Positions 1 to 64,000 of a DNA stretch of 64,000 nt are shown here, piece after piece (the stretch's first letter is position 1; the number at the start of each line of letters is the position of its first letter). Source of the DNA: Myxococcota bacterium (lineage in GTDB: Bacteria > Myxococcota_A > SURF-8). A program made the position numbers and the translations under genes. The notes beneath the pieces were generated by a model. It was not told the DNA's origin. It saw only the letters and a list, made by a program, of their open reading frames with translations, and did not search any database. The stretch covers positions 128,001 through 192,000 of the forward strand of contig CAXXQS010000002.1 in assembly GCA_963674735.2 (NCBI GenBank). Reading direction: 5' to 3'.

Positions 1-413
1 TAACCGAACTCTGCCGACATTTCAACTGTGGGGGCGACTACATCGACCGTATCCTGTTTCGCAGTTCGGAGTCGATTCAACTGGAGCCGCTTTTGTGGGA
101 AAGACCCGAAGGTTTCATCGATGTTCAAGGGGAGGACTTATCTGACCACCGACCGGTTCTCGGAAGATTTACGTGGAGCAGGATTGACTAAGGAAACGAT
201 CCACCACGACAATCAAAACACCTCTGCGATATAGTTGGTTGATCCTCTTGTACGACCATTCTATTCGCCTGCCTGCCCCCTGAGCCGAATCCAGTTTTGG
301 AGTTAGAATTTTACTGGATCGGACTGCTCCCCATTTGTGTACCATAATGCATGAGAATTTTCGCTGGTAAAATCGCCATTGCAGAGCGCTTGCCCAGCCG
401 GATAATCACCAAA

Positions 414-515
414 TCTGGTGTAGGTGTCGATCAGTGTCAAAACCCGCAGCTTGCGCCCATCGAAAAGCTGATCCGAAACAAAATCCATCGCCCAGACATC
501 ATTCCGACCCACCGC
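414..515 (-). pseudogene. IS3-family transposase (rve core) fragment
   Basis: Translates to WAMDFVSDQLFDGRKLRVLTLIDTYTR, the first DDE Asp region of IS3-type OrfB; nothing else of the IS is visible. Confidence 0.8.
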
Positions 516-839
516 TTGCGGACAGCCTGCCAGCAGGCCGGGGTTCAAAGGGTTACACTACACGACCTGCGGCACGTCTGCGGGTCGAACCTGATGATGA
601 CAGGTGGTGTTGCCGTTGCCTAGGCGGTTCTCGGTCACAGTCAGATCAACACGACAGTGGACATCTACGGTCACTTGAACTCAGCCTACCTCGTTCGTCA
701 AATCGAACTGGCCAACAGACTCGGTGAGAAGGGAAAACGATTGGTCGAACTGGCTGAAAAATATGCCAACCATGACGACCCAGAAATCAGGGAACTGGCT
801 GTCCTTTCCGAGCAAGTTTGTCAAATTTTGTCAATTTGA
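516..839 (+). pseudogene. Tyrosine integrase C-terminal remnant
   Basis: TLHDLRH...(TAG at 621-623)...LGHSQINTTVDIYGHL gives HxxR, H and Y motifs; clearly similar to the C-terminus of the 9066-10196 integrase; 5' part replaced by the IS3 fragment. Confidence 0.85.
812..835 (-). repeat. Putative integrase arm-type site (TTGACAAA tandem)
   Basis: Reverse complement ...ttgacaaaatttgacaaacttgc resembles 9025-9049 and 51885-51909. Confidence 0.55.
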
Positions 840-842
840 AAG

Positions 843-875
843 AAAAAAGGACTTGGCCGAGGTGGCTAAGTCCTT
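843..875 (-). terminator. Rho-independent terminator downstream of tRNA-Val
   Basis: aaggacttagcc-loop-ggccaagtcctttttt on the minus strand; near-identical stem to 8986-9018. Confidence 0.7.
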
Positions 876-883
876 GTAATGAT

Positions 884-958
884 TGGTGGGCGATGGCAGA
901 TTTGAACTGCCGACTTCTACCGTGTGAAGGTAGCACTCTACCGCTGAGTTAATCGCCC
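884..958 (-). tRNA. tRNA-Val(CAC)
   Basis: Cloverleaf; anticodon arm ctacc-ttCACac-ggtag; GTTCAAAT T-loop; CCA end. Confidence 0.95.
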
Positions 959-995
959 GAACTCTATATTCAAAGACCGGTTGGCCCGTTGCAAC

Positions 996-1072
996 TGGTG
1001 GGCGACGCCGGATTCGAACCGGCGGCCTTTGGCTTCGGAGGCCAACACTCTATCCAGCTGAGCTAGTCGCCC
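996..1072 (-). tRNA. tRNA-Arg(CCG)
   Basis: Cloverleaf; ttggc-ctCCGaa-gccaa; GTTCGAAT; CCA end. Confidence 0.95.
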
Positions 1073-1464
1073 GCAAGGCGTCATTATTTACCATTCCTGG
1101 ATTAAAGGGTCAAGAAAAAAGTGGGCCCCGCATTGATTTTGGAAAACCGCTAAATCAGTGAAATAACGAAATTTTATAACGGCTTCCAGCTTGTTTCAAT
1201 TGCGCGTGATGTGGACGGAAAACGCAAGTCGGTCCGACGGGTCGAGACCGGGAAAACGTGGAGAATCGCAACTCGGATTTTCACGCAGGCGCGACGACAC
1301 CCGCCACACAACATCTAACCGAAATGATTGCCAAATCCCTTGCAAAACCTCTGCGCATGGGATATTCTTCATACGGTGCGTATTTAAGATTCCGACCAAA
1401 AGCCTTATCCGCCTTTCTCGTTTGGGGAGTGAGTTGCGGATCGTATACCCATCGGAGTCACACC

Positions 1465-2310
1465 ATGCCGGACCGGGAAGCCATCAAAAGGCGTAGCGCT
1501 TTGCGGCTGCGTGACGGATATTGGAGCCGAATCGACGACCAGGTCGCCGTCGAAGCGCCGCTGGGATTTGTCGTAAATGGTCGATACCTGACCACCACTC
1601 TGCGCAGCCCCGGTGACGATCGGGTTTTAGCCTTCGGCTATGCTTTCTCGGCCGGGCTCATCCAAACTCCCGATGACGTTCAATCCATGGAATTCACCGA
1701 CAATAACAGGGGCCGAACCGTTGCCCTCACCCTACGAAAACCGCTGGCGGAAAACCCATTCGGCGAACCCCGTCCCAGCTCTCAACCGGACGTGATCGCA
1801 GACATTGTCCAGCGTTCCTGCAAAGTCAAACGCCTGCTGCGCCTGAATCCGGAGCTGTTGGATCAGTGCCGCAACCAGATGGAAGACCGCCAACGCCTCT
1901 TCACGCCGACTGGGTCCACCCACGCCGCGGCGCTCTTCGACGAGTCGGGCCGACTGCTCGCGCTGGGCGAGGATGTCGGCCGCCACAACGCCTTCGATAA
2001 AGCCATCGGACAGGCGCTGCTGGACAAGACTCTGTCACGGGCCGCTATCGGCTTTTTGTCGTCGCGGGCGGGATTCGAAATGGTGGCCAAGGGCGTGGCG
2101 ATCAACCTGAGCGTTCTGGCCTGCACCTCCGGTCCGACCGGTCTGGCCATCGAACTGGCCGAAGCGGCCGGGCTGACGCTCGTTGCGTTTGTCCGTCCGG
2201 GCGGAATGACCGTTTTCAGCGGTGCCGCCCGCCTGGCCATCCCGGTTGAAACCGCAGCGGCGACACCGGCGGACATTTGCCGACCGGCGGCGAATGGAGA
2301 AGGAAAATAA
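1465..2310 (+). CDS. fdhD: Formate dehydrogenase accessory sulfurtransferase FdhD
   Basis: VAVEAPL, TGSTHAAALF, EDVGRHNAFDKAIG, SSRAGFEMV motifs; GGAG RBS before ATG 1465. Confidence 0.93.
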   Translation: MPDREAIKRRSALRLRDGYWSRIDDQVAVEAPLGFVVNGRYLTTTLRSPGDDRVLAFGYAFSAGLIQTPDDVQSMEFTDNNRGRTVALTLRKPLAENPFGEPRPSSQPDVIADIVQRSCKVKRLLRLNPELLDQCRNQMEDRQRLFTPTGSTHAAALFDESGRLLALGEDVGRHNAFDKAIGQALLDKTLSRAAIGFLSSRAGFEMVAKGVAINLSVLACTSGPTGLAIELAEAAGLTLVAFVRPGGMTVFSGAARLAIPVETAAATPADICRPAANGEGK

Positions 2311-2393
2311 ACTCGACCTTTTTACGTCGTTCTCATCACGACCTGGAATTGATATTGCGATTGTTTGAGAATCATTGAACCGAAGGAGGAGCC

Positions 2394-5126
2394 ATGCAGA
2401 TCACCATTGATGGCCGCACACTCACGGCGAGTGAGGGGCAAACCGTGCTGGAGGTGGCCCGCGCAAACGGAATCTATATTCCGTCTTTGTGCTGGCATGC
2501 CAAAACCGGCCCGGCCTCCCGTTGCCGGGTATGCGTCGTCGAAATCGAAGGCGCACGCGGATTGCAAACATCCTGCTCAGTCCCGGCACGCAATGAGATG
2601 GTCGTCCGAACCGACACCGAACGCGTTCGCAACGCCCAGCGCATGATTGTGATGAACCTGCTTTCGAACGGGCACCACAACTGTCTGGCCTGCGAGCAGA
2701 ACGGGCGCTGCGAGTTGCAGGACACCGCCTACTGGCTGGGCATCAAAACCTGGGAAGTCATCCCCGAGCCGGAGCAGCCGAAGGACGGCAGCTCACCCAT
2801 GCTGGTGATGAATCCCAATAAATGCATCGCCTGCGGCCGCTGCATCGCCGCCTGTCACGAGGTGGTCGGCAACGAAGTGCTCACCTTCGCCCAACGCGGA
2901 TACAACACCAAGGTTGTCTGCGACATGGGCGTTCCGATGAAAGACAGCTCCTGCGTACAATGCGGCGAATGCGCGCAGGTTTGTCCCACAGCTGCCATCA
3001 TCGAAAAGAAGGCCATCAACACCGGGCGCGAATGGGAACTCGACAAGGTGGACACCACCTGCGCTTACTGCGGCGTCGGCTGTCAGCTGACCCTGCATGT
3101 CGACAAAGCCAAAAACCGCATCGCGCGCGTTTCGGGCCGGGAAGGCATCCCCCCCAACGACGGCATGCTGTGCGTGAAGGGCCGCTTCGCCTACGACTTT
3201 CCGTCCAGCCCTAAACGACTCACACGGCCCCTGATCAAAAAGAACGGAGCCCATGTGGAAGTCAGTTGGGACGAAGCCCTCAATTTCACCGCCAAGCGGT
3301 TGACCGAAATCAAGGAAAAGCACGGTCCGGGCGCGTTCGCATCGATTTCCTGCGCCCGCACGACCAATGAGAACAACTATGCGATGATGAAATTCACGCG
3401 CGCAGTGATGGGGACGAATAACGTCGATCACTGCGCACGTACTTGACACGCTCCGACGGTCGCCGGTCTGGCGGCAAGCTTTGGTTCCGGAGCGATGACG
3501 AACTCCATCCGTGAGTTGGAGGACGCCAAACTGATTTTCGTGATCGGGTCCAACACCACCGAGGCGCACCCGGTCATTTCGTATTACATGAAGCGTGCCC
3601 GCAAAAAGGGCGCGACGATCATCGTCAACGATCCGCGCAAGATCGATCTGACGCGCTGGGCCGATCTGTATGTCCGCATCAAGCCGGGCACGGACGTGGC
3701 TTATCTCAACGGATTGATGCGCGAGATCATCGTCAATGGCTGGCAGGACGAAGCCTACATTCAGTCTTTCACCGAGGATTACGACGCCCTGCACCAAACG
3801 GTGATGACCTATACCCTCGATCGAACGAGCGAGATCACCGGAGTTCCGCAGGAAACGATCAGAAAGGTGGCCCGTCTGCTGGGCGAAGCGGATGTTTCGT
3901 CGCTGGTCTATACCCTCGGCATCACCGAGCACACCTGCGGCACCGACAACGTCAAGAGCTGCGCCAACCTGCAATTGTTGTTGGGTAACGTGGGCAAATA
4001 CGCGGGCGGCGTCAACCCCTTGCGCGGCCAGAACAACGTTCAGGGCGCCTGCGACATGGGCGCTTTGCCGAACGTCTATCATTGCTATCAGAAAGTGGAT
4101 GATCCCAAGGCAAAGGCGAAATTCGAAAAGGCCTGGGGCGTCGAGAATCTGGACGACAAACCCGGCCTGATGATCCCCGACATGTTCTATGGTGCGCTGG
4201 ATGGGTCGGTCAAGTGCCTGTACGTCTACGGTGAAAACGTGGTGCTGACGGAACCGAACATCGCCCACACCAAGAAATGTCTGGAAGCCTGCGAGTTCAT
4301 CATTTCCGGCGAAATCTTCCCCAACGAAAGCACCCCCTACGCCGATGTCATCCTGCCGGATCTGGCTTGGGGTGAAGAAGACGGCACGTTTACCAATTCC
4401 GAACGGCGCGTGCAGCGTGTGCGGGCCGCCCTGAAAGGACCGGGCGAGGCACGCTCGCACTGGTGGTGGCTCAACGAACTGGGTAAACGCATGGGCGTGG
4501 ATATGGGATTCGACAGTTCCCAGGCGGTCTGGGAAGAAATCCGCGAACTGGGCCCGAGCGTTCACGGCATCACCTGGCCGCGCATCGAGGATATCGGCCT
4601 GCAATGGCCCTGCCCGACCGAGGAGCATCCGGGTACCGAATACCTGCACCGCGACGGCAACATCGTGCGCGGCAAAGGCCTGTTCCAGTCCATCGAGTAT
4701 CGCCCCCCGGCGGAAACCCCCGACGACGAATACCCGTTGTGGCTATCCACCGGACGGCGTCTGTGGCATTACCATACCGTTCAAACTCATCACTGCGATG
4801 GCATTCACGATCTGTGCGGCGAGGAATGGCTGGAGCTCAGTCCCGCCGACGCCGATCGATTGAAGGTCAAAACCGGCGACACGGTCAAGGCGGCTTCGCG
4901 GCGCGGCGAGATCAGCCTCAAAGCCTGGGTCACCGACCGTTCTCCGGAAGGCGTGTGCTGGACAAGCTTCCACTTCGCCAAGGCCTGCGGCAATGCGTTA
5001 ACCAACGACGTATTCGACCCGGTTACGAAAACGGCGGAATACAAGGTCTGCGCCATCAAGGTCGAGAAAATCGCCGATGGCGACCCCGCCGTCGAGGTCG
5101 GTCCGCGCAGACAGGCCCGGCCGTAA
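2394..5126 (+). CDS. fdhF: Selenocysteine-containing formate dehydrogenase alpha subunit with N-terminal NuoG-like Fe-S domains
   Basis: ORFs 2394-3446 and 3495-5126 are in the same frame, joined through TGA 3444-3446 in DHCART-U-HAPTVAGL; CAYCGVGC, PLRGQNNVQGACDMG and molybdopterin C-terminal motifs. Confidence 0.95.
3459..3475 (+). promoter_or_regulatory. SECIS-like hairpin
   Basis: GTCGCC-GGTCT-GGCGGC stem-loop 12 nt downstream of the in-frame UGA. Confidence 0.75.
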
Positions 5127-5185
5127 CCCGGGTGGCAAAGGAGCTTTTCGCAGGATAGATTCGAACATATGGAACAGGTAAAGCC

Positions 5186-5635
5186 ATGAACGGAGTCGAT
5201 ACAGTTCTCACAAGGCATCCGGACGCCAGTTCGGACAGCCTGATTGCCATCCTCCAGGAAGTCCAGGAGGAAGAAGGCTATCTCTCCCCGGATTCGATGT
5301 ACCGGATCAGCACACATCTGGATATGCCCGCCAGCAAAGTATACGGCGTGGCGACTTTTTACAATGGTTTCCGTTTCAGCCCGATCGGAGAACACAATAT
5401 CGTGGTGTGTCGCGGAACGGCCTGTCATGTCAAAGGCTCGGCGCGTGTCCTCGACTCGCTTCAACAGGAACTCGGCATCGAGCCCGGAGAAGTCACCGAA
5501 GACGGCAAATTCAGCCTCGAAGTCGTTGCCTGTATCGGTGCCTGCGGTCTGGCCCCGGTGATCACCATCGGCGGACAGACCGTCGGCGAGGTACAACCCA
5601 GAAAAGTCAAAAAAATCCTGGGGGGCATAAAATGA
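5186..5635 (+). CDS. NuoE/HydC-like [2Fe-2S] subunit
   Basis: LIAILQEVQEEEGYL, VATFY, CRGTAC...ACIGACGLAP. Confidence 0.92.
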   Translation: MNGVDTVLTRHPDASSDSLIAILQEVQEEEGYLSPDSMYRISTHLDMPASKVYGVATFYNGFRFSPIGEHNIVVCRGTACHVKGSARVLDSLQQELGIEPGEVTEDGKFSLEVVACIGACGLAPVITIGGQTVGEVQPRKVKKILGGIK

Positions 5636-7542
5636 AAATAGAAAAACCATCGGATATCAGAGACATCCAGGAGTTGATGACCTCGCGGGATGGCCGCATC
5701 GCGCGCCGGGTCATGGTCTGCGCCGGAACCGGCTGCGTGGCGAGCGGATCGCTTGACGTCTACAAGGAATTGGTACGACTGTCGAAGGAAGCCGGACTGC
5801 CGGTCACCGTCACCTTCGATAAGCACGAGCATAAAAAAGACGATTCCAACGAAGAGTTGTATATCGCCAAGAGCGGCTGCCACGGTTTCTGCCAAATGGG
5901 ACCGCTGGTGCACGTCATGCCCGACGATATTCTGTACTGCAAAGTCAAAGCCGCCGACGCCGAGGAGATCGTCCAAAATACCCTGACCACCGGCGAGGCG
6001 GTGGAGCGGCTGCTTTACACCGACCCGGTCAGCGGCGAGCATCGGCGCGGGCGCGGCGACATTCCCTTCTACGCCGGACAATCGCGCGTCGTTTTGGGAC
6101 GCTGCGGAGTGATGGACCCGGAAAGCATCGGCGAATACATCGCGTCGGGCGGATTCGAGGGTCTGGCCAAATGCCTCTCGAAATACAGCCCCGAGCAGGT
6201 CGCGGAGGAAATGGTGGAATCGGGCCTGCGCGGCCGCGGCGGCGCGGGTTTCCCGACCGGCATCAAATGGCGTTTCGCCAACCGGGAGAAAGCGGACAAG
6301 AAATACGTGATCTGCAACGGTGACGAAGGCGACCCGGGAGCCTTCATGGACCGCTCCCTGATGGAGGGCGATCCCTTCGCCGTGCTGGAAGGATTGGCGA
6401 CGGCCGCCTACGCCATCGGCGCGCAATTCGGCTACCTCTACATTCGCCAAGAATATCCGCTGGCCATCGCGCGCGTACAAAAAGCGATCGAGACCATGCG
6501 CGAAGTCGGTCTTTTGGGCGAACACATCATGGGGACGGACTTCTCGTTCGACTGCAAAATCAAAAAGGGCGCGGGCGCGTTCGTCTGCGGCGAAGAGACG
6601 GCGCTCATTCACAGCATCGAAGGCAAGCGCGGCGAGCCGCGTCCCCGACCGCCCTTCCCGGCCCAAAGCGGAGCCTTCGGCAAACCCACCATCATCAACA
6701 ACGTCGAAACCCTGGTCAACATCCCCAGCATCATGGCCAAAGGCGCGAGTTGGTACAACGCCGTCGGCACCGAATCGAGCAAGGGAACCAAAGTCTTCGC
6801 CTTGACCGGCAAGATCAACCGCACCGGACTGGTTGAAGTGGCCATGGGAACCACGGTGCGTAAAATCATCGAGGAGATCGGCGGCGGCATACAAGGCGGC
6901 AAAGCCTTCAAGGCGGTGCAGATGGGCGGTCCTTCGGGCGGTTGCGTCGACGCCGCTCACATGGACATCGAGATCGACTACGAGTCGCTAAAAGCCGTGG
7001 GAGCCATGATGGGCTCGGGCGGCATGGTGGTCATGGATGAAGACAACTGCATCGTCGATGTGGCCAAATTCTTTATGGACTTCATCCAACGTGAAAGCTG
7101 CGGCAAATGCGTTCCCTGCCGCATCGGCACCAAGCGGATGCTGGAGATGCTCACCCAAATAACCGAAAACGATTTCACCGATCAGGAGGCCGGTGAGTTG
7201 ATCGGCAAACTGGAAGCACAGGCGCAAGTCACCCAGGACGCCAGCTTGTGCGGTCTGGGTCAAACCGCCCCCAACCCGGTGCTCTCCACCCTGCGCTGGT
7301 TCCGCGAAGAATACGAAGCGCACCTGCATCAGCGCACCTGCCCGGCCAAGGTGTGCAACAAGCTGCTGACCTTCTCCATCGATGCCGAAACCTGCATCGG
7401 CTGTTCGATCTGCGCCAAACGCTGCCCGGTCGAAGCGATTGTGGGCGAGAAAAAGAAACCCCACGAAATCATCGAAGCCAAATGCATCAAGTGCGGGAGC
7501 TGCTTCACCGTCTGCCCGAAAGGAGCGGTGGTCGCGCAATAG
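5632..7542 (+). CDS. NuoF/HydB-like FMN/NADH-binding subunit with N-terminal [2Fe-2S] and C-terminal 2x[4Fe-4S] domains
   Basis: SGLRGRGGAGFPTG, NGDEGDPGAFMDR, GAGAFVCGEETAL, ESCGKCVPCRIG, two CxxCxxCxxxCP; ATGA overlap with the upstream gene. Confidence 0.93.
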   Translation: MKIEKPSDIRDIQELMTSRDGRIARRVMVCAGTGCVASGSLDVYKELVRLSKEAGLPVTVTFDKHEHKKDDSNEELYIAKSGCHGFCQMGPLVHVMPDDILYCKVKAADAEEIVQNTLTTGEAVERLLYTDPVSGEHRRGRGDIPFYAGQSRVVLGRCGVMDPESIGEYIASGGFEGLAKCLSKYSPEQVAEEMVESGLRGRGGAGFPTGIKWRFANREKADKKYVICNGDEGDPGAFMDRSLMEGDPFAVLEGLATAAYAIGAQFGYLYIRQEYPLAIARVQKAIETMREVGLLGEHIMGTDFSFDCKIKKGAGAFVCGEETALIHSIEGKRGEPRPRPPFPAQSGAFGKPTIINNVETLVNIPSIMAKGASWYNAVGTESSKGTKVFALTGKINRTGLVEVAMGTTVRKIIEEIGGGIQGGKAFKAVQMGGPSGGCVDAAHMDIEIDYESLKAVGAMMGSGGMVVMDEDNCIVDVAKFFMDFIQRESCGKCVPCRIGTKRMLEMLTQITENDFTDQEAGELIGKLEAQAQVTQDASLCGLGQTAPNPVLSTLRWFREEYEAHLHQRTCPAKVCNKLLTFSIDAETCIGCSICAKRCPVEAIVGEKKKPHEIIEAKCIKCGSCFTVCPKGAVVAQ

Positions 7543-7562
7543 GTGCCGGATTCCCAACAAGC

Positions 7563-7592
7563 AACGCCCGTCTCGTGTGAGGCGGGCGTTTT
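7563..7592. terminator. Terminator hairpin between convergent genes
   Basis: aacgcccgtctc-gtgt-gaggcgggcgtttt. Confidence 0.75.
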
Positions 7593-7622
7593 CGATTGCG
7601 TCGTGGGTTCATAACCCACCGG

Positions 7623-8585
7623 CTACCCGGCGGAAGCCGCTTCTTTGACCTCTTCGCCGAACAGCCCCATGCGCCGGACGGCCTGCCCGCAGTTGGACCC
7701 GATTTCATCCTCGCGCCCATCGCCGATGGAAATCACCACCTCGTACCCGGCCATCTGCAAAGCATCGCAGACCTCGCGCAACCGTTCGGACCGCTCGGAG
7801 CGCAGGACCGTCTGCAGACCGTTCTGGTTGCCGCGCGTGGTCGGGTTCAGCGGCGTCAGCTTGACGGCAAACGCCGCGGGGTTGAAGCGCCCGGAAATAG
7901 CCGCCACGTCGAAGTCCACCCCCTTCGCCAGGGCGAAATTCAACACCGGTTTGCGATCCCCCGATTCGTAGAAGCGTTCGCCGAAGGCCGCCACCTCATC
8001 CATGCTCCAATGGGGAAAGGGCATCAGCCGATCACGCTCGGCCTCATCGGTGGCGTTGATCGAAAACTGAAGCTGAAAGCGTCCGTGATAGCGCTCGTTT
8101 TTCAAATGGCGCAGATCTTCGAACCAGCGCATGCGTCCGCGCGGCGCCACGGTCGGCACGCAGCACCACAGGCCGCGGGCGTTTTGCAACTGAGGCAGCT
8201 CGGGCAGACGGCGCATGGCCGTCAACACCTCATCGTTGAGCGACGGCTCCCCCATGCGAGCGAAATGCACCTTCAATTTGCCGCAACGCGCCGGAAGTCC
8301 GGGATGGCGGTCGAGCACGGTCACCGCCTGGCTGAGCATTTCGGCGGCGCTGAGATTGCCGCGAAAATCCCCGCCGGCATCACAGAACACACAGCCGACC
8401 GGGCAGCCGAACTGCGTGGAAACATTGACGATCCACTTTTCGTCGCGGGGGAAACGGGTGTCGAGTCCGTCCACGAACTCCACCACGTAGCGGTCCTCGC
8501 CGCGAAAACGGCCCACGAAAATCTCCGCCACATCCGCTCGTCCCGATTGACCGAGAATTTCGACGGGGGCAATCTCGATTGACAT
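7623..8585 (-). CDS. RlmN/Cfr-like radical SAM protein
   Basis: STQFGCPVGCVFC (CxxxCxxC), RMGEP, R-x-x-LMP, C-terminal EIGSNCGQ; GGAGG RBS. Confidence 0.85.
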   Translation of the reverse strand: MSIEIAPVEILGQSGRADVAEIFVGRFRGEDRYVVEFVDGLDTRFPRDEKWIVNVSTQFGCPVGCVFCDAGGDFRGNLSAAEMLSQAVTVLDRHPGLPARCGKLKVHFARMGEPSLNDEVLTAMRRLPELPQLQNARGLWCCVPTVAPRGRMRWFEDLRHLKNERYHGRFQLQFSINATDEAERDRLMPFPHWSMDEVAAFGERFYESGDRKPVLNFALAKGVDFDVAAISGRFNPAAFAVKLTPLNPTTRGNQNGLQTVLRSERSERLREVCDALQMAGYEVVISIGDGREDEIGSNCGQAVRRMGLFGEEVKEAASAG

Positions 8586-8831
8586 GTTCGCACCTCCACG
8601 TTATCCGACCGCCTACGAGCGACGCGCCTACGGGTGGCGATCGGCAGGTGATGAAACGCAACAAGGGGGAGGGTGTGGCAAAACAGGCAGACATTTCCCA
8701 AACCTGCGACGCACACACGCCAACGCCGACGGCCGGGATGCTCCTGAATGGACCTGACATAACCGAATGCCGGAATGCTAGCACACGCCGCGTCGAGCGT
8801 CAAGAGCGGCGCGTTTATCCTATCTTTTTTC

Positions 8832-8859
8832 TTGCAATCACGGGAGTATCTGCTATAAA
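8832..8859 (+). promoter_or_regulatory. Putative sigma70 promoter for tRNA-Ala
   Basis: TTGCAA-N16-TATAAA with TGn extended -10. Confidence 0.55.
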
Positions 8860-8901
8860 AGTTGCCTCGTACCGAGGCCGACTATGTCGGCGTGACATCT
8901 C

Positions 8902-8977
8902 GGGGGTGTAGCTCAGTTGGTAGAGCGCTTGCTTCGCATGCAAGAAGTAGGGAGTTCGAATCTCCTCACCTCCACCA
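8902..8977 (+). tRNA. tRNA-Ala(CGC), integration site
   Basis: G3:U70 pair; cttgc-ttCGCat-gcaag; CCA end. Confidence 0.95.
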
Positions 8978-8979
8978 TT
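8929..8979 (+). repeat. attL core (51 bp)
   Basis: ttgcttcgcatgcaagaagtagggagttcgaatctcctcacctccaccatt identical to 52051-52101. Confidence 0.95.
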
Positions 8980-8985
8980 AAAATC

Positions 8986-9018
8986 AAGGACTTAGCCGTT
9001 TCGGCTGAGTCCTTTTTT
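8986..9018 (+). terminator. Terminator after tRNA-Ala (element-supplied)
   Basis: aaggacttagccg-ttt-cggctgagtcctttttt. Confidence 0.8.
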
Positions 9019-9024
9019 CGTAGG

Positions 9025-9049
9025 CGTTGACGAATATTGACAAACTTGC
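9025..9049 (+). repeat. Putative integrase arm-type site near attL
   Basis: cgttgacgaatattgacaaacttgc; 24/25 identical to 51885-51909 near attR. Confidence 0.7.
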
Positions 9050-9065
9050 TGGCACTGTGCCTCCA

Positions 9066-10196
9066 TCAGTCGCTCGATTCGGTATCGGTAGCGTCGTCGT
9101 CGGACTGTTTTTCCTCCACCGTAAACACCGCCTCCACCTCCTGCTGAACGTATTCCGGCAACAGGTGGGTATAACGGTCGGCGGTGGTCTGGATGCGGGT
9201 ATGTCCGGCGATTTGCTGGGCTAATTTCAGGTTCTTCTTCATAACCAGATGACTGATACAGTTATGCCGCAGGCCATGCAAGGTCATGCGTTGAACGCCT
9301 GCTCGTTTGCAGGCCGTGGCCAGGGTTCTGTGTAGGTTGTTCTGAAAAATCGGGTACAACTTTTCGTGCAATTCCTTTCCTTCCAAGGCCGGTTCGATGA
9401 AAGGTATCGCTATGGATGGAAGCGGGATGAATCGGGATCGGTCGGTTTTGGTGCTTTTACCCGCATCGCATGAATTCTCCTTTCCGTACACCCGAACCCG
9501 CCCTTTGGTTACATATACTTGCCGACGTGCGAGGTCGATATCACCTATATTCAAGGCCATGATCTCCCCGCGTCGCAGCCCACAAAAAGCCGCCAAGGCA
9601 AGTCCCGGCTGGCTGAATGGAGTCGCCAGTTTAATAACCTCCATAACGGATTTTATAGGAACGATGGGATTGGGTTTTGGACGGATGGTGTGCGATGCTT
9701 TCCAGGGGGATTTCATTAAATGCCCCGCCTTTTCCGCTTGGTTGAGAAGAGTCGAAAGAAAGACCGCAACATGTTCCTTCATCGATGGTTTGTCGATGGA
9801 TTCAAGCTCGTTGGATATCCGTTCTGCGGACAGCTTGTCCATAATGAAAACTTTTAATGTGTCAGGCATCCTTTTCCAATACTGTCGGTAATTCTCGGCG
9901 GTTGTCGGTGACATTTTCGGAAAACGCTTTTCTGCCCAGTCATCGTACCATTGCTCCAATGTCATTCGTCGCATGGTGATGACTGGCAGATCGTCGAGTT
10001 CTTTTCGCATCACCAATGCCCGCTCGTAGGCCTCCTCCATGTTATGACTGATGACTTTTCGTTTAACTTTCCCATCGCGGCGATAGTCGAACTGAAACGA
10101 ACCGGGGTCAATGTATCGCAGTTTGGCAGGCCATAACTGTTTGTTCATGGCCTCCAGTCGGGCATTCTCCCTTTTTGTGAGCGGACGTTTTTCCAT
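9066..10196 (-). CDS. int: Tyrosine integrase
   Basis: GLRRGE, K, HGLRH, AGH, RYTH catalytic set intact; next to attL. Confidence 0.95.
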   Translation of the reverse strand: MEKRPLTKRENARLEAMNKQLWPAKLRYIDPGSFQFDYRRDGKVKRKVISHNMEEAYERALVMRKELDDLPVITMRRMTLEQWYDDWAEKRFPKMSPTTAENYRQYWKRMPDTLKVFIMDKLSAERISNELESIDKPSMKEHVAVFLSTLLNQAEKAGHLMKSPWKASHTIRPKPNPIVPIKSVMEVIKLATPFSQPGLALAAFCGLRRGEIMALNIGDIDLARRQVYVTKGRVRVYGKENSCDAGKSTKTDRSRFIPLPSIAIPFIEPALEGKELHEKLYPIFQNNLHRTLATACKRAGVQRMTLHGLRHNCISHLVMKKNLKLAQQIAGHTRIQTTADRYTHLLPEYVQQEVEAVFTVEEKQSDDDATDTESSD

Positions 10197-10218
10197 AGTT
10201 CGATGACGAAAATGATGA

Positions 10219-10467
10219 TTAGAGTGGAAGTTCTTGTTTGCCTGCTAGAACAACAGCAAGGGAATTTCGGGTTATAAACAAACGTCCGCCGATAGTTCGC
10301 ACATCAAGGTCGAGCCTCTTCGAATCACTCTGTCCCCGGCTGTATATGTCGTTCGCCCGGACAATCCCGAGGCTGGCCTCCTGCACCTGTTTCGGGGTCA
10401 ACAGCGGTGGATAGCTACTGAGCATCGCTTTCCATTCGTCATGAACTGAATCTTGAACCTGTTGCAT
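10219..10467 (-). CDS. Small excisionase-like (winged HTH) protein
   Basis: LLTPKQVQE...RTIGGRLFITRNSL pattern; AGGAGG RBS; directly upstream of int. Confidence 0.55.
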   Translation of the reverse strand: MQQVQDSVHDEWKAMLSSYPPLLTPKQVQEASLGIVRANDIYSRGQSDSKRLDLDVRTIGGRLFITRNSLAVVLAGKQELPL

Positions 10468-10505
10468 CTCATTCCTCCTTGCCATTCCCGGCACTATCGT
10501 CACTA

Positions 10506-10534
10506 CAACAACCCAGATAAAACCGGCACTAAGC
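10506..10534 (-). promoter_or_regulatory. Element motif GCTTAG-N11-TCTGGGTTGTTG, copy 1 (upstream of xis-int)
   Basis: Exact match, 38 nt upstream of ATG 10467. Confidence 0.75.
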
Positions 10535-10877
10535 TGCTTTCTTCTGGTTTTTTCGTTCGGCCACCGAATTCTCGGGAATTCATCAATCGAATTCGGCAAC
10601 CTAATGAACTCTACCCATGTCCTCGATTTTCTGATTCGAGGATTCGATGTTTTTCACGATTTTTATTGGGTGATAGGTCGTAACCCCAGTTTCAAAACCC
10701 CGGTTTCAATTTCATTCACGGTTTTAATATCCATCCGACATCCATCAAAATGGGCGATCAGGAACCGAAAGAGATTTTTATCGAGCGGTTCTGATGTGCT
10801 GACCTGAAGGCTTTCGTCCGTGATTCCGGACGGTTGACCTGGATGTTACCCCTCCTGCAAAGTTTCCAAAGTTTGCG

Positions 10878-10906
10878 GCTTAGTCAGCCAAACTTCTGGG
10901 TTGTTG
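10878..10906 (+). promoter_or_regulatory. Element motif copy 2 (upstream of resolvase)
   Basis: gcttag tcagccaaact tctgggttgttg, 54 nt upstream of ATG 10961. Confidence 0.75.
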
Positions 10907-10960
10907 AAGGGGATAACGTGCAGGTTTTCCCGCGAAACCGCAGGAGGATACCGCTGCCAG

Positions 10961-11611
10961 ATGCCGACGACGAAAAAGAATGAAAAAAAACGAGCTGGCC
11001 TGTATGGAAGGGTCTCCACAGCTAATCATGGTCAGGATGTCGGACTTCAAATCGAAGAATTGGAAACAGTTGCAGAACAAAGAGGCTGGCAGGTGGTCGG
11101 TACCTATATAGATGAAGGGGTGAGCGGTACAAAGCACGACCGGCCCGCCCTCGACCGAATGCTCACGGACGTTCGTGCCGGGAAAATCGACGTGGTGGCG
11201 GTTTGGCGGTTCGACCGGTTCGCCCGCAGTACTCAACACCTCATCCAGGCATTAGAAGAATTCGATTCACTCAATGTCGAATTTTTCAGTCTTCGAGAAC
11301 AAATCGACACATCCACCGCTATGGGTCGGGCAATGTTCACAATCGTTTCAGCTATATCTCAACTAGAACGTAGCTTAATACAGGAGCGCGTTCAGGCTGG
11401 GGTAAATCGTGCGAAAGCTAAAGGAATCCATTGTGGTCGTCCAGTCGTGGACATTGATGTCCGGCCTGCCCTCGCCATGCTTCGGGAGGGGCGACCCCTG
11501 AACGAAGTCGCCAACATTTTAGGCGTTGCCCGGAACACACTCCGACGACGGTTAATCGAGGCAGGAGAATGGCCTGTCCAAAAGCCTAACCAGGAAAAAG
11601 ACCCCGAATAA
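10961..11611 (+). CDS. Serine recombinase (resolvase/invertase family)
   Basis: YGRVST, DEGVSG, DRPAL, VWRFDRFARS, GRP and C-terminal HTH. Confidence 0.95.
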   Translation: MPTTKKNEKKRAGLYGRVSTANHGQDVGLQIEELETVAEQRGWQVVGTYIDEGVSGTKHDRPALDRMLTDVRAGKIDVVAVWRFDRFARSTQHLIQALEEFDSLNVEFFSLREQIDTSTAMGRAMFTIVSAISQLERSLIQERVQAGVNRAKAKGIHCGRPVVDIDVRPALAMLREGRPLNEVANILGVARNTLRRRLIEAGEWPVQKPNQEKDPE

Positions 11612-12154
11612 CCCCATTTAGCTGTCCACAAGCCATGTCCATTATCAGTCAACAACCAAATGGTTTTGGACATCGTACTTTAGTACGAAGGTCGGTATCT
11701 ACGGCGGTCGGGTCGAGTACGGGGCCAGGAACCATCTATTACATAGGTAAGACCACGCATGATGCAGTGCAGGACCTCGATGAGGTTGCCTCGGTCGTGT
11801 TTCGATTGTGGAGACCTCTCGGAAACAACATGCCCCCCAAAGCATTATTTTCTGAAAATAACGACATTTCTTCCTCGACCAGCCACAAACCGTCTCAAAC
11901 CCCAGTTTCCATCACCCCTTTTTTTACGTGACAGAAGCTCATTCCGCTTTCGACGGACACCTTTCAGTCACCCCCTGCAACTGAATTTCTCCTATATGTG
12001 GTTTCTTTTTCAACGCTGATTCGACCCCCTTCCGTTTTCTGCGACGTAACCACCTCGATTACGGGTAATAGAAACAGCGGCTGTTAATGGCAGGCCAGTC
12101 GTGTCGAATCTCGGTAATCCGTCTATACGCCTGCCTTAGTGAAAGGAGAATGCC

Positions 12155-12457
12155 ATGAAACCCCAAAAATCATCCCGACGCCCCCTGGTTACTGCCCAAC
12201 AGGTCGCCGACCATATCGGCGTCCACAAAGCCACCGTCTATCGGATGGTGACTGAAGGCCTCATCCCGTGCGTTCGAGCTGGGAGGGCGATCCGGTTCGA
12301 CCTGGACAGTGTCCTGCATGCGTTGGCGCATAACGAACTGGACGTAGATGTCGCCTGTCGCATCATTGCGAATGATGACAATTTATTTGATTCGTTCATG
12401 GAGAAAGTTCTAACCGAACACGAAAATGCTGCCAAGCAGGCGCAGGAAATGGACTGA
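12155..12457 (+). CDS. HTH_17/excisionase-family DNA-binding protein
   Basis: LVTAQQVADHIGVHKATVYRMVTEGLIPCVRAGRAIRF; AAGGAG RBS. Confidence 0.85.
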   Translation: MKPQKSSRRPLVTAQQVADHIGVHKATVYRMVTEGLIPCVRAGRAIRFDLDSVLHALAHNELDVDVACRIIANDDNLFDSFMEKVLTEHENAAKQAQEMD

Positions 12458-12473
12458 ATCGGAACCCAAAAAG

Positions 12474-12508
12474 AATGCCCCCAGGCTCTACGAAAGCCTG
12501 GGGACATT
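12474..12508 (+). terminator. Hairpin between HTH gene and primase (terminator or attenuator)
   Basis: aatgcccccaggct-ctacgaa-agcctggggacatt; no U-tract. Confidence 0.45.
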
Positions 12509-12525
12509 AAAGAAAGGATGCACCA

Positions 12526-13890
12526 ATGTCTTTGTCTATTATTATACCCGGGAAATCGGGGAATCCTTCTGAAAAATCACGGTTGGCGTCAGGGTGTTGG
12601 GTTGAGTTGTCCCGTGCGTCAGCATCAACCAGGATGCCGGTCGATTTAACCCAAACCACCCTACCGGATGCGATGCTGGATTACGTTCACAAACACCCGG
12701 TCCGTCCCATTATTGTTGGCGAGGATGAGGATGTCCGGCAGGTTCACCCCGATCCGTATACCGACCTGTGCCGCACCCATTATCAGGCCGACGACAGCAC
12801 GTTGAAACATGCCGTCCGGTACCTTGAGCCAATCATCGACCTGGACTTCGATTCCGGCAAAAATCGGACTGAAAACTTCGAGGCCGCCGCCGATGCCGTT
12901 CGGAAATTGATGGCAGTGTTCGATGAACATCATGTACCGTACCGGGTGTATTTCTCCGGTAGCAAAGGGTTTCACGTTACTCTACCGGGCGTTACGTTCT
13001 GGCCTTACAACCATGAAAACCGACGGTTGGAATACGTCGAACGTGGCAACCACATCCTCAGGCGGATGGTTCGGGCAATCTGCAATGAGGCTGGAGTCCC
13101 GGAAAGCAACCGCAACACCAAAGGCAATGCTGGATGGGACGCCAGCCTGTACGATCTTCGGCGTATGGTGCGGCTTCCAGGTGTGCCACACTCGAAAAGC
13201 ATCATCGTCAGCCAGGAAATCCTCAGTCGGACGGCCACCATTTATAAGACCTGGTTGCCAACAAGCTGGGCAACGTGGTCGATCCGGGAGGTCGTCGAAT
13301 GGTCTACCGTAGTACGCCCTGTACCAGCATGGACCGACATATCCAGAAACAAATGGTTGGAGGAATTATGGGAACGGGCAGTGATTGCCAATGATGCTGA
13401 TGCCAATGACGAACCCGTCATTTATAAACCAGCCCTGATGAAGACCATGACGCCGTCCGCGCCCCACGCCGTAGCCGATTTAAGGGGCTATCCACCCTGC
13501 ATTACGAGCATTCGACAGGGTGACATCACGGTAATGGGATTGAGAAACCGGATCGGCATTGCGGTGTGTTCGTTTCACGCATCCACGGGGGAGACGGTCG
13601 AGGATGCCATTGCCACGATGCGATGCGTTCCCAGTCGCAGCCGGGACTTGGCTGCGGAGACCCGGTCACAATGGAATTCCATCACGACCAAGGCCGGGAA
13701 GCCGAAGGAGAATTACCGGTTCAGCAACCGGTCGTGCCGGACATTCCGGGGGGCGGGTGCGACCTGCACCGACAAGTGTCCCCTGCACACTGAGTTTATC
13801 AAGGGGGAGAAGACATCTAAAAGGAACGTTCCGTATACAAAACCCTTCGATTGGGGTACGGACGACGACACCGATCTGGGGGATGTCTGA
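12526..13890 (+). CDS. Archaeo-eukaryotic primase with PriL-like Cys-rich C-terminal domain
   Basis: DLDFD (motif I), FSGSKGFH (II), D..RMVRLPG (III); PPCI...SC...C...CP. Confidence 0.8.
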   Translation: MSLSIIIPGKSGNPSEKSRLASGCWVELSRASASTRMPVDLTQTTLPDAMLDYVHKHPVRPIIVGEDEDVRQVHPDPYTDLCRTHYQADDSTLKHAVRYLEPIIDLDFDSGKNRTENFEAAADAVRKLMAVFDEHHVPYRVYFSGSKGFHVTLPGVTFWPYNHENRRLEYVERGNHILRRMVRAICNEAGVPESNRNTKGNAGWDASLYDLRRMVRLPGVPHSKSIIVSQEILSRTATIYKTWLPTSWATWSIREVVEWSTVVRPVPAWTDISRNKWLEELWERAVIANDADANDEPVIYKPALMKTMTPSAPHAVADLRGYPPCITSIRQGDITVMGLRNRIGIAVCSFHASTGETVEDAIATMRCVPSRSRDLAAETRSQWNSITTKAGKPKENYRFSNRSCRTFRGAGATCTDKCPLHTEFIKGEKTSKRNVPYTKPFDWGTDDDTDLGDV

Positions 13891-16325
13891 TGGGAATCAT
13901 CTACCGACACGTGTCCTCAGGCACCAAGGACGAACTGCTTTTACTGCCACCGGGGGCCGGAAAAACGTGGAGCTCTGTCCATGCGTTGGTTGCTAAAACC
14001 ACCACCCATGAACGAACGCTTTATGCCGGTGTTTCCCGCGACCTGTGTGAACAAGCTGCGAGGTGGGCGAACAAAAACGGCAACATCATGTCGGAAAAAC
14101 TACCCCGGACGGACAAGAACTGCCGGTGTGCGGGTGACGCCAATGCCCTGTCCGGCAAAAGCTGGTCGGCGGTGGAGTACGTGTGTAAAGGATGTGATAA
14201 CTTCGAGCCGGGCAAGCCTATCGAGTCCAGGTGTGAATGGTGGCGGCAGTGGGACGATCCCGACCATCTGACATGGGCTGTGACCCATCACCACCTGCCG
14301 TCGCAGCTGCCGTTCCGTTACCATAAACCGACTACTTTGGTATTGGACGAGGGAACTGTAGCGGCTTGTCTTGGATGGGCGGGCGGATGCGAGGACGGGT
14401 TCACGGACTTGGATTTGGAAAACCTTGCCCATTCGTTGCCCATCACCGACCCCGGCATCCATAGCTTTACGCTGGGGGATGTCCTGCCCGGTTCCGCCGC
14501 ACGGTTACTGATGCACCTTGCCGGGCGATTGCGGCAATGGGAAAAATCCGGGTCGGCTATGCTGAAGATGTTCCAGCGACTTCAACAAAACCATCACGGA
14601 AAAAACGTCATCGGCCCCGAAGCGGCTGGGTTCCTGCTCGGTCACGATACCGGAACGTCACTGGATAAAACGACGCTGACATTGTTGGAGGCCTTGCTAC
14701 ATGAACGCAGGGAGAACCTTCGAGTAGCTTCCACCATGCCCCGGAACAAACGGCACATCATCCGACCATTACCGGAACCGTCCACGTTCGATGAGGGACC
14801 GATCCCGCCGAACGTCCTGCAACCTCTGGTGAATGCCCTGGCCGCAGCCCGGAAATCCGTCGAACGACATGACGGGAAAGCCGGTGCGGTGCCCATGGCT
14901 CTCGATTTTCACGAGCCGGAGAAACTCAACCCTTTCTTCGCCGTTCGCATCCGAACCTTCACACCTCTAAATGTCCCGAAAAACTGCCGTATCGTGGCTT
15001 TGGACGCCACCGGCAACAAAGAACTGTTCGAGAAATGCGTCGGCAGGCCAGTCGAGGTCATCCGACTGAACGTGCCATTCAAAGGCACGGTCACTCAGGC
15101 TACGGATATGCGGTTGCCGATGGCCACGCTGACCAATGACAAAGGCACCGTGAACCGCTGGGTCGCCAACATCAAACCATACCTGATACGCCTTCAAGAA
15201 ATGCACGGAAAAGTCCTCGTCGTGACTTTCAAACGCCTGGCATTACGGCTTAAATCGGAACTGAAAGCCTGCAAGGGAATGGAATTTCGGTGGTTTTTCG
15301 GTGTCCGAGGTGAAGATTTCTCCGATTATCCCGTCCAGGTGACGATTGGATTCCCGATGTCTCCTCCCGATATGACCTACCTTGACGCCGCAGCCATGTG
15401 CCAGGGTGAGGACGTCGACACGACCTGGGAAAAACAGTGGCGGCCCTACCGGGTCGTCGGGCATGAAAACGACACTGAATCACCCGGTGTCGAGGTGATG
15501 GTGCCGGTCGATCCCCGCCTTAGATCGGTCTACGAGCTGTCCAGTGACCATGAATTCTACCAAGTTGCCTGTTCCAGGAACCGCATCCTTCGATTCAACC
15601 ATCAGTCTGTCGTGATGTCACAAGTGCCATTCCTGCCGGAATACCGAGTGCCGGTTCAGTTGACGACCGTCCAGGAGCTTCTGAACATCGGCCGACAAGA
15701 AGCCGTCTTGTCGGATAAGGTTCATCAACTGGCCGATGCTTTCCTGAACCGTCTGGGATGGGTGTCCAAACGGTTCCTGGAGGCCATTTTGACCGAAAAA
15801 CGGGATTCCGTTGTATTATCCGATGGTTGTGAATTAGCGGCGGGTACACTTATATTATATACTATAAGCCACCCCGCCGGTAATTATTCAGAACCCCATC
15901 ATCAAAAGCTTTTCACCCAACGAGCGGCCTTACGTTCCGGGATGGGTTTTTCGAACGGACTGGAACCCAGACGGTTCCGCGAGGCTTGGGCATCCTGGGA
16001 ATCCGCAACTCGGTGGGCAGGTTCGGATGTCGCCATCAAGGTCAAGGGTAAAGTCGGAAAGCCCTTTCAAGATGTCGTCTACGGCGACTTCAACCTGTGG
16101 CTCTGGGATAATCGAGAACTAGTTTCCCACCCCTACCTGACCGTCATGATGGACGGCACCGTCGTCGATGCCAATACCGTCGACCGTCTTCGGGATGTGA
16201 CGGATGTCCCCGGCAAACGCATCGTAGTGGATGTCAGCCGGGTCCTGCCGGACGGTTCGCTGGACGACACCGTAACATTCCGGCAATTCCGGCAAAGTCC
16301 TCAACAGCTTTGGGCACTCATTTGA
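13890..16325 (+). CDS. Putative helicase (SF2-like) coupled to the primase
   Basis: PPGAGKT Walker A, LVLDE Walker B, LDATG, QVACSRNR; Cys cluster after motif Ia; TGATG overlap with the primase. Confidence 0.65.
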   Translation: MGIIYRHVSSGTKDELLLLPPGAGKTWSSVHALVAKTTTHERTLYAGVSRDLCEQAARWANKNGNIMSEKLPRTDKNCRCAGDANALSGKSWSAVEYVCKGCDNFEPGKPIESRCEWWRQWDDPDHLTWAVTHHHLPSQLPFRYHKPTTLVLDEGTVAACLGWAGGCEDGFTDLDLENLAHSLPITDPGIHSFTLGDVLPGSAARLLMHLAGRLRQWEKSGSAMLKMFQRLQQNHHGKNVIGPEAAGFLLGHDTGTSLDKTTLTLLEALLHERRENLRVASTMPRNKRHIIRPLPEPSTFDEGPIPPNVLQPLVNALAAARKSVERHDGKAGAVPMALDFHEPEKLNPFFAVRIRTFTPLNVPKNCRIVALDATGNKELFEKCVGRPVEVIRLNVPFKGTVTQATDMRLPMATLTNDKGTVNRWVANIKPYLIRLQEMHGKVLVVTFKRLALRLKSELKACKGMEFRWFFGVRGEDFSDYPVQVTIGFPMSPPDMTYLDAAAMCQGEDVDTTWEKQWRPYRVVGHENDTESPGVEVMVPVDPRLRSVYELSSDHEFYQVACSRNRILRFNHQSVVMSQVPFLPEYRVPVQLTTVQELLNIGRQEAVLSDKVHQLADAFLNRLGWVSKRFLEAILTEKRDSVVLSDGCELAAGTLILYTISHPAGNYSEPHHQKLFTQRAALRSGMGFSNGLEPRRFREAWASWESATRWAGSDVAIKVKGKVGKPFQDVVYGDFNLWLWDNRELVSHPYLTVMMDGTVVDANTVDRLRDVTDVPGKRIVVDVSRVLPDGSLDDTVTFRQFRQSPQQLWALI

Positions 16326-16648
16326 TGGTAGTAACCCATATAAAAATTGCCGCCGTCTTGTCCTGTCAGGGTGTTTATAGCTTTGGCTTTATCTGGATCT
16401 ACATATCCCAACAGTTGGGCTAACAAACGAGCCTCGTTTTCGGTCGGCTTCAGCATAATCATCGACAAGCTGATATAGTGCCAAGGATTATCGATGTAAC
16501 GTTTAGCAAGTATCCCCCGTCTTCCTGGCTTTCTTTCCTCTTCACACCCTTCCAAGAATGCATAAACGCAACCGAGGGCGTATGCTTGGGGGGACTTCTC
16601 GTTTAGTCGTTCATTGATTTTTAGTACCATCTTCTTTCTTGAACTCAT
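16301..16648 (-). CDS. Small protein resembling the Cas8c/Csd1 C-terminal domain (Cas11c-like)
   Basis: LNEKSPQAYALGCVYAFLE ... RY..NP ... LTGQDGGNFYMGYYHQ matches the remembered AY.LGRLFA.LE ... L...QG.F..GYYHQ pattern; AAAGGAGG RBS. Confidence 0.6.
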   Translation of the reverse strand: MSSRKKMVLKINERLNEKSPQAYALGCVYAFLEGCEEERKPGRRGILAKRYIDNPWHYISLSMIMLKPTENEARLLAQLLGYVDPDKAKAINTLTGQDGGNFYMGYYHQMSAQSC

Positions 16649-16718
16649 AATGACCTCCTTTGGTTTTGAGTTCGGTCCTGTTTGGAACGAAAACCATTTC
16701 CGTTCCCGTCGGTTATTA

Positions 16719-16750
16719 CCCCGACCGTGGTTAGGTCCACGGTCATGGGG
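16719..16750. terminator. Hairpin between the DnaX-like and Cas11-like genes
   Basis: cccc-gaccgtgg-ttaggt-ccacggtc-atgggg. Confidence 0.5.
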
Positions 16751-16781
16751 GCAATCGTTCTGATTCTTGTGGTCATGTTGG

Positions 16782-17507
16782 TCACCCTACGTTACGAACC
16801 AACAGGAACGCCTCGAGGATCTGCAGGGCATCACGAACCTGTCCCCGAGCGTCGTTCCGGGCCAATTCCATCAGGATGTCGCCAACCTCGGCGTCCGTAA
16901 GTTCGTACCCTTCTTTTTGGGCGATGGTTCGAAGATATCCGCTCATCTGTTCATCCGTCAGGCGCTCGGTACGAACCTGGATGCAGCGCCCTCGAAGCTG
17001 AGCGTCTACATTTCCGATGTTGGCCGTGGTCAGGATGATCGGGTTTGGCGGCTCTTTTTCGAACCGTTCGAGGAGGAAGGTTTGTAAGCCCTTATGACGG
17101 TCGATTTCGTTGATGATATAAGGCCCGTACTGGACGCTCAGGTCGTTATAGACCGTGTCGATGGCGGATGCGCTGCTGGCGAAAGTAGCCGCCGACCGAC
17201 GTTGGATGAGGGTTTTTCCAAACACACCCTGGGATGGCACATCCCAGTTCTGGCATTGCTCACATTGGCCGCAGGGTTCGTAACCGTATTGGCGGTCTCC
17301 ATAACAAACCATGCTATGGGCAGTGATGTTGGCTAAGGTGGTTTTTCCGGTTCCGGAAGGGCCGTGAAGCAGAACGATCCGAGAAGAGCGATTTGCTACG
17401 AGCCGGGTCAGGATGTTTACGGCAACCGAGTTTCCGAACACCTCATCGAAGCGCCTAGGCGTGTGCTTCTGAGGGAAGGGCAGGTTCTGATGATTCTGTA
17501 GTAACAT
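16782..17507 (-). CDS. Truncated DnaX/clamp-loader-like AAA+ protein
   Basis: KHTPRRFDEVFGN, GPSGTGKTT, C-x8-EPCGQCEQC Zn module, GRC, GQVRDALQILE; ends after the lid domain; Walker B reads NEID. Confidence 0.8.
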   Translation of the reverse strand: MLLQNHQNLPFPQKHTPRRFDEVFGNSVAVNILTRLVANRSSRIVLLHGPSGTGKTTLANITAHSMVCYGDRQYGYEPCGQCEQCQNWDVPSQGVFGKTLIQRRSAATFASSASAIDTVYNDLSVQYGPYIINEIDRHKGLQTFLLERFEKEPPNPIILTTANIGNVDAQLRGRCIQVRTERLTDEQMSGYLRTIAQKEGYELTDAEVGDILMELARNDARGQVRDALQILEAFLLVRNVG

Positions 17508-17563
17508 AACATTCTCCGTTCGTTTGCGGGCCCGTGCGGTCATCGCACAGGCCCTGTTGGTGG

Positions 17564-18481
17564 TTAGGCGTTATCGCCAGCGGTATTGGCGTCAGGATTA
17601 TTGCCGATGTTCGTGAACAGGCGTTCCGTGGCGGCCTTGGACTCAGTTTTCGCCTTCTTGATCATGGCCAAAAAGATCTCCGCCTTCTGCTCGATCTGGT
17701 CCAGATCCTCTTGTGGCATGCTGGAATCCACCCCCATGTCGATGGCTTTGTCCAACCACACATGGACCTTTTTCACGGGTCGGGGTGTTTTCTTAGCCTT
17801 CGTGTAGTTCGCGGTGCGCTTCTTGACCTCTTCCGCCATGTCGCGACAGCCCAGCCCTTTTTCAATGGCTAGGTCGAGCAATTGCAACCGCGTTTGAAGG
17901 TCTTTGACCTTGATGAGCTCTTCATGAACACCCAGCGGCACCAGCTCCCGTTTGTCCTCTGGGTACTGGTCCCACGCGAAGTGGACTCGGATGAGTGTCA
18001 TCATGGATTTTTTGCAAAGGCCGACCGTCTTCAGATGGCCCATCGCACAGAACCGGTTGAACGGATGGTTTTTACCCCGCCGTTTTCTATACTTTTCCTC
18101 GCTATTGTCGAAGAACAGCTCGGCGAACAAACCACCCAAGGCCAGTTTTGATTGGAAAGTGTCATTTCCATAGGCATCAATCCCCTTTTTCGCCTTTGCG
18201 AAGGTGATGGTTTCGTCGTTCTGCCCGTCGACCTTTTGTGGGTTGGCAGGAACATCTTCTGGGCTGGAAGCTTCCGTCAAGGCATCGCCGGAAGTTTCTT
18301 TGGTTTGCGCAGGATGTTCCTGGCCTTTTTTGCCATTATCACTTGGCTTGTTCTTCTTGGACTTCACGTCCATCTTCGTCCTCCTTTCTCCTGGTACGCC
18401 AGGCATGGGAGCGCTGGGTACTTGTTCTGCCGGGATCGGTTTGTTCGGGGCTTCAGACTCAGGCATTACTGTGTGTTCCAT
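17564..18481 (-). CDS. Hypothetical protein, possibly DUF1016-N/ParB-HTH-like helical DNA-binding domain
   Basis: 305 aa with GGAGG RBS; disordered N-terminus; VHEELIKVKDLQTRLQLLDLAIEKGLGCRDMAEEV helical pattern. Confidence 0.55.
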   Translation of the reverse strand: MEHTVMPESEAPNKPIPAEQVPSAPMPGVPGERRTKMDVKSKKNKPSDNGKKGQEHPAQTKETSGDALTEASSPEDVPANPQKVDGQNDETITFAKAKKGIDAYGNDTFQSKLALGGLFAELFFDNSEEKYRKRRGKNHPFNRFCAMGHLKTVGLCKKSMMTLIRVHFAWDQYPEDKRELVPLGVHEELIKVKDLQTRLQLLDLAIEKGLGCRDMAEEVKKRTANYTKAKKTPRPVKKVHVWLDKAIDMGVDSSMPQEDLDQIEQKAEIFLAMIKKAKTESKAATERLFTNIGNNPDANTAGDNA

Positions 18482-18497
18482 GTTTACCTCCTACGGT

Positions 18498-19151
18498 TTA
18501 GGAACGTGTTGTGTCGCCACCAATGCGGTGGTCGACGATGTTTTTTAGGTGTTTGTTGGAATCAGCCACCGTGCAGCATTTGATACCGTCGGGTATGTCC
18601 TTCTCATTGTCGGTAGGGACCAGTTGGATGCTGCCGTCGCAGATTGGACAATCGGCCCATCGACCATTGATGAATCGTTCGACGGCAACGATGTCGGACA
18701 TTGGAACCGGTTTATAGCTCGTCAGCCAGCAGTCAGGATGTGCCCCCTTTTTTATGCCGACCTTTTTCAACAACTTGAAAGAGCGCCTTGTGATGCCGCT
18801 TGTTTTTCGGAACTCCTGCATATCGATGAGAGGGTAATCCGCGCCAACTCCCAGGCGATAAAGCCCGAGTTGCCTTTCCATCTCCTGCATGGTGGCATCC
18901 CTGATAACCCCGTTCTTTTGCCGAATACCCTTCGTAGCCGTAGGTTCCCACCGATCCAACGTGGAAAACCACACAGCCGGACGTTCTTGTTCATCTGTGC
19001 GCGCCACCGCTGGAAAGATGGCCTGCAAATCCATGATGCCGAGGAGTTTTGTTCCGAGTGTGTAATGCCATGCCTTAACAGGGGTTCCGTTCTTGGCAAG
19101 TAAAGGTTGAGTACTTGTCGTTGATGTCTTCTTATTGGCGTGGGTTTTCAT
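18498..19151 (-). CDS. Hypothetical protein with ADP-ribosyltransferase-like N-terminus
   Basis: WHYT...GI....I.P.......AVWFS pattern resembles strands 1-2 of H-type ART folds. Confidence 0.45.
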   Translation of the reverse strand: MKTHANKKTSTTSTQPLLAKNGTPVKAWHYTLGTKLLGIMDLQAIFPAVARTDEQERPAVWFSTLDRWEPTATKGIRQKNGVIRDATMQEMERQLGLYRLGVGADYPLIDMQEFRKTSGITRRSFKLLKKVGIKKGAHPDCWLTSYKPVPMSDIVAVERFINGRWADCPICDGSIQLVPTDNEKDIPDGIKCCTVADSNKHLKNIVDHRIGGDTTRS

Positions 19152-19166
19152 CGTTACAGTCCTTTG

Positions 19167-19445
19167 TCAGTGAGATGAATGTTCCGGTTCCACCCCACCA
19201 TTGAGGTGGTCGATACGGTTTGCTAGATGGTCGATGACGGCGATCAGTCGCTCCATGGGAGCGTTTGTTGTCCCGCCTAAAATGGATTCATCGTTCAGGT
19301 AGGCCTGAGCGGCTTGACGCAGAAGCACCGTGATGGTGATTCCGTTCTTTTCGGCAGATTCTTTCAGTTGCCGGTGTAGTTCGGGTTTCATGAAAAGCGA
19401 GATACCAACCTGTTTTTTTCCGTTTTTTGTAGTTCGTTCTTTCAT
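19167..19445 (-). CDS. Ribbon-helix-helix (CopG/Arc-like) regulator
   Basis: VGISLFMKPELHRQLKESAEKNGITITVLLRQAAQAYL. Confidence 0.75.
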   Translation of the reverse strand: MKERTTKNGKKQVGISLFMKPELHRQLKESAEKNGITITVLLRQAAQAYLNDESILGGTTNAPMERLIAVIDHLANRIDHLNGGVEPEHSSH

Positions 19446-19485
19446 CGTGCTATCCTTTCCAAAGTGACGAAGTTTCGTTCGCCGT

Positions 19486-19830
19486 ATACCCCAACAACCC
19501 AGAACTTCTCCGCACTAAGCTGAAAAAATGCTGGAAAATGCTGATTGCGGCATTTTTCCTTTTCCCGACTTGATTTCATGGTCCCAATTCCGGTTGTCAT
19601 CTTCGTTTCCTCCATCCAACGGCGAATTCTTCTCGCCGATACCCCAACAACCCAGAACTTCTCCGCACTAAGCTGAAAAAATGCTGGAAAATGCTGAATG
19701 TGGTGTTTTTCTTTCAGTCGGGTTGATTTCATGGCCCCAATCCCATTTGTCATCATCGTTTTCCTCCATCAAACGGCGAATTCTCCTCGCCATACCCCAA
19801 CAACCCAGATTCCAATGGACCTAAGCCTAA
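19486..19830 (-). repeat. 153-bp tandem repeat (about 2.3 copies); each unit holds the element motif (19492-19520, 19645-19673, 19798-19826)
   Basis: ataccccaacaacccaga recurs at 19486, 19639 and 19792. Confidence 0.92.
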
Positions 19831-19981
19831 AAAGCTGAATGAGGCTGCTTTTTTGGGTCGAAAATAGGCGAGGATTTACTAGTCGTGTGTTATTAGGTAC
19901 TTATAGGGTACTAATGATAGAGGTGTGGATCTAGTGGCCATGCATTGATAAAGTTCTTCGGAATGGGGCTGGAGCCGGAAA

Positions 19982-20881
19982 ATGGAGATAACCATCGATT
20001 CTACCAATGGATCCCGTGCAAACCTGCACTATGGGATGGATGCCCGGACAGCCTTGGATTCACTTGGCAGGACGAGGGTGAACTGCGTCGTAACTTCTCC
20101 TCCCTATTGGTTGCACCGGCAGTATGGGGCCGACCCACAGGAATGGGAGGATGGTTGGACTGGCGAGTTGGGCTTGGAACCCGACCCGGATCAATACGCT
20201 GCCCACATTGCCGAAGTGTTTCGTTCCGTTCGGCGGGTGTTACGAACGGACGGGGTCGCATGGATGGCTCTTTCGGACACCTTTATGTCAAACGAAACCG
20301 GATCACCATCTAAAATTAAAACCGGCATTCAGGGAAAACGCCTCTCTATTAATGATAGCTATCAAAAATCCACGGCCACCCACATTCGCCCGGCACCAAC
20401 TGATGTGGGCCTGCGATTTAAAAGCCTCGCCGGAATACCATGGCGGGTGGCGTTTGCGTTGCAGCGGGATGGATGGATTGTCCGTAATGAAATGATATGG
20501 CACAAGCCCGATTCCATGCCCAGTCGAGCCGCCGACCGATTGTTAGTCGCCCATGAAACGGTGTTTCTTATTTCGCGTTCGAGGAAGTATTACTTTAATA
20601 GGGACGCCGCCGCGAAGGAAGGTTTCCCCATCGAATTATCCAGGGACGTGTGGACGTTTAATTCTGGCCGGTCAAAAGGGCGTCATCATGCCGTTATGCC
20701 AACCAACATCGCTGAGGCAATGATTTCAATGGGATGCCCGAAAGGTGGAACAGTCCTTGACCCGTTCGCGGGGAGCGCAACCACGGGCGAGGCCACCATG
20801 CGACAGCATAGGAATTTCATCGGCATTGATTTGAATGAGGATTACCTGACGGAAGCCCGACAGCGGCTGGAACAGCTATGA
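19982..20881 (+). CDS. Beta-class DNA methyltransferase (N4-C/N6-A)
   Basis: TSPPY before DPFAGSATT; IWHKP, HETVF. Confidence 0.92.
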   Translation: MEITIDSTNGSRANLHYGMDARTALDSLGRTRVNCVVTSPPYWLHRQYGADPQEWEDGWTGELGLEPDPDQYAAHIAEVFRSVRRVLRTDGVAWMALSDTFMSNETGSPSKIKTGIQGKRLSINDSYQKSTATHIRPAPTDVGLRFKSLAGIPWRVAFALQRDGWIVRNEMIWHKPDSMPSRAADRLLVAHETVFLISRSRKYYFNRDAAAKEGFPIELSRDVWTFNSGRSKGRHHAVMPTNIAEAMISMGCPKGGTVLDPFAGSATTGEATMRQHRNFIGIDLNEDYLTEARQRLEQL

Positions 20882-22801
20882 TCTTCTTTTAGGTTTCCTG
20901 CCCCCGCTCCTAGGCTCTTTGTGCCAACCTTTAATACGCTTCTCTGCATCTTTAAGGTAGTTGGCGTTGAGGTCGAATCCGATGTAATTCCTACGCAACT
21001 CCAAAGCGCCCCGTCCGGTCGTACCGGAACCACTGAATGGGTCCAGAACAACAGAACGACCGGAGCCATTGTTGTCCGGGCATTCACAATTAGGAGTCCA
21101 GCCTTTCATTAGCGGTGGATTTTCCTTCAGCCATTGGTCAAATTCATTACTTGAAACCCCGGTCAATCGGATCGCTTGTTCATGTAACAAACCGCCGGAA
21201 CGGAAATCCACATTCAGACCTTCACCGGCCCTTGGACGAGTGCCCTTACGTTCCACGACCCGTTTCCAAGGAGTACCGCAATGAGGGCATACCCCAAAAT
21301 CCGATGTGCTGGCCTTGATGGCCAGTTCCGGAAGTTCGGGCGGAAATACGGCAAAATGGTTGCCGGACTTGGCCCTGGTATTGATGGTCCATACCGACCG
21401 ACGATACCGTCCTACCAAAGCAGCCTTCCCGTTTCGAGAAAGCGCTTTCCTGGTTTTGTCGGAGTCAACCCATGGCTCGAGAATGGCGTACTGGTCGTAA
21501 TAGTAACCGGGTGCTTTACTCAGCAGGAACACATACTCATGGGAATGCGTCGGCCTGTCTAAAATGGATTCGGGCTGGATATTGTTCCGGTGCCACACGA
21601 CATCCGAACGGAGGTACCATCCATCAGCTTGCAATGCCAAAGCGACCCGCCATGGCATACCCATAAGATTGTATTCACGAAGGTTTTCCATACTGGCAGA
21701 GTATTCGCCAATTTCCTTTCGGCTGCGGACTATGGTCGTCGAATAGCAGTCGCCGAGGTTCAACCACACGGTGCCGTCATCACGAAGGACACGGCGGATT
21801 TCCCGAAACACATCGACAAGATGCTGAACGTATATGTCAGGACTGTATTCCTGGCCTAGATGCCCACTCCAGGCACCGCACAACCGGCACGTGGCGTTGT
21901 TTTCCTGTCGGCGGGCATTCTCGGGAGCGCCTTGTTTGTTTGTCTCGAGATATTCCCAATCATGGGGACAATCCGGATTCCCACCCCATATGACTGGCTC
22001 CGTACCAAAATCCCGTAATCCCCAATAGGGTGGCGACGTACACACGACATGAACGGATTTATCGGACAGTTCTTTCAGTGAATCCATCACGTGCTGACCG
22101 TACACGAGCTTGTAGGCAGGGTGTTCCACCCGTCGTGGTTTGTTCTTTCGGATTTTCAGTTCCGAGGTGGCCAGTCTCTTTCGATATGCCTGTAGGGCCT
22201 GATCAGCACGCATTTCCTCCTTGATGACCATGTCCAGGATTTCGGTCCGTTGCCCGTCCGGCAGACGGGATAGCTTAACAGCCTCTGGCATACTACGAAT
22301 TTGTCCGGCGGCCATAGCGTCGAACACATCCGGGGCTTTCCGTCTAACCTTGACTGCCAACCGGACGTTTTCGGCGGCGACACCGACACGTGATCCCGCC
22401 ACTTCCACAGCTTTGCCACCTTCGGCCAAATTTAGCCTAACCCCCGCTTTCCGCCTTTCGGCCGCCTTAACCTTTTCATGATCGAACAATTGAGCAGCGA
22501 CAGTGGCCCGCACAACCGTTGTCAGGTGGCGTCGGGTGACATTGAGGGAAATGACCAAGGCAAGAGCTTCGTCATCTGTGCCGTTAAATTCGCTGAAGTC
22601 CCTGGCATCCAGTTCAACACCGGCAATTTCACACGCCCTGTAACGGTTCCGACCGTCCAGTATTTTTTCCTGGTACAAGACGATTGGATGGTGGAGTCCA
22701 TTTTCACGGATGTCGTCGGCAAGGCGTTGTAGGTCTTCACCTTCAAGTAAAGGGAAGAGATTGGCGAAGGGGTGGGAAAGATGTTTGGTTGAAGTCAACA
22801 T
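20876..22801 (-). CDS. ParB-like N-terminal domain fused to a beta-class DNA methyltransferase
   Basis: HPFANLFP...LADDIRENG...ILDGRNRYRAC; TSPPYWGLRD; DPFSGSGTT; CxxC insertions. Confidence 0.9.
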   Translation of the reverse strand: MLTSTKHLSHPFANLFPLLEGEDLQRLADDIRENGLHHPIVLYQEKILDGRNRYRACEIAGVELDARDFSEFNGTDDEALALVISLNVTRRHLTTVVRATVAAQLFDHEKVKAAERRKAGVRLNLAEGGKAVEVAGSRVGVAAENVRLAVKVRRKAPDVFDAMAAGQIRSMPEAVKLSRLPDGQRTEILDMVIKEEMRADQALQAYRKRLATSELKIRKNKPRRVEHPAYKLVYGQHVMDSLKELSDKSVHVVCTSPPYWGLRDFGTEPVIWGGNPDCPHDWEYLETNKQGAPENARRQENNATCRLCGAWSGHLGQEYSPDIYVQHLVDVFREIRRVLRDDGTVWLNLGDCYSTTIVRSRKEIGEYSASMENLREYNLMGMPWRVALALQADGWYLRSDVVWHRNNIQPESILDRPTHSHEYVFLLSKAPGYYYDQYAILEPWVDSDKTRKALSRNGKAALVGRYRRSVWTINTRAKSGNHFAVFPPELPELAIKASTSDFGVCPHCGTPWKRVVERKGTRPRAGEGLNVDFRSGGLLHEQAIRLTGVSSNEFDQWLKENPPLMKGWTPNCECPDNNGSGRSVVLDPFSGSGTTGRGALELRRNYIGFDLNANYLKDAEKRIKGWHKEPRSGGRKPKRRS

Positions 22802-22815
22802 TTACAGTCTTGCTC

Positions 22816-23583
22816 TTAAAATGGAATATCATTGTCATCCGGCTCTTGATATTCACTGGTAAGTTGAAACTTATCTTGGTTCTGGAGAAGCCACATCGAT
22901 CCAGTATCAGTAAGACAAAGGGCATAATATTCGTTTCCGTTGTAATCAGCGGATTCTTTCTGTTCGATGAATCCTTTCATTAGGAGTGATTTTGCAGCAA
23001 GCTGTCCAGCAATACGGGTGAAGCCTGACCGTTCCATATACTCGATAAATTGGTATTGTGGGACACCTTCAGGATTAAGAAGACTTTCACCCAAATTTAT
23101 CAAGGCAGACGATTCGTGCGGAGTAAGCCCCTCTGTTACTACTGCTGGTGGCAAATTAGAAAGTTTGGCTGATTTTGTTTTTCTTTCTAACAAGGCCTTC
23201 AATCTTTGGACAATACTGTCATTCAAAGCATTAAAATCACTAGATGAATCGGACTCATATGTGATGATGTTTTTATGACGAACATCAAAAGGAAATGAAT
23301 TGGAGCATTCCGTAGAACGAACAAGGCATACTCCTTTACCCTTGGCGTAGGCATAGCCAAGTTCATACCAAACATTTGGGTTGTCTTCGCTTATTTCAGC
23401 AAAACACACGTCCGATTCAGAAATATTCTTTTCAATTGTTTCTATCGGAATGTCAGCTGTTGGGTCTTGATCGACCCGATAAGCCTCCAGTCCAGCACTT
23501 TCGATTGCAGGTTTGAAGATGTCGTTATATCGTTTGTCATATTTTGCACCGTCGAACGGTTGGATAACAAAACATTTCGGCAT
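22816..23583 (-). CDS. Nucleoside 2-deoxyribosyltransferase/TIR-like domain protein with C-terminal wHTH-like region
   Basis: CFVIQPF, YRVD, SDVCFAEISEDNPNVWYELGYAYA, PFDV; AT-rich. Confidence 0.8.
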   Translation of the reverse strand: MPKCFVIQPFDGAKYDKRYNDIFKPAIESAGLEAYRVDQDPTADIPIETIEKNISESDVCFAEISEDNPNVWYELGYAYAKGKGVCLVRSTECSNSFPFDVRHKNIITYESDSSSDFNALNDSIVQRLKALLERKTKSAKLSNLPPAVVTEGLTPHESSALINLGESLLNPEGVPQYQFIEYMERSGFTRIAGQLAAKSLLMKGFIEQKESADYNGNEYYALCLTDTGSMWLLQNQDKFQLTSEYQEPDDNDIPF

Positions 23584-23608
23584 AGTGGTTCCTTTCTGTT
23601 TTTACCCC

Positions 23609-25111
23609 TTACACCCTCTCCTCCAAATCCCCGAGAATCCCCTCGATCTGCTCCAGGGCGGCATTCAGGTCGTCGGCAATCTCCTGGGCCAGGATGTTCG
23701 GGTCGGGGAGGTTGGCCGAGTCTTCCAGGCTCTCATCCCGAAGCCAGAAGATGTCGAGGGACACCTTGTCCCGTGCCAGCAGTTCCTCGTAGGTGTAGGA
23801 CCGCCACCGGCCTTCGGGGTTCGTTTCCGACCAGGTGGCCTTTCGGGTGTTCCGGTTGTCCGGCTTGTAGAGGTCCACGAATTCGGCAAGGTCGGACCGG
23901 ACCAGCCGTCGGGTCTTCAACGTGAAATGTTTGTTCGTTCGGAAGTCGTACACCCACAGCTTCTTCGTCCAGGCCGTTTTCGATCCGGGCTTCCGGTCGA
24001 AGAAGAGGACGTTGGCCTTGACCCCCTGGGCATAGAAAATGCCGGTGGGCAGCCTCAGCAGGGTGTGAACATCACACTCCTGAAGGAGTTTCCGTCTGAC
24101 CGTCTCTCCGGCCCCGCCCTCGAACAGAACGTTATCCGGCACGACGACGGCCGCCCGTCCGTGAATCTCCAGCAGGGACTTAACGTGCTGGACGAAATTG
24201 AGCTGTTTATTGCTGGTGGTCGTCCAGAAGTCGGGCCGGTTGTAGGAGATGGTTTCGGTGCTGGATTTGCCGTCGTCGGCAATGACGGTGATGCTGCTTT
24301 TCTTGCCGAAGGGCGGGTTCGTGATGACGACCTCGTAATGATCCGACGGTTCGTCACGTAGGCTGTCTTCACCACCCTTCAAGGTCGGTTCGTATTCCCC
24401 GTTTATGGGGCCAATGCCGTGGAGGATGTAGTTCATGGCACAGAGCCGGGCCACCCCGTCCACCAGTTCCACTCCGTGCAGGGCTTCATAGGCCAGGTGC
24501 TTCTTCTGGTCCCGGTCGAGCTGGTAGGTTCCGGCCAGATAGTCATGGGCAGCCAGCAGGAAGCCTCCCGTCCCACAGGCCGGGTCGATGATTCGTTCAC
24601 CGGGGGTCGGTTTAACACAGTCCACAATGGCCTGAATCAATGGACGGGGTGTAAAATACTGCCCGGCACCACCCTTCACGTCCTGGGCGTTCCGTTCAAG
24701 AAGTCCCTCGTAGGCATCCCCTTTCACATCGGCATCCATCGAGAGCCACTGCTCTTTGCCGATCAACTCCACCACCAACTGCCGCAGCTTGGCCGGATCC
24801 TGGATTTTGTTCTGGGCCTTACGGAACACCAGCCCCAGCATCCCTTTCTGTTTGCCGAGTTCGGACAGGAGCTTCCGGTAGAAGGCTTCCAGCTTGGTGC
24901 CTTCCATCTGGGGGTTGGCCAGGTCTTCCCACCGGTAGCCTTCAGGGATGGGCTGGTCTTTGCCGGTCAGCCTGGCCCGTTCATCGGCCATCTTGAGGAA
25001 CAGGAGGAAGGTCAACTGTTCGAGGTAGTCCTGATAGGAAAGGCCATCGTCTCGTAGGACGTTGCAGTAGGACCATAGTTTCTGGACGATTCGGGCTGAA
25101 TTATCGGTCAT
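23609..25111 (-). CDS. hsdM: Type I R-M methyltransferase
   Basis: GQYFTPR, DPACGTGGFL, NPPFG, LRLPTGIFY. Confidence 0.96.
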   Translation of the reverse strand: MTDNSARIVQKLWSYCNVLRDDGLSYQDYLEQLTFLLFLKMADERARLTGKDQPIPEGYRWEDLANPQMEGTKLEAFYRKLLSELGKQKGMLGLVFRKAQNKIQDPAKLRQLVVELIGKEQWLSMDADVKGDAYEGLLERNAQDVKGGAGQYFTPRPLIQAIVDCVKPTPGERIIDPACGTGGFLLAAHDYLAGTYQLDRDQKKHLAYEALHGVELVDGVARLCAMNYILHGIGPINGEYEPTLKGGEDSLRDEPSDHYEVVITNPPFGKKSSITVIADDGKSSTETISYNRPDFWTTTSNKQLNFVQHVKSLLEIHGRAAVVVPDNVLFEGGAGETVRRKLLQECDVHTLLRLPTGIFYAQGVKANVLFFDRKPGSKTAWTKKLWVYDFRTNKHFTLKTRRLVRSDLAEFVDLYKPDNRNTRKATWSETNPEGRWRSYTYEELLARDKVSLDIFWLRDESLEDSANLPDPNILAQEIADDLNAALEQIEGILGDLEERV

Positions 25112-25144
25112 GTGATTTTCTGCTTTCAAGAAGAATTACAAAGA

Positions 25145-26098
25145 TCATCTGAGAGGATCCTCAACATTTGTACATGGACGTTCTCCTGACCCAATGTTGT
25201 GTACAACACACCGCATAGCGATATTATTTTCGATACTGTTATAGGTTTGCTTGAAGCCTTTCGGAAATTTAGTGTCCGGCGAATATATAATATTCTCAAA
25301 TTCAACAGACTTAAATACTGCATCTGTGAAGTTGGCACTTGAGATATTTACATCAATAAATTCGCACTCCCGGAATTGGGCACGCGTAAAATCTGCATGA
25401 CCAAAATGACCACCTTGAAATGTTGTTCTAACAATTTTAGCATTTTTATAACTTGATCCCACCGCCGAAGCTTCAATGAACTCCATGTCGGATATTTTAG
25501 CCTGATCAAAGATCGCATCGGATATCCAGCAATTTTCAAGAACTGATTTCTTCCTGCCTGAAAAAGGATGGGAAAATTGTGCACCAGCCATATCTGTTTT
25601 ATAAAATCGTCCGTGCCTAAGCGTAAGGACATCAAAAGTTGCATTTCGAAGATTTGCATTTGAAAAATCTATCGGGATTTCTGTCACAACAACTCCCAGG
25701 TTTGCTCCTTCTAAATTGATACGTGACATGTCAATTATTCTTGATTCTGTCCTGCTCAGACCTTTTTCTGTAGCATTTATTTCTTCCATTTTTATAAAAG
25801 ACTTTACGGCCAATTCGCGGATTCGAATATTGGCCTCTGGCTCACAATTTTGTATTTTGATTTTGTCGCTACAGTCACCCATATTGTATAGTTGAGACAA
25901 GATACGATTGTACGTATCTGTGTTCATGTAGTCTGCTTGCATATTTACCTGTGTCGCTTGCAATTCAACTTCTTTGTAAAATGCCTGCAATTGGTTTGAA
26001 ACAATCCTGTTCTGCCAAAGGAGTAATCCAGCTGCAATACTGGCAATAACGACAGTTAATGAAGCAAAAACAATCTGCCATTTCTCAAAATTCGTCAT
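25145..26098 (-). CDS. Membrane-anchored pentapeptide-repeat protein
   Basis: N-terminal TM helix; ANLRN/ATFDV/ADFTR/AQFRE/ANFTD repeats; AT-rich; ATGA overlap with hsdS. Confidence 0.85.
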   Translation of the reverse strand: MTNFEKWQIVFASLTVVIASIAAGLLLWQNRIVSNQLQAFYKEVELQATQVNMQADYMNTDTYNRILSQLYNMGDCSDKIKIQNCEPEANIRIRELAVKSFIKMEEINATEKGLSRTESRIIDMSRINLEGANLGVVVTEIPIDFSNANLRNATFDVLTLRHGRFYKTDMAGAQFSHPFSGRKKSVLENCWISDAIFDQAKISDMEFIEASAVGSSYKNAKIVRTTFQGGHFGHADFTRAQFRECEFIDVNISSANFTDAVFKSVEFENIIYSPDTKFPKGFKQTYNSIENNIAMRCVVHNIGSGERPCTNVEDPLR

Positions 26099-27597
26099 CC
26101 CTTCCTCCCCCGTTTCCCAGTTTTCTTCCCCGGCTTCATCCCCTCCCGTTCCTGCCGTATTCTCTCCAGCAGCTCCGATGCCGGTTCGTCGTTCGGGTCC
26201 TGGTCGGCCAGCTTGCCTTCAAAGGCCCATTTCAGGATGGCCTGCCGGAGACGGGTGGTTCGTTGGAGGTTGGTTTCGATTGCCAAGTCAACGTCATCAT
26301 TGACCGATAATAGTCTTTCTGTCTCAGATACGATTCGATCTTGTTCTGTAAGGGGAGGAAGTGGAATAGGAGTGTCACCAACATCTTTCTGATTTATACT
26401 GGCTTGGTTAACTGCCCATTTTGCATTTTCAACTAAACGAGCTTTTCCGTCTAGTGATGTTAGGTATGCTTGCACATATTCAGGGCTCACAGTATTAGAA
26501 AGAGTCAACCTCATCATATTGCTTTCAAATACAGAGGGTAGATTTCTTCCTTTTATTACAACACTCTTCCCTAAGTGGCTTGGGCTGTTTACTCTATTCA
26601 CAACAAGGTCACCGATTTCGAGTCCGTACTTAGAAGCCTCATTTTCATCGATGTTGATTTTTTGCAACTCGACCGAAGGTCTGGACCAATCGTTTTGATA
26701 GTCATCGATACGTAAGATTGGGATTCCTTGACCATATTTCGATTTTGGCACGTACACCCCGTTTTGGGGTCCAAATACAATCAACTGCTCCACCGTAGCC
26801 CAGCACCAGCCCTCCGGCAGTTCCGGCAGGCCGTCGGTGTCGGGAGCGGCGGGGGCTTTGTACTTGCCCCTGCCTCCGGCCTCCTCCCACTTCTTCCGTC
26901 GTTCTTTGAGGATTCGTTCCAGCAGCACGGAAGCCGGTTCGTAGTCCCGTCCTTCAGCCTTGGCCAGCTCGGCTTCGGTGGGCACCAGCTGACCCTCGAC
27001 GGCGGATTTCAGCACACTGGCCCGGTAGCGTTTCAGGTTGGCCTTCACCCGTTCCAGGGCTTCCACGGCCTTGTCCAGCCGGGAGAAGTAGTTCTCGATG
27101 GCCTCCACGATCCGGTGCTGTTCGGGGAGGGGAAAAAGAGGTATTTCCATTTCTTCAAGGTGTTGCCGTTTCAGGTTGTTGATGTTAACACCTGCAGCAA
27201 GTTCTGAAACCCGGTTTCGGTATTCCCCTGTTTGAAGAAAAAATCCAATGTATTTCGGATCAGTGTGTTCAGCTAAGGGCCGAATAGCATAGCAGAATGC
27301 CCCGAATGAGCCTTTCCATTCGTGATGTAGTTGAGCAGTTTTTCCAACAACTGCCCTACTACCGCTAGATGCTGCAATAACAATATCTCCCTGTTTCAGA
27401 TACTGTATCTTCGATACAGCTTTCTCAGGAACGTATACAAGATTATCGAAATCAAGGTGCTGATTGATGTTCGTTGCACGAAGAATCGGGACGTATCCTT
27501 TTTCTGGTTGATCAGTTGAATCTTGTTTTTTATAAGTAACCCCTCTTAGGAGATTGGAAATTTCTTTCAGTTGTGCAGGTATTCTTTGGGTATTCAT
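26095..27597 (-). CDS. hsdS: Type I R-M specificity subunit
   Basis: Two TRDs with PLPEQHRIV and PLPPLTEQDRIV conserved regions, LPEGW, EPASELLERI. Confidence 0.95.
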   Translation of the reverse strand: MNTQRIPAQLKEISNLLRGVTYKKQDSTDQPEKGYVPILRATNINQHLDFDNLVYVPEKAVSKIQYLKQGDIVIAASSGSRAVVGKTAQLHHEWKGSFGAFCYAIRPLAEHTDPKYIGFFLQTGEYRNRVSELAAGVNINNLKRQHLEEMEIPLFPLPEQHRIVEAIENYFSRLDKAVEALERVKANLKRYRASVLKSAVEGQLVPTEAELAKAEGRDYEPASVLLERILKERRKKWEEAGGRGKYKAPAAPDTDGLPELPEGWCWATVEQLIVFGPQNGVYVPKSKYGQGIPILRIDDYQNDWSRPSVELQKINIDENEASKYGLEIGDLVVNRVNSPSHLGKSVVIKGRNLPSVFESNMMRLTLSNTVSPEYVQAYLTSLDGKARLVENAKWAVNQASINQKDVGDTPIPLPPLTEQDRIVSETERLLSVNDDVDLAIETNLQRTTRLRQAILKWAFEGKLADQDPNDEPASELLERIRQEREGMKPGKKTGKRGRKG

Positions 27598-30446
27598 GCC
27601 ACCAGTGCCTCATTCAGTTCTTTCAACAACGTTCCCAACTCCTGCCCGAACACCTGAGAGGCCCGACCCAGACCACCGGCCTCGGCAAAGGGGGCATAAT
27701 CGAAGTCGTCGATTTCCATTTCCCAACTGCTGGCAATATGGTCCCGGATCATCGTCAGCCATCGGATCTGCTCGTCCGTAAAGCTCCGGCCTGCCGTCTC
27801 CTGCTGGGCCAGCCAGTTGTCGAACCGTTCCTTTACATGCTCACTCACCGGCTCCAGGACCGGCTCCTGCTTCAAGGCAAACTTCACCAACGACACCAGA
27901 TCCACCAACTGCCTCCGACCACTGGCCCCACGTACACGGGATTTCTCCATCGTCTCGTAGGCTCTCCACAACAAATCCGGTGTCCACGAACGGGGCGGAG
28001 CCTTGATGGCTTCGGACAATTCCTTAATGTCGGTAAAGGTCAACCGTCGTCGGTGAGGCTGGGCATAGAAGAACTGCAAAGCATCAATTTCGTCTTTGTT
28101 CTCGGCCAGGAAGGTTTCAAAATCCTGCACCAGAGCCTTGGCCTTTTCCTTGGCTTCCTCACTCACCCCGGCATACAGGACACTATCGATGCTGACTTCA
28201 TCAATCAGCTGCTCGAACTTCTGCTTCAATTCCAGAATGGTATTCCTGAGCTTCGGATTGGCTGCCAGGGGCTTGGCTGCTTCCTTCTTCAGTTCATCGG
28301 CCACAGCCTTCACCTGGGCCTCGGTCGGCTCGGCATCCTCCGGCAGGTCGTTTGCCTCCCGTGCTTTCTCTATCTGAACATCCGGGTCCACAGCATCCAC
28401 CAAGGCCCGGGCAATCTTCTTCAACGGGACACCCTCGGCTGCATTCCGAATCAGCTCCTGGTCATCCACCGAGAATTTCTTTTCCAGCCGGGACAGACGG
28501 GAGGCTATGGACGACAGCACATCCGGGTCTGTACCACCGGCAGCTACATGATTCAGCAGGGACTTGAGGGATTCGTATTTCTTCCGTTCCAGTGGATGGG
28601 TGTCACTGATTTCCATCTCCAGCTGACCCACACAATCCACAATGACAAAATGGGTCTTGCCGTTCTTGGCATCAGGAGAAACAGCCTTCATATCGGTCTT
28701 GGAAATCACCCGAACTCCACGACCCTTCATCTGCTCGAACAAGCCACGGCTCTTGACCGCCCTCATGAACATGACGATTTCAATGGGCTTGATGTCGGTA
28801 CCCGTGGCAATCATGTCCACCGTCACGGCAATACGAGGCTCGTAGGAGTTACGGAAGTCCTGAATCAGTTCCTTGGGCTTCTTGGCCGTGGTCTTGTAGG
28901 TAATCTTCTGACAGAAGTCGTTACCCCGTGCAAACTCTTCCCGGATGATGTCCACGATGTCTTCGGCATGGCTGTCGTCCTTGGCAAAAATCAAGGTCTT
29001 GGGGACTTCGGTTCTGCCGGGGAAAATCTCCGTGTACAGCTTTTCCTTGAAGGTCCGGACAATCGTCCGTATCTGGTCTTTGGCCACCACCTTCCGGTCG
29101 AGGTCACCGGCTGTGTAATCCACATCCTCGTCAGGGGTTTCCCACCGTTTGGCCCGGGTGGAACGGTCCCGGAAGGTGAGCATCAAATCATCGTTGGCCT
29201 CGATGATGGAGCCCTGTTCGGTGATTTTGGTCTTGATCTGGTAGACATCGAAGTCCACGTTCACCCCGTCTGCCACAGCCTTTTCGTGGTCGTATTCCAT
29301 CACCAGATTCTTGTTGAAGAATCCAAAGGTATGCTTGGCCGGGGTGGCCGTCAGCCCCACCAGGAAGGCATCGAAGTATTCCAGCACCTGCCTCCACAGG
29401 CTGTAAATGGAACGATGGCACTCGTCCACCACAATCAGGTCGAAGAACTCCGGGGGATAGGTTTCGTTGTACACCACCGGCATAGGCTCTTTACGGTCTG
29501 GAACGCCCTCAAACGCACTTTCTTCCTCCAGGGCAGGGTCGAGGTCGGGTTCCCCCTTCAACATCGAATACAGCCGTTGTATGGTCGTTATAGCTACCTT
29601 CGAGGAATCCCTGATGGAGTTCGATTGCAGGAGCTGGACGTTATACAGCTCCGTGAACTTCTTGTTGTCATCCGGTGTCCGAAAGCCCTGGAATTCCTTC
29701 TCGGCCTGCTCACCCAGATTTCTCCTGTCCACCAGGAAAAGTGTCCGTCTGGCTCCACTGAACTTGATGAGCCGGTACAGGGCCGTGATGGCCATGATGG
29801 TCTTGCCGGAACCGGTGGCCATCTGGATCAACGACCGGGGATGGTTCTGTTTCAGACTCCGTTCCAGATTGCCGATGGCCGTGAACTGGTTTGGGAACAG
29901 GAAGGATCGTTCCAGCTCCGGCAGAGTCTGAAGACGTGACCGGAAGGTCGAAGGTTGTGTATCGTCAGCAGCCGTGTGGGAACCGGTGGACTTCACCCAA
30001 TCGTCCAGATTGTCGGCTAACAGCCACTCGGCAAGGGTTTCGGGACGGTGAATCTGGAAGACTTCTCTGGCACGAGGATCGGGGTCAAGACCATTTGTGA
30101 AACGGGTTTCTTCCCCGTTGGCTTGATAAAGAAACGGCAAAGGTCGAACGGGAACGGAAAGGTTTTCAGGGAGTCCCTTGCTGTACTTCTCAGCCTGGCC
30201 TTCGACACCTGACAGGGTGAAGCCTTCCTTCTTGGCTTCCAGAACCCCCACGGCTTTCTGATCTACGAACAGCAGGTAGTCGGCAAAACCGTAACCGGTT
30301 GCCATCACGAATTCCCGAACAGCCACCCCCTGACCGGCATAGAGGTTCATCTCCTTCCAGTCTTGCACAACCCAGCCGGATGCCTCCAACTGGGCATCGA
30401 TCCGAACTCTGGCTTGAGCTTCAGGTTGTTGGGGGTCAGGTGTCAC
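27594..30446 (-). CDS. hsdR: Type I R-M restriction subunit (EcoAI/EcoEI-like)
   Basis: ADYLL..EAK, MATGSGKT, DECHRS, LTATP, QMKGRG. Confidence 0.95.
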   Translation of the reverse strand: MTPDPQQPEAQARVRIDAQLEASGWVVQDWKEMNLYAGQGVAVREFVMATGYGFADYLLFVDQKAVGVLEAKKEGFTLSGVEGQAEKYSKGLPENLSVPVRPLPFLYQANGEETRFTNGLDPDPRAREVFQIHRPETLAEWLLADNLDDWVKSTGSHTAADDTQPSTFRSRLQTLPELERSFLFPNQFTAIGNLERSLKQNHPRSLIQMATGSGKTIMAITALYRLIKFSGARRTLFLVDRRNLGEQAEKEFQGFRTPDDNKKFTELYNVQLLQSNSIRDSSKVAITTIQRLYSMLKGEPDLDPALEEESAFEGVPDRKEPMPVVYNETYPPEFFDLIVVDECHRSIYSLWRQVLEYFDAFLVGLTATPAKHTFGFFNKNLVMEYDHEKAVADGVNVDFDVYQIKTKITEQGSIIEANDDLMLTFRDRSTRAKRWETPDEDVDYTAGDLDRKVVAKDQIRTIVRTFKEKLYTEIFPGRTEVPKTLIFAKDDSHAEDIVDIIREEFARGNDFCQKITYKTTAKKPKELIQDFRNSYEPRIAVTVDMIATGTDIKPIEIVMFMRAVKSRGLFEQMKGRGVRVISKTDMKAVSPDAKNGKTHFVIVDCVGQLEMEISDTHPLERKKYESLKSLLNHVAAGGTDPDVLSSIASRLSRLEKKFSVDDQELIRNAAEGVPLKKIARALVDAVDPDVQIEKAREANDLPEDAEPTEAQVKAVADELKKEAAKPLAANPKLRNTILELKQKFEQLIDEVSIDSVLYAGVSEEAKEKAKALVQDFETFLAENKDEIDALQFFYAQPHRRRLTFTDIKELSEAIKAPPRSWTPDLLWRAYETMEKSRVRGASGRRQLVDLVSLVKFALKQEPVLEPVSEHVKERFDNWLAQQETAGRSFTDEQIRWLTMIRDHIASSWEMEIDDFDYAPFAEAGGLGRASQVFGQELGTLLKELNEALVA

Positions 30447-30720
30447 CGCTACGTTCCCTCCGTTCTGCTGAATTCGAGATTCGGATTCCCGGAGGAAAGG
30501 TCTGGTGTCTGGTCAGGTTGTTTCAGTCAATCCAAGGGCATCCGTATCCAAAATCGTCCATATCAAGTATCGCTAGCATACTGTTTCGGGCGCTCCAGGT
30601 CAAAAGAATTGTGTTGAGATACTGACGGGTTAAGCCTGTGTCAGAATATGTCTCACCTGCTGTCATCCTGCCCATTTTTCGTACTCAATACGCAAAAATC
30701 CACGCCATGAAAATTATTTG

Positions 30721-30749
30721 GCTTAGTTGGGGTTCCGTCTGGGTTGTTG
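30721..30749 (+). promoter_or_regulatory. Element motif copy 6
   Basis: gcttag ttggggttccg tctgggttgttg, 52 nt upstream of ATG 30802. Confidence 0.75.
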
Positions 30750-30801
30750 GGGTAGCGAACGATCAAGAATTGGAAACAACCGACAATCATGGAGAACGAA
30801 A

Positions 30802-31449
30802 ATGCCCTACCAGCCTTACAACGACGCCATCGAATACGTTGAGGATGAGCTTACCAGGTACTTGCCCACCAGGGCCGCCAGAATCAACGCTGAACGGATG
30901 GTCAGGGAAATGACTATCCCGGTTCCCGATAAACAGACCGTCGGGCAGAAACAACAGGTTTCGGTAAAGGAATACGAACGGCAGGCCCACTCGTACCGCC
31001 AACAGGAAGCCCAAATCCGGCATGAAATCGACGAACGGTTGGCAGTCACCCGTGCATCCGTCGGGGAGCCGGGAATTGCCCTCGACCGTCTGAACGGTGA
31101 TTTAAGCCAGGATGCACGGCTGATTCTGCTATCGCTTACCGCCATGGCCGTCGGCCTGTGTGACGAAACGTTGGGCGAACTTGGCGTGAGTTATTACGGA
31201 TCGGCCAGCGTGAACGACATCATGACCATCGTCGACGCCCACACCATCAGCGAAAGGTTGCGGATACGGAAACTTATCCTCGAGTTGACCGGTAAGGGAT
31301 TCATTATCCTGGATTACCCTCACGCCTCCTTTACGCCCGAGGAATTCAATTTCGTCCAGGCCAAGCTCAGCCGCAGGGCGTTCAGCGTCATCTTGGACGA
31401 TCCCAGTCTTGAACACGAGGGCGTCGTTTCCGACGAAGAAACACACTGA
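30802..31449 (+). CDS. Hypothetical protein resembling the winged-helix N-terminus of Afp15/Pvc15-like AAA ATPases, without an ATPase domain
   Basis: IDERLAVTR...ALDRL...LSQDARLILLSL pattern; GGAG RBS; no Walker A. Confidence 0.45.
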   Translation: MPYQPYNDAIEYVEDELTRYLPTRAARINAERMVREMTIPVPDKQTVGQKQQVSVKEYERQAHSYRQQEAQIRHEIDERLAVTRASVGEPGIALDRLNGDLSQDARLILLSLTAMAVGLCDETLGELGVSYYGSASVNDIMTIVDAHTISERLRIRKLILELTGKGFIILDYPHASFTPEEFNFVQAKLSRRAFSVILDDPSLEHEGVVSDEETH

Positions 31450-31461
31450 AAGGCTGTCATC

Positions 31462-31677
31462 ATGAAGGAATTCACGATCCAGGTTTTCAAGCACGGAACG
31501 GTTGGAGCTGACAACGAACACATAGTTCAAATCAGCGGCCAAGAAAATGGCCAGACAATCGGTCAGGTCCAGTTCCCCACCGGTGATTACGAAAACGCCC
31601 GCTATATAGCCGAAGGGTTTGCGGCATTGTCCGACGGAGGTTTCGACCTTTCCCAGCTGATTCAAAACGAAGAATGA
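31462..31677 (+). CDS. Small hypothetical protein
   Basis: 71 aa ORF in operon position. Confidence 0.6.
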   Translation: MKEFTIQVFKHGTVGADNEHIVQISGQENGQTIGQVQFPTGDYENARYIAEGFAALSDGGFDLSQLIQNEE

Positions 31678-31712
31678 CGTTCACGGCCAATAACGACAGG
31701 GAGAAAAGAACC

Positions 31713-32297
31713 ATGAGAACACTGAAATATGCATGCAAGAAGTTTGTCGAACACCTGAAGGCGACCGGCACGAAGGAAATCACGGCATCGAACTATTGGA
31801 GAATCCTCCAGTTGTTCATCGACTACCTCGGTCCGGAAAAGAACATCGAAGACATCACGGTCAGGAATGTATCGGATTTCTACCGGTCGAAACCCGCCAC
31901 GCACAAGACGCGGAAGGACGGCACGATGGTGCCCCGTGCCGAAACGTCGTATCTGCAAATCAAACGGGATGTCCGCTTGTGCCTTTGCTGGTTCCATGAA
32001 CAGGGATGGATTTCGTCGGTACCGCTTCCGCCCGACGAACGGAGGTTTCTGGAATCGAGGCCCGATAAATCGGAGAAAAAGTCCGAGTCCAAGACCGTCA
32101 AGACCCTGAAGGCCGATGGTTGTGAAAACATCACACCCATCACCGAACCGGACTCCGATGCCACGCCGGTCGCTATCGCCGAACCGCCTGAAATCGTCCA
32201 GAACGCCGTTTCCGAGCCCGGTATGGACGAGGACACCAGTTCGACCCATCTCGACGGCCAGGACGCCGATACGCAGCAGAAACTAACCCTGTTGTGA
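31713..32297 (+). CDS. Stand-alone phage-integrase N-terminal (SAM-like, core-binding) domain protein
   Basis: FVEHLKATG...TASNYWRILQLFIDYLG...IEDIT...VR....W..EQGWI; acidic tail in place of a catalytic domain. Confidence 0.7.
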   Translation: MRTLKYACKKFVEHLKATGTKEITASNYWRILQLFIDYLGPEKNIEDITVRNVSDFYRSKPATHKTRKDGTMVPRAETSYLQIKRDVRLCLCWFHEQGWISSVPLPPDERRFLESRPDKSEKKSESKTVKTLKADGCENITPITEPDSDATPVAIAEPPEIVQNAVSEPGMDEDTSSTHLDGQDADTQQKLTLL

Positions 32298-32599
32298 GCA
32301 TCACTGGGCCGCTCCAACCGGTTGAAACTTTGCCGGTTGGAAGCGACCCGGTTACAGACGGAGAATCCATAATGACGTTAAGCACACCATTCGTCTGTAT
32401 CGAAGGTAACTGGTTCGTGGCGGTCGAATGGCGGCCAGATGAACCGTTGCCAACCACGATGACCCTCCGGGCGTTGGACAAACAAGAGGTTGAATGGTTG
32501 GAGCCTCGATTAGTCGACGCCAGCGCGGACGCGTGGGCCAGGATGTTTCAGAACGATGATGCAATCAGGAACGGTGCAGAACCGTCAGATGAGGATTGA
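32294..32599 (+). CDS. Hypothetical protein
   Basis: GTGA overlap with the upstream gene; start uncertain. Confidence 0.45.
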   Translation: MSITGPLQPVETLPVGSDPVTDGESIMTLSTPFVCIEGNWFVAVEWRPDEPLPTTMTLRALDKQEVEWLEPRLVDASADAWARMFQNDDAIRNGAEPSDED

Positions 32600-32609
32600 T
32601 TAGATGTGG

Positions 32610-32822
32610 TCAGAACAGCTCGGTAACATCAACATCCAGGGCACGGGCGATTTTGTAGATGGTCGTGATGGTGGGATTCCGCTCTCCCCTTTCAATGCCG
32701 CCGATGTATGTCCTGTGGATGCCGATAAGGTCGGCAAACCCCTCCTGCGACCATTCCCGGTCTTCCCTCAGTTGCCGTACCCGGCGTCCAAATTCAATAC
32801 ATTCTGAACCTTGCTTCTTCAT
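32610..32822 (-). CDS. XRE HTH regulator, R-M controller (C-protein)-like
   Basis: FGRRVRQLR...SQEGFA...IHRTYIGGIERGERNP. Confidence 0.9.
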   Translation of the reverse strand: MKKQGSECIEFGRRVRQLREDREWSQEGFADLIGIHRTYIGGIERGERNPTITTIYKIARALDVDVTELF

Positions 32823-32844
32823 AGGAAGGATAATTCATTGAAAA

Positions 32845-32875
32845 TACTTGACAGTCTACAGACTATGAGTAGCAT
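32845..32875 (-). promoter_or_regulatory. C-box-like operator overlapping a divergent sigma70-like promoter
   Basis: Minus strand ATGCTACTCATAGTC-TGTA-GACTGTCAAGTA; plus strand TTGACA-N16-TAGCAT. Confidence 0.7.
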
Positions 32876-32957
32876 TCGTAATGAAGACTAAAAGTAGCGG
32901 GTGGCGACTCATTTGCCGTCGATACTTGCCCCAACTGGGGAAATAGGAAGGTTTGCC

Positions 32958-33818
32958 ATGAAATATGCAGTGGGAATTTGGATTATTGCGACGCTTCTGT
33001 TTTCCGGGTGCCATTCGGGGACGGTAACGACCCATGATGATCCCGATGGTGATTCTGACGGGAAAAGATTAGAGGATGGTGACGGGTCAATACCCGATGG
33101 TGATACCGAGAATGATTTAGAAAACGACGCCGAGGATGGAGACACTATCGAACTGGATGGGTATATCGACTCGGATGGTGATAGCGAAAATGCCGAGGAT
33201 GGTAACGACGTACCGGAATGGGAAACTTGCCCACCGGATGAAGAATATGCTGCCCCCCATTCTTGTGAAGACATGCAAGGCACCTGCCCGGATGATCAAG
33301 TGTGCCTTATCTTTAGCGATGACATCAGTTGGTGTCTTGAGTGGAACCTTAATGCTGGATCATATGGGTGGAACCCTCCGTTGGACAACCCCACCAAAGA
33401 AGACTACCCCGAACCTCCGGAAGGTTACAGCGGTCTTGGTTCTGGGGGCATCTGGTTAATGGCTTGTACGAACGACCTGTGGGAATGCGAAGACGGGGAT
33501 GTGTGCTGTGATGATACTACGGAGCTCTACTACCCCGAAGGCTATACATGGGGTAATCCCGCCAAAGGATACATCTACCAGTGCGACGCCGAACATGAAC
33601 TCCATCTCCTTCCGACGAATGGGTGGTGTATCATCGGTTATAGCACGACGCCTTACAGGCCGGATTACGTTGTGAGGGATCTGGAAGCCAACCCCGACAA
33701 CTACTGTGAAGTTTGCGACGTGACCATCAGCCAGACCGAATGGACGCCCCGCACCGAGGGTGTTGGTTGCGGACAAGGTATGGTCTGTGACGGTGAAGGA
33801 AACTGCGTGGAACAGTAG
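32958..33818 (+). CDS. Acidic Cys-rich lipoprotein with DGD repeats
   Basis: Lipobox FSGC; DGD repeats; paired Cys. Confidence 0.85.
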   Translation: MKYAVGIWIIATLLFSGCHSGTVTTHDDPDGDSDGKRLEDGDGSIPDGDTENDLENDAEDGDTIELDGYIDSDGDSENAEDGNDVPEWETCPPDEEYAAPHSCEDMQGTCPDDQVCLIFSDDISWCLEWNLNAGSYGWNPPLDNPTKEDYPEPPEGYSGLGSGGIWLMACTNDLWECEDGDVCCDDTTELYYPEGYTWGNPAKGYIYQCDAEHELHLLPTNGWCIIGYSTTPYRPDYVVRDLEANPDNYCEVCDVTISQTEWTPRTEGVGCGQGMVCDGEGNCVEQ

Positions 33819-33819
33819 G

Positions 33820-34158
33820 TCACTCCCGAATAAGTTCTATAACCTCACGCAGAGCGTCCCCGACAATCCGAACCTGTTCCCGTCGGTAGGCTTTGTCCTC
33901 GATTCGGGCCACGGCGAACGATTCGATGAGTGCCCGCGCCATTGTCCGTAATGTCCATGTCGGGTCATCGGCGTCACCGGTGGCGTATGGGATGTGAAGT
34001 TCTGTTGCTAAAGCCTCGATAAACCACCGGGCAAGAGTGTCGGCATCGTTATGGGAGCGGATGAATTGAAGCAGGTCGTTCAACCGGCGTTCGGATTCGT
34101 CCTGGTCGGCAGGGGCGGTCATGTTCAGTTCTCGGGCGTAATCGCTAAGTGAAAGCAT
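33820..34158 (-). CDS. Hypothetical protein
   Basis: 112 aa helical ORF with AGGAGGT RBS. Confidence 0.7.
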   Translation of the reverse strand: MLSLSDYARELNMTAPADQDESERRLNDLLQFIRSHNDADTLARWFIEALATELHIPYATGDADDPTWTLRTMARALIESFAVARIEDKAYRREQVRIVGDALREVIELIRE

Positions 34159-34167
34159 GGCAGGTAC

Positions 34168-34310
34168 CTCCTACCAGGATGTGCCGATAGCAATGAAACC
34201 GAACCGCACCCTCGAACCAACAAAACAAATCGAGAAAACGCTTTGCTGAAACCAGACGGTAGTTGACCCATGCCGGTGCCTTAACCGCCGCAGAAACACC
34301 CTTTCCGCTC
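34168..34310. repeat. Dispersed junction repeat, copy A
   Basis: caacaaaacaaatcgagaaa...catgcc...accgccgcagaaac...cgctc shared with 42165-42261 and 43190-43354. Confidence 0.8.
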
Positions 34311-34570
34311 AATGAATGATGTACGGGATGGCAGTCGAAACACATAATTGCTGGTTGGTTTGCGAGCTAAGACATGGATAAACTATGCGTGGCTTGAAGC
34401 TTGTTTTAGTTCAGTCCGGATAATCAATATCCTATCGAAACTTAATATAAATATTCAGAGCAATTGAATACTATTTTTGTTGACAAGGCATTTATGATTG
34501 TATATGTAATTAATTAGGACTGACTTGCCACACATACCGTCCTCCAATCTCAATCGCGGGAGAAACTGCC

Positions 34571-37500
34571 ATGCGTCTTGCTGTTGTTGTGTCTATTTGC
34601 TTGGTCCTTTTAGTGGTGATGACGCACGGAACCGTTTTTGCCCAAGAAACAGAATCCGAAATGCTGGAACTGAAAGCACTTAAAGATGCTTTCGGATATG
34701 AGGAAAACGACACGGACGAAATCCGCTGGCGTAAGTATACGTCCGCTCCTGCTTCGGTCAGGCAGGCATTGTGGAACCACCGTCTGACCCAGATAAATTC
34801 ATCCAAAACCGAGCAATTTCAAGAACGCATTGGGAAAGAAATACCCGATTACGTGGATGCTAAGGGTAAGGTAGCCAGTAAGCTTGAATCCATGTATGAG
34901 GAATCAGCTGGCGATTTGGTGGCTAAATGGAACGAAGTCTATGAATTCCCTCGACTGGTTGCCAACATCTGGCGGGAAGATTTGGCTGAAAATGAGGATG
35001 AAGCGCTGGCTTTGTTGCTGAAAGAACACGGACAAGATCTTGAAGAGCTTTTCGGCGTTCGTTTCGATGAAAACGTTTTTCTTACTCATACTGAAAGAGG
35101 CGGTGATGAAGTCGTCCGCTTTTTCTTTGAACACGCTGAATACGGTTACAAAGTTCCCAGAGAATTTATCGATATCACTCTTTCCCGTAGTCCCATTACG
35201 AAGAAATGGTACTTCCTGCAAGCCAGTGCCAAGCTTTCCTATTATGGTTTCTACCAGCCGAAAAGTGTCATTGAGCGGCATGAAGCCGGTACGTTGGCTG
35301 AATGCCAGAGTGATGAGAATCAGGCTTCTGCCGCTTGGCAAGAGCCGGTGTGGTGGCAAGGTGATTATCGTCGTTACCTTGTTTGGGCTTATAATATTAG
35401 TATCAATGAAACTCCCAAAGATATTGTTATTGATGTTGAAACTGGAGAAACTATTGCTACTTTGGGATATGGACAAGGGAATTGGATTGGGGGCAATGTT
35501 CAAGCAGAAGATATCTGGTCACACGATCTAAGAGATTATTTCAACTCATCTATTGATTTAAAACATGTTGGCATCTGGGCAGATGGTGGTAATTTTTTAG
35601 ATACTATAGATGCAAATGGGGATTGGTATTTTCAAAACGCTTACAGTAATACGACTGTAATTAACAGATTAACGAATCTTTTTTATGATTATTTGGGAGT
35701 TCCCCACAATTCTTTGTCTGAGCAGATTGGAATTCGTATTTCTGATGAGTACCAAATAAATTATGCATCCGATGTAACAAGTATTCCGCAAGGAACTAGT
35801 GGTTCATATGTTGCGGCGTTAAATGCTAGCACTAATTATCTTTATGATACTCTTGACAGTCAAGCATCAAACCCAGGTTCCTTGTCATGGGTCAATATGT
35901 ACTATAATGCACTTCTTGCTGTTGATACATTAAGAAGCAATGCATACAACACTTCCGACTTTGATGATAATCGTATTGATTATTACTCTCCGCTAAGCAA
36001 TGAGTCTGGAGCGAATGCTTCTTATGGCGCGCTTAACCACTGTATTATTACTTTGAATATCCCTACCAGCCCTTCTGCAGAATTGCGATGGCCAGATTTC
36101 ACTGGCCCCAATGGCGGAGGCGGAAAAGGCAGTATTCAAATTGCCCTTCATGAACTCGGTCATTGTTTACTTGGAACGGTTCGACATTTCTATGGTCATA
36201 ATTATTCTGGAGTATTTTCTCCTTCTGGAACTATTCGTTACGAAGACGATACCGATTGGGGACAGTGTTACGCTGGATCGCATAATCCTATTCCATGCTC
36301 ATTCGATATTGACTGTATAGTAGCTGGCTACAATAAGTGTAATCCCAATGATGGATACTGCCTTAAAGCCTGTAACGATGCCGATGATTGTGCCGAATAC
36401 TTTGGCACTTATGAAAGTACTTATTTCAGAGTCTGCCAAAATTTAACAATAGGAGGGGTGACAAATTCTTATTGTGGAATGAATGTTAGCAATGCATCTC
36501 CTGGGACGGCGTTTCATGATATGACGGCCGATCTTGTAAAGGATACATTCAGGCGCACACACTCAACCAATCTTGAATATGATGTCTATTTTAACAATCC
36601 ACTTTCAGAGAGTAAAAAATGGGGCGGTTTGGGTGAACCAAACGATGCCTGCCCCGAGGATTGTTATTCTCATAATCCTTACTGTTTCAGAATTTGGGCA
36701 CTTATTTTTCAACAACTTCGTTCTTTTGTCGGTTGGCAATATTTTCTTCCGATTGCTTTTGCCAGTACACTTGATGGGGGTATGAATGGCGGATTTGATG
36801 AAATTGCTTACCACTCAACAAGCAGTGATTTATTAATTCGTGCATTGTATGATGAAAATGGTGATAATCGTTCAGGAGTTGATCCTGTTTTAACGATGGA
36901 AATCGAAAAATCATATCGAAGTGGGTTTCAGGTAGCTTACAATGCGAATATGCCCATCGCGGATGATGTAACAGACGTCACCTACCATTCGATCTACATC
37001 AATCCCACCGATGGAGTGGACGCGTACGGAAACTCCAAGGAACATCTCTATCGGCGAAACCCCGTCACCAATAACAACGCAACGTTACGAATTCAGAATT
37101 GTCAGCGAAGTTCATCGCGCGACCAGGATCGCTTTGTTTTCTATGGACTACAAGGCATCAAGTATCGTATCGAAGGAGATGACAGCCTGTATGCCACCGA
37201 TGAGAATGCACTCGACCTGCACATGTATTTGTACAAGAACAGCACCTCAACGCAAGTTGGCTACAGTGACGACTATGCGTCCGGTGATAATCCGGTCATT
37301 TATTATACACCAACAGAAAATGGCTGGTATTACATCAAGCTTTTGAATACTGACCAAAGTGGGGTTGGACGATACGGTGTTCGGATCAAGACCTATAAAT
37401 ACAACTATATTCTCTCTAGCGATGACTATGCAAACGAACGTCTGGGAGCCTATCCGCTGGCGCGAGACAACCAACTGTCGGTTTCGAACTCATACTCCTA

Positions 37501-38248
37501 TCTAGATGGAAAATTAAACTATAGTGGAGACGTAGACTGGTTTAAAGTTCATATTCCAAGTGGAGCACCCAGCTTTTTACGAGCTGATGTTTTCAACATG
37601 GGGTCAAATAGTGCGGATGTTTCTTTGTACAATGCCTCTGGCAGTCTTCTTTCTTGGACATGCATTGGTACATATGATCGGACTTGCTACTACACAAATG
37701 CAGTTATTGATAGCTGGTACTACATTAAAGTTGCAGAAAGATCTGGATATTCCAGGGGACAATACAGAATTCGTGCATTTCAAAGCACCGACGAAGATGG
37801 TTTTGATAGTTCATCTTCGTATCCAGCATCATTAGAATTGGATATTGGCAGTCATCCAATCTATTCGGAGATCATACATGATTTCAACGATGTGGACTAT
37901 TACAGCCTTTCTGTCAATGAAGGTGATCGCGTTGTTATTGACACTTTCTCGCATACCGACGGTTTGAAAACGCGCATTGTAGCCTTGGTAAACGAAACAG
38001 GTAGTTGGGGAAGCGGTGATTTTGATAATATGAATTACGGTTTTTGGCCCCTTGCCTTTGATGAAGGGGGCGGCTTAACCGATGCTGATACAACCGAAGG
38101 TAGCACCTCACATCTAGTCGTGTCATCCGTTACGACCGGAATCATGTACATTCGTATTTCTAGCCAAAGGAACGATTCAACCGGAAAATATGAAATAGCC
38201 GTACGAAAGAACAATGGGTCGCAGATCCCGGACGTGGATGAATTCTGA
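34571..38248 (+). CDS. Large secreted zinc metalloprotease-like protein with C-terminal PPC-like domains
   Basis: Signal peptide (VFA-Q); PepSY-like segment; HELGH; repeated D.D.F/Y and G.YYIK PPC-type motifs. Confidence 0.75.
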   Translation: MRLAVVVSICLVLLVVMTHGTVFAQETESEMLELKALKDAFGYEENDTDEIRWRKYTSAPASVRQALWNHRLTQINSSKTEQFQERIGKEIPDYVDAKGKVASKLESMYEESAGDLVAKWNEVYEFPRLVANIWREDLAENEDEALALLLKEHGQDLEELFGVRFDENVFLTHTERGGDEVVRFFFEHAEYGYKVPREFIDITLSRSPITKKWYFLQASAKLSYYGFYQPKSVIERHEAGTLAECQSDENQASAAWQEPVWWQGDYRRYLVWAYNISINETPKDIVIDVETGETIATLGYGQGNWIGGNVQAEDIWSHDLRDYFNSSIDLKHVGIWADGGNFLDTIDANGDWYFQNAYSNTTVINRLTNLFYDYLGVPHNSLSEQIGIRISDEYQINYASDVTSIPQGTSGSYVAALNASTNYLYDTLDSQASNPGSLSWVNMYYNALLAVDTLRSNAYNTSDFDDNRIDYYSPLSNESGANASYGALNHCIITLNIPTSPSAELRWPDFTGPNGGGGKGSIQIALHELGHCLLGTVRHFYGHNYSGVFSPSGTIRYEDDTDWGQCYAGSHNPIPCSFDIDCIVAGYNKCNPNDGYCLKACNDADDCAEYFGTYESTYFRVCQNLTIGGVTNSYCGMNVSNASPGTAFHDMTADLVKDTFRRTHSTNLEYDVYFNNPLSESKKWGGLGEPNDACPEDCYSHNPYCFRIWALIFQQLRSFVGWQYFLPIAFASTLDGGMNGGFDEIAYHSTSSDLLIRALYDENGDNRSGVDPVLTMEIEKSYRSGFQVAYNANMPIADDVTDVTYHSIYINPTDGVDAYGNSKEHLYRRNPVTNNNATLRIQNCQRSSSRDQDRFVFYGLQGIKYRIEGDDSLYATDENALDLHMYLYKNSTSTQVGYSDDYASGDNPVIYYTPTENGWYYIKLLNTDQSGVGRYGVRIKTYKYNYILSSDDYANERLGAYPLARDNQLSVSNSYSYLDGKLNYSGDVDWFKVHIPSGAPSFLRADVFNMGSNSADVSLYNASGSLLSWTCIGTYDRTCYYTNAVIDSWYYIKVAERSGYSRGQYRIRAFQSTDEDGFDSSSSYPASLELDIGSHPIYSEIIHDFNDVDYYSLSVNEGDRVVIDTFSHTDGLKTRIVALVNETGSWGSGDFDNMNYGFWPLAFDEGGGLTDADTTEGSTSHLVVSSVTTGIMYIRISSQRNDSTGKYEIAVRKNNGSQIPDVDEF

Positions 38249-38273
38249 GAAACACCAGTTATAGGAGCTCACC

Positions 38274-39101
38274 ATGCAAAGAAGACATTTAACATCATCG
38301 TTTTCTATCTGGGTGCTGGTTGTTCTTATATCAGCTTGCAGTTCGGAATCCGATCCGGATTTGGGTTGGGTATCTATTCCGGCGGGTTCTTTTACCATGG
38401 GCTGTGAATCCTTTGAATCTTGTTTTGATTCTATTTGTTCATTCTGGACATGTGGAGCTTATGAATACCCGCAACGGACGGTCTCTGTCCCGCTTTTCGA
38501 GATAATGGCCACCGAGGTCACGCAAGCACAGTACAAAGCCGTTATCAGTACAAATCCTTTGGCGGGAACAAGCCAAGATTGTCGCGATTGCCCGGTTCAT
38601 CATGTATCCTGGCATGAGGCCCGCGTCTTTTGCGAAACCGTAGGTGGCCGATTGCCCAGCGACGCCGAGTGGGAATACGCCGCCCATGCCGGAACGGAAG
38701 GTCTCTATTATTGCGGTGATGAGATTTGCGGAAAAGATGTGGAGATTGAGGACTGCTGTCTATTCGACATCGCTTGGATTGCGGAAAGCGGCGGAGGCTC
38801 TGTACAGCCTGTGAGTCAGAAGCAGCCGAACGATTTTGGTCTTTACGATGTTTTAGGTAATGTGGCTGAATGGGTAGAAGACTGCGGGCATTATTCCAAT
38901 GATGATGCTCCGACTGACGGCAGCGCCTGGACGGAAAATTGTTCAAATTTTCCCAATTTTGATAATCACATAGCCGCGATTCATCGAGGAGGAAAGGCTG
39001 CCAGCACATACCGGGAGGTCGCTATACCAAATAGACATTATACTTCCCGCAATACCTATGAGATTCAGGTTGGTTTCCGCTGCGCTCGAGATGGGGAGTA
39101 G
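38274..39101 (+). CDS. FGE-sulfatase (SUMF1) domain lipoprotein
   Basis: Lipobox ISAC; IPAGSFTMG, TEVTQAQY, RLPSDAEWEYAA, NDFGLYDVLGNVAEW, GFRCAR. Confidence 0.93.
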   Translation: MQRRHLTSSFSIWVLVVLISACSSESDPDLGWVSIPAGSFTMGCESFESCFDSICSFWTCGAYEYPQRTVSVPLFEIMATEVTQAQYKAVISTNPLAGTSQDCRDCPVHHVSWHEARVFCETVGGRLPSDAEWEYAAHAGTEGLYYCGDEICGKDVEIEDCCLFDIAWIAESGGGSVQPVSQKQPNDFGLYDVLGNVAEWVEDCGHYSNDDAPTDGSAWTENCSNFPNFDNHIAAIHRGGKAASTYREVAIPNRHYTSRNTYEIQVGFRCARDGE

Positions 39102-39283
39102 ATGTAGACAAAGATTTCGTTTGACACGTCCTAAGATTCTTTTCCAAACTCGCTGACGTTAACGCAAGGAGAAGGACACTGCTACAGCATCATCTCGGTC
39201 ACCACCCAACAACAGACCCTAATTCGGCCCATGCCGAGATGATTGGTTTTTAAATCCCCCATCACCGAACTCGGTGTCGTCCC

Positions 39284-39656
39284 AAACAGGTCCCAGGGCT
39301 CCATATTCGGTCCTGGACGAGCGTTCTCGATGGGAGACGACATTACCCCGGCAAAAGTCCAATCAACAGCGTGGGGACGTTGAAAGGGAAGACACCGAGG
39401 CAGGTAGCTGCATCACCCGCGATACCCGTGCCCGGCTGATGCCCTCCTACCGGGGTATGCCGATATAGATTCTAAACCGGTCCCAGGACTCCATATTCGG
39501 CCCTGGACGAGTGTTCTCAGGGTGAGACGACTACTGACCCGGCACAAGCCCGATCAACAGCGTGGGGATGTTTATCGGAAGGACACCGAGGCAGGTAGCC
39601 GCGTCACATGCGTCACCTTGGCCCTACGGATGGCCTCTTGCCGGGCGAGGTCGGTA
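39284..39656. repeat. Diverged ~190-bp tandem duplication (39284-39465 / 39474-39656)
   Basis: ggtcccagg.ctccatattcgg.cctggacgag and atcaacagcgtgggga...gacaccgaggcaggtagc occur in both copies. Confidence 0.88.
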
Positions 39657-39776
39657 CGGGTCATCCGACTTTTTTGTTGCAAGAGCTCCTAGAAAAGATA
39701 TTATAAGGCTTAATCAATTCAACGCAGTATCATCTGGCGGTTTCGGACGAATGCCGCCAATATTGAGGAGGGTTGC

Positions 39777-41846
39777 ATGAAACGTAATCTCTCGCTTTGG
39801 GTGTTTCTGGTGTGCGTAATTGTTGCGTTATCTCTGGTCGGTTGTAACGGTGGCGAATCAGATCCGGAGGGAGACGAGCCGGACGGCGACGAAATTGATG
39901 GCGATGGTATGGACGGTGATGGAAGCGATGGCGATATGGCGGATGGCGACATCCCTGATGGTGATGAGCCCGACGGTGATGTGATCGACGGGGACGGCAT
40001 CGATGGGGATATCGTGGATGGCGATGAGATAGACGGAGATGACGTAGATGGTGACGACGTAGACGGTGATAGCGTGGATGGTGACGGTGTGGATGGCGAC
40101 GCTGAGCAGGAAAACTATTTCAGGATTGCCGTGATATCGGGGTTGAAATACTCCTACTCTCACTACTCGATGGCCGACAACCTGAATGATGCCATTTCGT
40201 TCATCAATGCGCGCGATGATGTGGATTTCGTTCTGGTGCTCGGAGACTTGACCGTGTTCTATGCCACCAAGGCCCATACTCGGGACGAGGAGCCGACCTA
40301 CGAGGATTTCGCCGCTGATACGAAAACGGTGCTCGATACCCTGACCGTGCCGTATTACATCGTACCCGGGGATATGGACTACACCGAGAGTGTTTCCGTA
40401 CTGGATGGAGCCAGGGCGCACGAGTGGGTGACCAACAAAGCCACGCGCACGACGTTTTTGAAAAGCAACTGGGGCGATCACTACCCCGGCACCGGATTCT
40501 GGTACAGCTTTGAGCATCGAGGCATCAACTTCGTCGGACTCAATACCATGCTGGGTGACTACGGCGATCCCGTGGCCGGTCATGTCGGCTCCATCACTTC
40601 TCAAGCGGCCGGGTTGCAGAGTGTCTTTACCGGTCACGATGACGTGATTGTTTTCGGTCACCACCAGCCGGCCCTGACGCTGGAAGGGACGGGCGAAACC
40701 ACCTATTCCGATGTGATTGCCGCAAACAATGAAAAGGTGAAAGCCGTGTTTTCCGCCAGTACGGAAGAATTTCGGCAACAGTGGTTCAACAGCAAGCAAT
40801 ATTTTACTTTCGGTTCCACTGCCAATCGTGCCGAAAACGTGGCGATTGTCGAGATTCCGCTGACCGACGACCGTCTGGAAATGATCAACAAAGGGGATCT
40901 CCACTTCCAAAACGAAAGTGGTGCAGGCAGCTGTACACCGGGATCGAATATGATTGCCGATGAAAGTGATTTGCTCGATACGATACAAGGGGTTTTCATC
41001 AGCTCCTGGACTGCCAATTTTCCGGCCTTGCATCTTTTCTGGAATTTGATCGGCAAAGATCAGAACCACCGATCTTTCCCGCTGATGTTACATTTCAGGG
41101 AACTGGTCAGTGATGTGTTCACCGTCGTTTTCGCATTCGGCCAGTTCAGTCATAACGCTGAAGCCGGAACGCGCAGCGTCACTCAGTATGATGACTGGTA
41201 CTCCACTTGCGAAGCTTTGAGTTTCGATTTCGACAATCCCTGCCTGGTCGATCAAGCTCCGAACAGCAAGGTTTCCTCCGGTTTCGATGTCGATCTCCTG
41301 GGAGTGTTCGACATCCTCGGATATGCGCGTGAATGCGGGGCCACTATGCCCTTGACGGTTTCCGATTACACCTTTACTTTGCAGGCCGAAGAGGAGACGA
41401 AAAGCGAGCATTCGACGTATCTGAGTGGCGCGGAAATCAACGTGCCGTACGACGACTTGAAAGAGTCGATCGAGACCTTCATGATTCAGGCGTATTGCAC
41501 GGACGATTGTACCTATACGGTCTATGGAGATGCAAACTGCTACGCCGGTGGGCATGGGCACACCGGAGCTTGTTTGGGGGGAACGTTGGCGTTTGCCGAT
41601 ATTCCCTCAAGCTGCGATTACCAGATCGGCGGAAGTGATTTGGCGCTGAGTCTGCGTACCCTACATGCCTTGGTTTCGGAGAAAAGCGGGGAGACCATCA
41701 CGATCACCACCCGGGCCACGATCGCACATCAAATGGTAATTATGAGCCATAGCGAGTATACGGACGAGGGAGAAAAAACACCGTATTCCCTCAATGCCGA
41801 TGCGGTTTTCAACCCCGACAACACGACCTGCCCGGAAGCAAGATAA
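39777..41846 (+). CDS. DGD-repeat lipoprotein with degenerate metallophosphoesterase domain
   Basis: Lipobox LVGC; long DGDxx array; GDLT, PGDMD, GHH. Confidence 0.85.
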   Translation: MKRNLSLWVFLVCVIVALSLVGCNGGESDPEGDEPDGDEIDGDGMDGDGSDGDMADGDIPDGDEPDGDVIDGDGIDGDIVDGDEIDGDDVDGDDVDGDSVDGDGVDGDAEQENYFRIAVISGLKYSYSHYSMADNLNDAISFINARDDVDFVLVLGDLTVFYATKAHTRDEEPTYEDFAADTKTVLDTLTVPYYIVPGDMDYTESVSVLDGARAHEWVTNKATRTTFLKSNWGDHYPGTGFWYSFEHRGINFVGLNTMLGDYGDPVAGHVGSITSQAAGLQSVFTGHDDVIVFGHHQPALTLEGTGETTYSDVIAANNEKVKAVFSASTEEFRQQWFNSKQYFTFGSTANRAENVAIVEIPLTDDRLEMINKGDLHFQNESGAGSCTPGSNMIADESDLLDTIQGVFISSWTANFPALHLFWNLIGKDQNHRSFPLMLHFRELVSDVFTVVFAFGQFSHNAEAGTRSVTQYDDWYSTCEALSFDFDNPCLVDQAPNSKVSSGFDVDLLGVFDILGYARECGATMPLTVSDYTFTLQAEEETKSEHSTYLSGAEINVPYDDLKESIETFMIQAYCTDDCTYTVYGDANCYAGGHGHTGACLGGTLAFADIPSSCDYQIGGSDLALSLRTLHALVSEKSGETITITTRATIAHQMVIMSHSEYTDEGEKTPYSLNADAVFNPDNTTCPEAR

Positions 41847-41866
41847 GTTCGGGCATCACCCCAAAC

Positions 41867-41901
41867 CACACGCCCCTCGGAAGTATTCCGGGGGGCGTGT
41901 G
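41867..41901 (+). terminator. Terminator hairpin
   Basis: cacacgcccctcggaa-gta-ttccggggggcgtgtg. Confidence 0.7.
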
Positions 41902-42048
41902 TTCGTTGCGCGACCTCCTAGAAAGGACTCGTTTGACCTTAGAAGGCGGGTAACCTTTACTGACTTGAGAATATTTTTAATGTGGCAGTCCCCAACCAAC
42001 TCCAGCGCCTGCCGGATAGACATCGAACCGGCATCACAGTCCGGCAAA

Positions 42049-42159
42049 TCAACTTGTCCTGTCCGTCAAGCTTTCAACCCGCTCCACCGTCAACGTACAC
42101 GCCCCGAACTGCTCGTCCACCTTGCCGGTCAGGACGAATGGGTGGCCGTAATCCAGGAT
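42049..42159 (-). pseudogene. Probable 3' remnant of a DnaE/DnaE2 polymerase OB-fold
   Basis: ILDYGHPFVLTGKVDEQFGACTLTVERVESL followed shortly by a stop. Confidence 0.5.
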
Positions 42160-42164
42160 GGAAC

Positions 42165-42261
42165 CGGACCAACAAAACAAATAGAGAAAGCGTTTTATCG
42201 AAACCTGACGGCAGATGCCCGAGCCCCATGCCAAACCGCCGCAGAAACAACGTTTACGCTC
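42165..42261. repeat. Dispersed junction repeat, copy B
   Basis: See 34168-34310. Confidence 0.8.
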
Positions 42262-42394
42262 GAAATACATACCGTTTGGATTCCGTATCCTGCTCCTACC
42301 CCAATTTCCTGAATGAAGTTGCGAAATTGGTTACTTATGATATATTTTGGCCCATCGCCTAAATTTGGAATTGAATATGATGGTGGGAGCGGAC

Positions 42395-42955
42395 ATGAAA
42401 CGGATTTTGTTTGGAATAACGGCTAACACTCTTCTCTTCGCACTGTTTTTCCTGCTTCCCTTCACCGGGATCGCTCAAGAAGGTCCCAGGCCCTGTCTTA
42501 CCGGCACAATCATCATCGGCGAAGGTGATCATGCAGGCAAGATCGAGCTACAAGGATTCCCCTTCACGCAATACATCGACAAAGGCCCAAATCATCGCCC
42601 TGGGAAAAGGACCTTGAGCTGTCGTAGCGGCTTTAGTGGCAACATTGTCATCAATGAAACCAACGGTCGCTACAAACTCCCAGATGGAACGTTCCCTGGC
42701 TACAAGCCATATTTGGTCATCAAGGGAGACTCCCCTCCTATGATTCTTCTGCGAAAGGATGGAGGAGGTATGAAATTCACCATTGGCCCAGTCTATCGAG
42801 TGACAGAAAACTACCTGCGGAACGGAAGCGAGCCTCGCTTCAAGGTGGTCACCCGGATGAAGGGACAGACCATTGGAGAAGGTCGCTGCTACAGTACCAT
42901 CCCCGCTGAAACGCAAAAACGGACCATCCTCACCAAGCAAGAAGGTACGCCGTGA
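42395..42955 (+). CDS. Secreted hypothetical protein
   Basis: Signal peptide MKRILFG...GIA-Q; GGAG RBS. Confidence 0.65.
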   Translation: MKRILFGITANTLLFALFFLLPFTGIAQEGPRPCLTGTIIIGEGDHAGKIELQGFPFTQYIDKGPNHRPGKRTLSCRSGFSGNIVINETNGRYKLPDGTFPGYKPYLVIKGDSPPMILLRKDGGGMKFTIGPVYRVTENYLRNGSEPRFKVVTRMKGQTIGEGRCYSTIPAETQKRTILTKQEGTP

Positions 42956-43117
42956 TTCGCCACCACTCCCGCGCGCCGCTCCGTCCTACGTAAAAAAAAG
43001 CAGAAGGAACTCTTCCTCACGCTCGGTTCATCCCGAACCGAGCGTGGCTTTCGTTTCTTGACTTCCCAGAAAGTTTATTATAGGAAGTCAGGCTGGCAAT
43101 CATACTTCCCGAGCTAA

Positions 43118-43354
43118 ATCCAACGCCTGCCGTATAGACATCGAACCAATATCAAAATCTGGCAATTCGAGCAACTTCATCACCTGAGTTACCCGTGCCC
43201 GGCTGATGTTCTTCTGTCGGGGTATACCGACAGGAAGGAAACCGACCCGCACCCTCGGACCAGCAAAACAAATCGAGAAAGCACTTTCTCGATTTCAGCC
43301 TATTTAGTTACTCATGCCCGATGCCGAACCGTCGCAGAAAGGCCATTTACGCTC
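43118..43354. repeat. Dispersed junction repeat, copy C (mosaic: also matches 42001-42050 and 39423-39465)
   Basis: tcca.cgcctgccg.atagacatcgaacc shared with 42001; tacccgtgcccggctgatg shared with 39423; remainder shared with 34196-34310. Confidence 0.8.
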
Positions 43355-43508
43355 GTAGAATGGGCACTCATTACAGCAGCATATTAGCCTTCCGAATATT
43401 CCAGATCATGTTTGATTTCTTTTTGAATAATAAACTCTGATATGGTAGCTTCAAACGAATCGCAAATTGGTGCAATCTTCTACAAAACTCCTTTCTAGGA
43501 GAGTTAGT

Positions 43509-46500
43509 ATGAAATCATTATGCGTGATGATAATCGGCCTTATTTCAATACTTATTGTTACTGGTTGCGACAGCAGTGGTTCGTCCGGGGACAATATCGT
43601 TGACGGCGACCAGGAACAGGATATCCCTGTCGTTGATGGTGATGTCGATGACGATGAATCCGAAGATGCGGAAGAAAATGGCGACATCGGATGCATGGAA
43701 TCTGTCCAACTCGGCCTTGAGGATAACATCCTCGATTTTGGCGCTGTTTCCGTCGGAGCTGATCAATCCAAATCCTTCACCATTACGGCCGACCCGCCGA
43801 CCATCATCAAGTCGCTTTCTATTTTCGACGATGATGAAACCAATGAATACTCGATCACGGTTGGTACTTGCACGAATGAAATCCAAGGAATTTGCCACGA
43901 GGCGACCGTCAATGAGAATGCATCCAACACTAGTCCGTACACGGTTACAATTTCCTATATCCCTCGAGATGCCGATTTGACCCATGATGATGCTTGGTTG
44001 CAAATCGAAACAGAAGACGACTGTGAGGACACGAAACGGGTGAAGCTGACTTCCCAGTGCAAAGGAACTCCGAACCTGAGGCTGAGCATCGACGATCAGG
44101 TCATTACGGGGAACGATTCTATTTTCTTCGAAACGGTTCTACCCAACTCCAGCGCCGATCCCGTCACCTTCAAGCTGGAAAACACCGGAGAAACCTCGGC
44201 CAACGCTCCGGTGTGGGTGAAGCTCGACCCGAATAACCAGTTCGCTGATTACTTCGAGTGGACGGATTGCGACTCCGTGGAGTTGACTTCCACGGGCTTT
44301 CTTATTGGTTCGGGGGAAGAAAAAGTCTGTACATTGAACTTCCGAGAGAAGGCGACCCCAGGTGAGTACACAGGAATGGTAAGCGTGTCCTGGAATTCCT
44401 CCTGCCAGGAGATAGACGGCAAGCTGGATCTGACCCTCTCCGGCCATGTCGCCGAGTGCGAGATTCTGGTGACACCGGACCCCACGCTACGTCTCGGTGA
44501 AGCAATCGCCAATGAAGAACGAGTAAGAGACCACTTCACCATCACCAACGCCTGTCCGTTCGATATGTACTGGACAGCTTGTGCGCTTGAAACCGGGATG
44601 GATTTCTCTGCGGATTGCCCGACCGGACGCACCAAACTGGAGCCTGATGATTCCACCACACTGGATATTAGCTTTCAACCAACCCAAGCAGATTGCCAGC
44701 TCGATCATCTGATCTTGACGTTCGAGCGTGAGGGTGGCGAAGGTGTGCAGACCCACGTGCGCGATGTGGCGGGATGCGGAACGCCTTGCACCTACCCGGG
44801 GTGCTGCCCACCGGACTCCGACAACTGTCAACCAGGTGATTATCGTTGTGAGGGTCAGGAACGTCAGACCTGCAACACCGTCTGCTACTGGACCACGGTG
44901 GAAGAATGTGCCGAGAACGAAACCTGCCTGGCGGTGGAGTGCGTCCCAGGCTGCTTCGACGGCCAACGCCAGTGCGACGGGCCCAAAAAGCTGGTATGCG
45001 AAGAAGGCGACTTTGTGTCCGACGGTATCTGTGACGATCAGAACCCCTGCACCACCGACTACTGCACGCTGGACGAGCAAGACCCGGATCACTGTTATAC
45101 AGTCAACCTGCCGAATGGGTCCGTCTGCGATGACGGCGATTCGGAAACCAGTAACACCGAATGCCAGGACGGCCAGTGTATAGAAGTCTTCGAATGCACG
45201 GACGATGGCGAGTGCTGCATTGACGGTGAAATTGTCAACGTGGCCGGAGCCTGCACGGACGACGGCAACGACTGTACCGACGACGAATGTGGCGATACCG
45301 GCGTTTGCACTCATCCAAACAAAGCTCCCGGTGCCACATGCGGAGATCAGACCGAGACCACCTGCTCGGCCCCGGATACCTGCGACGGAACGGGAACCTG
45401 CCAGCCCAACCATGCCTCGGACCAGACCGAATGCCGTCCGGAGGCAGAGGGAATACTCTGCGATGTAGCCGAGTATTGCCCCGGCGATGGCCCGGATTGC
45501 CCGGAAGATGGATACAAGTCCGACCAGACCGTCTGCCGCCCGGAAGCCGAGAGCAGCCTGTGCGACGTGGCCGAATATTGCACCGGAGATGGCCCCGATT
45601 GTCCGGTGGATAGTTTCAAAGCAGAAACGATATCCTGCCGAGCCGCCAACGATAGTGAATGCGACATCGAGGACTTCTGCCCCGGTGATTCAGCCGACTG
45701 CCCCGACAGCAAATCTACGGATATCTGCCGCGCCGCCGTGGACGATTGCGACTTCACCGAGATGTGCGACGGTGTGAACGACGACTGCCCGGAAAACGAC
45801 ATCATGGACGATGGCGAAGTCTGCGGCGAAGCGGATGAGAATCAGTGTTACCAGGGTGTTTGCGTCGACTGCGTGGATGACTACGGCTGCACCGATCTTG
45901 AGGATGACAGCCTGGAATGCTCCGAGCCGTCCTGTGATACGGAAAACCATACCTGTGAACACCAGCTTACCGCCCACGAAGGGGAGACGTGTGGTGAAAC
46001 CACCTCTTCTATCTGCGACGACGAGGACACCTGCGATGCCGACGGCATCTGCCAAGCCAACCACAAGCCGACCGATACACCCTGCCGCCCGTCCGAAGGT
46101 CTTTGCGATGTAGTGGAATACTGTGTCGAGGGTGGCGTCTGCCCTGAAGATGGTTTCAAGACCGGTGACGTGGTGTGCCGCGAATCGGAAGGCGAATGCG
46201 ACCTGGAGGAGCTTTGCACGGGAGATGCCGCCGCTTGTCCCGAGGACGCCAAGTCAACAGCCGAATGTCGTGCGGCGACCAACGAGTGCGATCTGGCAGA
46301 AGTCTGCAACGGCGTAAGCGATGACTGTCCGGGCGACGAGGCAAAGGACGACGGTGAGGTCTGTGGAGCAGGCGATCAATGCGTGGCGGGTTTCTGCGAA
46401 GATTGCTGGGATGGCACCGGCTGTGAGGATTTGCCCTGGGGGGTGCGGGATAGCGACTGCTCGGAGCGGGTATGTGGGACCGGGAACATCTGCGAATTTA

Positions 46501-49500
46501 ACGACGGAACCGATGGAGCCGTCTGCGGAACGGACGACCAGTGTGTGGTGGGCGCGTGCCGGGATTGCCATACGGTCGAAGGTGGATGCAATGATCTGGC
46601 TTGGGACGGACGCGATACGGAATGTGCCATCCAATTTTGCCGGGAAGACTATCTATGCGACTTTACCACCGAGGATACCGGTACAGTCTGCGATCTGCTG
46701 GCGACCGGCGACCAAGATCAATGCGACGGCTCGGGTATGTGCGTGGATTGCGTAAACGTCGACGGCTGTGGTGACCTGGCCGACGACGAGAATCCCTGCA
46801 CCGACCTGGCCTGCGTCTCCAACATATGCAACCACGAACCGGACGATGAAAACACTTGCTCGCTCGGCACAAGCTGTACGACTGACGCCTGTGAGGATGG
46901 AGCCTGCGTCCCGACAGAAATTACGAGCGGCTGCTACATCGAAGGGATCTGTGTCGCTGATGGCGAAAAGAAAAGTCAGACTGGCGATAATTCCTGTCGC
47001 GTTTGCGATTCGTCAAATCTTGAAGGGTGGACTTTGCTCGAAAATGGGGAAGAGTGTGATGATGGGGATGATGGGACGACAAACGATACCTGCGGTTCTG
47101 GGGGCGTTTGTTTGGGCTGTACGCCGGATTGCAATGGCAAAGAATGCGGCGATAATGGGTGTGGGGGGAGTTGTGATGAATGTGCAGATGGGATGTATTG
47201 CTACAACAATCTCTGCTACAACAATTTCGGTATCCCTGCAACAGGGCAAAATAGTTGCTACGACGATTCAACCGAAATGACCTGTCCAGGAGTTGCAGGA
47301 GATAACGATTGCTCCGGTACTCAATACTGTGGTCAAGACTTCCAGTATCAGTACAACACAAGTGCTTTTCAATCAATCAACGACGATGGTTATGAAATTA
47401 TCTATGATCCGGTCACGAAACTGTATTGGACCAAGCAGGTTTACTATTCGTATTATGACTGGTTTAGCAATTATTGTTCAAATCTTGCTGACTCCAATTA
47501 TGCAAATATTGCTGACTGGCGTACTCCAAATTTAAACGAGGTGCTTTCCATCATTTCCTTCGGCGACTTAGAAAGTCGCCAATTTCCAGGAGATCCACTT
47601 TCGACAGGATTCGACTTTTGGATCGATGATGGTGATACTACAATATCGAAGTGGGGAGAAACGTATGATTTGAATCTTGAAGCAAATGGATATTGTGTAA
47701 GTGGAAGAGAATTCTTAAGTTCAAGTGCGGAAGAGTTCGAATACAACGAAGAAGTCCCAACAGAACCGACATATTTCCACATTTCAAGTGGGCTTGAATG
47801 GCAGGCCTATGATGCCACATCACTAAACTGGCAAGAAGCTTTGGCCTATTGTGAAGGTTTGGCCTACGCTGGTCATTCTGATTGGCGCTTGCCTAACGTA
47901 AACGAACTCGCGTCACTCCTGGATAAGCAAGAGTATCCGAATCATTACTTTGCACAGATTCCTTATCGCTCAGGAAAACATTGGACATCCACCACTTTGA
48001 TGCAAGATAACTCCGAGGCGATGGTTATTGAATTGTCATGCGGGGAGATTAACGAAAATTCATTAAGTTTTTACAAATCAGATGACAATTACAATGCTAA
48101 ATGCGTGCGGGGTAGTTCATGTTTGCCAAATTGCTATGAAAAACAATGCGGTGATGACGGGTGTGGAGGAAGCTGTGGCGAATGTACTGGCGATGAATAT
48201 TGCACCGACGAGGGACTGTGTGAAAATAACTGGGTTCCGATTTCATCAGGATCCTTCTGGATGGGAAGCCCCGATGGGTGCCCCGGTCCTAGCGGGTACC
48301 CAGGTGATTGCACAGAAGAACTTGGCCGAACACTTGTAGGTCTTGAGGATGAAGCTCTACATCAGGTTACCCTGACGAATGGCTTCGCAATGTCGCGTTT
48401 CGAGGCGACTCAGGAGGAATTCAGAGATGTAATGGGTTGGAACCCGAGTTATTACTCGAATAAGGGTGGAGGCCAAAATTGTGGATCGGATTGTCCTGTT
48501 GAATCGGTGACTTGGTTTGATGCTATTGCATACGCAAATCAACTTTCAATTCGAGAGGATTATGAAGCCTGTTACACCTTGACCAATGTTCGCTGCGAAG
48601 TTGGTGGAGATGTAGGCACCGATTACATGGAATGTTACGATTACACGCCTGGCGAGGATGGGATTTGGCAAGGGATTTCTACTGCCGATGTCAGCCTAAA
48701 CGGAGTGAACACACCGTATGACTGTGTAGGTTACCGCTTGCCGACAGAAGCAGAATGGGAGTACTCCATCCGAGCGGGAAGCACTACTGCATTTTATCCA
48801 AGTGAAGGGAACGATGGTACAATTACGAACACGAACAATGACCCGAATGCAAATCAAATTGCTGTAAACAATAAGGCCCATGATGCTGGGCCAGAACCTA
48901 AAGGAACATTGGAGCCCAATGCCTGGGGATTGTATGACATGTCAGGCAATGTTCGGGAATGGGTCTGGGATAACTATTGTCGCGAGTATGAATTAATTGA
49001 CAGCATAGATCCGGATGCACATCAGTGCTTGATAGAAAGCGGCAAAGTCCTTCGAAACGGTCATTTCTTCTCAGGACCGAGTGTTTTGAGGTCCGCGCAT
49101 CGAGATCATAATGGCGTTGGAGGATCCAGCGCAGAAATCGGGTTCCGGCTTGCACAGACCTGTAGTTGTCTCGACAAAGAATGTGGATTCGACCAATGCG
49201 GAAATGAGTGTGGCGTTGGTTGTGCCCCAAATGAAATCTGCAATCTTGACGGCCAATGCGAAGCGACCGAACCGCCCGAAGCGATCAGCTTGAAAGACGA
49301 AGCCGTCGTCATCCCAGATGACATCGCCGACGATGCCATCTTACCACCTGACGGCCCCTGTGGTGAGATGACCTTCCCCTATGTTGGCGGCCTACCGCCT
49401 TTCGATGTCAGCATCGGCGATACGATTGTCAGCGGCTACGATGGTGGGTTCCTGTGCAACGTACTGGATGTGGCGGATAACGGATCAGAACTAGTATTAT

Positions 49501-51860
49501 CCACTGTACAAGGTTCCCTAGAAGACATCATCGAAAGTGGAACGTTAGATTTCAGAGTTCCGATTTCTCTGTCAGATCCGGAAACAAAGTCAACAAAAGG
49601 ACTAACCATAAATAGAATAAAACTCTATTCCAATAATGGATTCGAGATTGAGCTTCGACCGGGATCTGTCCAATTCGATTCGGAATTTCACGCAAGAATT
49701 GACTATGAGTGGGGAGAAGGCATTTACTTCCTTGGTACTGCCAGCGGTACGATGACAACAGATTTTGGAGTTGATGTAACCTTCCCCGGTGTTGACATCA
49801 TTAGAGACAAAACAACTATCGCACCTGCAATCACGATTCCGTTCCATTTCTTGGTGGGTAGCCTACCTGTTTCGGGCAAAATCATCTTAACCCTTCAAGC
49901 TCGTTTTGAAGTTTCTGCCAATGGACCTAAATTAAGCTTCGGCTCTAGAAAAGTGAGGACAATGACGGTAGGAGCCGAGTACAGAGACCATGCTTGGAGA
50001 GATGTTGAAGTGAAGCGACAGGTTTCTACCGAAAAATATGGGCCGGACATAGAGGAAGTGGGTTCTATAGAATCAGAAGTTGGAGTGGATTTAAATGTGA
50101 AACTGGTACTATACGAGACGGCAGCACCTTGGATTACCATCGGCCCGAGGCTGGATAACGATATGATTTTTTATCCGAATTATAGCTATGACTGGCAGAT
50201 TGGCAATTGTTTGGATGCGTATTTTGGTGGTGACCTTCTTATTTTAGGTAGACGCATTGCCAAGTATGAACATGAGTTATTCGACATATGCTTCAACCAT
50301 GAGTCCTTTCCCGGTTGTATCGATCAATGTTTAACTCCGCGCTTAACTTGTACCACCCCCGGTACTGTAGAAGGTTGCGGTGAAGCGGATGACGGTGATA
50401 ACTGCCTGGACTGGGTGTACAAGGAGTGTAACGTATACCAAACCTGCCAGGATGGTGAATGCGTGGGCGAATGCACCAGCGGTCTATGCTGCGATACAGG
50501 TACGGAAACCTACAAGGCCGCCGGGACGGCTTGCGGCAGCGAATCGACCCAGTACGTTTGCCTGGACGGCACCGGCTGCGGTTCGGACATCACCCGCCAG
50601 GTCAACACCCAGCGATGTACCGGCAACAGCGCCGATTGCGTCGGCAATTGGAGTGGCTGGTCGACAGATGGCACCATCGCTTGCGACGCCGTCCAGAAGT
50701 GTGTGCCAAATCAAAGCTATTGTTCCTCTTGCAGCACAGATGCCTGCGTCGACGGCCTGTGCTGCAACACGAACACCACCCCGAACGAGTTCAAACCGAG
50801 CTCTGAAATGTGCGGACCGGCTGAGGATTGGGATTACGTATGCCCAGACGGCACGGCATGCGGAGACGATGTCTACATTGAGTACTCCGACCGTTACTGC
50901 TCGGGCACGAGTTCCACGTGTAATGGAGAACTGATCGCTCGTGGTGAATCGGAGCACTTCGCCTACTGTAGCAGTACTAAACGCTGCAGCAAAGGATCCC
51001 GGACCTGCGTGCCTTGCTCCTGCTCGTCCAACTGGTGCCAGGACAACGATGAGGGCAGCGGAACTCACTGCAAGGATGATGGAACGACGGTGACCTGCGG
51101 CACCAGCGGATCGTGCTACATCGAAACGGACTCTACCCCTTGCGCCTCAGGAACCTCTTGCGTGCAGGGCGAATGCCAAAACGACTGCCAGGATATCTGC
51201 GACGGTCGATGTGGGACAGTCGGAGATTGCGATTGCGATTGCGAGGACGGCTGGGCCTGCGATCCGGATGGCTATTGCCTGGATTGCTCCAGCGGCGACC
51301 TCGGATTCCGCGATTGCGATGACTTCGTGCATCAACGGGAAGGCGAACTCTATAGCGGCAATACACCTGTTGATACGGTGGGAGGTTGTTCCCCTGCGGG
51401 CAATCCTGGTTGGCATGATGGACCGACGGTGAACAACCTCAACATCCGCTGGACCTGGACCACGGACTGTGATGTGCCTCCCTACGGCGGGAATCCATAT
51501 TACTATGATGGAGAGAACGCCCGCTGGACTTTCAGCGTCCCTGTGGATGGCTACTACGACATCGATGTGAAGATTCCGGCGGTCGGCTACTTGTGCGACA
51601 ACATGGCCAACATCCGACACGCGGATGATGTGTATTACGGGTTACGAAAGAGTGGCGGCAGTGATCCAGTCTGGGGACCATATGACACTTCGGACTACAA
51701 AGGCCACTGGATGACCGTCACATGGTCCCCGACCTTCCTTGAAGCCGGTGAACATACCCTGATTCTTTACGATCATGGCAGTACAGGTGTAGATTGTATC
51801 GATGGAACAGGTTCACGCTGGGTTTTCGTGGACTCGGTGCGAGTGTTGTGGAATCATTGA
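43509..51860 (+). CDS. Giant (~2780 aa) Cys-rich surface lipoprotein: Ig-like, disintegrin-like repeats, 2x DUF1566, FGE-sulfatase, C-terminal beta-sandwich
   Basis: Lipobox VTGC; CR....CDVAEYC.GD..DCP.D repeats; DWRLPNVNEL; YRLPTEAEWEY...NAWGLYDMSGNVREW...GFRLA. Confidence 0.9.
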   Translation: MKSLCVMIIGLISILIVTGCDSSGSSGDNIVDGDQEQDIPVVDGDVDDDESEDAEENGDIGCMESVQLGLEDNILDFGAVSVGADQSKSFTITADPPTIIKSLSIFDDDETNEYSITVGTCTNEIQGICHEATVNENASNTSPYTVTISYIPRDADLTHDDAWLQIETEDDCEDTKRVKLTSQCKGTPNLRLSIDDQVITGNDSIFFETVLPNSSADPVTFKLENTGETSANAPVWVKLDPNNQFADYFEWTDCDSVELTSTGFLIGSGEEKVCTLNFREKATPGEYTGMVSVSWNSSCQEIDGKLDLTLSGHVAECEILVTPDPTLRLGEAIANEERVRDHFTITNACPFDMYWTACALETGMDFSADCPTGRTKLEPDDSTTLDISFQPTQADCQLDHLILTFEREGGEGVQTHVRDVAGCGTPCTYPGCCPPDSDNCQPGDYRCEGQERQTCNTVCYWTTVEECAENETCLAVECVPGCFDGQRQCDGPKKLVCEEGDFVSDGICDDQNPCTTDYCTLDEQDPDHCYTVNLPNGSVCDDGDSETSNTECQDGQCIEVFECTDDGECCIDGEIVNVAGACTDDGNDCTDDECGDTGVCTHPNKAPGATCGDQTETTCSAPDTCDGTGTCQPNHASDQTECRPEAEGILCDVAEYCPGDGPDCPEDGYKSDQTVCRPEAESSLCDVAEYCTGDGPDCPVDSFKAETISCRAANDSECDIEDFCPGDSADCPDSKSTDICRAAVDDCDFTEMCDGVNDDCPENDIMDDGEVCGEADENQCYQGVCVDCVDDYGCTDLEDDSLECSEPSCDTENHTCEHQLTAHEGETCGETTSSICDDEDTCDADGICQANHKPTDTPCRPSEGLCDVVEYCVEGGVCPEDGFKTGDVVCRESEGECDLEELCTGDAAACPEDAKSTAECRAATNECDLAEVCNGVSDDCPGDEAKDDGEVCGAGDQCVAGFCEDCWDGTGCEDLPWGVRDSDCSERVCGTGNICEFNDGTDGAVCGTDDQCVVGACRDCHTVEGGCNDLAWDGRDTECAIQFCREDYLCDFTTEDTGTVCDLLATGDQDQCDGSGMCVDCVNVDGCGDLADDENPCTDLACVSNICNHEPDDENTCSLGTSCTTDACEDGACVPTEITSGCYIEGICVADGEKKSQTGDNSCRVCDSSNLEGWTLLENGEECDDGDDGTTNDTCGSGGVCLGCTPDCNGKECGDNGCGGSCDECADGMYCYNNLCYNNFGIPATGQNSCYDDSTEMTCPGVAGDNDCSGTQYCGQDFQYQYNTSAFQSINDDGYEIIYDPVTKLYWTKQVYYSYYDWFSNYCSNLADSNYANIADWRTPNLNEVLSIISFGDLESRQFPGDPLSTGFDFWIDDGDTTISKWGETYDLNLEANGYCVSGREFLSSSAEEFEYNEEVPTEPTYFHISSGLEWQAYDATSLNWQEALAYCEGLAYAGHSDWRLPNVNELASLLDKQEYPNHYFAQIPYRSGKHWTSTTLMQDNSEAMVIELSCGEINENSLSFYKSDDNYNAKCVRGSSCLPNCYEKQCGDDGCGGSCGECTGDEYCTDEGLCENNWVPISSGSFWMGSPDGCPGPSGYPGDCTEELGRTLVGLEDEALHQVTLTNGFAMSRFEATQEEFRDVMGWNPSYYSNKGGGQNCGSDCPVESVTWFDAIAYANQLSIREDYEACYTLTNVRCEVGGDVGTDYMECYDYTPGEDGIWQGISTADVSLNGVNTPYDCVGYRLPTEAEWEYSIRAGSTTAFYPSEGNDGTITNTNNDPNANQIAVNNKAHDAGPEPKGTLEPNAWGLYDMSGNVREWVWDNYCREYELIDSIDPDAHQCLIESGKVLRNGHFFSGPSVLRSAHRDHNGVGGSSAEIGFRLAQTCSCLDKECGFDQCGNECGVGCAPNEICNLDGQCEATEPPEAISLKDEAVVIPDDIADDAILPPDGPCGEMTFPYVGGLPPFDVSIGDTIVSGYDGGFLCNVLDVADNGSELVLSTVQGSLEDIIESGTLDFRVPISLSDPETKSTKGLTINRIKLYSNNGFEIELRPGSVQFDSEFHARIDYEWGEGIYFLGTASGTMTTDFGVDVTFPGVDIIRDKTTIAPAITIPFHFLVGSLPVSGKIILTLQARFEVSANGPKLSFGSRKVRTMTVGAEYRDHAWRDVEVKRQVSTEKYGPDIEEVGSIESEVGVDLNVKLVLYETAAPWITIGPRLDNDMIFYPNYSYDWQIGNCLDAYFGGDLLILGRRIAKYEHELFDICFNHESFPGCIDQCLTPRLTCTTPGTVEGCGEADDGDNCLDWVYKECNVYQTCQDGECVGECTSGLCCDTGTETYKAAGTACGSESTQYVCLDGTGCGSDITRQVNTQRCTGNSADCVGNWSGWSTDGTIACDAVQKCVPNQSYCSSCSTDACVDGLCCNTNTTPNEFKPSSEMCGPAEDWDYVCPDGTACGDDVYIEYSDRYCSGTSSTCNGELIARGESEHFAYCSSTKRCSKGSRTCVPCSCSSNWCQDNDEGSGTHCKDDGTTVTCGTSGSCYIETDSTPCASGTSCVQGECQNDCQDICDGRCGTVGDCDCDCEDGWACDPDGYCLDCSSGDLGFRDCDDFVHQREGELYSGNTPVDTVGGCSPAGNPGWHDGPTVNNLNIRWTWTTDCDVPPYGGNPYYYDGENARWTFSVPVDGYYDIDVKIPAVGYLCDNMANIRHADDVYYGLRKSGGSDPVWGPYDTSDYKGHWMTVTWSPTFLEAGEHTLILYDHGSTGVDCIDGTGSRWVFVDSVRVLWNH

Positions 51861-51884
51861 ATCGGTTAACATAATGCCACTTTT

Positions 51885-51909
51885 CGTTGACAAATATTGA
51901 CAAACTTGC
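51885..51909 (+). repeat. Putative integrase arm-type site near attR
   Basis: cgttgacaaatattgacaaacttgc, direct repeat of 9025-9049. Confidence 0.7.
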
Positions 51910-52050
51910 GGAGAAATAGGCTGAGAAGACGCCAGAACGGAGACTCAAAGAAACAAGTCGAGGGCTACCAAACCGTTGATATCAGCTGGTTTTAACAACG
52001 AATCTCCGTTTTTTGGGGGTTTCATTTTGGAACATTAGATCTGACGAATT

Positions 52051-52101
52051 TTGCTTCGCATGCAAGAAGTAGGGAGTTCGAATCTCCTCACCTCCACCAT
52101 T
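52051..52101 (+). repeat. attR core (3' part of tRNA-Ala)
   Basis: Identical to 8929-8979; no 5' tRNA half. Confidence 0.95.
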
Positions 52102-52105
52102 TACA

Positions 52106-52153
52106 AAACACAAACCCGATTCTCCGTTAAACGAGGATCGGGTTTGGTTGTTT
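52106..52153 (+). terminator. Hairpin after attR
   Basis: caaacccgattctc...gaggatcgggtttg followed by T-rich sequence. Confidence 0.6.
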
Positions 52154-52289
52154 ATGGCGCTCTCCAAGACTGCGGCATCACTCCGCCACCCGGGTTGGTG
52201 CGATTTCAACCGGTCGAACTCATTCACCTTAAAAAAGCAGGCGATCTTCAACGACCGCCTGCTTGACATTTCCTGCTCTGATTGGTTCT

Positions 52290-55163
52290 CTATTCGGAAA
52301 GGGTATCCGGTTCGAGTCCAATAACGGCTCGGTTGTAGGCGGTATATATTCCTCCCAGATTATCAATATCGTAATAGCCTCGAATGCCATTAAAAGCATA
52401 GTCGGCATAGAATTGATCGTCGGAGTTATAACCATCACAGACCCACCAATGCCCGTACACACGGCCCGATTGTCCTGGTGCAGGGCTTTCTGGCGTGCGA
52501 CCAACGATAACAATGGGACGCCCTGCATCCAATTCTGCCTTGAAAAGATCGATCCATTCCTGACGAGTGAAATTTTCTCGGTAGACGATTTCTGCACTCT
52601 CGCTAAAGTTGAAGTAGTCGACAAATGTGGAGGGCAAATCGTCTTCAGCACCGATAGCCCAGATATGGGTGTACTCTCCAACCGCTCCGGTCGCTTCAAA
52701 AAGCCTTGCAGTTTCCTGGTATTCAGCTTCAGTAGCATCGTGAGCCAGCGTTGACGGCATCTGAGAATAATCCAGATTCAGGCTTTCCAGATCCACATCC
52801 CAGGCATTACCCCAGTAATCGGTGAATTGAAGATCGCCAACGCCGTTGGCCGGATATTGCCAGTAGTACAGGATACGAGCGATGGAGGTGGGGCCGCAGG
52901 CGTTTCCATAGTGCCCGTTCGGTCCATCCTCTTTTTCGGGGTAATAGGCATTGTAAGGCCAAGTGAAGGTGGTCCACTGGTTTTGAATCAAGGGTCCCAC
53001 TACCGGGGTTGCCTGGGCTTCCTGAATGTCTAAATCACTGCGCGGATGAATGCCATATTCGGAATAGTTGTAATCCACCGTTCCGACAATAAAATCGTAG
53101 CTATCACCAGACACAATATTACTTGCCGTGTATATCCCATCATCCACCTGACAGGCCCCACTGCCATCATCCACATACCACTGGGCATGATCGTCAGGTT
53201 CCTGTGTGACAGTTACGTTTGCAACCTTGACCAGTACACCTTCATAGGCTTCGCCACTAACAGCCTGGGTAAGCGTGGTCGTTGCAATGTCAGATGGATC
53301 AGGAACGGTATTACCCGTGCTGAGTATCGTTACTGCACCATCCACGATTTCAGTCAATCCGTAAAACTCCTTCACGGTTCCGATTACCTGTACTTCATCT
53401 CCAACATTTGCTCCCATATCAGCATTGTAAACATACACGCCACGCCATGCTCCACCAGCGGCTTCAGAGATGAAGAAGTTGTTGTTCTGACCCGCAAAGC
53501 CGGTTGCGGTTACGATGCCATTGGTCAATACCTGCTGATCCACCAACAGTGAGGGGTAGTCACCATCTCCGGCGACCGTCGTGTACTGGATATCGTAAAT
53601 GGACGTCGGGTCAAGCGTAGACTCACAGCTTCGCGACTCTGCATTGCACACTTCGTTTTCATCATTGCAATCCTTTGCTACGGTTTGATACAAACACGCG
53701 TCAAAGTATTGTAGATCGTTGTTTTCACAGTAGATATTGGCACCAGGTAAGCAATAATCGCTTGAAGCGCCAAAATTGATACAGTTGAAATTGTTGTCAC
53801 AGTCCACCTGTTCCTCACAGCTTTTCACACAGATACTTCTGTTGATAAGATTGATATTGATACAGAAATGGTCCGGTGCACAGTCATCGGTTTCCACACA
53901 TTCATCGCATTGCGTGCCGAGGGTTTCTTGATCTCCATCCGCGTCGCCATCTATCATGTCACCGTCAGTCTCATCACCGTCAACGGTATCATAATCACCG
54001 TCCACAATTAGATCGCAGCTTTTTGTCTCTGCATTGCAAACCCGTACACCATCTTCGCACTCAAGCAACTCCTCTTCCGTTCCACACGCATCCATTCTCC
54101 ATAAGTCGTTGTCTTCGCAGTAGTAGCTTCTGTCTGGAATGCAATAATTGACGCTCCCTCCGATATCCTGACATGTGAAATTTTCGTTACAATCAGTTTG
54201 CTCCAAACAGCTCTGTGCACAGAATTTACTTGGGGCACCCTGAAAACCAAGACATGCATGTTCTGCTTCACAATCAGGGTGATCTTCACACACATCACAT
54301 TGTGCGCCAAGTGTAATATCACCATCGGTCACGTCACCATCAACCACATCTCCGTCGGTGGTATCTCCATCAGTCTGATCTATGTCACCGTCAACCGTAC
54401 CGGTAGTACTGCGAACACATCTCACATTTTTCGGGTTGAAGTGATAGCTAACACGTAGTGCTGCCGAGAGATAACCCAATGACCAGGATGAGTTGTCAGC
54501 AGTTAACACCGAAGACCAATAAGGACCGCAGTCCCCCTCTTCTTCTACGAGATCATCCACCGTATAGCATTTTTCTTCGGATGGTCCCTGCAGGTACGAG
54601 CAGTTATCAGCGCAGGCATCATTGTCCATACAACTAGGAGAAAGGCAACTTCCCTCCCTAATGTTGCATGTTCCATCAATCTCCATTGTTGGACAACCGC
54701 GGATAAGACTGCGTAACTCGCCGATACCAGGCAAACGCCAATCATCAAACCCAACCAACTCCAGATTTTCACAGTATGCCAATGCCTCTTCGAATGCCAA
54801 TTGTGTGTCGGCAGGTGGATTTTGCCACATCAAGCCCAGTTCAACATCCATCCAGACTAATTCCGGATCGATATCGCCATCGGCCTCATCACCATCGGGG
54901 TCGTCATCACCATCGGTCGTCTCGTCGCCGTCAGAGGCATCTTGATCTCCATCCACTACAACGTCATCACCGTCGACCGGATCATCACCGTCAGAGGCAT
55001 CTTGATCTCCATCCACTACGACGTCATCACCGTCGACCGGATCATCACCGTCGACATTGCCATCGGGAGTATCACCGTCGGTTGAAGGTGCATCGGTATT
55101 ACAGGCAATCAATGTCAGGATTAGAATAAGAAGGAATGGAAACAATGGCAACTTGAGGTGCAT
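52290..55163 (-). CDS. DGD-repeat lipoprotein with DUF1566, OB-fold-like region and C-terminal C10 (streptopain-like) peptidase
   Basis: Lipobox LIAC; DWRLPGIGEL; GPLIQNQW..WPYN, ACGPTSIARILYYWQYP, GRP, GHWWVCDGY; internal 60-bp tandem repeat at ~54928-55054. Confidence 0.88.
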   Translation of the reverse strand: MHLKLPLFPFLLILILTLIACNTDAPSTDGDTPDGNVDGDDPVDGDDVVVDGDQDASDGDDPVDGDDVVVDGDQDASDGDETTDGDDDPDGDEADGDIDPELVWMDVELGLMWQNPPADTQLAFEEALAYCENLELVGFDDWRLPGIGELRSLIRGCPTMEIDGTCNIREGSCLSPSCMDNDACADNCSYLQGPSEEKCYTVDDLVEEEGDCGPYWSSVLTADNSSWSLGYLSAALRVSYHFNPKNVRCVRSTTGTVDGDIDQTDGDTTDGDVVDGDVTDGDITLGAQCDVCEDHPDCEAEHACLGFQGAPSKFCAQSCLEQTDCNENFTCQDIGGSVNYCIPDRSYYCEDNDLWRMDACGTEEELLECEDGVRVCNAETKSCDLIVDGDYDTVDGDETDGDMIDGDADGDQETLGTQCDECVETDDCAPDHFCININLINRSICVKSCEEQVDCDNNFNCINFGASSDYCLPGANIYCENNDLQYFDACLYQTVAKDCNDENEVCNAESRSCESTLDPTSIYDIQYTTVAGDGDYPSLLVDQQVLTNGIVTATGFAGQNNNFFISEAAGGAWRGVYVYNADMGANVGDEVQVIGTVKEFYGLTEIVDGAVTILSTGNTVPDPSDIATTTLTQAVSGEAYEGVLVKVANVTVTQEPDDHAQWYVDDGSGACQVDDGIYTASNIVSGDSYDFIVGTVDYNYSEYGIHPRSDLDIQEAQATPVVGPLIQNQWTTFTWPYNAYYPEKEDGPNGHYGNACGPTSIARILYYWQYPANGVGDLQFTDYWGNAWDVDLESLNLDYSQMPSTLAHDATEAEYQETARLFEATGAVGEYTHIWAIGAEDDLPSTFVDYFNFSESAEIVYRENFTRQEWIDLFKAELDAGRPIVIVGRTPESPAPGQSGRVYGHWWVCDGYNSDDQFYADYAFNGIRGYYDIDNLGGIYTAYNRAVIGLEPDTLSE

Positions 55164-55431
55164 GGTAAATCTCCAGCTTCAACGGGAAGAGCTAATTTGT
55201 TGTCATTCCAAGTATACCCCAAAAAAAAATGATGTCAATTCTCTTGGATGTTTATGGTAAGGAAATAGTAGCTTACTGAAAAATGAGCAGACCCGTTATC
55301 TTCTGGAATTCAGGGAATTATTAGAGTTTGATGTCACCTTCTCAATTTCCACCGGGTCGAGATCGGCGAGCTTCAGGATTTTTCGCAACTTGGAGATGTC
55401 TCTGTCCAGTAGGTCGGCAAGGTCGACCACC

Positions 55432-55989
55432 GACCTGACCATGACCGGCATGTACAACGTGCTGGAAAAACTGCACAACGGCGAGGCGCTGACGGCCAAA
55501 GAAAAGCAGATCCACGAGTGGGCGGCGACGACCGTCTTGAAGGAATTGCACGACGAGTTGGACGCCGCCGTTTTCGACGCCTACGGCTGGCCCGCGAGCC
55601 TTAGCGACGAGGAAATCCTGGAGCGGCTGGTGGCGCTCAATCACGAACGCGCCGACGAGGAAAAGCGGGGGCTGATCCGTTGGCTGCGCCCCGACTACCA
55701 GAACCCGGACGGCGCAACCGCCGTTACGCAAACCGAAGCCGAGCTAGCCGAACGCACACCGGCCAAGGCCAAGGCCGCCGCCCTGAAAAAACGCCCCTGG
55801 CCCAAAGCCCTGCCGGAACAGGTGCAGGCCCTGCGCGAGGTGCTGGCCGAACTCCCCGAAGCCGCGGACGAGGCCACCCTCGCCAAAGCCTTCAAAGGCG
55901 CACGCAAAGACAAGCTTTCCGAGATTTTGGCGACGCTGGAAGTCACCGGCTTGGCGCGTCGAACGGACGCGGGCTTGTGGGAAGGCTGA
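55432..55989 (+). pseudogene. C-terminal remnant of a type IIL/MmeI-like R-M enzyme
   Basis: LTMTGMYNVLEKL...LHDELDAAVFDAYGWP...EEILERLVALNHERA; no MTase motifs upstream; abrupt GC rise at ~55430. Confidence 0.8.
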
Positions 55990-56000
55990 TCCGCCCGCCC

Positions 56001-59000
56001 TCAGGCGTCCAGCACCTCCCGCACTTTTTTAGCCAAGGCCTGGGGCGTATAGGGCTTTCCGATGAAGTTCAAGCCCTCGTCGAGAACGCCATGGTGTTCG
56101 ATCACCGCCTCCGTATATCCGGAGGTGAACAGCACTTTCAGATTCGGCATGCGAGCCACCAGCTTTTCAGACAACTCGCGCCCGTTCATGTTCGGCATCA
56201 CGATATCGGTTAAAAGCATGTCGATCGGCCGATGCTGCTTGTCGACCAGCGCCAGCGCGTTGCCGCCCGTATCCGCCTGGTGAACCGCGTACCCCTGTCG
56301 AGTCAGGATTCGGACGGCGATATTTCGAACCATGTCTTCGTCTTCCACAACCAAAATCGTCTCATGCCCCTTCGGCAGGTCCTCCCACTTGCTGCGTCGG
56401 GCAAGCGAGTCCGCCTTGCCTTGCGCCCTCGGCAAGTAGACCTTAAACACCGTCCCTTCGTCGGGCTCGGAATACACCTCCACATATCCGTTATGCTGTT
56501 TGACGATTCCGTATACCATCGCCAGGCCCAGCCCGGTTCCCTCCCCCTCCTTCTTGGTGGTGAAAAAGGGATCGAAGATTTTCAAGCGCGTCTCTTCGTC
56601 CATCCCCTGGCCATTATCGGTAACCGCGAGCCGCACGTATTCCCCCGCCTGGGCGTCGGGGTGGTTTCGGCTCGCCTCGTCCGTAAGGTGGAATTCGCCC
56701 GTTTCAATGGTCAGCTTCCCGCCATCCGGCATGGCGTCTCGCGCGTTCACGGCCAGGTTGATCAAGATTTGTTCCACCTGCCCCGGATCGGCTTTAACCG
56801 GGCAGATATTCCGCTCAAGCCTGATGCTCAGTTCGACATCCTCGCCGATTATGCGTCGCAGCATCTTGTGCGTATGGTTGATCAGTTCATTCAAATCCAG
56901 CACCTTCGGATTGATGATCTGCTTTCTGGAGAACGCCAACAGCTGCCGAGTGAGGGAGGCCGCGCTATCGGCGGCCTGGTTGATTTCGTTGAAGGTCTCG
57001 ATCAGCGGATCGCCGGGCCTCAGATCGAAAAGAGCCAACGAAACATTGCCGGTGATGCTGGTGAGCAAATTGTTGAAGTCGTGGGCCACTCCGCCCGCCA
57101 AACGCCCCACGGATTCCATTCGTTGCGCCTGATGAAGCTGGGATTCAAGCCTGGATTTTTCGATTTCGGCGCTTTTCTGATCGGTGATATCGAAAAAGGC
57201 CACGACGAAATGATCGGGAGAACTCTGAAAAGCCGCGATGTCAAACCAGCGCTCGCGCAATTTCAGGTAGTGCTGAAAACGAATCGTTTCACCCTGCTGC
57301 CCCACGCGCGCATAGGTTCCGACCCAATCGAAGGAATCCGTCTCAAGACCGGGGTATACCTCCGTCACCCGCTTACCTTTCGGATCGTATCCGAGAAGAT
57401 TCCGATAGTTCTCATTGGCATCTTCAAACGTATAATTGATGGCGCGACCGGTATCATCGTAGACCAAACGATGGTACGCGATGCCCATGGGACTTTTCTC
57501 GAACAGGGCACGAAATTTTTCTTCGCTTCTTTGCAAGGCCTCCTCGGTTTGCTTGCGTTCGGTGATATCGTCGATGATCCAAACGGCGCCCAGGCTCAAG
57601 TCCGGGGGAGAGATGGCGCGGCCACTGAACTGACACCAGACCGTGTGGCCGTCTTTATGCCGCAACGGATATTCGATTTGAAGGATGTTCATTTCACCCA
57701 GACGCCAGTAGTATTTTTCCCCGAATTCCACGAAGTTCTCATGCGACAAATGCACCTGCTCAGGCCCTTTGCCTTCCAGCTCGGCGGTCGTAAACCCCAA
57801 CATCTCCGCCATGCGCGGGTTGACCTTGGTGATGGTTCGATCGTACAGAACCATGATTCCGACCATACTGCTCTCGAAAATCGCCTTCTGTTCGTCGAGC
57901 ATCGCCCGCCGTTTTTCCTCAGCCAGCTTTCTTTCGGTGATGTCCTGCACGGTGCCCTTGATTAACACAAGCTCGCCGTCGTCATCGTAAACACCCTGGA
58001 AAGTCGAGGCATAATACCCGATACTGCCGTCGGCCTTCATGATCTTCTGCTCGTACTGTCCACGTTCCTTACTGGCCATCGCTTGCTCAATCAATTCCGT
58101 ATGCCGCTGGTTTTCTTCAGGCCAGGGCGAAAAAGACATAACCGAATCGATTGTCGGCACGAAGGTTTCAGGATCAACCTGAAAGAGGCTATAAACATGC
58201 TTCGACCATGTCACCTCGCCGGTTTTCACATCCCACAGCCAATTGCCCAGTCGCGCCATGTCCTGCGCATCTCTTAGCTTGCTCGCACTTTCCTTCAGTT
58301 CTTCCTCCGCCCGCTTGTGAGCGGTGAGATCCAAGACAATCGATAAGAGCTGTTTCTTTCCCGCTACATCAATCAACTCGCCATAATACGAACTGTGAAA
58401 CTTACTTCCATCAACACGCCTCAAGTCCAATTCAAAATCTCTAACAACGCCTTCTGACTTGATCGACTCCACCAGCCTGGCACGATCTTCGACGGAGATG
58501 AAACCGATATCGACAGATCTTTTTCCGACCACCTCTGCACGAGTAAATCCGGTCGTTTCCAAAAACGCCTCGTTGACATCCAGGTAACGTCCATCTTCTA
58601 TCGTGCTGATGCTCATCAACAAGGGGGCGTGCTGAAAAGCCATCGAGAATTTCTTTTCGGAAATTATTCGCGCTTCTTCCGACTGCTTATAGGCGGTGAT
58701 ATCATTGTGCGAGCCTCGCAGGTAAGCGGAATTTCCCTCTGCATCCGTCGTAACGGAGGCCTGGGCCAATATCCAGCGGTAAGAGCCGTCTTTGTGGCGA
58801 AAACGGAATTCGATCTGTAAGGCTTGTCCTTTCTCGTCGATACATCTTTCTACCGCCTCGACAGTCCGAACGAAGTCTTCCGGATGAATGCGTTGCTTCC
58901 ATTCCTCCACCTCTTCACCGATCTCATCGGGGTCGTAACCGATCTGGCGTTTCCATTCATCGGAATACTGCACCCTGTTCGTCTTCAGATCCCAATCCCA

Positions 59001-60050
59001 CAAACCGATTTTTGCCGCCTTGACGACTTCGATCTTGCGATAGATGGCTTCTTCCAACTCGGCCTTCATTTTTCTCTGTTCCGTGATATCGCGACACACG
59101 GCACACACGGCCGCGACACCGCCACCCGCATCGTAAATGGGCGTTAAAACCGAATCCGTGAACAGGAGACTCCCTTGAATGATCGTTTCATCCTGAACGT
59201 TGAATCCTTTCGCCGTTTCAAAGACTTGATCGATGCGACTCATCCACAGACGCATGAAATCCGGCACATGGCCAAAACCATCACGAATGTTCTTTCCGAT
59301 CACTTTATCACGACTGGCGCCAACATAATCGATCGCCGCCTGATTGGCGTACAAATAGTTATAATCTTGATCCCAAATCATAATACAGTCATTTGCCGAC
59401 TCAAAAGCTGTCCGAAATCGTTCCTCGCTATTTCGTAATGTCAGCCGAATTTGTCTCTTTGCAAGTCGACTTACCATCAGCTTTCCCAGAAGAACCGTTC
59501 CAATGGGGTAAATGATGATAATAGGCAAGCTTATTTTTTGAAACACGGCAAATGTGATGGCATCCGGCAAAGCCAACATGCTCAGAAGCATGTTAAGATG
59601 GACGACAAAACCGAAGAGGTAGAGTTCTCGCCAAGAAATTGTTTCCAGTTTGGTGCGTGTAAACCTTTTCCAAACGATTCCGATAATACCGGATGTGCAA
59701 ATAACCAATATGCCCATCCATACCCCCGCTCCTCCTTGGTACATACGAAAAGCCGCTGTCGTCAAAACAGCCATCAGAGCCGTGATGGGTCCGAAAAAAA
59801 GGCCGCTGATGGAAAGCAAAATGGATCGCGTATCGAAAAACACTCCAGGTTCGAATTCCCAGTAATTGAGCATTACGGCGATGCCGATGCCGCCGAGGAC
59901 AAAACCAACAACGAGCTGTCTGGTGATCGATTCTCGCCTTTCCGACTGATCCGAAAAAATCAGGTCGTAGAGCAATCCAAACGCAAGAAGAAGCGCGGCA
60001 TTGTTTAATAAACCGATATAAATACTCGTACTCAAGGGAAGGCCTCCCAT
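56001..60050 (-). CDS. Hybrid sensor histidine kinase (5TM-5TMR_LYT, multiple PAS, HisKA, HATPase, REC)
   Basis: FDTRSILLSISGLFFGP; GRLAGGVAHDFNNLL; NLAVNARDAM; FFTTK, GTGLGL; LLTDIVMP. Confidence 0.95.
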   Translation of the reverse strand: MGGLPLSTSIYIGLLNNAALLLAFGLLYDLIFSDQSERRESITRQLVVGFVLGGIGIAVMLNYWEFEPGVFFDTRSILLSISGLFFGPITALMAVLTTAAFRMYQGGAGVWMGILVICTSGIIGIVWKRFTRTKLETISWRELYLFGFVVHLNMLLSMLALPDAITFAVFQKISLPIIIIYPIGTVLLGKLMVSRLAKRQIRLTLRNSEERFRTAFESANDCIMIWDQDYNYLYANQAAIDYVGASRDKVIGKNIRDGFGHVPDFMRLWMSRIDQVFETAKGFNVQDETIIQGSLLFTDSVLTPIYDAGGGVAAVCAVCRDITEQRKMKAELEEAIYRKIEVVKAAKIGLWDWDLKTNRVQYSDEWKRQIGYDPDEIGEEVEEWKQRIHPEDFVRTVEAVERCIDEKGQALQIEFRFRHKDGSYRWILAQASVTTDAEGNSAYLRGSHNDITAYKQSEEARIISEKKFSMAFQHAPLLMSISTIEDGRYLDVNEAFLETTGFTRAEVVGKRSVDIGFISVEDRARLVESIKSEGVVRDFELDLRRVDGSKFHSSYYGELIDVAGKKQLLSIVLDLTAHKRAEEELKESASKLRDAQDMARLGNWLWDVKTGEVTWSKHVYSLFQVDPETFVPTIDSVMSFSPWPEENQRHTELIEQAMASKERGQYEQKIMKADGSIGYYASTFQGVYDDDGELVLIKGTVQDITERKLAEEKRRAMLDEQKAIFESSMVGIMVLYDRTITKVNPRMAEMLGFTTAELEGKGPEQVHLSHENFVEFGEKYYWRLGEMNILQIEYPLRHKDGHTVWCQFSGRAISPPDLSLGAVWIIDDITERKQTEEALQRSEEKFRALFEKSPMGIAYHRLVYDDTGRAINYTFEDANENYRNLLGYDPKGKRVTEVYPGLETDSFDWVGTYARVGQQGETIRFQHYLKLRERWFDIAAFQSSPDHFVVAFFDITDQKSAEIEKSRLESQLHQAQRMESVGRLAGGVAHDFNNLLTSITGNVSLALFDLRPGDPLIETFNEINQAADSAASLTRQLLAFSRKQIINPKVLDLNELINHTHKMLRRIIGEDVELSIRLERNICPVKADPGQVEQILINLAVNARDAMPDGGKLTIETGEFHLTDEASRNHPDAQAGEYVRLAVTDNGQGMDEETRLKIFDPFFTTKKEGEGTGLGLAMVYGIVKQHNGYVEVYSEPDEGTVFKVYLPRAQGKADSLARRSKWEDLPKGHETILVVEDEDMVRNIAVRILTRQGYAVHQADTGGNALALVDKQHRPIDMLLTDIVMPNMNGRELSEKLVARMPNLKVLFTSGYTEAVIEHHGVLDEGLNFIGKPYTPQALAKKVREVLDA

Positions 60051-60278
60051 TTCCTAAGCAGTAAGTATATGAGTTGTGATTTCATGCATTTATAGTAGTA
60101 AACCATTAATAGTGCTTTTATTCAAGCAAACTGTCGCCTCCTATCCTGCAAATGCCTGTGCTCATGGTAGAAGCTATTCCCAGCGACATTCATCCACAAA
60201 CAAAGGGCGACAACTCCGCTCCTTGCCGCTCGTCTCTGCTATCAAATCGGAATTTTGGAGATGGAAGTTAAAAAGAAG

Positions 60279-60325
60279 TTGACACTTTTAAAAATATCTA
60301 TATATTGACTGAACGTTCAGTCAAT
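60279..60325 (+). promoter_or_regulatory. sigma70 promoter with perfect 22-bp palindromic TetR operator
   Basis: TTGACA-N16-TATATT; ATTGACTGAAC/GTTCAGTCAAT at 60304-60325. Confidence 0.8.
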
Positions 60326-60341
60326 TATTGAAAGTGTCAAC

Positions 60342-60953
60342 ATGGCTAGAAACCCCGGAAAAAATACGGAAATGAAGGATCGACGCCGTGAGCAGCTTTT
60401 GTCCAAGGCTTTGCAGCTTTTCGCCACCCGCGGACTTTCCGGGACGAAAATCAGCCACATCGCGAATGCGGCCGGCATTTCACAGGGCTTGCTTTACCAT
60501 TACTACAAATCCAAGGAAGACATTTACACCGAATTGATCGGTGGAGCGCTGGAACGCATGAACGAGGCAGCCCGCGGCCTGGAAAAGCTTCCCATAAGCC
60601 CACGAGAAAAAATCAGCCATGCCCTGGAAGCGATGCTCGACAACATGCAACACAATGACGATTTCTCCCGTTATTTCATGCTGATTGCTCAGGCCACGGC
60701 CTCCGAGGATATTCCGCCGGCCACGCGACAGATCATCGAGAAGGAAAACCGAACTCCCTATGAGGTCATCGAGCGCATCATGATCGCGGGTCAGCAAGAC
60801 GGATCCATCAAGCAACATGACGCGAGCGAACTGGCGTTGGTCTTCTGGACCACCATCAAGGGTCTCGCGTTCCATGCCACCACCCACAAGGCAACCTTCC
60901 GAGCACCGGATGTCCGGCTGCTGACCAGCCTCTTCTTTACCGAATCCGATTGA
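60342..60953 (+). CDS. TetR/AcrR family regulator
   Basis: ALQLFATRG...IANAAGISQGLLYHYYKSKEDI. Confidence 0.95.
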   Translation: MARNPGKNTEMKDRRREQLLSKALQLFATRGLSGTKISHIANAAGISQGLLYHYYKSKEDIYTELIGGALERMNEAARGLEKLPISPREKISHALEAMLDNMQHNDDFSRYFMLIAQATASEDIPPATRQIIEKENRTPYEVIERIMIAGQQDGSIKQHDASELALVFWTTIKGLAFHATTHKATFRAPDVRLLTSLFFTESD

Positions 60954-60969
60954 GCAGAGGAATGTTCCG

Positions 60970-61878
60970 ATGAAAACGACCGACAAATCGACAAGCGATC
61001 TCTCGCGACAGACCGCGAGTTCCTCCACGCGGACAATCCTGCAAACGCCGTGCGGCCCGATCGAATACACGACTTTTGGAGAAGGTCCGGCCGTGCTGGC
61101 GATTCATGGCGCCATGGGCGGTTACGATCAAAGCGAGATCTTGGCCCGCACCATCGGCCCTCCGAATTGCCGCTACCTCTCGGTCTCCCGGCCCGGGTAT
61201 CTGGGCACCCCGCTCGACTCCGGCAAGAGTTCCGAACAACAGGCGGATCTTTACGTGCAGCTGCTCGATGCCCTTCACCTCGACCGGGTCGCGGTGTTCG
61301 CCGTTTCGGGCGGCGGGCCCTCTGCTTTACATTTCGCGCTTCGTCACCCGAGCCGCTGCCGGGGGCTGGTTCTGGCCTCCACGCCCGGCGATATCATGGA
61401 CACACCCATCCCGCTTTCCTTCAAGGTTATGACGCTGCTGGCCAGGTGGCCCTTCTTCGTTTCCATGATGAGAAGAAAAATGGAAGCCAATTTCGAACGC
61501 ACCGCCCAACGCTCGATTCGCGACCCGGAGATACGCCAACGTGTCCTCGCCGACCCGCAAACCGGCCCGCTGTTCAAAAGTCTCACGCTCAGCCTGTTCG
61601 ATCGCATGAACGAACGGCTGGCGGGCACAAGAAACGATATCCTCGTCACGCGCCATCAGTCCTACCCACTCGAAGAGGTGTCGGTTCCGACTCTGATCGT
61701 GCACGGGACGAACGACCAGGTCGTGCCCTACGCGCGGCATGCCGAAGCGTTGGCGTCGAGGATCCCCGGCGCGCAGTTGTGCCGCATCGAGGACGGCGAA
61801 CACGTATCCATCTTCACGCATCGGGATGACGTGCAAGCACGGGTGAAATCGTTTATGGAAGAAAATGTGCTGAAGTGA
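60970..61878 (+). CDS. Alpha/beta hydrolase
   Basis: IHGAMGG, AVSGGGP nucleophile elbow, HGTNDQVV, GEH. Confidence 0.92.
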   Translation: MKTTDKSTSDLSRQTASSSTRTILQTPCGPIEYTTFGEGPAVLAIHGAMGGYDQSEILARTIGPPNCRYLSVSRPGYLGTPLDSGKSSEQQADLYVQLLDALHLDRVAVFAVSGGGPSALHFALRHPSRCRGLVLASTPGDIMDTPIPLSFKVMTLLARWPFFVSMMRRKMEANFERTAQRSIRDPEIRQRVLADPQTGPLFKSLTLSLFDRMNERLAGTRNDILVTRHQSYPLEEVSVPTLIVHGTNDQVVPYARHAEALASRIPGAQLCRIEDGEHVSIFTHRDDVQARVKSFMEENVLK

Positions 61879-61920
61879 CGGCACGCTCTTTGGAATGACA
61901 CCAAGCCGCATAAACCACAA

Positions 61921-61949
61921 CGGGCACCTACGAAATTCGTAGATGCCCG
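61921..61949. terminator. Hairpin between hydrolase and tRNA-Leu
   Basis: cgggcacctacgaa-a-ttcgtagatgcccg. Confidence 0.65.
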
Positions 61950-61956
61950 AAATGTT

Positions 61957-62044
61957 TGGTACCGGAGGAGGGACTCGAACCCTCACATAGGCAAGCTATA
62001 CCAGATTTTGAGTCTAGCGCGTCTACCAATTCCGCCACTCCGGC
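61957..62044 (-). tRNA. tRNA-Leu(CAA)
   Basis: ctaga-ctCAAaa-tctgg; long variable arm; CCA end. Confidence 0.95.
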
Positions 62045-62272
62045 CAAGGCGTATCTTCCAACGCGGAAAGGAAGTGTAATCAGCTTTGCCGCCTAACGCA
62101 AGTTTTTTTCGCGCTTTCCTCGCTTCCGAACGAACCCGCTCGCGATATCTTGACCTCACGGCGATAGAACAGAGTTCCAATGCTTTTGAAACGGTATTTC
62201 GATTGTCACGCGGAGCGAGTCGGTTTACACTGGGTAAAATTTCTGACACTGGTTCGGCCACGAGGTGTAAGC

Positions 62273-64000
62273 ATGCTGTTTCAAAAGATTTTTTTATCGG
62301 TCTTATCGACCCTATTCCTCATCAGCATCGCTTGTTCGGACGACACCTCGGATCCCTCCGACGGTGACACACCCCACGACGATGGCGACGCCTCCGATGG
62401 CGATTTCCCCGATGGCGACGCGCCTTATGGCGATGACGATCCATCTGACAGCGACGATTTGCCTGCCGATGGTGATTCCTCCGATGGCGACTCGGATGAT
62501 GACATCGATGGTGACACGGATGGCGATACGGATGGCAACTCGGAGAACGATTCCGAGCAAGAACCGCCCGAAGACACCGATCCACCGCTTCTGGAAGGCG
62601 ACATCGAGGCCTGCACCGCCTCCGGCGGCTCGGCGGATCTGTTGCTGATCAAAGGCACGCTGGTGACGCCCACGGAGGCCTACTTGAATGGCGAACTGTT
62701 GACGGACGCCGTTTCGGGCAAGGTGCTGTGCGCCGGTGAAAACTGCGTCGACGATCCCAGCGCCAACGGGGCCACCGTCATTTGCGCCGATGGAATCATT
62801 CTGCCCGGCATGCTCGACCCGCACAACCATAGCTGGTACAACACGATCCCGCGCTGGCGGCACCCCGGCGACGACCACTGCCAGGATTGTACGCCCGGCG
62901 ACGACTGCCCGGCGGACGGGCAGGACTGCCGCCGTAAAAACGGACTCTACACCACGCGCCATAGCTGGCCGGATGATACGGATTATCAGAACCAGCTCAA
63001 AGCCTATTACAACGGGCTGAAAGACGACTACGAATGCGAAATGCAAAAGTGGGCCGAGGCGCGCATGCTCATTCACGGCACCACCGGAGTGGCCGGAGCC
63101 TGCCAGATGCGACGCTGCTACAACATGCTGGCGCGCAATCTCGACCTCGCCACCAGTTATTCCGGTCTCGAAGCCGACCGCATGCAAACCAACATCTACG
63201 AAGTGAAAACCATCACGAACGACGCCGATCAGGTGGCCAACTACTGCGCGAAGTTCGCCGCCGGGGATACCTCGGCGCTTTTGCTGCACGTAGCCGAAGG
63301 CGTCTCGGACCATCGCAACCGCACGGAATTCTGGAATTTGTGGATGCCCGACGACGAACACCCCGAAACGACTCTGATGGTTGAGGAACTGGTGCACATC
63401 CACGGCACCGGCGCTTACACCGACGAGCTGGCGCTTTTAGCCTGCAGCGACGCCAAGCTGGTATGGTCGCCACGCTCGAACATCGACCTCTACGGCCAAA
63501 CCACCAATATCCCGCTGGCGCGCAACCTCGGTATCAGGCTCGCACTCGGTCCCGATTGGACTCCCTCAGGCTCGCTCAGTCAGCTTCAGGAAATGCGCTG
63601 CGCCCATTACGTGAGCGAACGCTATTGGAACGACAGTATCGACGAACAGATACTTGTGCGCTGGGTAACCGATCAAGCGGCGCAGGTATTGGGCATCGAC
63701 GATCAGATCGGCAAGCTCGCCACCGGTTATCTGGCCGATGCGGCCATCGTCTCGGCCGATGACTACCAGCGCCGCCGTCCCTTCCGCCGGATCGTCGAGG
63801 CCGAAGCCTGGGATATCCGCCTGACGCTCGTGGGCGGCGTGCCGGTCTACGGCGACGTGGATTTGGCCCCTTACGGGCCGTACTGCGAAACCCTCGACGT
63901 TTGCGGCGAAACCAAAATCCTGTGCATGAAACAAGGCGAAGACGACACCGACTTCAAAAACCAAACCTTGACGGATATCCGGCAGATTTTGGAAACGAAC
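62273..64000 (+). CDS. DGD-repeat lipoprotein with amidohydrolase domain (runs off the window; absent from the ORF track)
   Basis: MLFQKIFLSVLSTLFLISIAC; ILPGMLDPHNH, LHVAEG, IHG, WSPRSN, LGPDW. Confidence 0.88.
   Translation, partial: MLFQKIFLSVLSTLFLISIACSDDTSDPSDGDTPHDDGDASDGDFPDGDAPYGDDDPSDSDDLPADGDSSDGDSDDDIDGDTDGDTDGNSENDSEQEPPEDTDPPLLEGDIEACTASGGSADLLLIKGTLVTPTEAYLNGELLTDAVSGKVLCAGENCVDDPSANGATVICADGIILPGMLDPHNHSWYNTIPRWRHPGDDHCQDCTPGDDCPADGQDCRRKNGLYTTRHSWPDDTDYQNQLKAYYNGLKDDYECEMQKWAEARMLIHGTTGVAGACQMRRCYNMLARNLDLATSYSGLEADRMQTNIYEVKTITNDADQVANYCAKFAAGDTSALLLHVAEGVSDHRNRTEFWNLWMPDDEHPETTLMVEELVHIHGTGAYTDELALLACSDAKLVWSPRSNIDLYGQTTNIPLARNLGIRLALGPDWTPSGSLSQLQEMRCAHYVSERYWNDSIDEQILVRWVTDQAAQVLGIDDQIGKLATGYLADAAIVSADDYQRRRPFRRIVEAEAWDIRLTLVGGVPVYGDVDLAPYGPYCETLDVCGETKILCMKQGEDDTDFKNQTLTDIRQILETN

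Follow-up and report, generated by a model that had tools for sequence, protein, structure and literature searches.

A conserved GCTTAG-N16-GTTGTTG element precedes backbone operons of integrated islands in a Myxococcota bacterium and recurs in large uncultured phages

The window, a 64,000-nucleotide stretch of contig CAXXQS010000002.1 from a Myxococcota bacterium (genome G000), contains a 43-kb island, termed island A, that is integrated in a tRNA-Ala gene and flanked by 51-bp att repeats (Table 1). Its backbone encodes a tyrosine integrase, a serine recombinase and a set of replication proteins. The small xis-like gene has only a weak HTH match among PHROG families, and its equivalent on a second island of the same genome, island B, is an HTH_17 protein. 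The 824-aa P-loop protein is probably a helicase, judging from its translation; its assignment as an RNA polymerase was ruled out by its P-loop character. Relatives of the primase-polymerase (PrimPol) are rare, with three at 59–74% identity and one weak match, none in viral or metagenome contigs, and none beyond one weak match in 400 genomes of the phylum and 10 of the class. The type I restriction-modification (R-M) cargo consists of hsdR, hsdS, a pentapeptide protein gene and hsdM. Island A has the integrase, small regulator and own primase expected of a phage satellite (int, xis-like, HTH_17, PrimPol and P-loop genes); its 43 kb lies outside the size range of ~7–20 kb. A search for capsid and packaging families on the island returned only one terminase-small-subunit PHROG match, which falls on an HTH protein (E 1e-7).

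Table 1. Coordinates of island A features and borders in the window.
Feature	Position	Strand	Basis or remark
tRNA-Ala(CGC), integration target	8902..8977	+	ARAGORN
attL, 51-bp direct repeat over 3' part of tRNA-Ala	8929..8979	.	exact match to 52051-52101
Tyrosine integrase	9066..10196	-	Pfam Phage_integrase, E 5.8e-19
Small xis-like gene, first behind motif copy 1	10219..10467	-	GGAGG then ATG
Motif copy 1	10506..10534	-	heads xis-int operon
Motif copy 2	10878..10906	+	heads resolvase, HTH_17, PrimPol, P-loop operon
Serine recombinase (resolvase)	10961..11611	+	Pfam Resolvase, E 1e-47
HTH_17/excisionase-family DNA-binding protein	12155..12457	+	
Primase-polymerase-like protein	12526..13890	+	PHROG primase E 1.8e-14; weak PrimPol/PriS matches
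824-aa P-loop protein	13851..16325	+	Walker A GAGKT in translation; no Pfam family
Operon behind copies 3-5	16301..19445	-	RHH, 217 aa, 305 aa, DnaX-like AAA, 115 aa
DnaX-like AAA gene	16782..17543	-	
RHH gene	19167..19445	-	
153-bp tandem repeat carrying copies 3-5	19479..19809	.	TRF: 2.2 copies, 88% match
Motif copy 3	19492..19520	-	proximal to RHH gene
Motif copy 4	19645..19673	-	
Motif copy 5	19798..19826	-	
Cargo with no motif in front	20876..30446	-	type I R-M, TIR-like protein, ParB-methylase
Sigma-70-like match TTGACC-17-TATGCT upstream of hsdR	30575..30603	-	9/12 positions; consensus match only
Motif copy 6	30721..30749	+	heads winged-helix operon
215-aa winged-helix protein	30802..31449	+	PF22977; coiled coil + MarR-like wHTH
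71-aa acidic protein	31462..31677	+	always adjoins winged-helix gene
attR, second 51-bp repeat copy, right island end	52051..52101	.	

Six copies of a 29-base bipartite signal, GCTTAG-N11-TCTGGGTTGTTG, lie in island A, and all six match exactly (0 mismatches), which confirms the invariant bases and 11-nt spacer described in the initial annotation. Allowing up to three mismatches added no match anywhere in the window; in 100 dinucleotide shuffles the mean count was 0.03, and none reached six. Across the whole genome (5,264,779 bp), the full motif and the 12-mer alone each match six times, always in island A. Every copy points at a downstream gene, and the xis-int, resolvase/replication, RHH and 30802 operons are headed by the motif, as had been proposed. 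Recounted on the sequence, the 12-mer is separated from the likely start codon by 38 nt for the xis-like gene (ATG 10467), 54 nt for the resolvase (ATG 10961), 46 nt for RHH (ATG 19445) and 52 nt for the 30802 gene, in agreement with the 38–54 nt first reported. The 30802 gene also has an earlier ATG, 39 nt after the 12-mer. The copies at 19492, 19645 and 19798 sit within one tandem repeat and are therefore not independent; each 153-bp unit combines the motif with a short hairpin, a Shine-Dalgarno (SD) stretch and an ATG. Hairpins in the 5' leaders were not significant (z from -0.2 to -2.1). Assemblies of runs X1 and X3 break at this tandem repeat.

On another contig, island B (G000:C1, ~584–604 kb) carries four copies of a two-mismatch variant, TCTCAGTTGTTG, with GG changed to CA; 0.21 matches to such a variant are expected by chance. 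These precede a winged-helix gene, a resolvase, an HTH_17 xis-int pair and an operon beside a methylase, positions equivalent to those in island A. The earlier statement that no copy exists outside the island thus holds genome-wide for the exact motif and fails for the variant, and what had been called a private motif is instead a family-wide signal, found also in a second island, two other genomes and phages. The relaxed core GCTTAG-N16-GTTGTTG matches ten times in G000, all in islands A and B (10/10) and never at host genes, sigma genes included. In this genome, the scan proposed at the outset finds a motif that is confined to islands, not one common genome-wide. Exact-core matches in two related genomes all fall in islands with a winged-helix gene (6/6 in G018, 4/4 in G024), and a reversed-pattern control gave 0 matches in both. 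The exact 18-base motif has nine scattered single matches in unrelated taxa across 596 Gb of species genomes, which are taken as chance since ~17 were estimated. The idea that GG versus CA marks element-specific readers lost support, since positions 18–20 vary freely in the G018 islands and phages use CG or GG.

The motif is also a repeated, gene-proximal element of AT-rich contigs from large uncultured phages, which lends real support to the helper-phage idea raised initially. These contigs hold 41 unique copies, usually before an SD and ATG. Within a 42-copy phage group that includes the island-like L094, 36 copies lie within 200 nt of the start of a co-oriented ORF (median 46.5 nt), and an SD-like stretch is present at 34, against 2/12 chance-like single matches. 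One phage copy precedes a tRNA-Thr gene by 19 nt, which speaks against an element that acts in translation only. In three others the ATG is only 17–19 nt after the 12-mer and the SD starts ~5 nt after it, so the transcription start must fall right after the 12-mer if the motif itself is untranscribed. Speaking against a tie to this host, the phages have 41% GC versus 55% in the host. The common core thus occurs in phage contigs and before the xis-int and resolvase/replication genes of islands A and B, the arrangement expected of a helper-activated island, where helper and island excision/replication genes carry a common signal.

Islands and phage contig C also have two proteins in common: a methylase (39% identity over 437 aa) and, at 30% identity (E 8e-25), a Cys-rich secreted protein; the latter, a 305-aa protein (32901–33818), had been considered as a shared regulator, which its identity rules out. 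Contig C has a 485-kb relative among phage records (DnaB-like protein, 50.6% identity), in which two ORFs score above the Sigma70_r4 cut-off and none matches the RNA polymerase family PF00623; this relative lacks the motif, with 9 matches at up to two mismatches versus 13 in the reversed control. The ~200 kb of sampled phage DNA contained no sigma factor, RNA polymerase or other candidate reader, and no spacer-like matches tie the motif phages to the host. No GenBank phage matches a promoter stretch. Literature searches for the motif 8-mer as a phage promoter returned primer matches only, and those for accession LR745208 returned nothing.

The core spacing is fixed in 61/61 unique copies, with 0 matches to N15 or N17 versions in the genome. 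Read as boxes, the core gives GCTTAG, 17 bp and TTGTTG, and this invariant spacing upholds the -35/-10-type geometry originally suggested. A T-tract precedes GCTTAG and a conserved G-T-A comes after TTGTTG. The host tRNA promoters are canonical (TTTTTTCTTGACA-N17-TAnnnT, the TTGACA/TAnnnT type), and because the motif follows a T-tract as host promoters do, GCTTAG is placed at the -35 position. Two blocks ~17 bp apart, co-oriented upstream of genes, are what an alternative-sigma promoter would present, and no sigma-70-like promoter (TTGACA-N16-18-TATAAT) was found on the motif strand around the copies. Sigma-54 promoters carry GG and GC dinucleotides 10 bp apart (TGGCAC-N5-TTGC); in the aligned copies inspected, TTGC is not at the required distance after TGG. 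Single-subunit (T7-like) RNA polymerase promoters are contiguous conserved blocks of ~17–23 bp ending at +1. Consensus positions 17–34 do form a contiguous conserved block, and the additional GCTTAG box is atypical for that class; a PF00940 search gave no match in contig C or LR745208, nor in control genomes. The invariant positions lack the internal symmetry of an RHH- or MarR-type repressor operator. On sequence grounds, the motif is very probably a promoter class outside the reach of the housekeeping sigma.

We regard it as very improbable that the element is something other than a promoter, be it an RNA element within the transcribed 5' leader, the operator of a repressor or a hot spot where recombination shuffles gene cassettes. 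Repeated promoter-like cassettes do mediate gene shuffling in T4-type phages, the copies at 19.5–19.8 kb are a tandem duplication, and the TAG of GCTTAG joined to TTT gives TAGTTT, a TAnnnT match from which transcription could start inside the spacer. No -35 box is conserved at the right distance for such a start in the island copies, however, and the T-tract position parallels host -35 boxes. The motif also lacks dyad or direct-repeat symmetry, and its strict co-orientation with genes, together with the copy directly before a tRNA, fits a promoter best.

If the motif is a promoter, its geometry and rigid spacing suit a factor of the sigma-70 family. Such rigidity is typical of ECF sigmas, which recognize AAC at -35 and CGT at -10, and the host has 13 Sigma70_r2 genes, so a host alternative (ECF-type) sigma exploited by both islands and phages could be the reader. 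S. aureus sigma-H, which modulates prophage integration and excision (PMC2869324), offers a precedent. Nonetheless, the core is absent from host genes, all matches in G000, G018 and G024 lying in islands, and although ECF sigmas normally autoregulate, no host sigma gene carries it. The consensus boxes, GCTTAG and GGTTGTTG, are unlike the ECF consensus, so that the label ECF-like finds no support, and a host sigma is a distinctly improbable reader. No cognate sigma gene was found on either island or in the portion of phage DNA sampled (~200 kb); Sigma70_r2, r4_2 and r4 domains are absent from islands A and B, in line with the initial annotation, which identified no sigma factor on island A.

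A reader encoded by the islands themselves has more in its favor. The 215-aa winged-helix protein, alone or together with the 71-aa acidic protein beside it, could bind the motif and recruit host RNA polymerase, and since each island's own winged-helix gene lies directly behind a motif copy, a self-contained circuit is possible, in which positive feedback would switch on excision and replication; phages would then have an analogous activator in unsampled parts. In the seven islands compared (A, B, three in G018 and two in G024), the only genes common to all are those for the winged-helix protein and for the small protein (71–78 aa), and a motif copy stands 40–75 nt upstream of every winged-helix gene. 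The structural model is confident (pLDDT 93.5 with 60 sequences; 65 in a first model) and predicts a MarR-like winged helix for residues 100–200 (VIA Z 9.2, rmsd 2.0 over 73 aa). The leader of the winged-helix gene has an inverted partial box copy that tracks the variant, AACAACC in A and AACAACTGA in B. SGI1, too, carries a copy of its helper's activator gene (PMC8373056). We still consider this reader unlikely: the motif is asymmetric and has promoter geometry, without the sigma-70 -10 box an ordinary activator would need, whereas MarR-type dimers usually bind dyads. The box core is the same in G024, although the winged-helix protein there shares just 26% identity with its island A counterpart. 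Searches of phage contig C, the sampled phage loci and IMG/VR returned no member of the family, and because the domain elsewhere sits at the N terminus of double-AAA ATPases, its presence need not imply a transcription factor.

We favor a reader supplied by an infecting phage, the likeliest source in our estimation while falling short of even odds. GCTTAG would occupy the -35 place and TTGTTG, exactly 17 bp on, the -10 place, with transcription expected to start ~5–7 nt after the 12-mer. The motif would drive the backbone of island A, namely its xis-int, resolvase/PrimPol/helicase, RHH and winged-helix operons, and not its R-M cargo. Sister islands and, in many copies, large phages would thus employ one promoter class that no gene of the host chromosome uses. 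Its reader would be a sigma-type factor or activator, provided in trans by the phage and working with host core RNA polymerase, so that infection would set off excision and replication in the manner of a phage-inducible island (satellite or sentinel). We put the probability of this phage-triggered explanation as a whole at roughly 0.42. Were int dependent on the phage factor alone, integration in a phage-free new cell would be hard to explain. A tentative extension, which we hold to be rather doubtful, casts the islands as parasites or sentinels that depend on very large phages: through promoter mimicry, their excision, recombination and replication genes would answer to the phage's transcription factor and stay silent until that phage infects.

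If the phage-triggered reading is correct, a short scannable DNA signal links islands with R-M and other defense-like cargo to one particular set of large uncultured phages, giving the phages a host link and the islands a testable trigger. It would also represent a new promoter specificity, and testing phage or island proteins together with host core RNA polymerase could identify its reader. On the sentinel reading, if true, no earlier island family would have been connected with huge phages, and the sigma-type specificity, GCTTAG-N17-TTGTTG, would be new as well. Even with the winged-helix protein as reader, the motif still delineates the regulon of an island family not described before.

The proposed arrangement has partial parallels in known systems. 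ECF promoters share the two short boxes and rigid ~16–17 bp spacing, and differ in having AAC/CGT in place of GCTTAG and GTTGTTG; no sigma/anti-sigma pair lies near the motif. Phage-sigma promoters (SPO1 gp28 and gp33/34; T4 gp55) are conserved non-host boxes repeated through a lytic genome. The motif resembles them in its -35/-10-type boxes, repeated in phage and absent from host genes; unlike in SPO1 and T4, no sigma gene has so far been tied to the motif, and its box sequences are different. P2 and P4 late promoters are activated by Ogr/Delta, and satellite and helper can switch each other on, so that one promoter class likewise serves a satellite and its helper phage. The P2/P4 sites, however, are dyad-symmetric activator sites upstream of sigma-70 promoters, unlike this motif, and island A, in contrast to P4, is 43 kb and has no recognized capsid-related genes. 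In S. aureus, a conserved untranslated region is described upstream of prophage int genes (PMC2869324), similar to the conserved region found here before mobile-element recombination genes; sigma-H is a host factor, whereas no host gene here carries the motif. Another analogy is Salmonella genomic island 1 (SGI1), which has AcaCD-responsive promoters in common with IncC plasmids (PMC4605294, PMC5058578, PMC8373056). There, too, an integrated island carries the helper's regulatory signal before xis and other backbone genes, the arrival of the helper triggers excision, and the island may hold its own factor. The SGI1 helper is a conjugative plasmid and its reader a known FlhDC-type activator acting with host sigma-70, whereas the motif described here has a group of phages as partner, boxes at -35/-10 positions and a reader that is only hypothesized.

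The six-copy observation is real, and the reach of the motif is much wider than first reported. All six copies of GCTTAG-N11-TCTGGGTTGTTG were found with zero mismatches, and allowing up to three mismatches gave no extra copies in the window. Shuffling yielded a mean of 0.03 chance matches, with six reached in 0 of 100 shuffles. Across the 5.26-Mb genome, the full motif and the 12-mer alone each have six occurrences. The distances of 38–54 nt to gene starts also held: counted directly on the sequence from the end of the 12-mer to the likely start, they are 38 (xis-like gene), 54 (resolvase), 46 (RHH) and 52 nt (gene at 30802), and an SD-like stretch precedes each of these four starts. The copies at 19.5–19.8 kb are parts of a 153-bp tandem repeat (2.2 copies, 88% match). 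A 104-aa ORF running in frame through two of these promoter repeats (153 bp = 51 codons) and overlapping the RHH start (ATGA) is probably an artefact of the duplication. The RHH homologue in island G018b, from a related genome of the same order, is also preceded by two tandem motif copies.

The 3' part of tRNA-Ala is repeated exactly downstream and thus bounds a 43-kb island (island A). Its backbone has an integrase and a small xis-like gene, then a resolvase operon with an HTH_17 protein, a PrimPol-like protein and an 824-aa P-loop protein. To these it adds a minus-strand operon (RHH, 217-aa, 305-aa, DnaX-like AAA and 115-aa genes) and a gene for a PF22977 winged-helix protein, followed by small genes. 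Four backbone operons are headed by the motif. The cargo includes a type I R-M system as well as two methylases, a TIR-like protein and large surface proteins; the R-M operon instead carries a sigma-70-like match, TTGACC-17-TATGCT. Immediately internal to each att end is a 17–46-bp sequence (core AATATTGACAAACTTGC), which recurs close to one end of a related island, B, on contig C1 of the same genome; such sequences may be integrase arm sites or the ends of the element. An FGE-sulfatase-domain cargo protein has a 90% identical copy ~12 kb past island B.

The initial annotation had seen no copies outside island A, which stands for the exact motif across the genome. A mismatch scan, however, found four copies of a variant, GCTTAG-N11-TCTCAGTTGTTG (~0.21 expected by chance), all within island B. 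This island has several genes in common with island A, with identities of 47% (winged-helix protein), 49% (71-aa acidic protein), 71% (resolvase), 65–75% (methylases) and 97% (hsdR/hsdM). Its copies precede the winged-helix gene, the resolvase, an HTH_17 xis with the integrase, and an unrelated two-gene operon beside a methylase. A profile of the winged-helix protein matched in 40 of 401 genomes sampled from the phylum. All exact-core matches in two relatives, G018 (6/6) and G024 (same family, 4/4), fall inside winged-helix-bearing islands, and a reversed-pattern control gave none in either genome. In these copies GCTTAG and GGGTTGTTG are kept while positions 18–20 vary (GCC, TTC, TCC, GAT, GCT); the genome G030 has a diverged form, GCTCAT-N11-TCTGGGTCGTTG. 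Only the winged-helix gene and the adjoining 71–78-aa acidic protein are common to all seven islands compared.

The hsdR and hsdM genes are 95–98% identical among islands A, B and those of G018, whereas hsdS is only 44–47% identical (77% over one half in G018b), a pattern suggestive of exchange of the specificity subunit within a common type I R-M scaffold. In island B, the place of island A's PrimPol/helicase module is taken by 377-aa and 775-aa proteins (resolvase operon), of which the larger has a reverse-transcriptase domain (RVT_1, E 3e-15). In G024 the island region is tandemly duplicated with a 9,581-bp period, and the motif copies and winged-helix gene of the two units are identical.

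The motif also occurs in phage DNA and so is not private to one element. A relaxed pattern scan of IMG/VR identified one 54.6-kb viral contig (G401; GC 41%, CheckV completeness 10%) that carries the motif six times, once with a single mismatch. It encodes tail and virion proteins, an intein-containing DNA polymerase A, DnaB-like and SNF2 helicases, a primase zinc ribbon and many methylases; intein or homing-endonuclease insertions lie in DNA polymerase A, a C5 methylase, an N6/N4 methylase and an SNF2 helicase. A metagenome scan returned 46 loci, from which 12 single matches were left out as chance-like because they lacked shared flanks, leaving 41 unique phage-type copies. Their consensus is ttTG-GCTTAG-TTTcc...AcT-TCTCGGTTGTTG-tAGTAaga, and that of 20 unique island copies is TTTccG-GCTTAG-Tttcc..aa.t-TCtGGGTTGTTG-ggGTa. 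In a 42-copy group that takes in the island-like L094, a short metagenome contig on which an A-type motif accompanies an A-type winged-helix gene (60% identity), an ORF begins in the same orientation within 200 nt of 36 copies (median 46.5 nt) and 34 have an SD-like stretch, versus 2 of the 12 chance-like matches. Genes behind phage copies include NAD-dependent ligase, PARP-like, RtcB, RNA ligase, NAD synthase, NMNAT-like, macro, CinA and HU; one copy lies 19 nt upstream of a tRNA-Thr gene, and tRNA arrays and tmRNA genes, some partial, occur on the same loci. An HDV-like ribozyme match beside a tRNA scores 44.3 bits, just over the threshold of 44. The motif-bearing phages are probably very large, since a 485-kb uncultured phage record has a DnaB-like protein 50.6% identical to that of G401.

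Coordinates of island and phage features (G000, genome of the window, which spans G000:C2:128001-192000; L, extracted loci)
Feature	Location	Detail
tRNA-Ala	window 8902-8977	
Exact repeat of tRNA-Ala 3' part	window 52051-52101	
AATATTGACAAACTTGC-core sequences	window 9025-9052, 51882-51927; G000:C1:580619-580664	
153-bp tandem repeat	window 19479-19809	
104-aa ORF	window 19442-19756	(-)
FGE-sulfatase-domain protein and copy	window 38274-39101; G000:C1:617355-618194	
hsdR, hsdS and hsdM regions	window 23609-30446; G000:C1:584249-591291; L138-L141	
GCTTAG-N11-TCTCAGTTGTTG copies	C1:583969(-), 597183(+), 603809(-), 604027(+)	genome mismatch scan
Island B replacement module (377-aa + 775-aa)	L013:8984-11311 = G000:C1:598984-601311	(-)
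G024 tandem duplication	G024:C2:167414 / 176995; 172372 / 181953	
Inverted partial 12-mer, winged-helix leader	window 30776-30783; G000:C1 ~583.91-583.93 kb	
Intein/homing-endonuclease insertions, G401 (contig C)	L023:5049-9656, L023:14816-17455, L024:1703-3115, L024:5629-9216	
HDV-like ribozyme match and partial tmRNA genes, phage loci	L066:746-820; L075:2249-2516; L062:3593-3736	

The invariant core is GCTTAG-N16-GTTGTTG, followed by G-T-A at +3 to +5. Its spacing is constant in 61 of 61 unique copies, and N15 or N17 spacings have no match in the genome. Host tRNA promoters read TTTTTTCTTGACA-N17-TAnnnT, and a T-tract likewise precedes the motif, placing GCTTAG at the -35 position and TTGTTG, 17 bp on, at the -10 position. 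Three phage copies have an ATG only 17–19 nt after the 12-mer, with the SD beginning ~5 nt after it; if the motif is untranscribed, transcription would have to start directly after the 12-mer. No accompanying sigma-70-type promoter was found at the copies. From these sequence features, we infer that the motif is a promoter for a non-housekeeping holoenzyme (probability roughly 0.85). That it is something other than a promoter is very improbable given its T-tract placement as in host promoters and its lack of dyad symmetry. The motif failed sequence tests for sigma-70, sigma-54 and ECF promoters; of the ECF-like geometry proposed initially, the -35/-10-type arrangement with rigid spacing is supported and the ECF likeness is not.

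Which factor would read this promoter was weighed among three candidates. Domain searches found no sigma domain encoded in the islands, in agreement with the initial annotation. A host sigma factor, suggested there as one possible switch, is quite unlikely because even the shortened pattern GCTTAG-N16-GTTG has only 14 genomic matches, 10 of them in islands, and no host sigma gene lies in or beside an island. A circuit built on the island winged-helix protein is possible, if doubtful. The protein is conserved in islands, and its confident model (pLDDT 93.5) predicts an antiparallel coiled coil and a MarR-like winged helix (Z 9.2; Foldseek E only 0.1), making it a candidate activator. However, in other genomes this domain forms the N-terminal part of double-AAA ATPases, the G024 homologue shares just 26% identity although the box core is identical, and the family was not found in available phage DNA. 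In islands PF22977 stands alone as a 215-aa protein; many genomes of the phylum have it at the N-terminus of ~720–780-aa proteins that also contain two AAA domains (L112, L114 and many other loci). The winged-helix leader carries an inverted partial 12-mer, AACAACC in island A and AACAACTGA in island B, tracking the variant; complementarity in the G018 leader is only 6 nt. It may be an additional binding site or reflect homology between the leaders.

A phage-supplied factor is the third and most favoured candidate, tentatively plausible at somewhat below even odds. The initial proposal of a helper phage or element gains from the same motif in phage contigs, but no phage-host link was found. 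The 485-kb phage has two ORFs with Sigma70_r4 matches over the cut-off and no PF00623 match; it lacks the motif, and neither the phage loci nor the islands contain relatives of its sigma-like proteins. Against phage dependence, the island is large and without recognised packaging genes, and int would have to be expressed in the phage's absence for the island to integrate after transfer.

The logic of this island–phage motif sharing resembles that of P4 and P2, which transactivate each other, and of phage sigma factors with promoter classes of their own. It is also similar to that of SGI1 and IncC plasmids, which have AcaCD-responsive promoters in common (PMC4605294, PMC5058578, PMC8373056). 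Modulation of prophage integration and excision by an alternative sigma factor has precedent (PMC2869324). Island A differs from known phage satellites in its size and in having no recognised packaging genes. The kind of system is known, but the specific connection of chromosomal islands to large phages by way of a single promoter class appears to be new.

Follow-up and report, generated by a model that had tools for sequence, protein, structure and literature searches.

A small AT-rich gene on a tRNA-Ala island

The window analysed here, a stretch of DNA of 64 kb, contains a 43-kb island (about 8980-52101) that sits in a tRNA-Ala gene and has a perfect 51-bp direct repeat at both ends (Table 1). 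The gene of interest is an intact, AT-rich ORF of 115 codons with a strong ribosome-binding site of its own, as described in the initial annotation, which left the strand unspecified; the gene lies on the minus strand. The two motifs that had drawn attention to it are both present in the translation, AYALGCVYAFLE at residues 22-33 and GNFYMGYYHQ at residues 100-109. The mobile element on which the gene had been placed is recognizable from the att repeats, the tRNA-Ala gene and the tyrosine integrase around the ORF. The further claim that the 64 kb are free of cas genes and CRISPR arrays also held, as a Pfam scan of the 43 window ORFs and a k-mer scan for CRISPR-like spaced repeats inside the window were both empty. 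The same ORF sequence was found, without a single difference, in DNA contigs from two samples of one study.

Table 1. Position of the Cas11c-like ORF and of the island features discussed in the text (window coordinates)
Feature	Position	Strand	Basis
attL: 3' half of tRNA-Ala(CGC), first copy of the 51-bp direct repeat	8929..8979	+	Repeat and tRNA search
Tyrosine integrase of the island	9066..10196	-	Pfam Phage_integrase, E 5.8e-19
Replication-type module, convergent with the ORF: 454-aa primase-like protein and 824-aa P-loop protein	12526..16325	+	
115-aa Cas11c-like ORF, homologue of the Cas8c C-terminal domain	16301..16648	-	ORF list, ATG start
133-bp spacer from the upstream AAA gene to the ORF	16649..16781	-	Gene coordinates
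Shine-Dalgarno AAGGAGGT	16653..16660	-	Read from sequence; ATG 4 nt downstream
Two short hairpins in the 133-bp spacer	16723-16744 and 16684-16706	-	Inverted-repeat search
Five-gene string upstream, co-oriented with the ORF: 104, 92, 217, 305 and 253 aa	16782..19756	-	
Island cargo beside the operon	19982..30446	.	Pfam, PADLOC, PHROGs, NCBIfam
attR: second, identical copy of the 51-bp repeat	52051..52101	+	Repeat search

The ORF is flanked by two modules. In the convergent replication-type module, the primase-like protein matched the PHROG primase (E 1.8e-14) and was also PriS-like (E 2.8e-5), and the 3' end of the P-loop gene overlaps that of the ORF by 25 bp. In the upstream string, at whose 3' end the ORF is found, the 253-aa protein is a clamp-loader-like AAA+ protein (PHROGs clamp loader, E 2.5e-24; NCBIfam dnaX_nterm, E 1.2e-24, below the cut-off of that model), the 92-aa protein is weakly RHH/NikA-like (E 1e-3 to 2e-3, below cut-off), and the 217-aa and 305-aa proteins had no match in PDB, Pfam, PADLOC or NCBIfam. 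There is no sigma-70-like site in the spacer that separates the string from the ORF, and promoter and terminator counts for positions 16000-20200 were not above those of shuffled sequence. No HTH or RHH gene that might encode an Aca-type regulator is adjacent to the ORF, the nearest being the weak RHH protein 2.5 kb upstream. The cargo beside the operon comprises an orphan N4/N6 methyltransferase and a ParB-like-methyltransferase fusion (the two methyltransferases are 3.3-6 kb from the ORF), a TIR/nucleoside-deoxyribosyltransferase-like protein and a type I restriction-modification system into which a pentapeptide-repeat gene is inserted.

The GC content of the ORF is 0.445 (GC3 0.466), compared to 0.552-0.559 for the genes on either side and 0.526 for the whole window. 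Given this difference and the 133-bp gap upstream, the ORF looks like a later insertion and not like an integral member of the operon, and the best explanation for the sequence data is that it is a separately acquired AT-rich cargo gene of the tRNA-Ala integrative island. An alternative scenario is that a helical-bundle protein was exapted to serve the island, as a nucleic-acid- or protein-binding accessory of either the AAA+ string or the primase module, and has no role in CRISPR biology. The ORF is, after all, co-oriented with, and at the 3' end of, a string of five genes that ends in a DnaX/RFC-like AAA+ gene, and it overlaps the end of the primase/P-loop module. Its product is also basic (pI 9.0, net charge +4), in which it is similar to real Cas11c, and the charge suggests that general nucleic-acid binding may have been retained. 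However, both flanking modules have a GC content of about 0.55, the gap before the ORF contrasts with gaps of -4 to 20 bp within the string, and the AAA+ neighbour has no close relatives in genome contigs (one genome per GTDB species), hence no conserved gene pair can be demonstrated. We consider exaptation of this kind unlikely, and two further observations that bear on it, one on each side, are given below.

A very diverged homologue of Cas11c

Cas11c (7KHA chains K/L, 8G9S; residues 489-612 of D. vulgaris Cas8c) is an internal translation product of cas8c and has 124 amino acids, 9 more than the ORF product. On the basis of sequence, profile and fold tests, we conclude that the ORF is a genuine, albeit highly diverged, homologue of Cas11c, that is, of the C-terminal domain of Cas8c. 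This relationship had been proposed in the initial annotation on the basis of the two motifs, and all of the tests support it. Specifically, we found that: (i) in a phmmer search of the PDB, 10 of 10 sequences with E<=10 were type I-C Cas11 or Cas8, and the best matches, 9jhc_A and 7kha_K (E about 1.5e-3, the lowest value being 1.4e-3), were aligned over nearly their full length (query 19-111 versus chain 7-113); (ii) three PADLOC Cas8c models matched the ORF (E 3e-4 to 3e-3) on their final ~100 profile positions, the best of them pairing query residues 17-110 with positions 415-517 of 527; (iii) hhalign comparison of the ORF with Cas8c C-termini gave a probability of 90.3-91.6 % and an E-value of about 1e-6 over 95-97 columns (query 13-112 versus template 10-120 of 121) and (iv) the 10 best named clusters among the ESM-Atlas neighbours were all Cas_Csd1. 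The hhalign score against nine Cas8c C-termini was 41.1 for the ORF, 17.7 for the reversed sequence and 11.7 +/- 2.5 (maximum 20.0) for 200 shuffles. Because none of the 200 shuffles attained the score of the ORF, the similarity is above what is expected by chance. The matches to Pfam PF09709 (Cas_Csd1; 13.6 bits, E 0.027) and to TIGR01863 of NCBIfam (8.9 bits, E 0.47) are under the respective cut-offs of 27 (curated) and 218.65, but these models describe the whole of Cas8c (~560-590 aa) and a domain of 115 aa would hardly be able to attain such values.

Structure prediction points the same way. A model built from an alignment had a pLDDT of 84.7, although the alignment consists of Cas8c C-termini and the match to their fold is therefore partly circular; the single-sequence model was poor (pLDDT 47.9). 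Superposition of the alignment-based model on Cas11c (7kha_K) with VIA-align gave a Z-score of 11.4 and an rmsd of 2.3 Å over 99 residues. In a fold search with the same model nine type I-C entries had Z>=10 and the next fold had a Z-score of 4.2, while the best type III small-subunit structure reached only 2.3. In its predicted structure, then, the ORF product shares the helical-bundle fold of Cas11c. The two proteins also have in common the two end motifs and collinearity over nearly their full length. They differ in that the ORF is located outside cas8c or any other cas locus, is only 19-32 % identical to Cas8c C-termini and lacks the residues that contact the DNA strand (see below).

One might argue that an unrelated small helical protein has come to carry two Cas8c-like motifs by accident. 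The E-values obtained in single-sequence searches (PDB, Pfam and NCBIfam) are indeed modest, and middling structural scores come easily to helical bundles. We nevertheless give almost no credence to a chance resemblance, as the match is collinear over ~95 of the 115 residues in four independent libraries, no shuffle came near the profile score of the ORF and Cas11c stood 6-7 Z units above the next fold.

Divergence of this extent is accompanied by a lack of close relatives. A word-indexed search of 5.8 billion proteins returned none except the ORF itself, and phmmer over 1.84 billion representative proteins gave no credible relative. Genome contigs and viral contigs yielded none either, and tblastn with the ORF against plasmid records found only D. 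vulgaris cas8c at an E-value of 1 and one partial match, leaving the protein a singleton in all protein, contig, plasmid and phage searches. Two repeat proteins from the phmmer search, one HEAT-like and one with acidic repeats, were judged spurious. The sole match in phage records, MT836695.1, was rejected as a solo gene since it represents a complete I-C operon on an unverified scaffold.

The singleton status of the ORF and its very long branch in a phylogenetic tree could be indicative of a functionless relic, whereby the island took up a 3' piece of cas8c, complete with internal ribosome-binding site and start codon, that has been drifting since. Neutral decay to such divergence would be expected to break the frame, yet the frame is open over 115 codons despite the low identity to Cas8c C-termini. 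In addition, the Shine-Dalgarno sequence matches the consensus and is ideally spaced, the hydrophobic core has been preserved along with both end motifs, the Cas11c fold is predicted at the pLDDT given above and the sequence recurs unchanged in contigs from the second sample. We therefore view a relic as distinctly unlikely.

Possible action on type I-C Cascade

The pattern of kept and lost residues in the ORF product is informative with regard to function. Y-x-L-G near the start and G-x-F-x-x-G-Y-Y-H-Q at the end are kept, as are 8 of the 19 columns that are invariant among nine Cas8c C-termini. Missing, on the other hand, are: (i) the Arg of LGRLF, which is nearly invariant (C stands in place of R27); (ii) a segment, removed by an alignment gap, with the aromatic pair equivalent to H78/Y79 of D. 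vulgaris Cas11c; (iii) the central H(x3-4)K motif, which is found in 132 of 152 canonical Cas8c fragments and (iv) the aromatic/Lys tail equivalent to F605/K607/K608 of Cas8c. With regard to the tail, position +5 after GYYHQ is F, Y or W in 41 of 49 Cas8c fragments and S in the ORF, and position +7 is K or R in 38 of the 49, whereas the ORF protein stops at +6. According to the available text of an earlier study (bioRxiv 10.1101/2022.06.15.496202), the non-target strand is contacted by an aromatic pair of the H78/Y79 type and by the F/KK tail positions. Judging from these alignments, the positions by which Cascade holds the non-target DNA strand are missing from the ORF protein. That the residues lost are the ones used by real Cas11c for holding DNA also argues against exaptation as an accessory of the island.

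A precedent for a Cascade subunit turned inhibitor is AcrIB4 from Listeria. In the text available from Katz et al. (bioRxiv 10.1101/2023.06.24.545427), AcrIB4 shares 38 % identity with the final 90 residues of Cas8b (i.e. Cas11b), blocks DNA binding while Cascade stays assembled, and is proposed to replace Cas11. Because of this precedent and the loss of strand-holding residues, we favor the possibility that the ORF is a candidate Cas11c-derived anti-CRISPR against type I-C that poisons the small-subunit slot in the manner of AcrIB4, and we put the probability of this at roughly 50 %. A mimic of a Cascade subunit with anti-CRISPR action had been one of two options raised in the initial annotation, the other being an exapted nucleic-acid-binding protein. 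In such a scenario the ORF product would take the small-subunit slot of type I-C Cascade, the displaced non-target strand would be left unheld so that the R-loop could not lock, and Cas3 would consequently not be licensed. The overall effect would be dominant-negative, a 'subunit poisoning' of the kind that AcrIB4 is proposed to exert on type I-B. As would be expected for a Cas-derived anti-CRISPR of the AcrIB3/AcrIB4 kind, the ORF is a Cascade-subunit homologue that is found outside any CRISPR-Cas locus and on a mobile element. To our knowledge, anti-CRISPRs that work as a faulty subunit are rare and have so far been encountered only for type I-B.

As far as the available description of AcrIB4 goes, the two proteins are alike in being small, borne on mobile elements, homologous only to the C-terminal (Cas11) part of Cas8 and unaccompanied by a cas locus. 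AcrIB4 derives from Cas8b of type I-B and the ORF from Cas8c, and identity to the Cas parent is about 25 % in the case of the ORF. Furthermore, AcrIB4 has been tested experimentally, whereas the ORF is a candidate from sequence and predicted structure. In the sources available, AcrIF3 is a comparable case of an anti-CRISPR imitating part of a large subunit (the Cas8f helical bundle). Unlike the ORF, it shows no recognizable sequence homology to the Cas protein it imitates, and its action is to block recruitment of Cas2-3 and not formation of the R-loop. A predicted complex of the ORF product with Cas7c from a sister genome (G005) scored 0.00 in both of two runs made without controls, which speaks neither for nor against binding.

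The CRISPR content of the host must also be considered. The initial annotation had suggested looking for a type I-C system there, and we found none: neither Cas_Csd1 nor Cas7c had a match anywhere in the 5.26-Mb host genome (94 % complete), the ORF is not in the 3' end of a cas8c gene, and no type I-C operon (cas3-cas5-cas8c-cas7-cas4-cas1-cas2 plus array) is present in the genome searched. Host CRISPR is type III-B only, with Cmr2-6, RT-Cas1, Cas2 and three arrays; other spaced repeats in the host genome were rejected as arrays because they are coding tandem repeats. As the host is without type I-C, the ORF has no target where it is now located. This weighs against the anti-CRISPR reading and in favor of both exaptation and a relic. 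Of 5 other genomes of the host's family, however, 2 have type I-C operons, as do 9 of the 401 genomes sampled across the phylum (with the window's own genome counted in), and a potential target is thus present in the lineage and absent from the host. With regard to self-targeting, the 34 spacers of the three III-B arrays had no match of at least 22 nt elsewhere in the genome. The 92 spacers of two sister-genome arrays (G005 and G008), which we took as I-C arrays (the G005 array has a 37-nt repeat and its subtype is assumed), gave only chance-level matches of 20-25 nt to the host genome, a further point against the anti-CRISPR reading.

The ORF could also encode a genuine Cas11 that works in trans, either for a Cascade encoded elsewhere or for the III-B complex of the host. 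Cas11c is naturally a separate polypeptide and, according to the portions of the literature available, is required for I-C activity, and a Cmr complex is present in this host. The host genome has no Cas8c, Cas7c or I-C array to go with such a subunit, though, and its Cmr operon has a Cmr5 of its own. The similarity of the ORF is, moreover, specific to type I-C, as judged by the low Z-score of the best type III small subunit, and conserved DNA-holding residues are missing. All of this makes a working subunit highly improbable.

Type I-C is among the commonest CRISPR types and has been used for long-range genome editing, for which Cas11c must be supplied separately. If the ORF product does act as an anti-CRISPR, it would provide a compact, genetically encodable off-switch for type I-C that acts at R-loop locking. 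It would also provide a natural map of the Cas11c residues that serve assembly as opposed to strand holding. A second independent case after AcrIB4 would further imply that anti-CRISPRs readily arise from internally translated small subunits.

Phage-borne Cas11c-like proteins

In passing, we came across ~50 clusters of phage-borne solo proteins in which the Cas_Csd1 C-terminal (Cas11c-like) domain is fused to a putative DNA-binding domain. Free-standing genes of this kind are also found in complete phage genomes, one example being a gene at positions 4989-5414 of a complete 54-kb genome (L022). The phage proteins score 42-44 bits against the Cas_Csd1 Pfam model, and all 47 examined in this respect lack the central H(x3-4)K motif and keep the Arg of LGRL. 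A C-terminal extension of 53-78 aa has HTH_17 or RHH signatures, its DNA-binding nature being deduced from Pfam labels precomputed for other members of the family; the extensions of two of the phage proteins, searched alone, had no Pfam or PDB match. Fusion to HTH_17 or RHH is frequent in these genes and is the layout of known Acr-Aca fusions.

The ORF resembles the phage proteins in being a free-standing Cas11c-like domain that is located on a mobile element, has a shortened core and is without H(x3-4)K. It differs from them in that it has neither the LGRL Arg nor a C-terminal extension and has a 20-residue N-terminal lead instead. Its core, measured as the number of residues between the two motifs, is 87 residues long and in this respect nearer to the phage proteins (77-84) than to canonical proteins (94-104), and its identity to the phage proteins is up to 31 %. 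In the tree the ORF is placed at the junction and has a branch length of 4.8 changes per site; support is 78 for the phage proteins and 55 for the canonical set.

These sequence comparisons lead us to propose, tentatively and with less confidence than we have in the function of the ORF itself, that the ORF and the ~50 phage clusters might together form an unrecognised class of candidate type I-C anti-CRISPRs. Such proteins would derive from internally translated Cas11c and would occupy the small-subunit slots in Cascade after losing, either independently or by descent, the loop and tail with which the non-target strand is held. The phage members may regulate themselves via their HTH_17 or RHH fusion, and the ORF would then be an extreme, unfused offshoot. 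Were this the case, the most widespread minimal Cascade would have its first Cas11-poisoning Acr. The phage family would in addition suggest that the route from Cas11c to anti-CRISPR has been taken repeatedly, and it would offer many candidates. No published description of the phage family was found in the literature searched, although its members may be included in the 358 orphan viral cas genes (Table S3) of Katz et al.

Homology of the island-borne ORF to Cas11c

The initial annotation claimed that the 115-aa ORF is related to Cas11c, the type I-C Cascade small subunit that corresponds to the C-terminal domain of Cas8c (Pfam Cas_Csd1). This homology proved real: six lines of evidence agree, though several draw on the same underlying set of Cas8c sequences. 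The Pfam match to the extreme C-terminus of Cas_Csd1 is sub-threshold (E 0.027, 13.6 bits versus a cut-off of 27) and the NCBIfam match is weaker. A phmmer search of all PDB chains returned 10 sequences with E<=10, every one a type I-C Cas11 or Cas8, headed by the Cas11c chains 9jhc_A, 9jhb_B and 7kha_K (E about 1.5e-3; query 19-111 against chain 7-113), and three PADLOC Cas8c models matched with E 3e-4 to 3e-3 (query 17-110 against the last ~100 profile positions). Against the C-terminal ~120 residues encoded by nine genuine Cas8c genes of the phylum, hhalign gave the ORF a probability of 90.3 % and E 1.5e-6, pairing query 13-112 with template 10-120 of 121; its score of 41.1 compares with 11.7 +/- 2.5 (maximum 20.0) for 200 shuffled ORFs and 17.7 for the reversed sequence. 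Given these controls, chance similarity to Cas11c, sub-threshold as the Pfam match is, seems exceedingly improbable. The nearest neighbours in an ESM-Atlas feature search were Cas_Csd1 clusters (score 0.86), with the ten best named neighbours sharing a family or clan; because 0.86 falls below the tool's 0.9 mark, we treat this as a lead only. Judged by sequence, the protein is Cas11c-like, a diverged homologue of the Cas8c C-terminal domain.

The AlphaFold2 prediction from the single sequence was poor (pLDDT 47.9); supplying 59 aligned rows of Cas8c C-termini raised it to pLDDT 84.7 and pTM 0.80. The Foldseek comparison proposed in the initial annotation was run on this model, and the first 11 PDB matches were all type I-C Cas11c/Cas8c (probability 0.80-1.00; query-normalised TM 0.43-0.61, the highest for 7kha_K and 8g9s_H). 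VIA-align superposed 99 residues on 7kha_K (Z 11.4, rmsd 2.3 Å), and nine type I-C entries had Z>=10 before the next fold fell to Z 4.2. Because the alignment behind the model consists of Cas8c sequences, the fold match is in part circular and the sequence and profile evidence carries more weight. In BFVD, the best matches to the model were small uncharacterised phage proteins (probability 0.8-1.0, TM 0.5-0.6, E 0.14-1.2), two of them annotated as helix-turn-helix; this points to phages independently of the solo genes described below.

Gene, island and residues kept or lost

The ORF is an intact frame with its own ribosome-binding site and low GC, as first described, and both quoted motif strings are present (residues 22-33 and 100-109). 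Its GC is 0.445 (GC3 0.466) against 0.552 and 0.559 for the flanking genes and a window mean of 0.526. Its 3' end shares 25 bp with that of a convergent 824-aa gene, and a 133-bp gap lies between its 5' end and the stop codon of a 253-aa AAA+ gene on the same strand; spacing among the five upstream genes is just -4 to 20 bp. The deviant composition, own ribosome-binding site and long spacer together suggest that the ORF was acquired separately and inserted where two modules meet. The mobile-element setting was likewise borne out: because a tRNA, a 51-bp repeat and an integrase frame it, the ORF is cargo of a 43-kb integrative island, which also encodes a resolvase, an HTH_17 excisionase-like gene, a primase-like protein with an 824-aa P-loop protein, and an RHH ... 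AAA+ gene string. A rival reading, in which the ORF has been exapted to assist the AAA+/primase machinery of the island itself, is on the unlikely side. Methyltransferase pairs of the layout found here are typical of mobile-element establishment or anti-restriction regions. We also observed a 317-aa pentapeptide-repeat gene (GC 0.385, weak HalA/Qnr-like match) inserted between hsdM and hsdS.

Features of the ORF, its island, the host CRISPR-Cas locus and two phage-borne solo genes (window positions unless a sequence is named)
Feature	Position	Strand	Remarks
tRNA-Ala(CGC)	8902-8977		tRNA call
51-bp perfect direct repeat	8929-8979 and 52051-52101		3' half of tRNA-Ala(CGC); delimits island
Tyrosine integrase	9066-10196		adjoins tRNA
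ORF	16301-16648	-	single intact frame, ATG start, 115 codons
Shine-Dalgarno AAGGAGGT	4 bases 5' of the ORF's ATG	-	read from sequence
Orphan methyltransferase	19982-20881	+	beside ParB-like/methyltransferase fusion
ParB-like N-terminal domain fused to N4/N6 DNA methyltransferase	20876-22801	-	
TIR/nucleoside-deoxyribosyltransferase-like gene, 255 aa	22816-23583		low GC (0.406); just downstream of type I R-M operon
Type I restriction-modification operon	23609-30446	-	HsdM, HsdS, HsdR with EcoEI C-terminal domain
Very large secreted-type proteins, distal third of island	34571-55163		1225 aa; 2797 aa (FGE-sulfatase, Lcl_C, disintegrin-like); 957 aa (Peptidase_C10); also a stand-alone FGE-sulfatase-like protein and a metallophosphoesterase
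Sole host CRISPR-Cas locus, type III-B	G000:C1:520974-538263 (L017, L018)		Cmr2, Cmr3, Cmr5 and three RAMP-family proteins
L022 solo, 141 aa	IMGVR_UViG_3300038400_000028: 4989-5414		phage genome of 54,299 bp, terminal repeats, estimated 100 % complete
L025 solo	IMGVR_UViG_3300048592_000443: 3989-4429		69,946-bp viral contig; 59 % identical to L022 solo

Nineteen columns are invariant among the nine Cas8c C-termini, and the ORF keeps eight (L15, Y23, G26, F102, G105, Y106, Y107 and Q109), which form the two end motifs; in LGRLF, Cys27 stands in place of the nearly invariant Arg. The stretch running from the first motif through GYYHQ measures 87 residues in the ORF versus 94-104 in canonical, Cas8c-derived fragments, and the deletion falls in the central helix-loop by MAFFT as well as by hhalign. 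By hhalign, the five missing residues correspond to the segment ending in H78-Y79 of D. vulgaris Cas11c (counted from the PDB phmmer alignment). The ORF also has no central H(x3-4)K motif, which 132 of 152 canonical fragments possess. Past GYYHQ, database Cas8c fragments carry F/Y/W at +5 (41/49) and K/R at +7 (38/49); in the ORF, Ser occupies +5 and the last residue is +6.

The portion consulted of a structural preprint on dsDNA-bound I-C Cascade describes H566/Y567 and F605 as stacking on non-target-strand bases and K607/K608 of Cas8c as binding that strand's backbone, with equivalent Cas11 residues acting alike; K607/K608 and F605 are listed among the few conserved positions (bioRxiv 10.1101/2022.06.15.496202). 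An excerpt of O'Brien et al. 2020 (PMC7684278) describes the Cascade belly as two Cas11c copies, identical to Cas8c 489-612, that bear a positive channel for the non-target strand. Residue comparison thus characterises the ORF as a free-standing, mobile, diverged Cas11c homologue without the strand-holding positions. That a protein lacking these positions serves as a working Cas11 supplied in trans is very unlikely. A drifting relic is also rather unlikely: at about 25 % identity the frame is still open and the ribosome-binding site intact, and a second sample carries the sequence unchanged.

A candidate anti-CRISPR and its possible target

We favor the possibility that the ORF is a Cas11c-derived candidate anti-CRISPR (Acr) against type I-C, the best available reading, with a probability of roughly 0.5. 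The protein would compete against Cas11c for places in the belly of I-C Cascade; a Cascade containing it could not stabilise the full R-loop, and because of this Cas3 would not be licensed. If it is an Acr, it is best regarded as Cas-derived and of a Cas11 type already known from I-B, here from type I-C. The precedent is AcrIB4, which, in the part of the preprint consulted, has 38 % identity to the last 90 residues of Cas8b and relieves CRISPRi while Cascade stays assembled; the same part reports no inhibition by overexpressed Cas8b (bioRxiv 10.1101/2023.06.24.545427). In an excerpt of a later preprint, AcrIB4 is predicted to bind Cas8b at its Cas11 site and is called the first Acr working via Cas11 replacement (10.1101/2025.06.06.658234). 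We found no description of a Cas11c- or Cas8c-derived Acr in the literature searched.

Counting against the Acr reading are that (i) the protein is a singleton with no close relative in the protein, genome, viral, plasmid or phage databases searched; (ii) no Aca gene adjoins it; (iii) the host genome has no type I-C target; and (iv) none of the spacers in the arrays of the relatives matches the host genome. The search for a host type I-C system suggested in the initial annotation gave no Cas_Csd1 or Cas7c match across the 5.26-Mb host genome (3 contigs, 94 % complete). For Csd1, fourteen control genomes were silent too, and the search works, since it recovered Cas8c in 9/401 phylum genomes. 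The host's III-B locus has a 964-aa RT-Cas1 fusion, Cas2 and three arrays with one common 36-nt repeat; no further arrays were found in the genome. Next to the cmr genes lies a gene for a 510-aa pentapeptide-repeat protein.

Type I-C operons (Cas8c, Cas7c, Cas4), each with an array beside it, occur in two of five other same-family genomes (G005 and G008), so a plausible target exists within the island's likely host range, although absent from the present host. The G005 array (L019 7776-13136) has 75 copies of a 37-nt repeat, unlike the classic 32-nt I-C repeat of G008 (L020 6812-8050). As a separate observation, MT836695.1 (9,086 bp), filed as 'UNVERIFIED: Bacteriophage sp.', holds an essentially complete type I-C operon (cas5, cas8c, cas7, cas4, cas1, cas2); the part read shows no obvious phage genes.

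Phage-borne solo Cas11c-like proteins

A family of free-standing phage-borne proteins (solos) may be a more productive lead than the ORF itself; we found no papers on it in the literature searched. The first, L022, came from a degenerate-pattern scan of IMG/VR that used the alignment. Pfam Cas_Csd1 matches only its first ~90 residues, over the cut-off at 42 bits; its whole phage genome has no Cas7c and no second Csd1 match, and the adjoining gene is an Amidase_2 lysin. Of 8000 candidates scored with a profile of three solos, 92 proteins had E<=1e-3, about 50 of them cluster representatives (P0124-P0179), mostly 137-168 aa, the four short ones probably being fragments. Many come from phage-sized contigs, and several from contigs of 39-72 kb.

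In a tree built on 100 columns of 119 core sequences, solos and canonical proteins separate (SH-aLRT 78); the ORF sits at the junction on a branch of 4.8 changes per site, and grouping with either side is not rejected. In solos with both motifs, the first motif lies no more than ~20 residues from the protein start, usually at residue 5-7, and a core of 71-84 residues is followed by a 53-78-residue C-terminal extension. The short core is shared with the ORF; the extension is not. Precomputed Pfam labels place HTH_17 in the extension of five of P0124-P0179 and RHH in a single related protein (P0191). Known Acr-Aca fusions join an inhibitor domain to a DNA-binding domain, and by this analogy the solos are candidate Acr-Aca fusions against type I-C. 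H(x3-4)K is absent from all 47 solos with both motifs; the Arg of LGRL and the F at +4 are kept.
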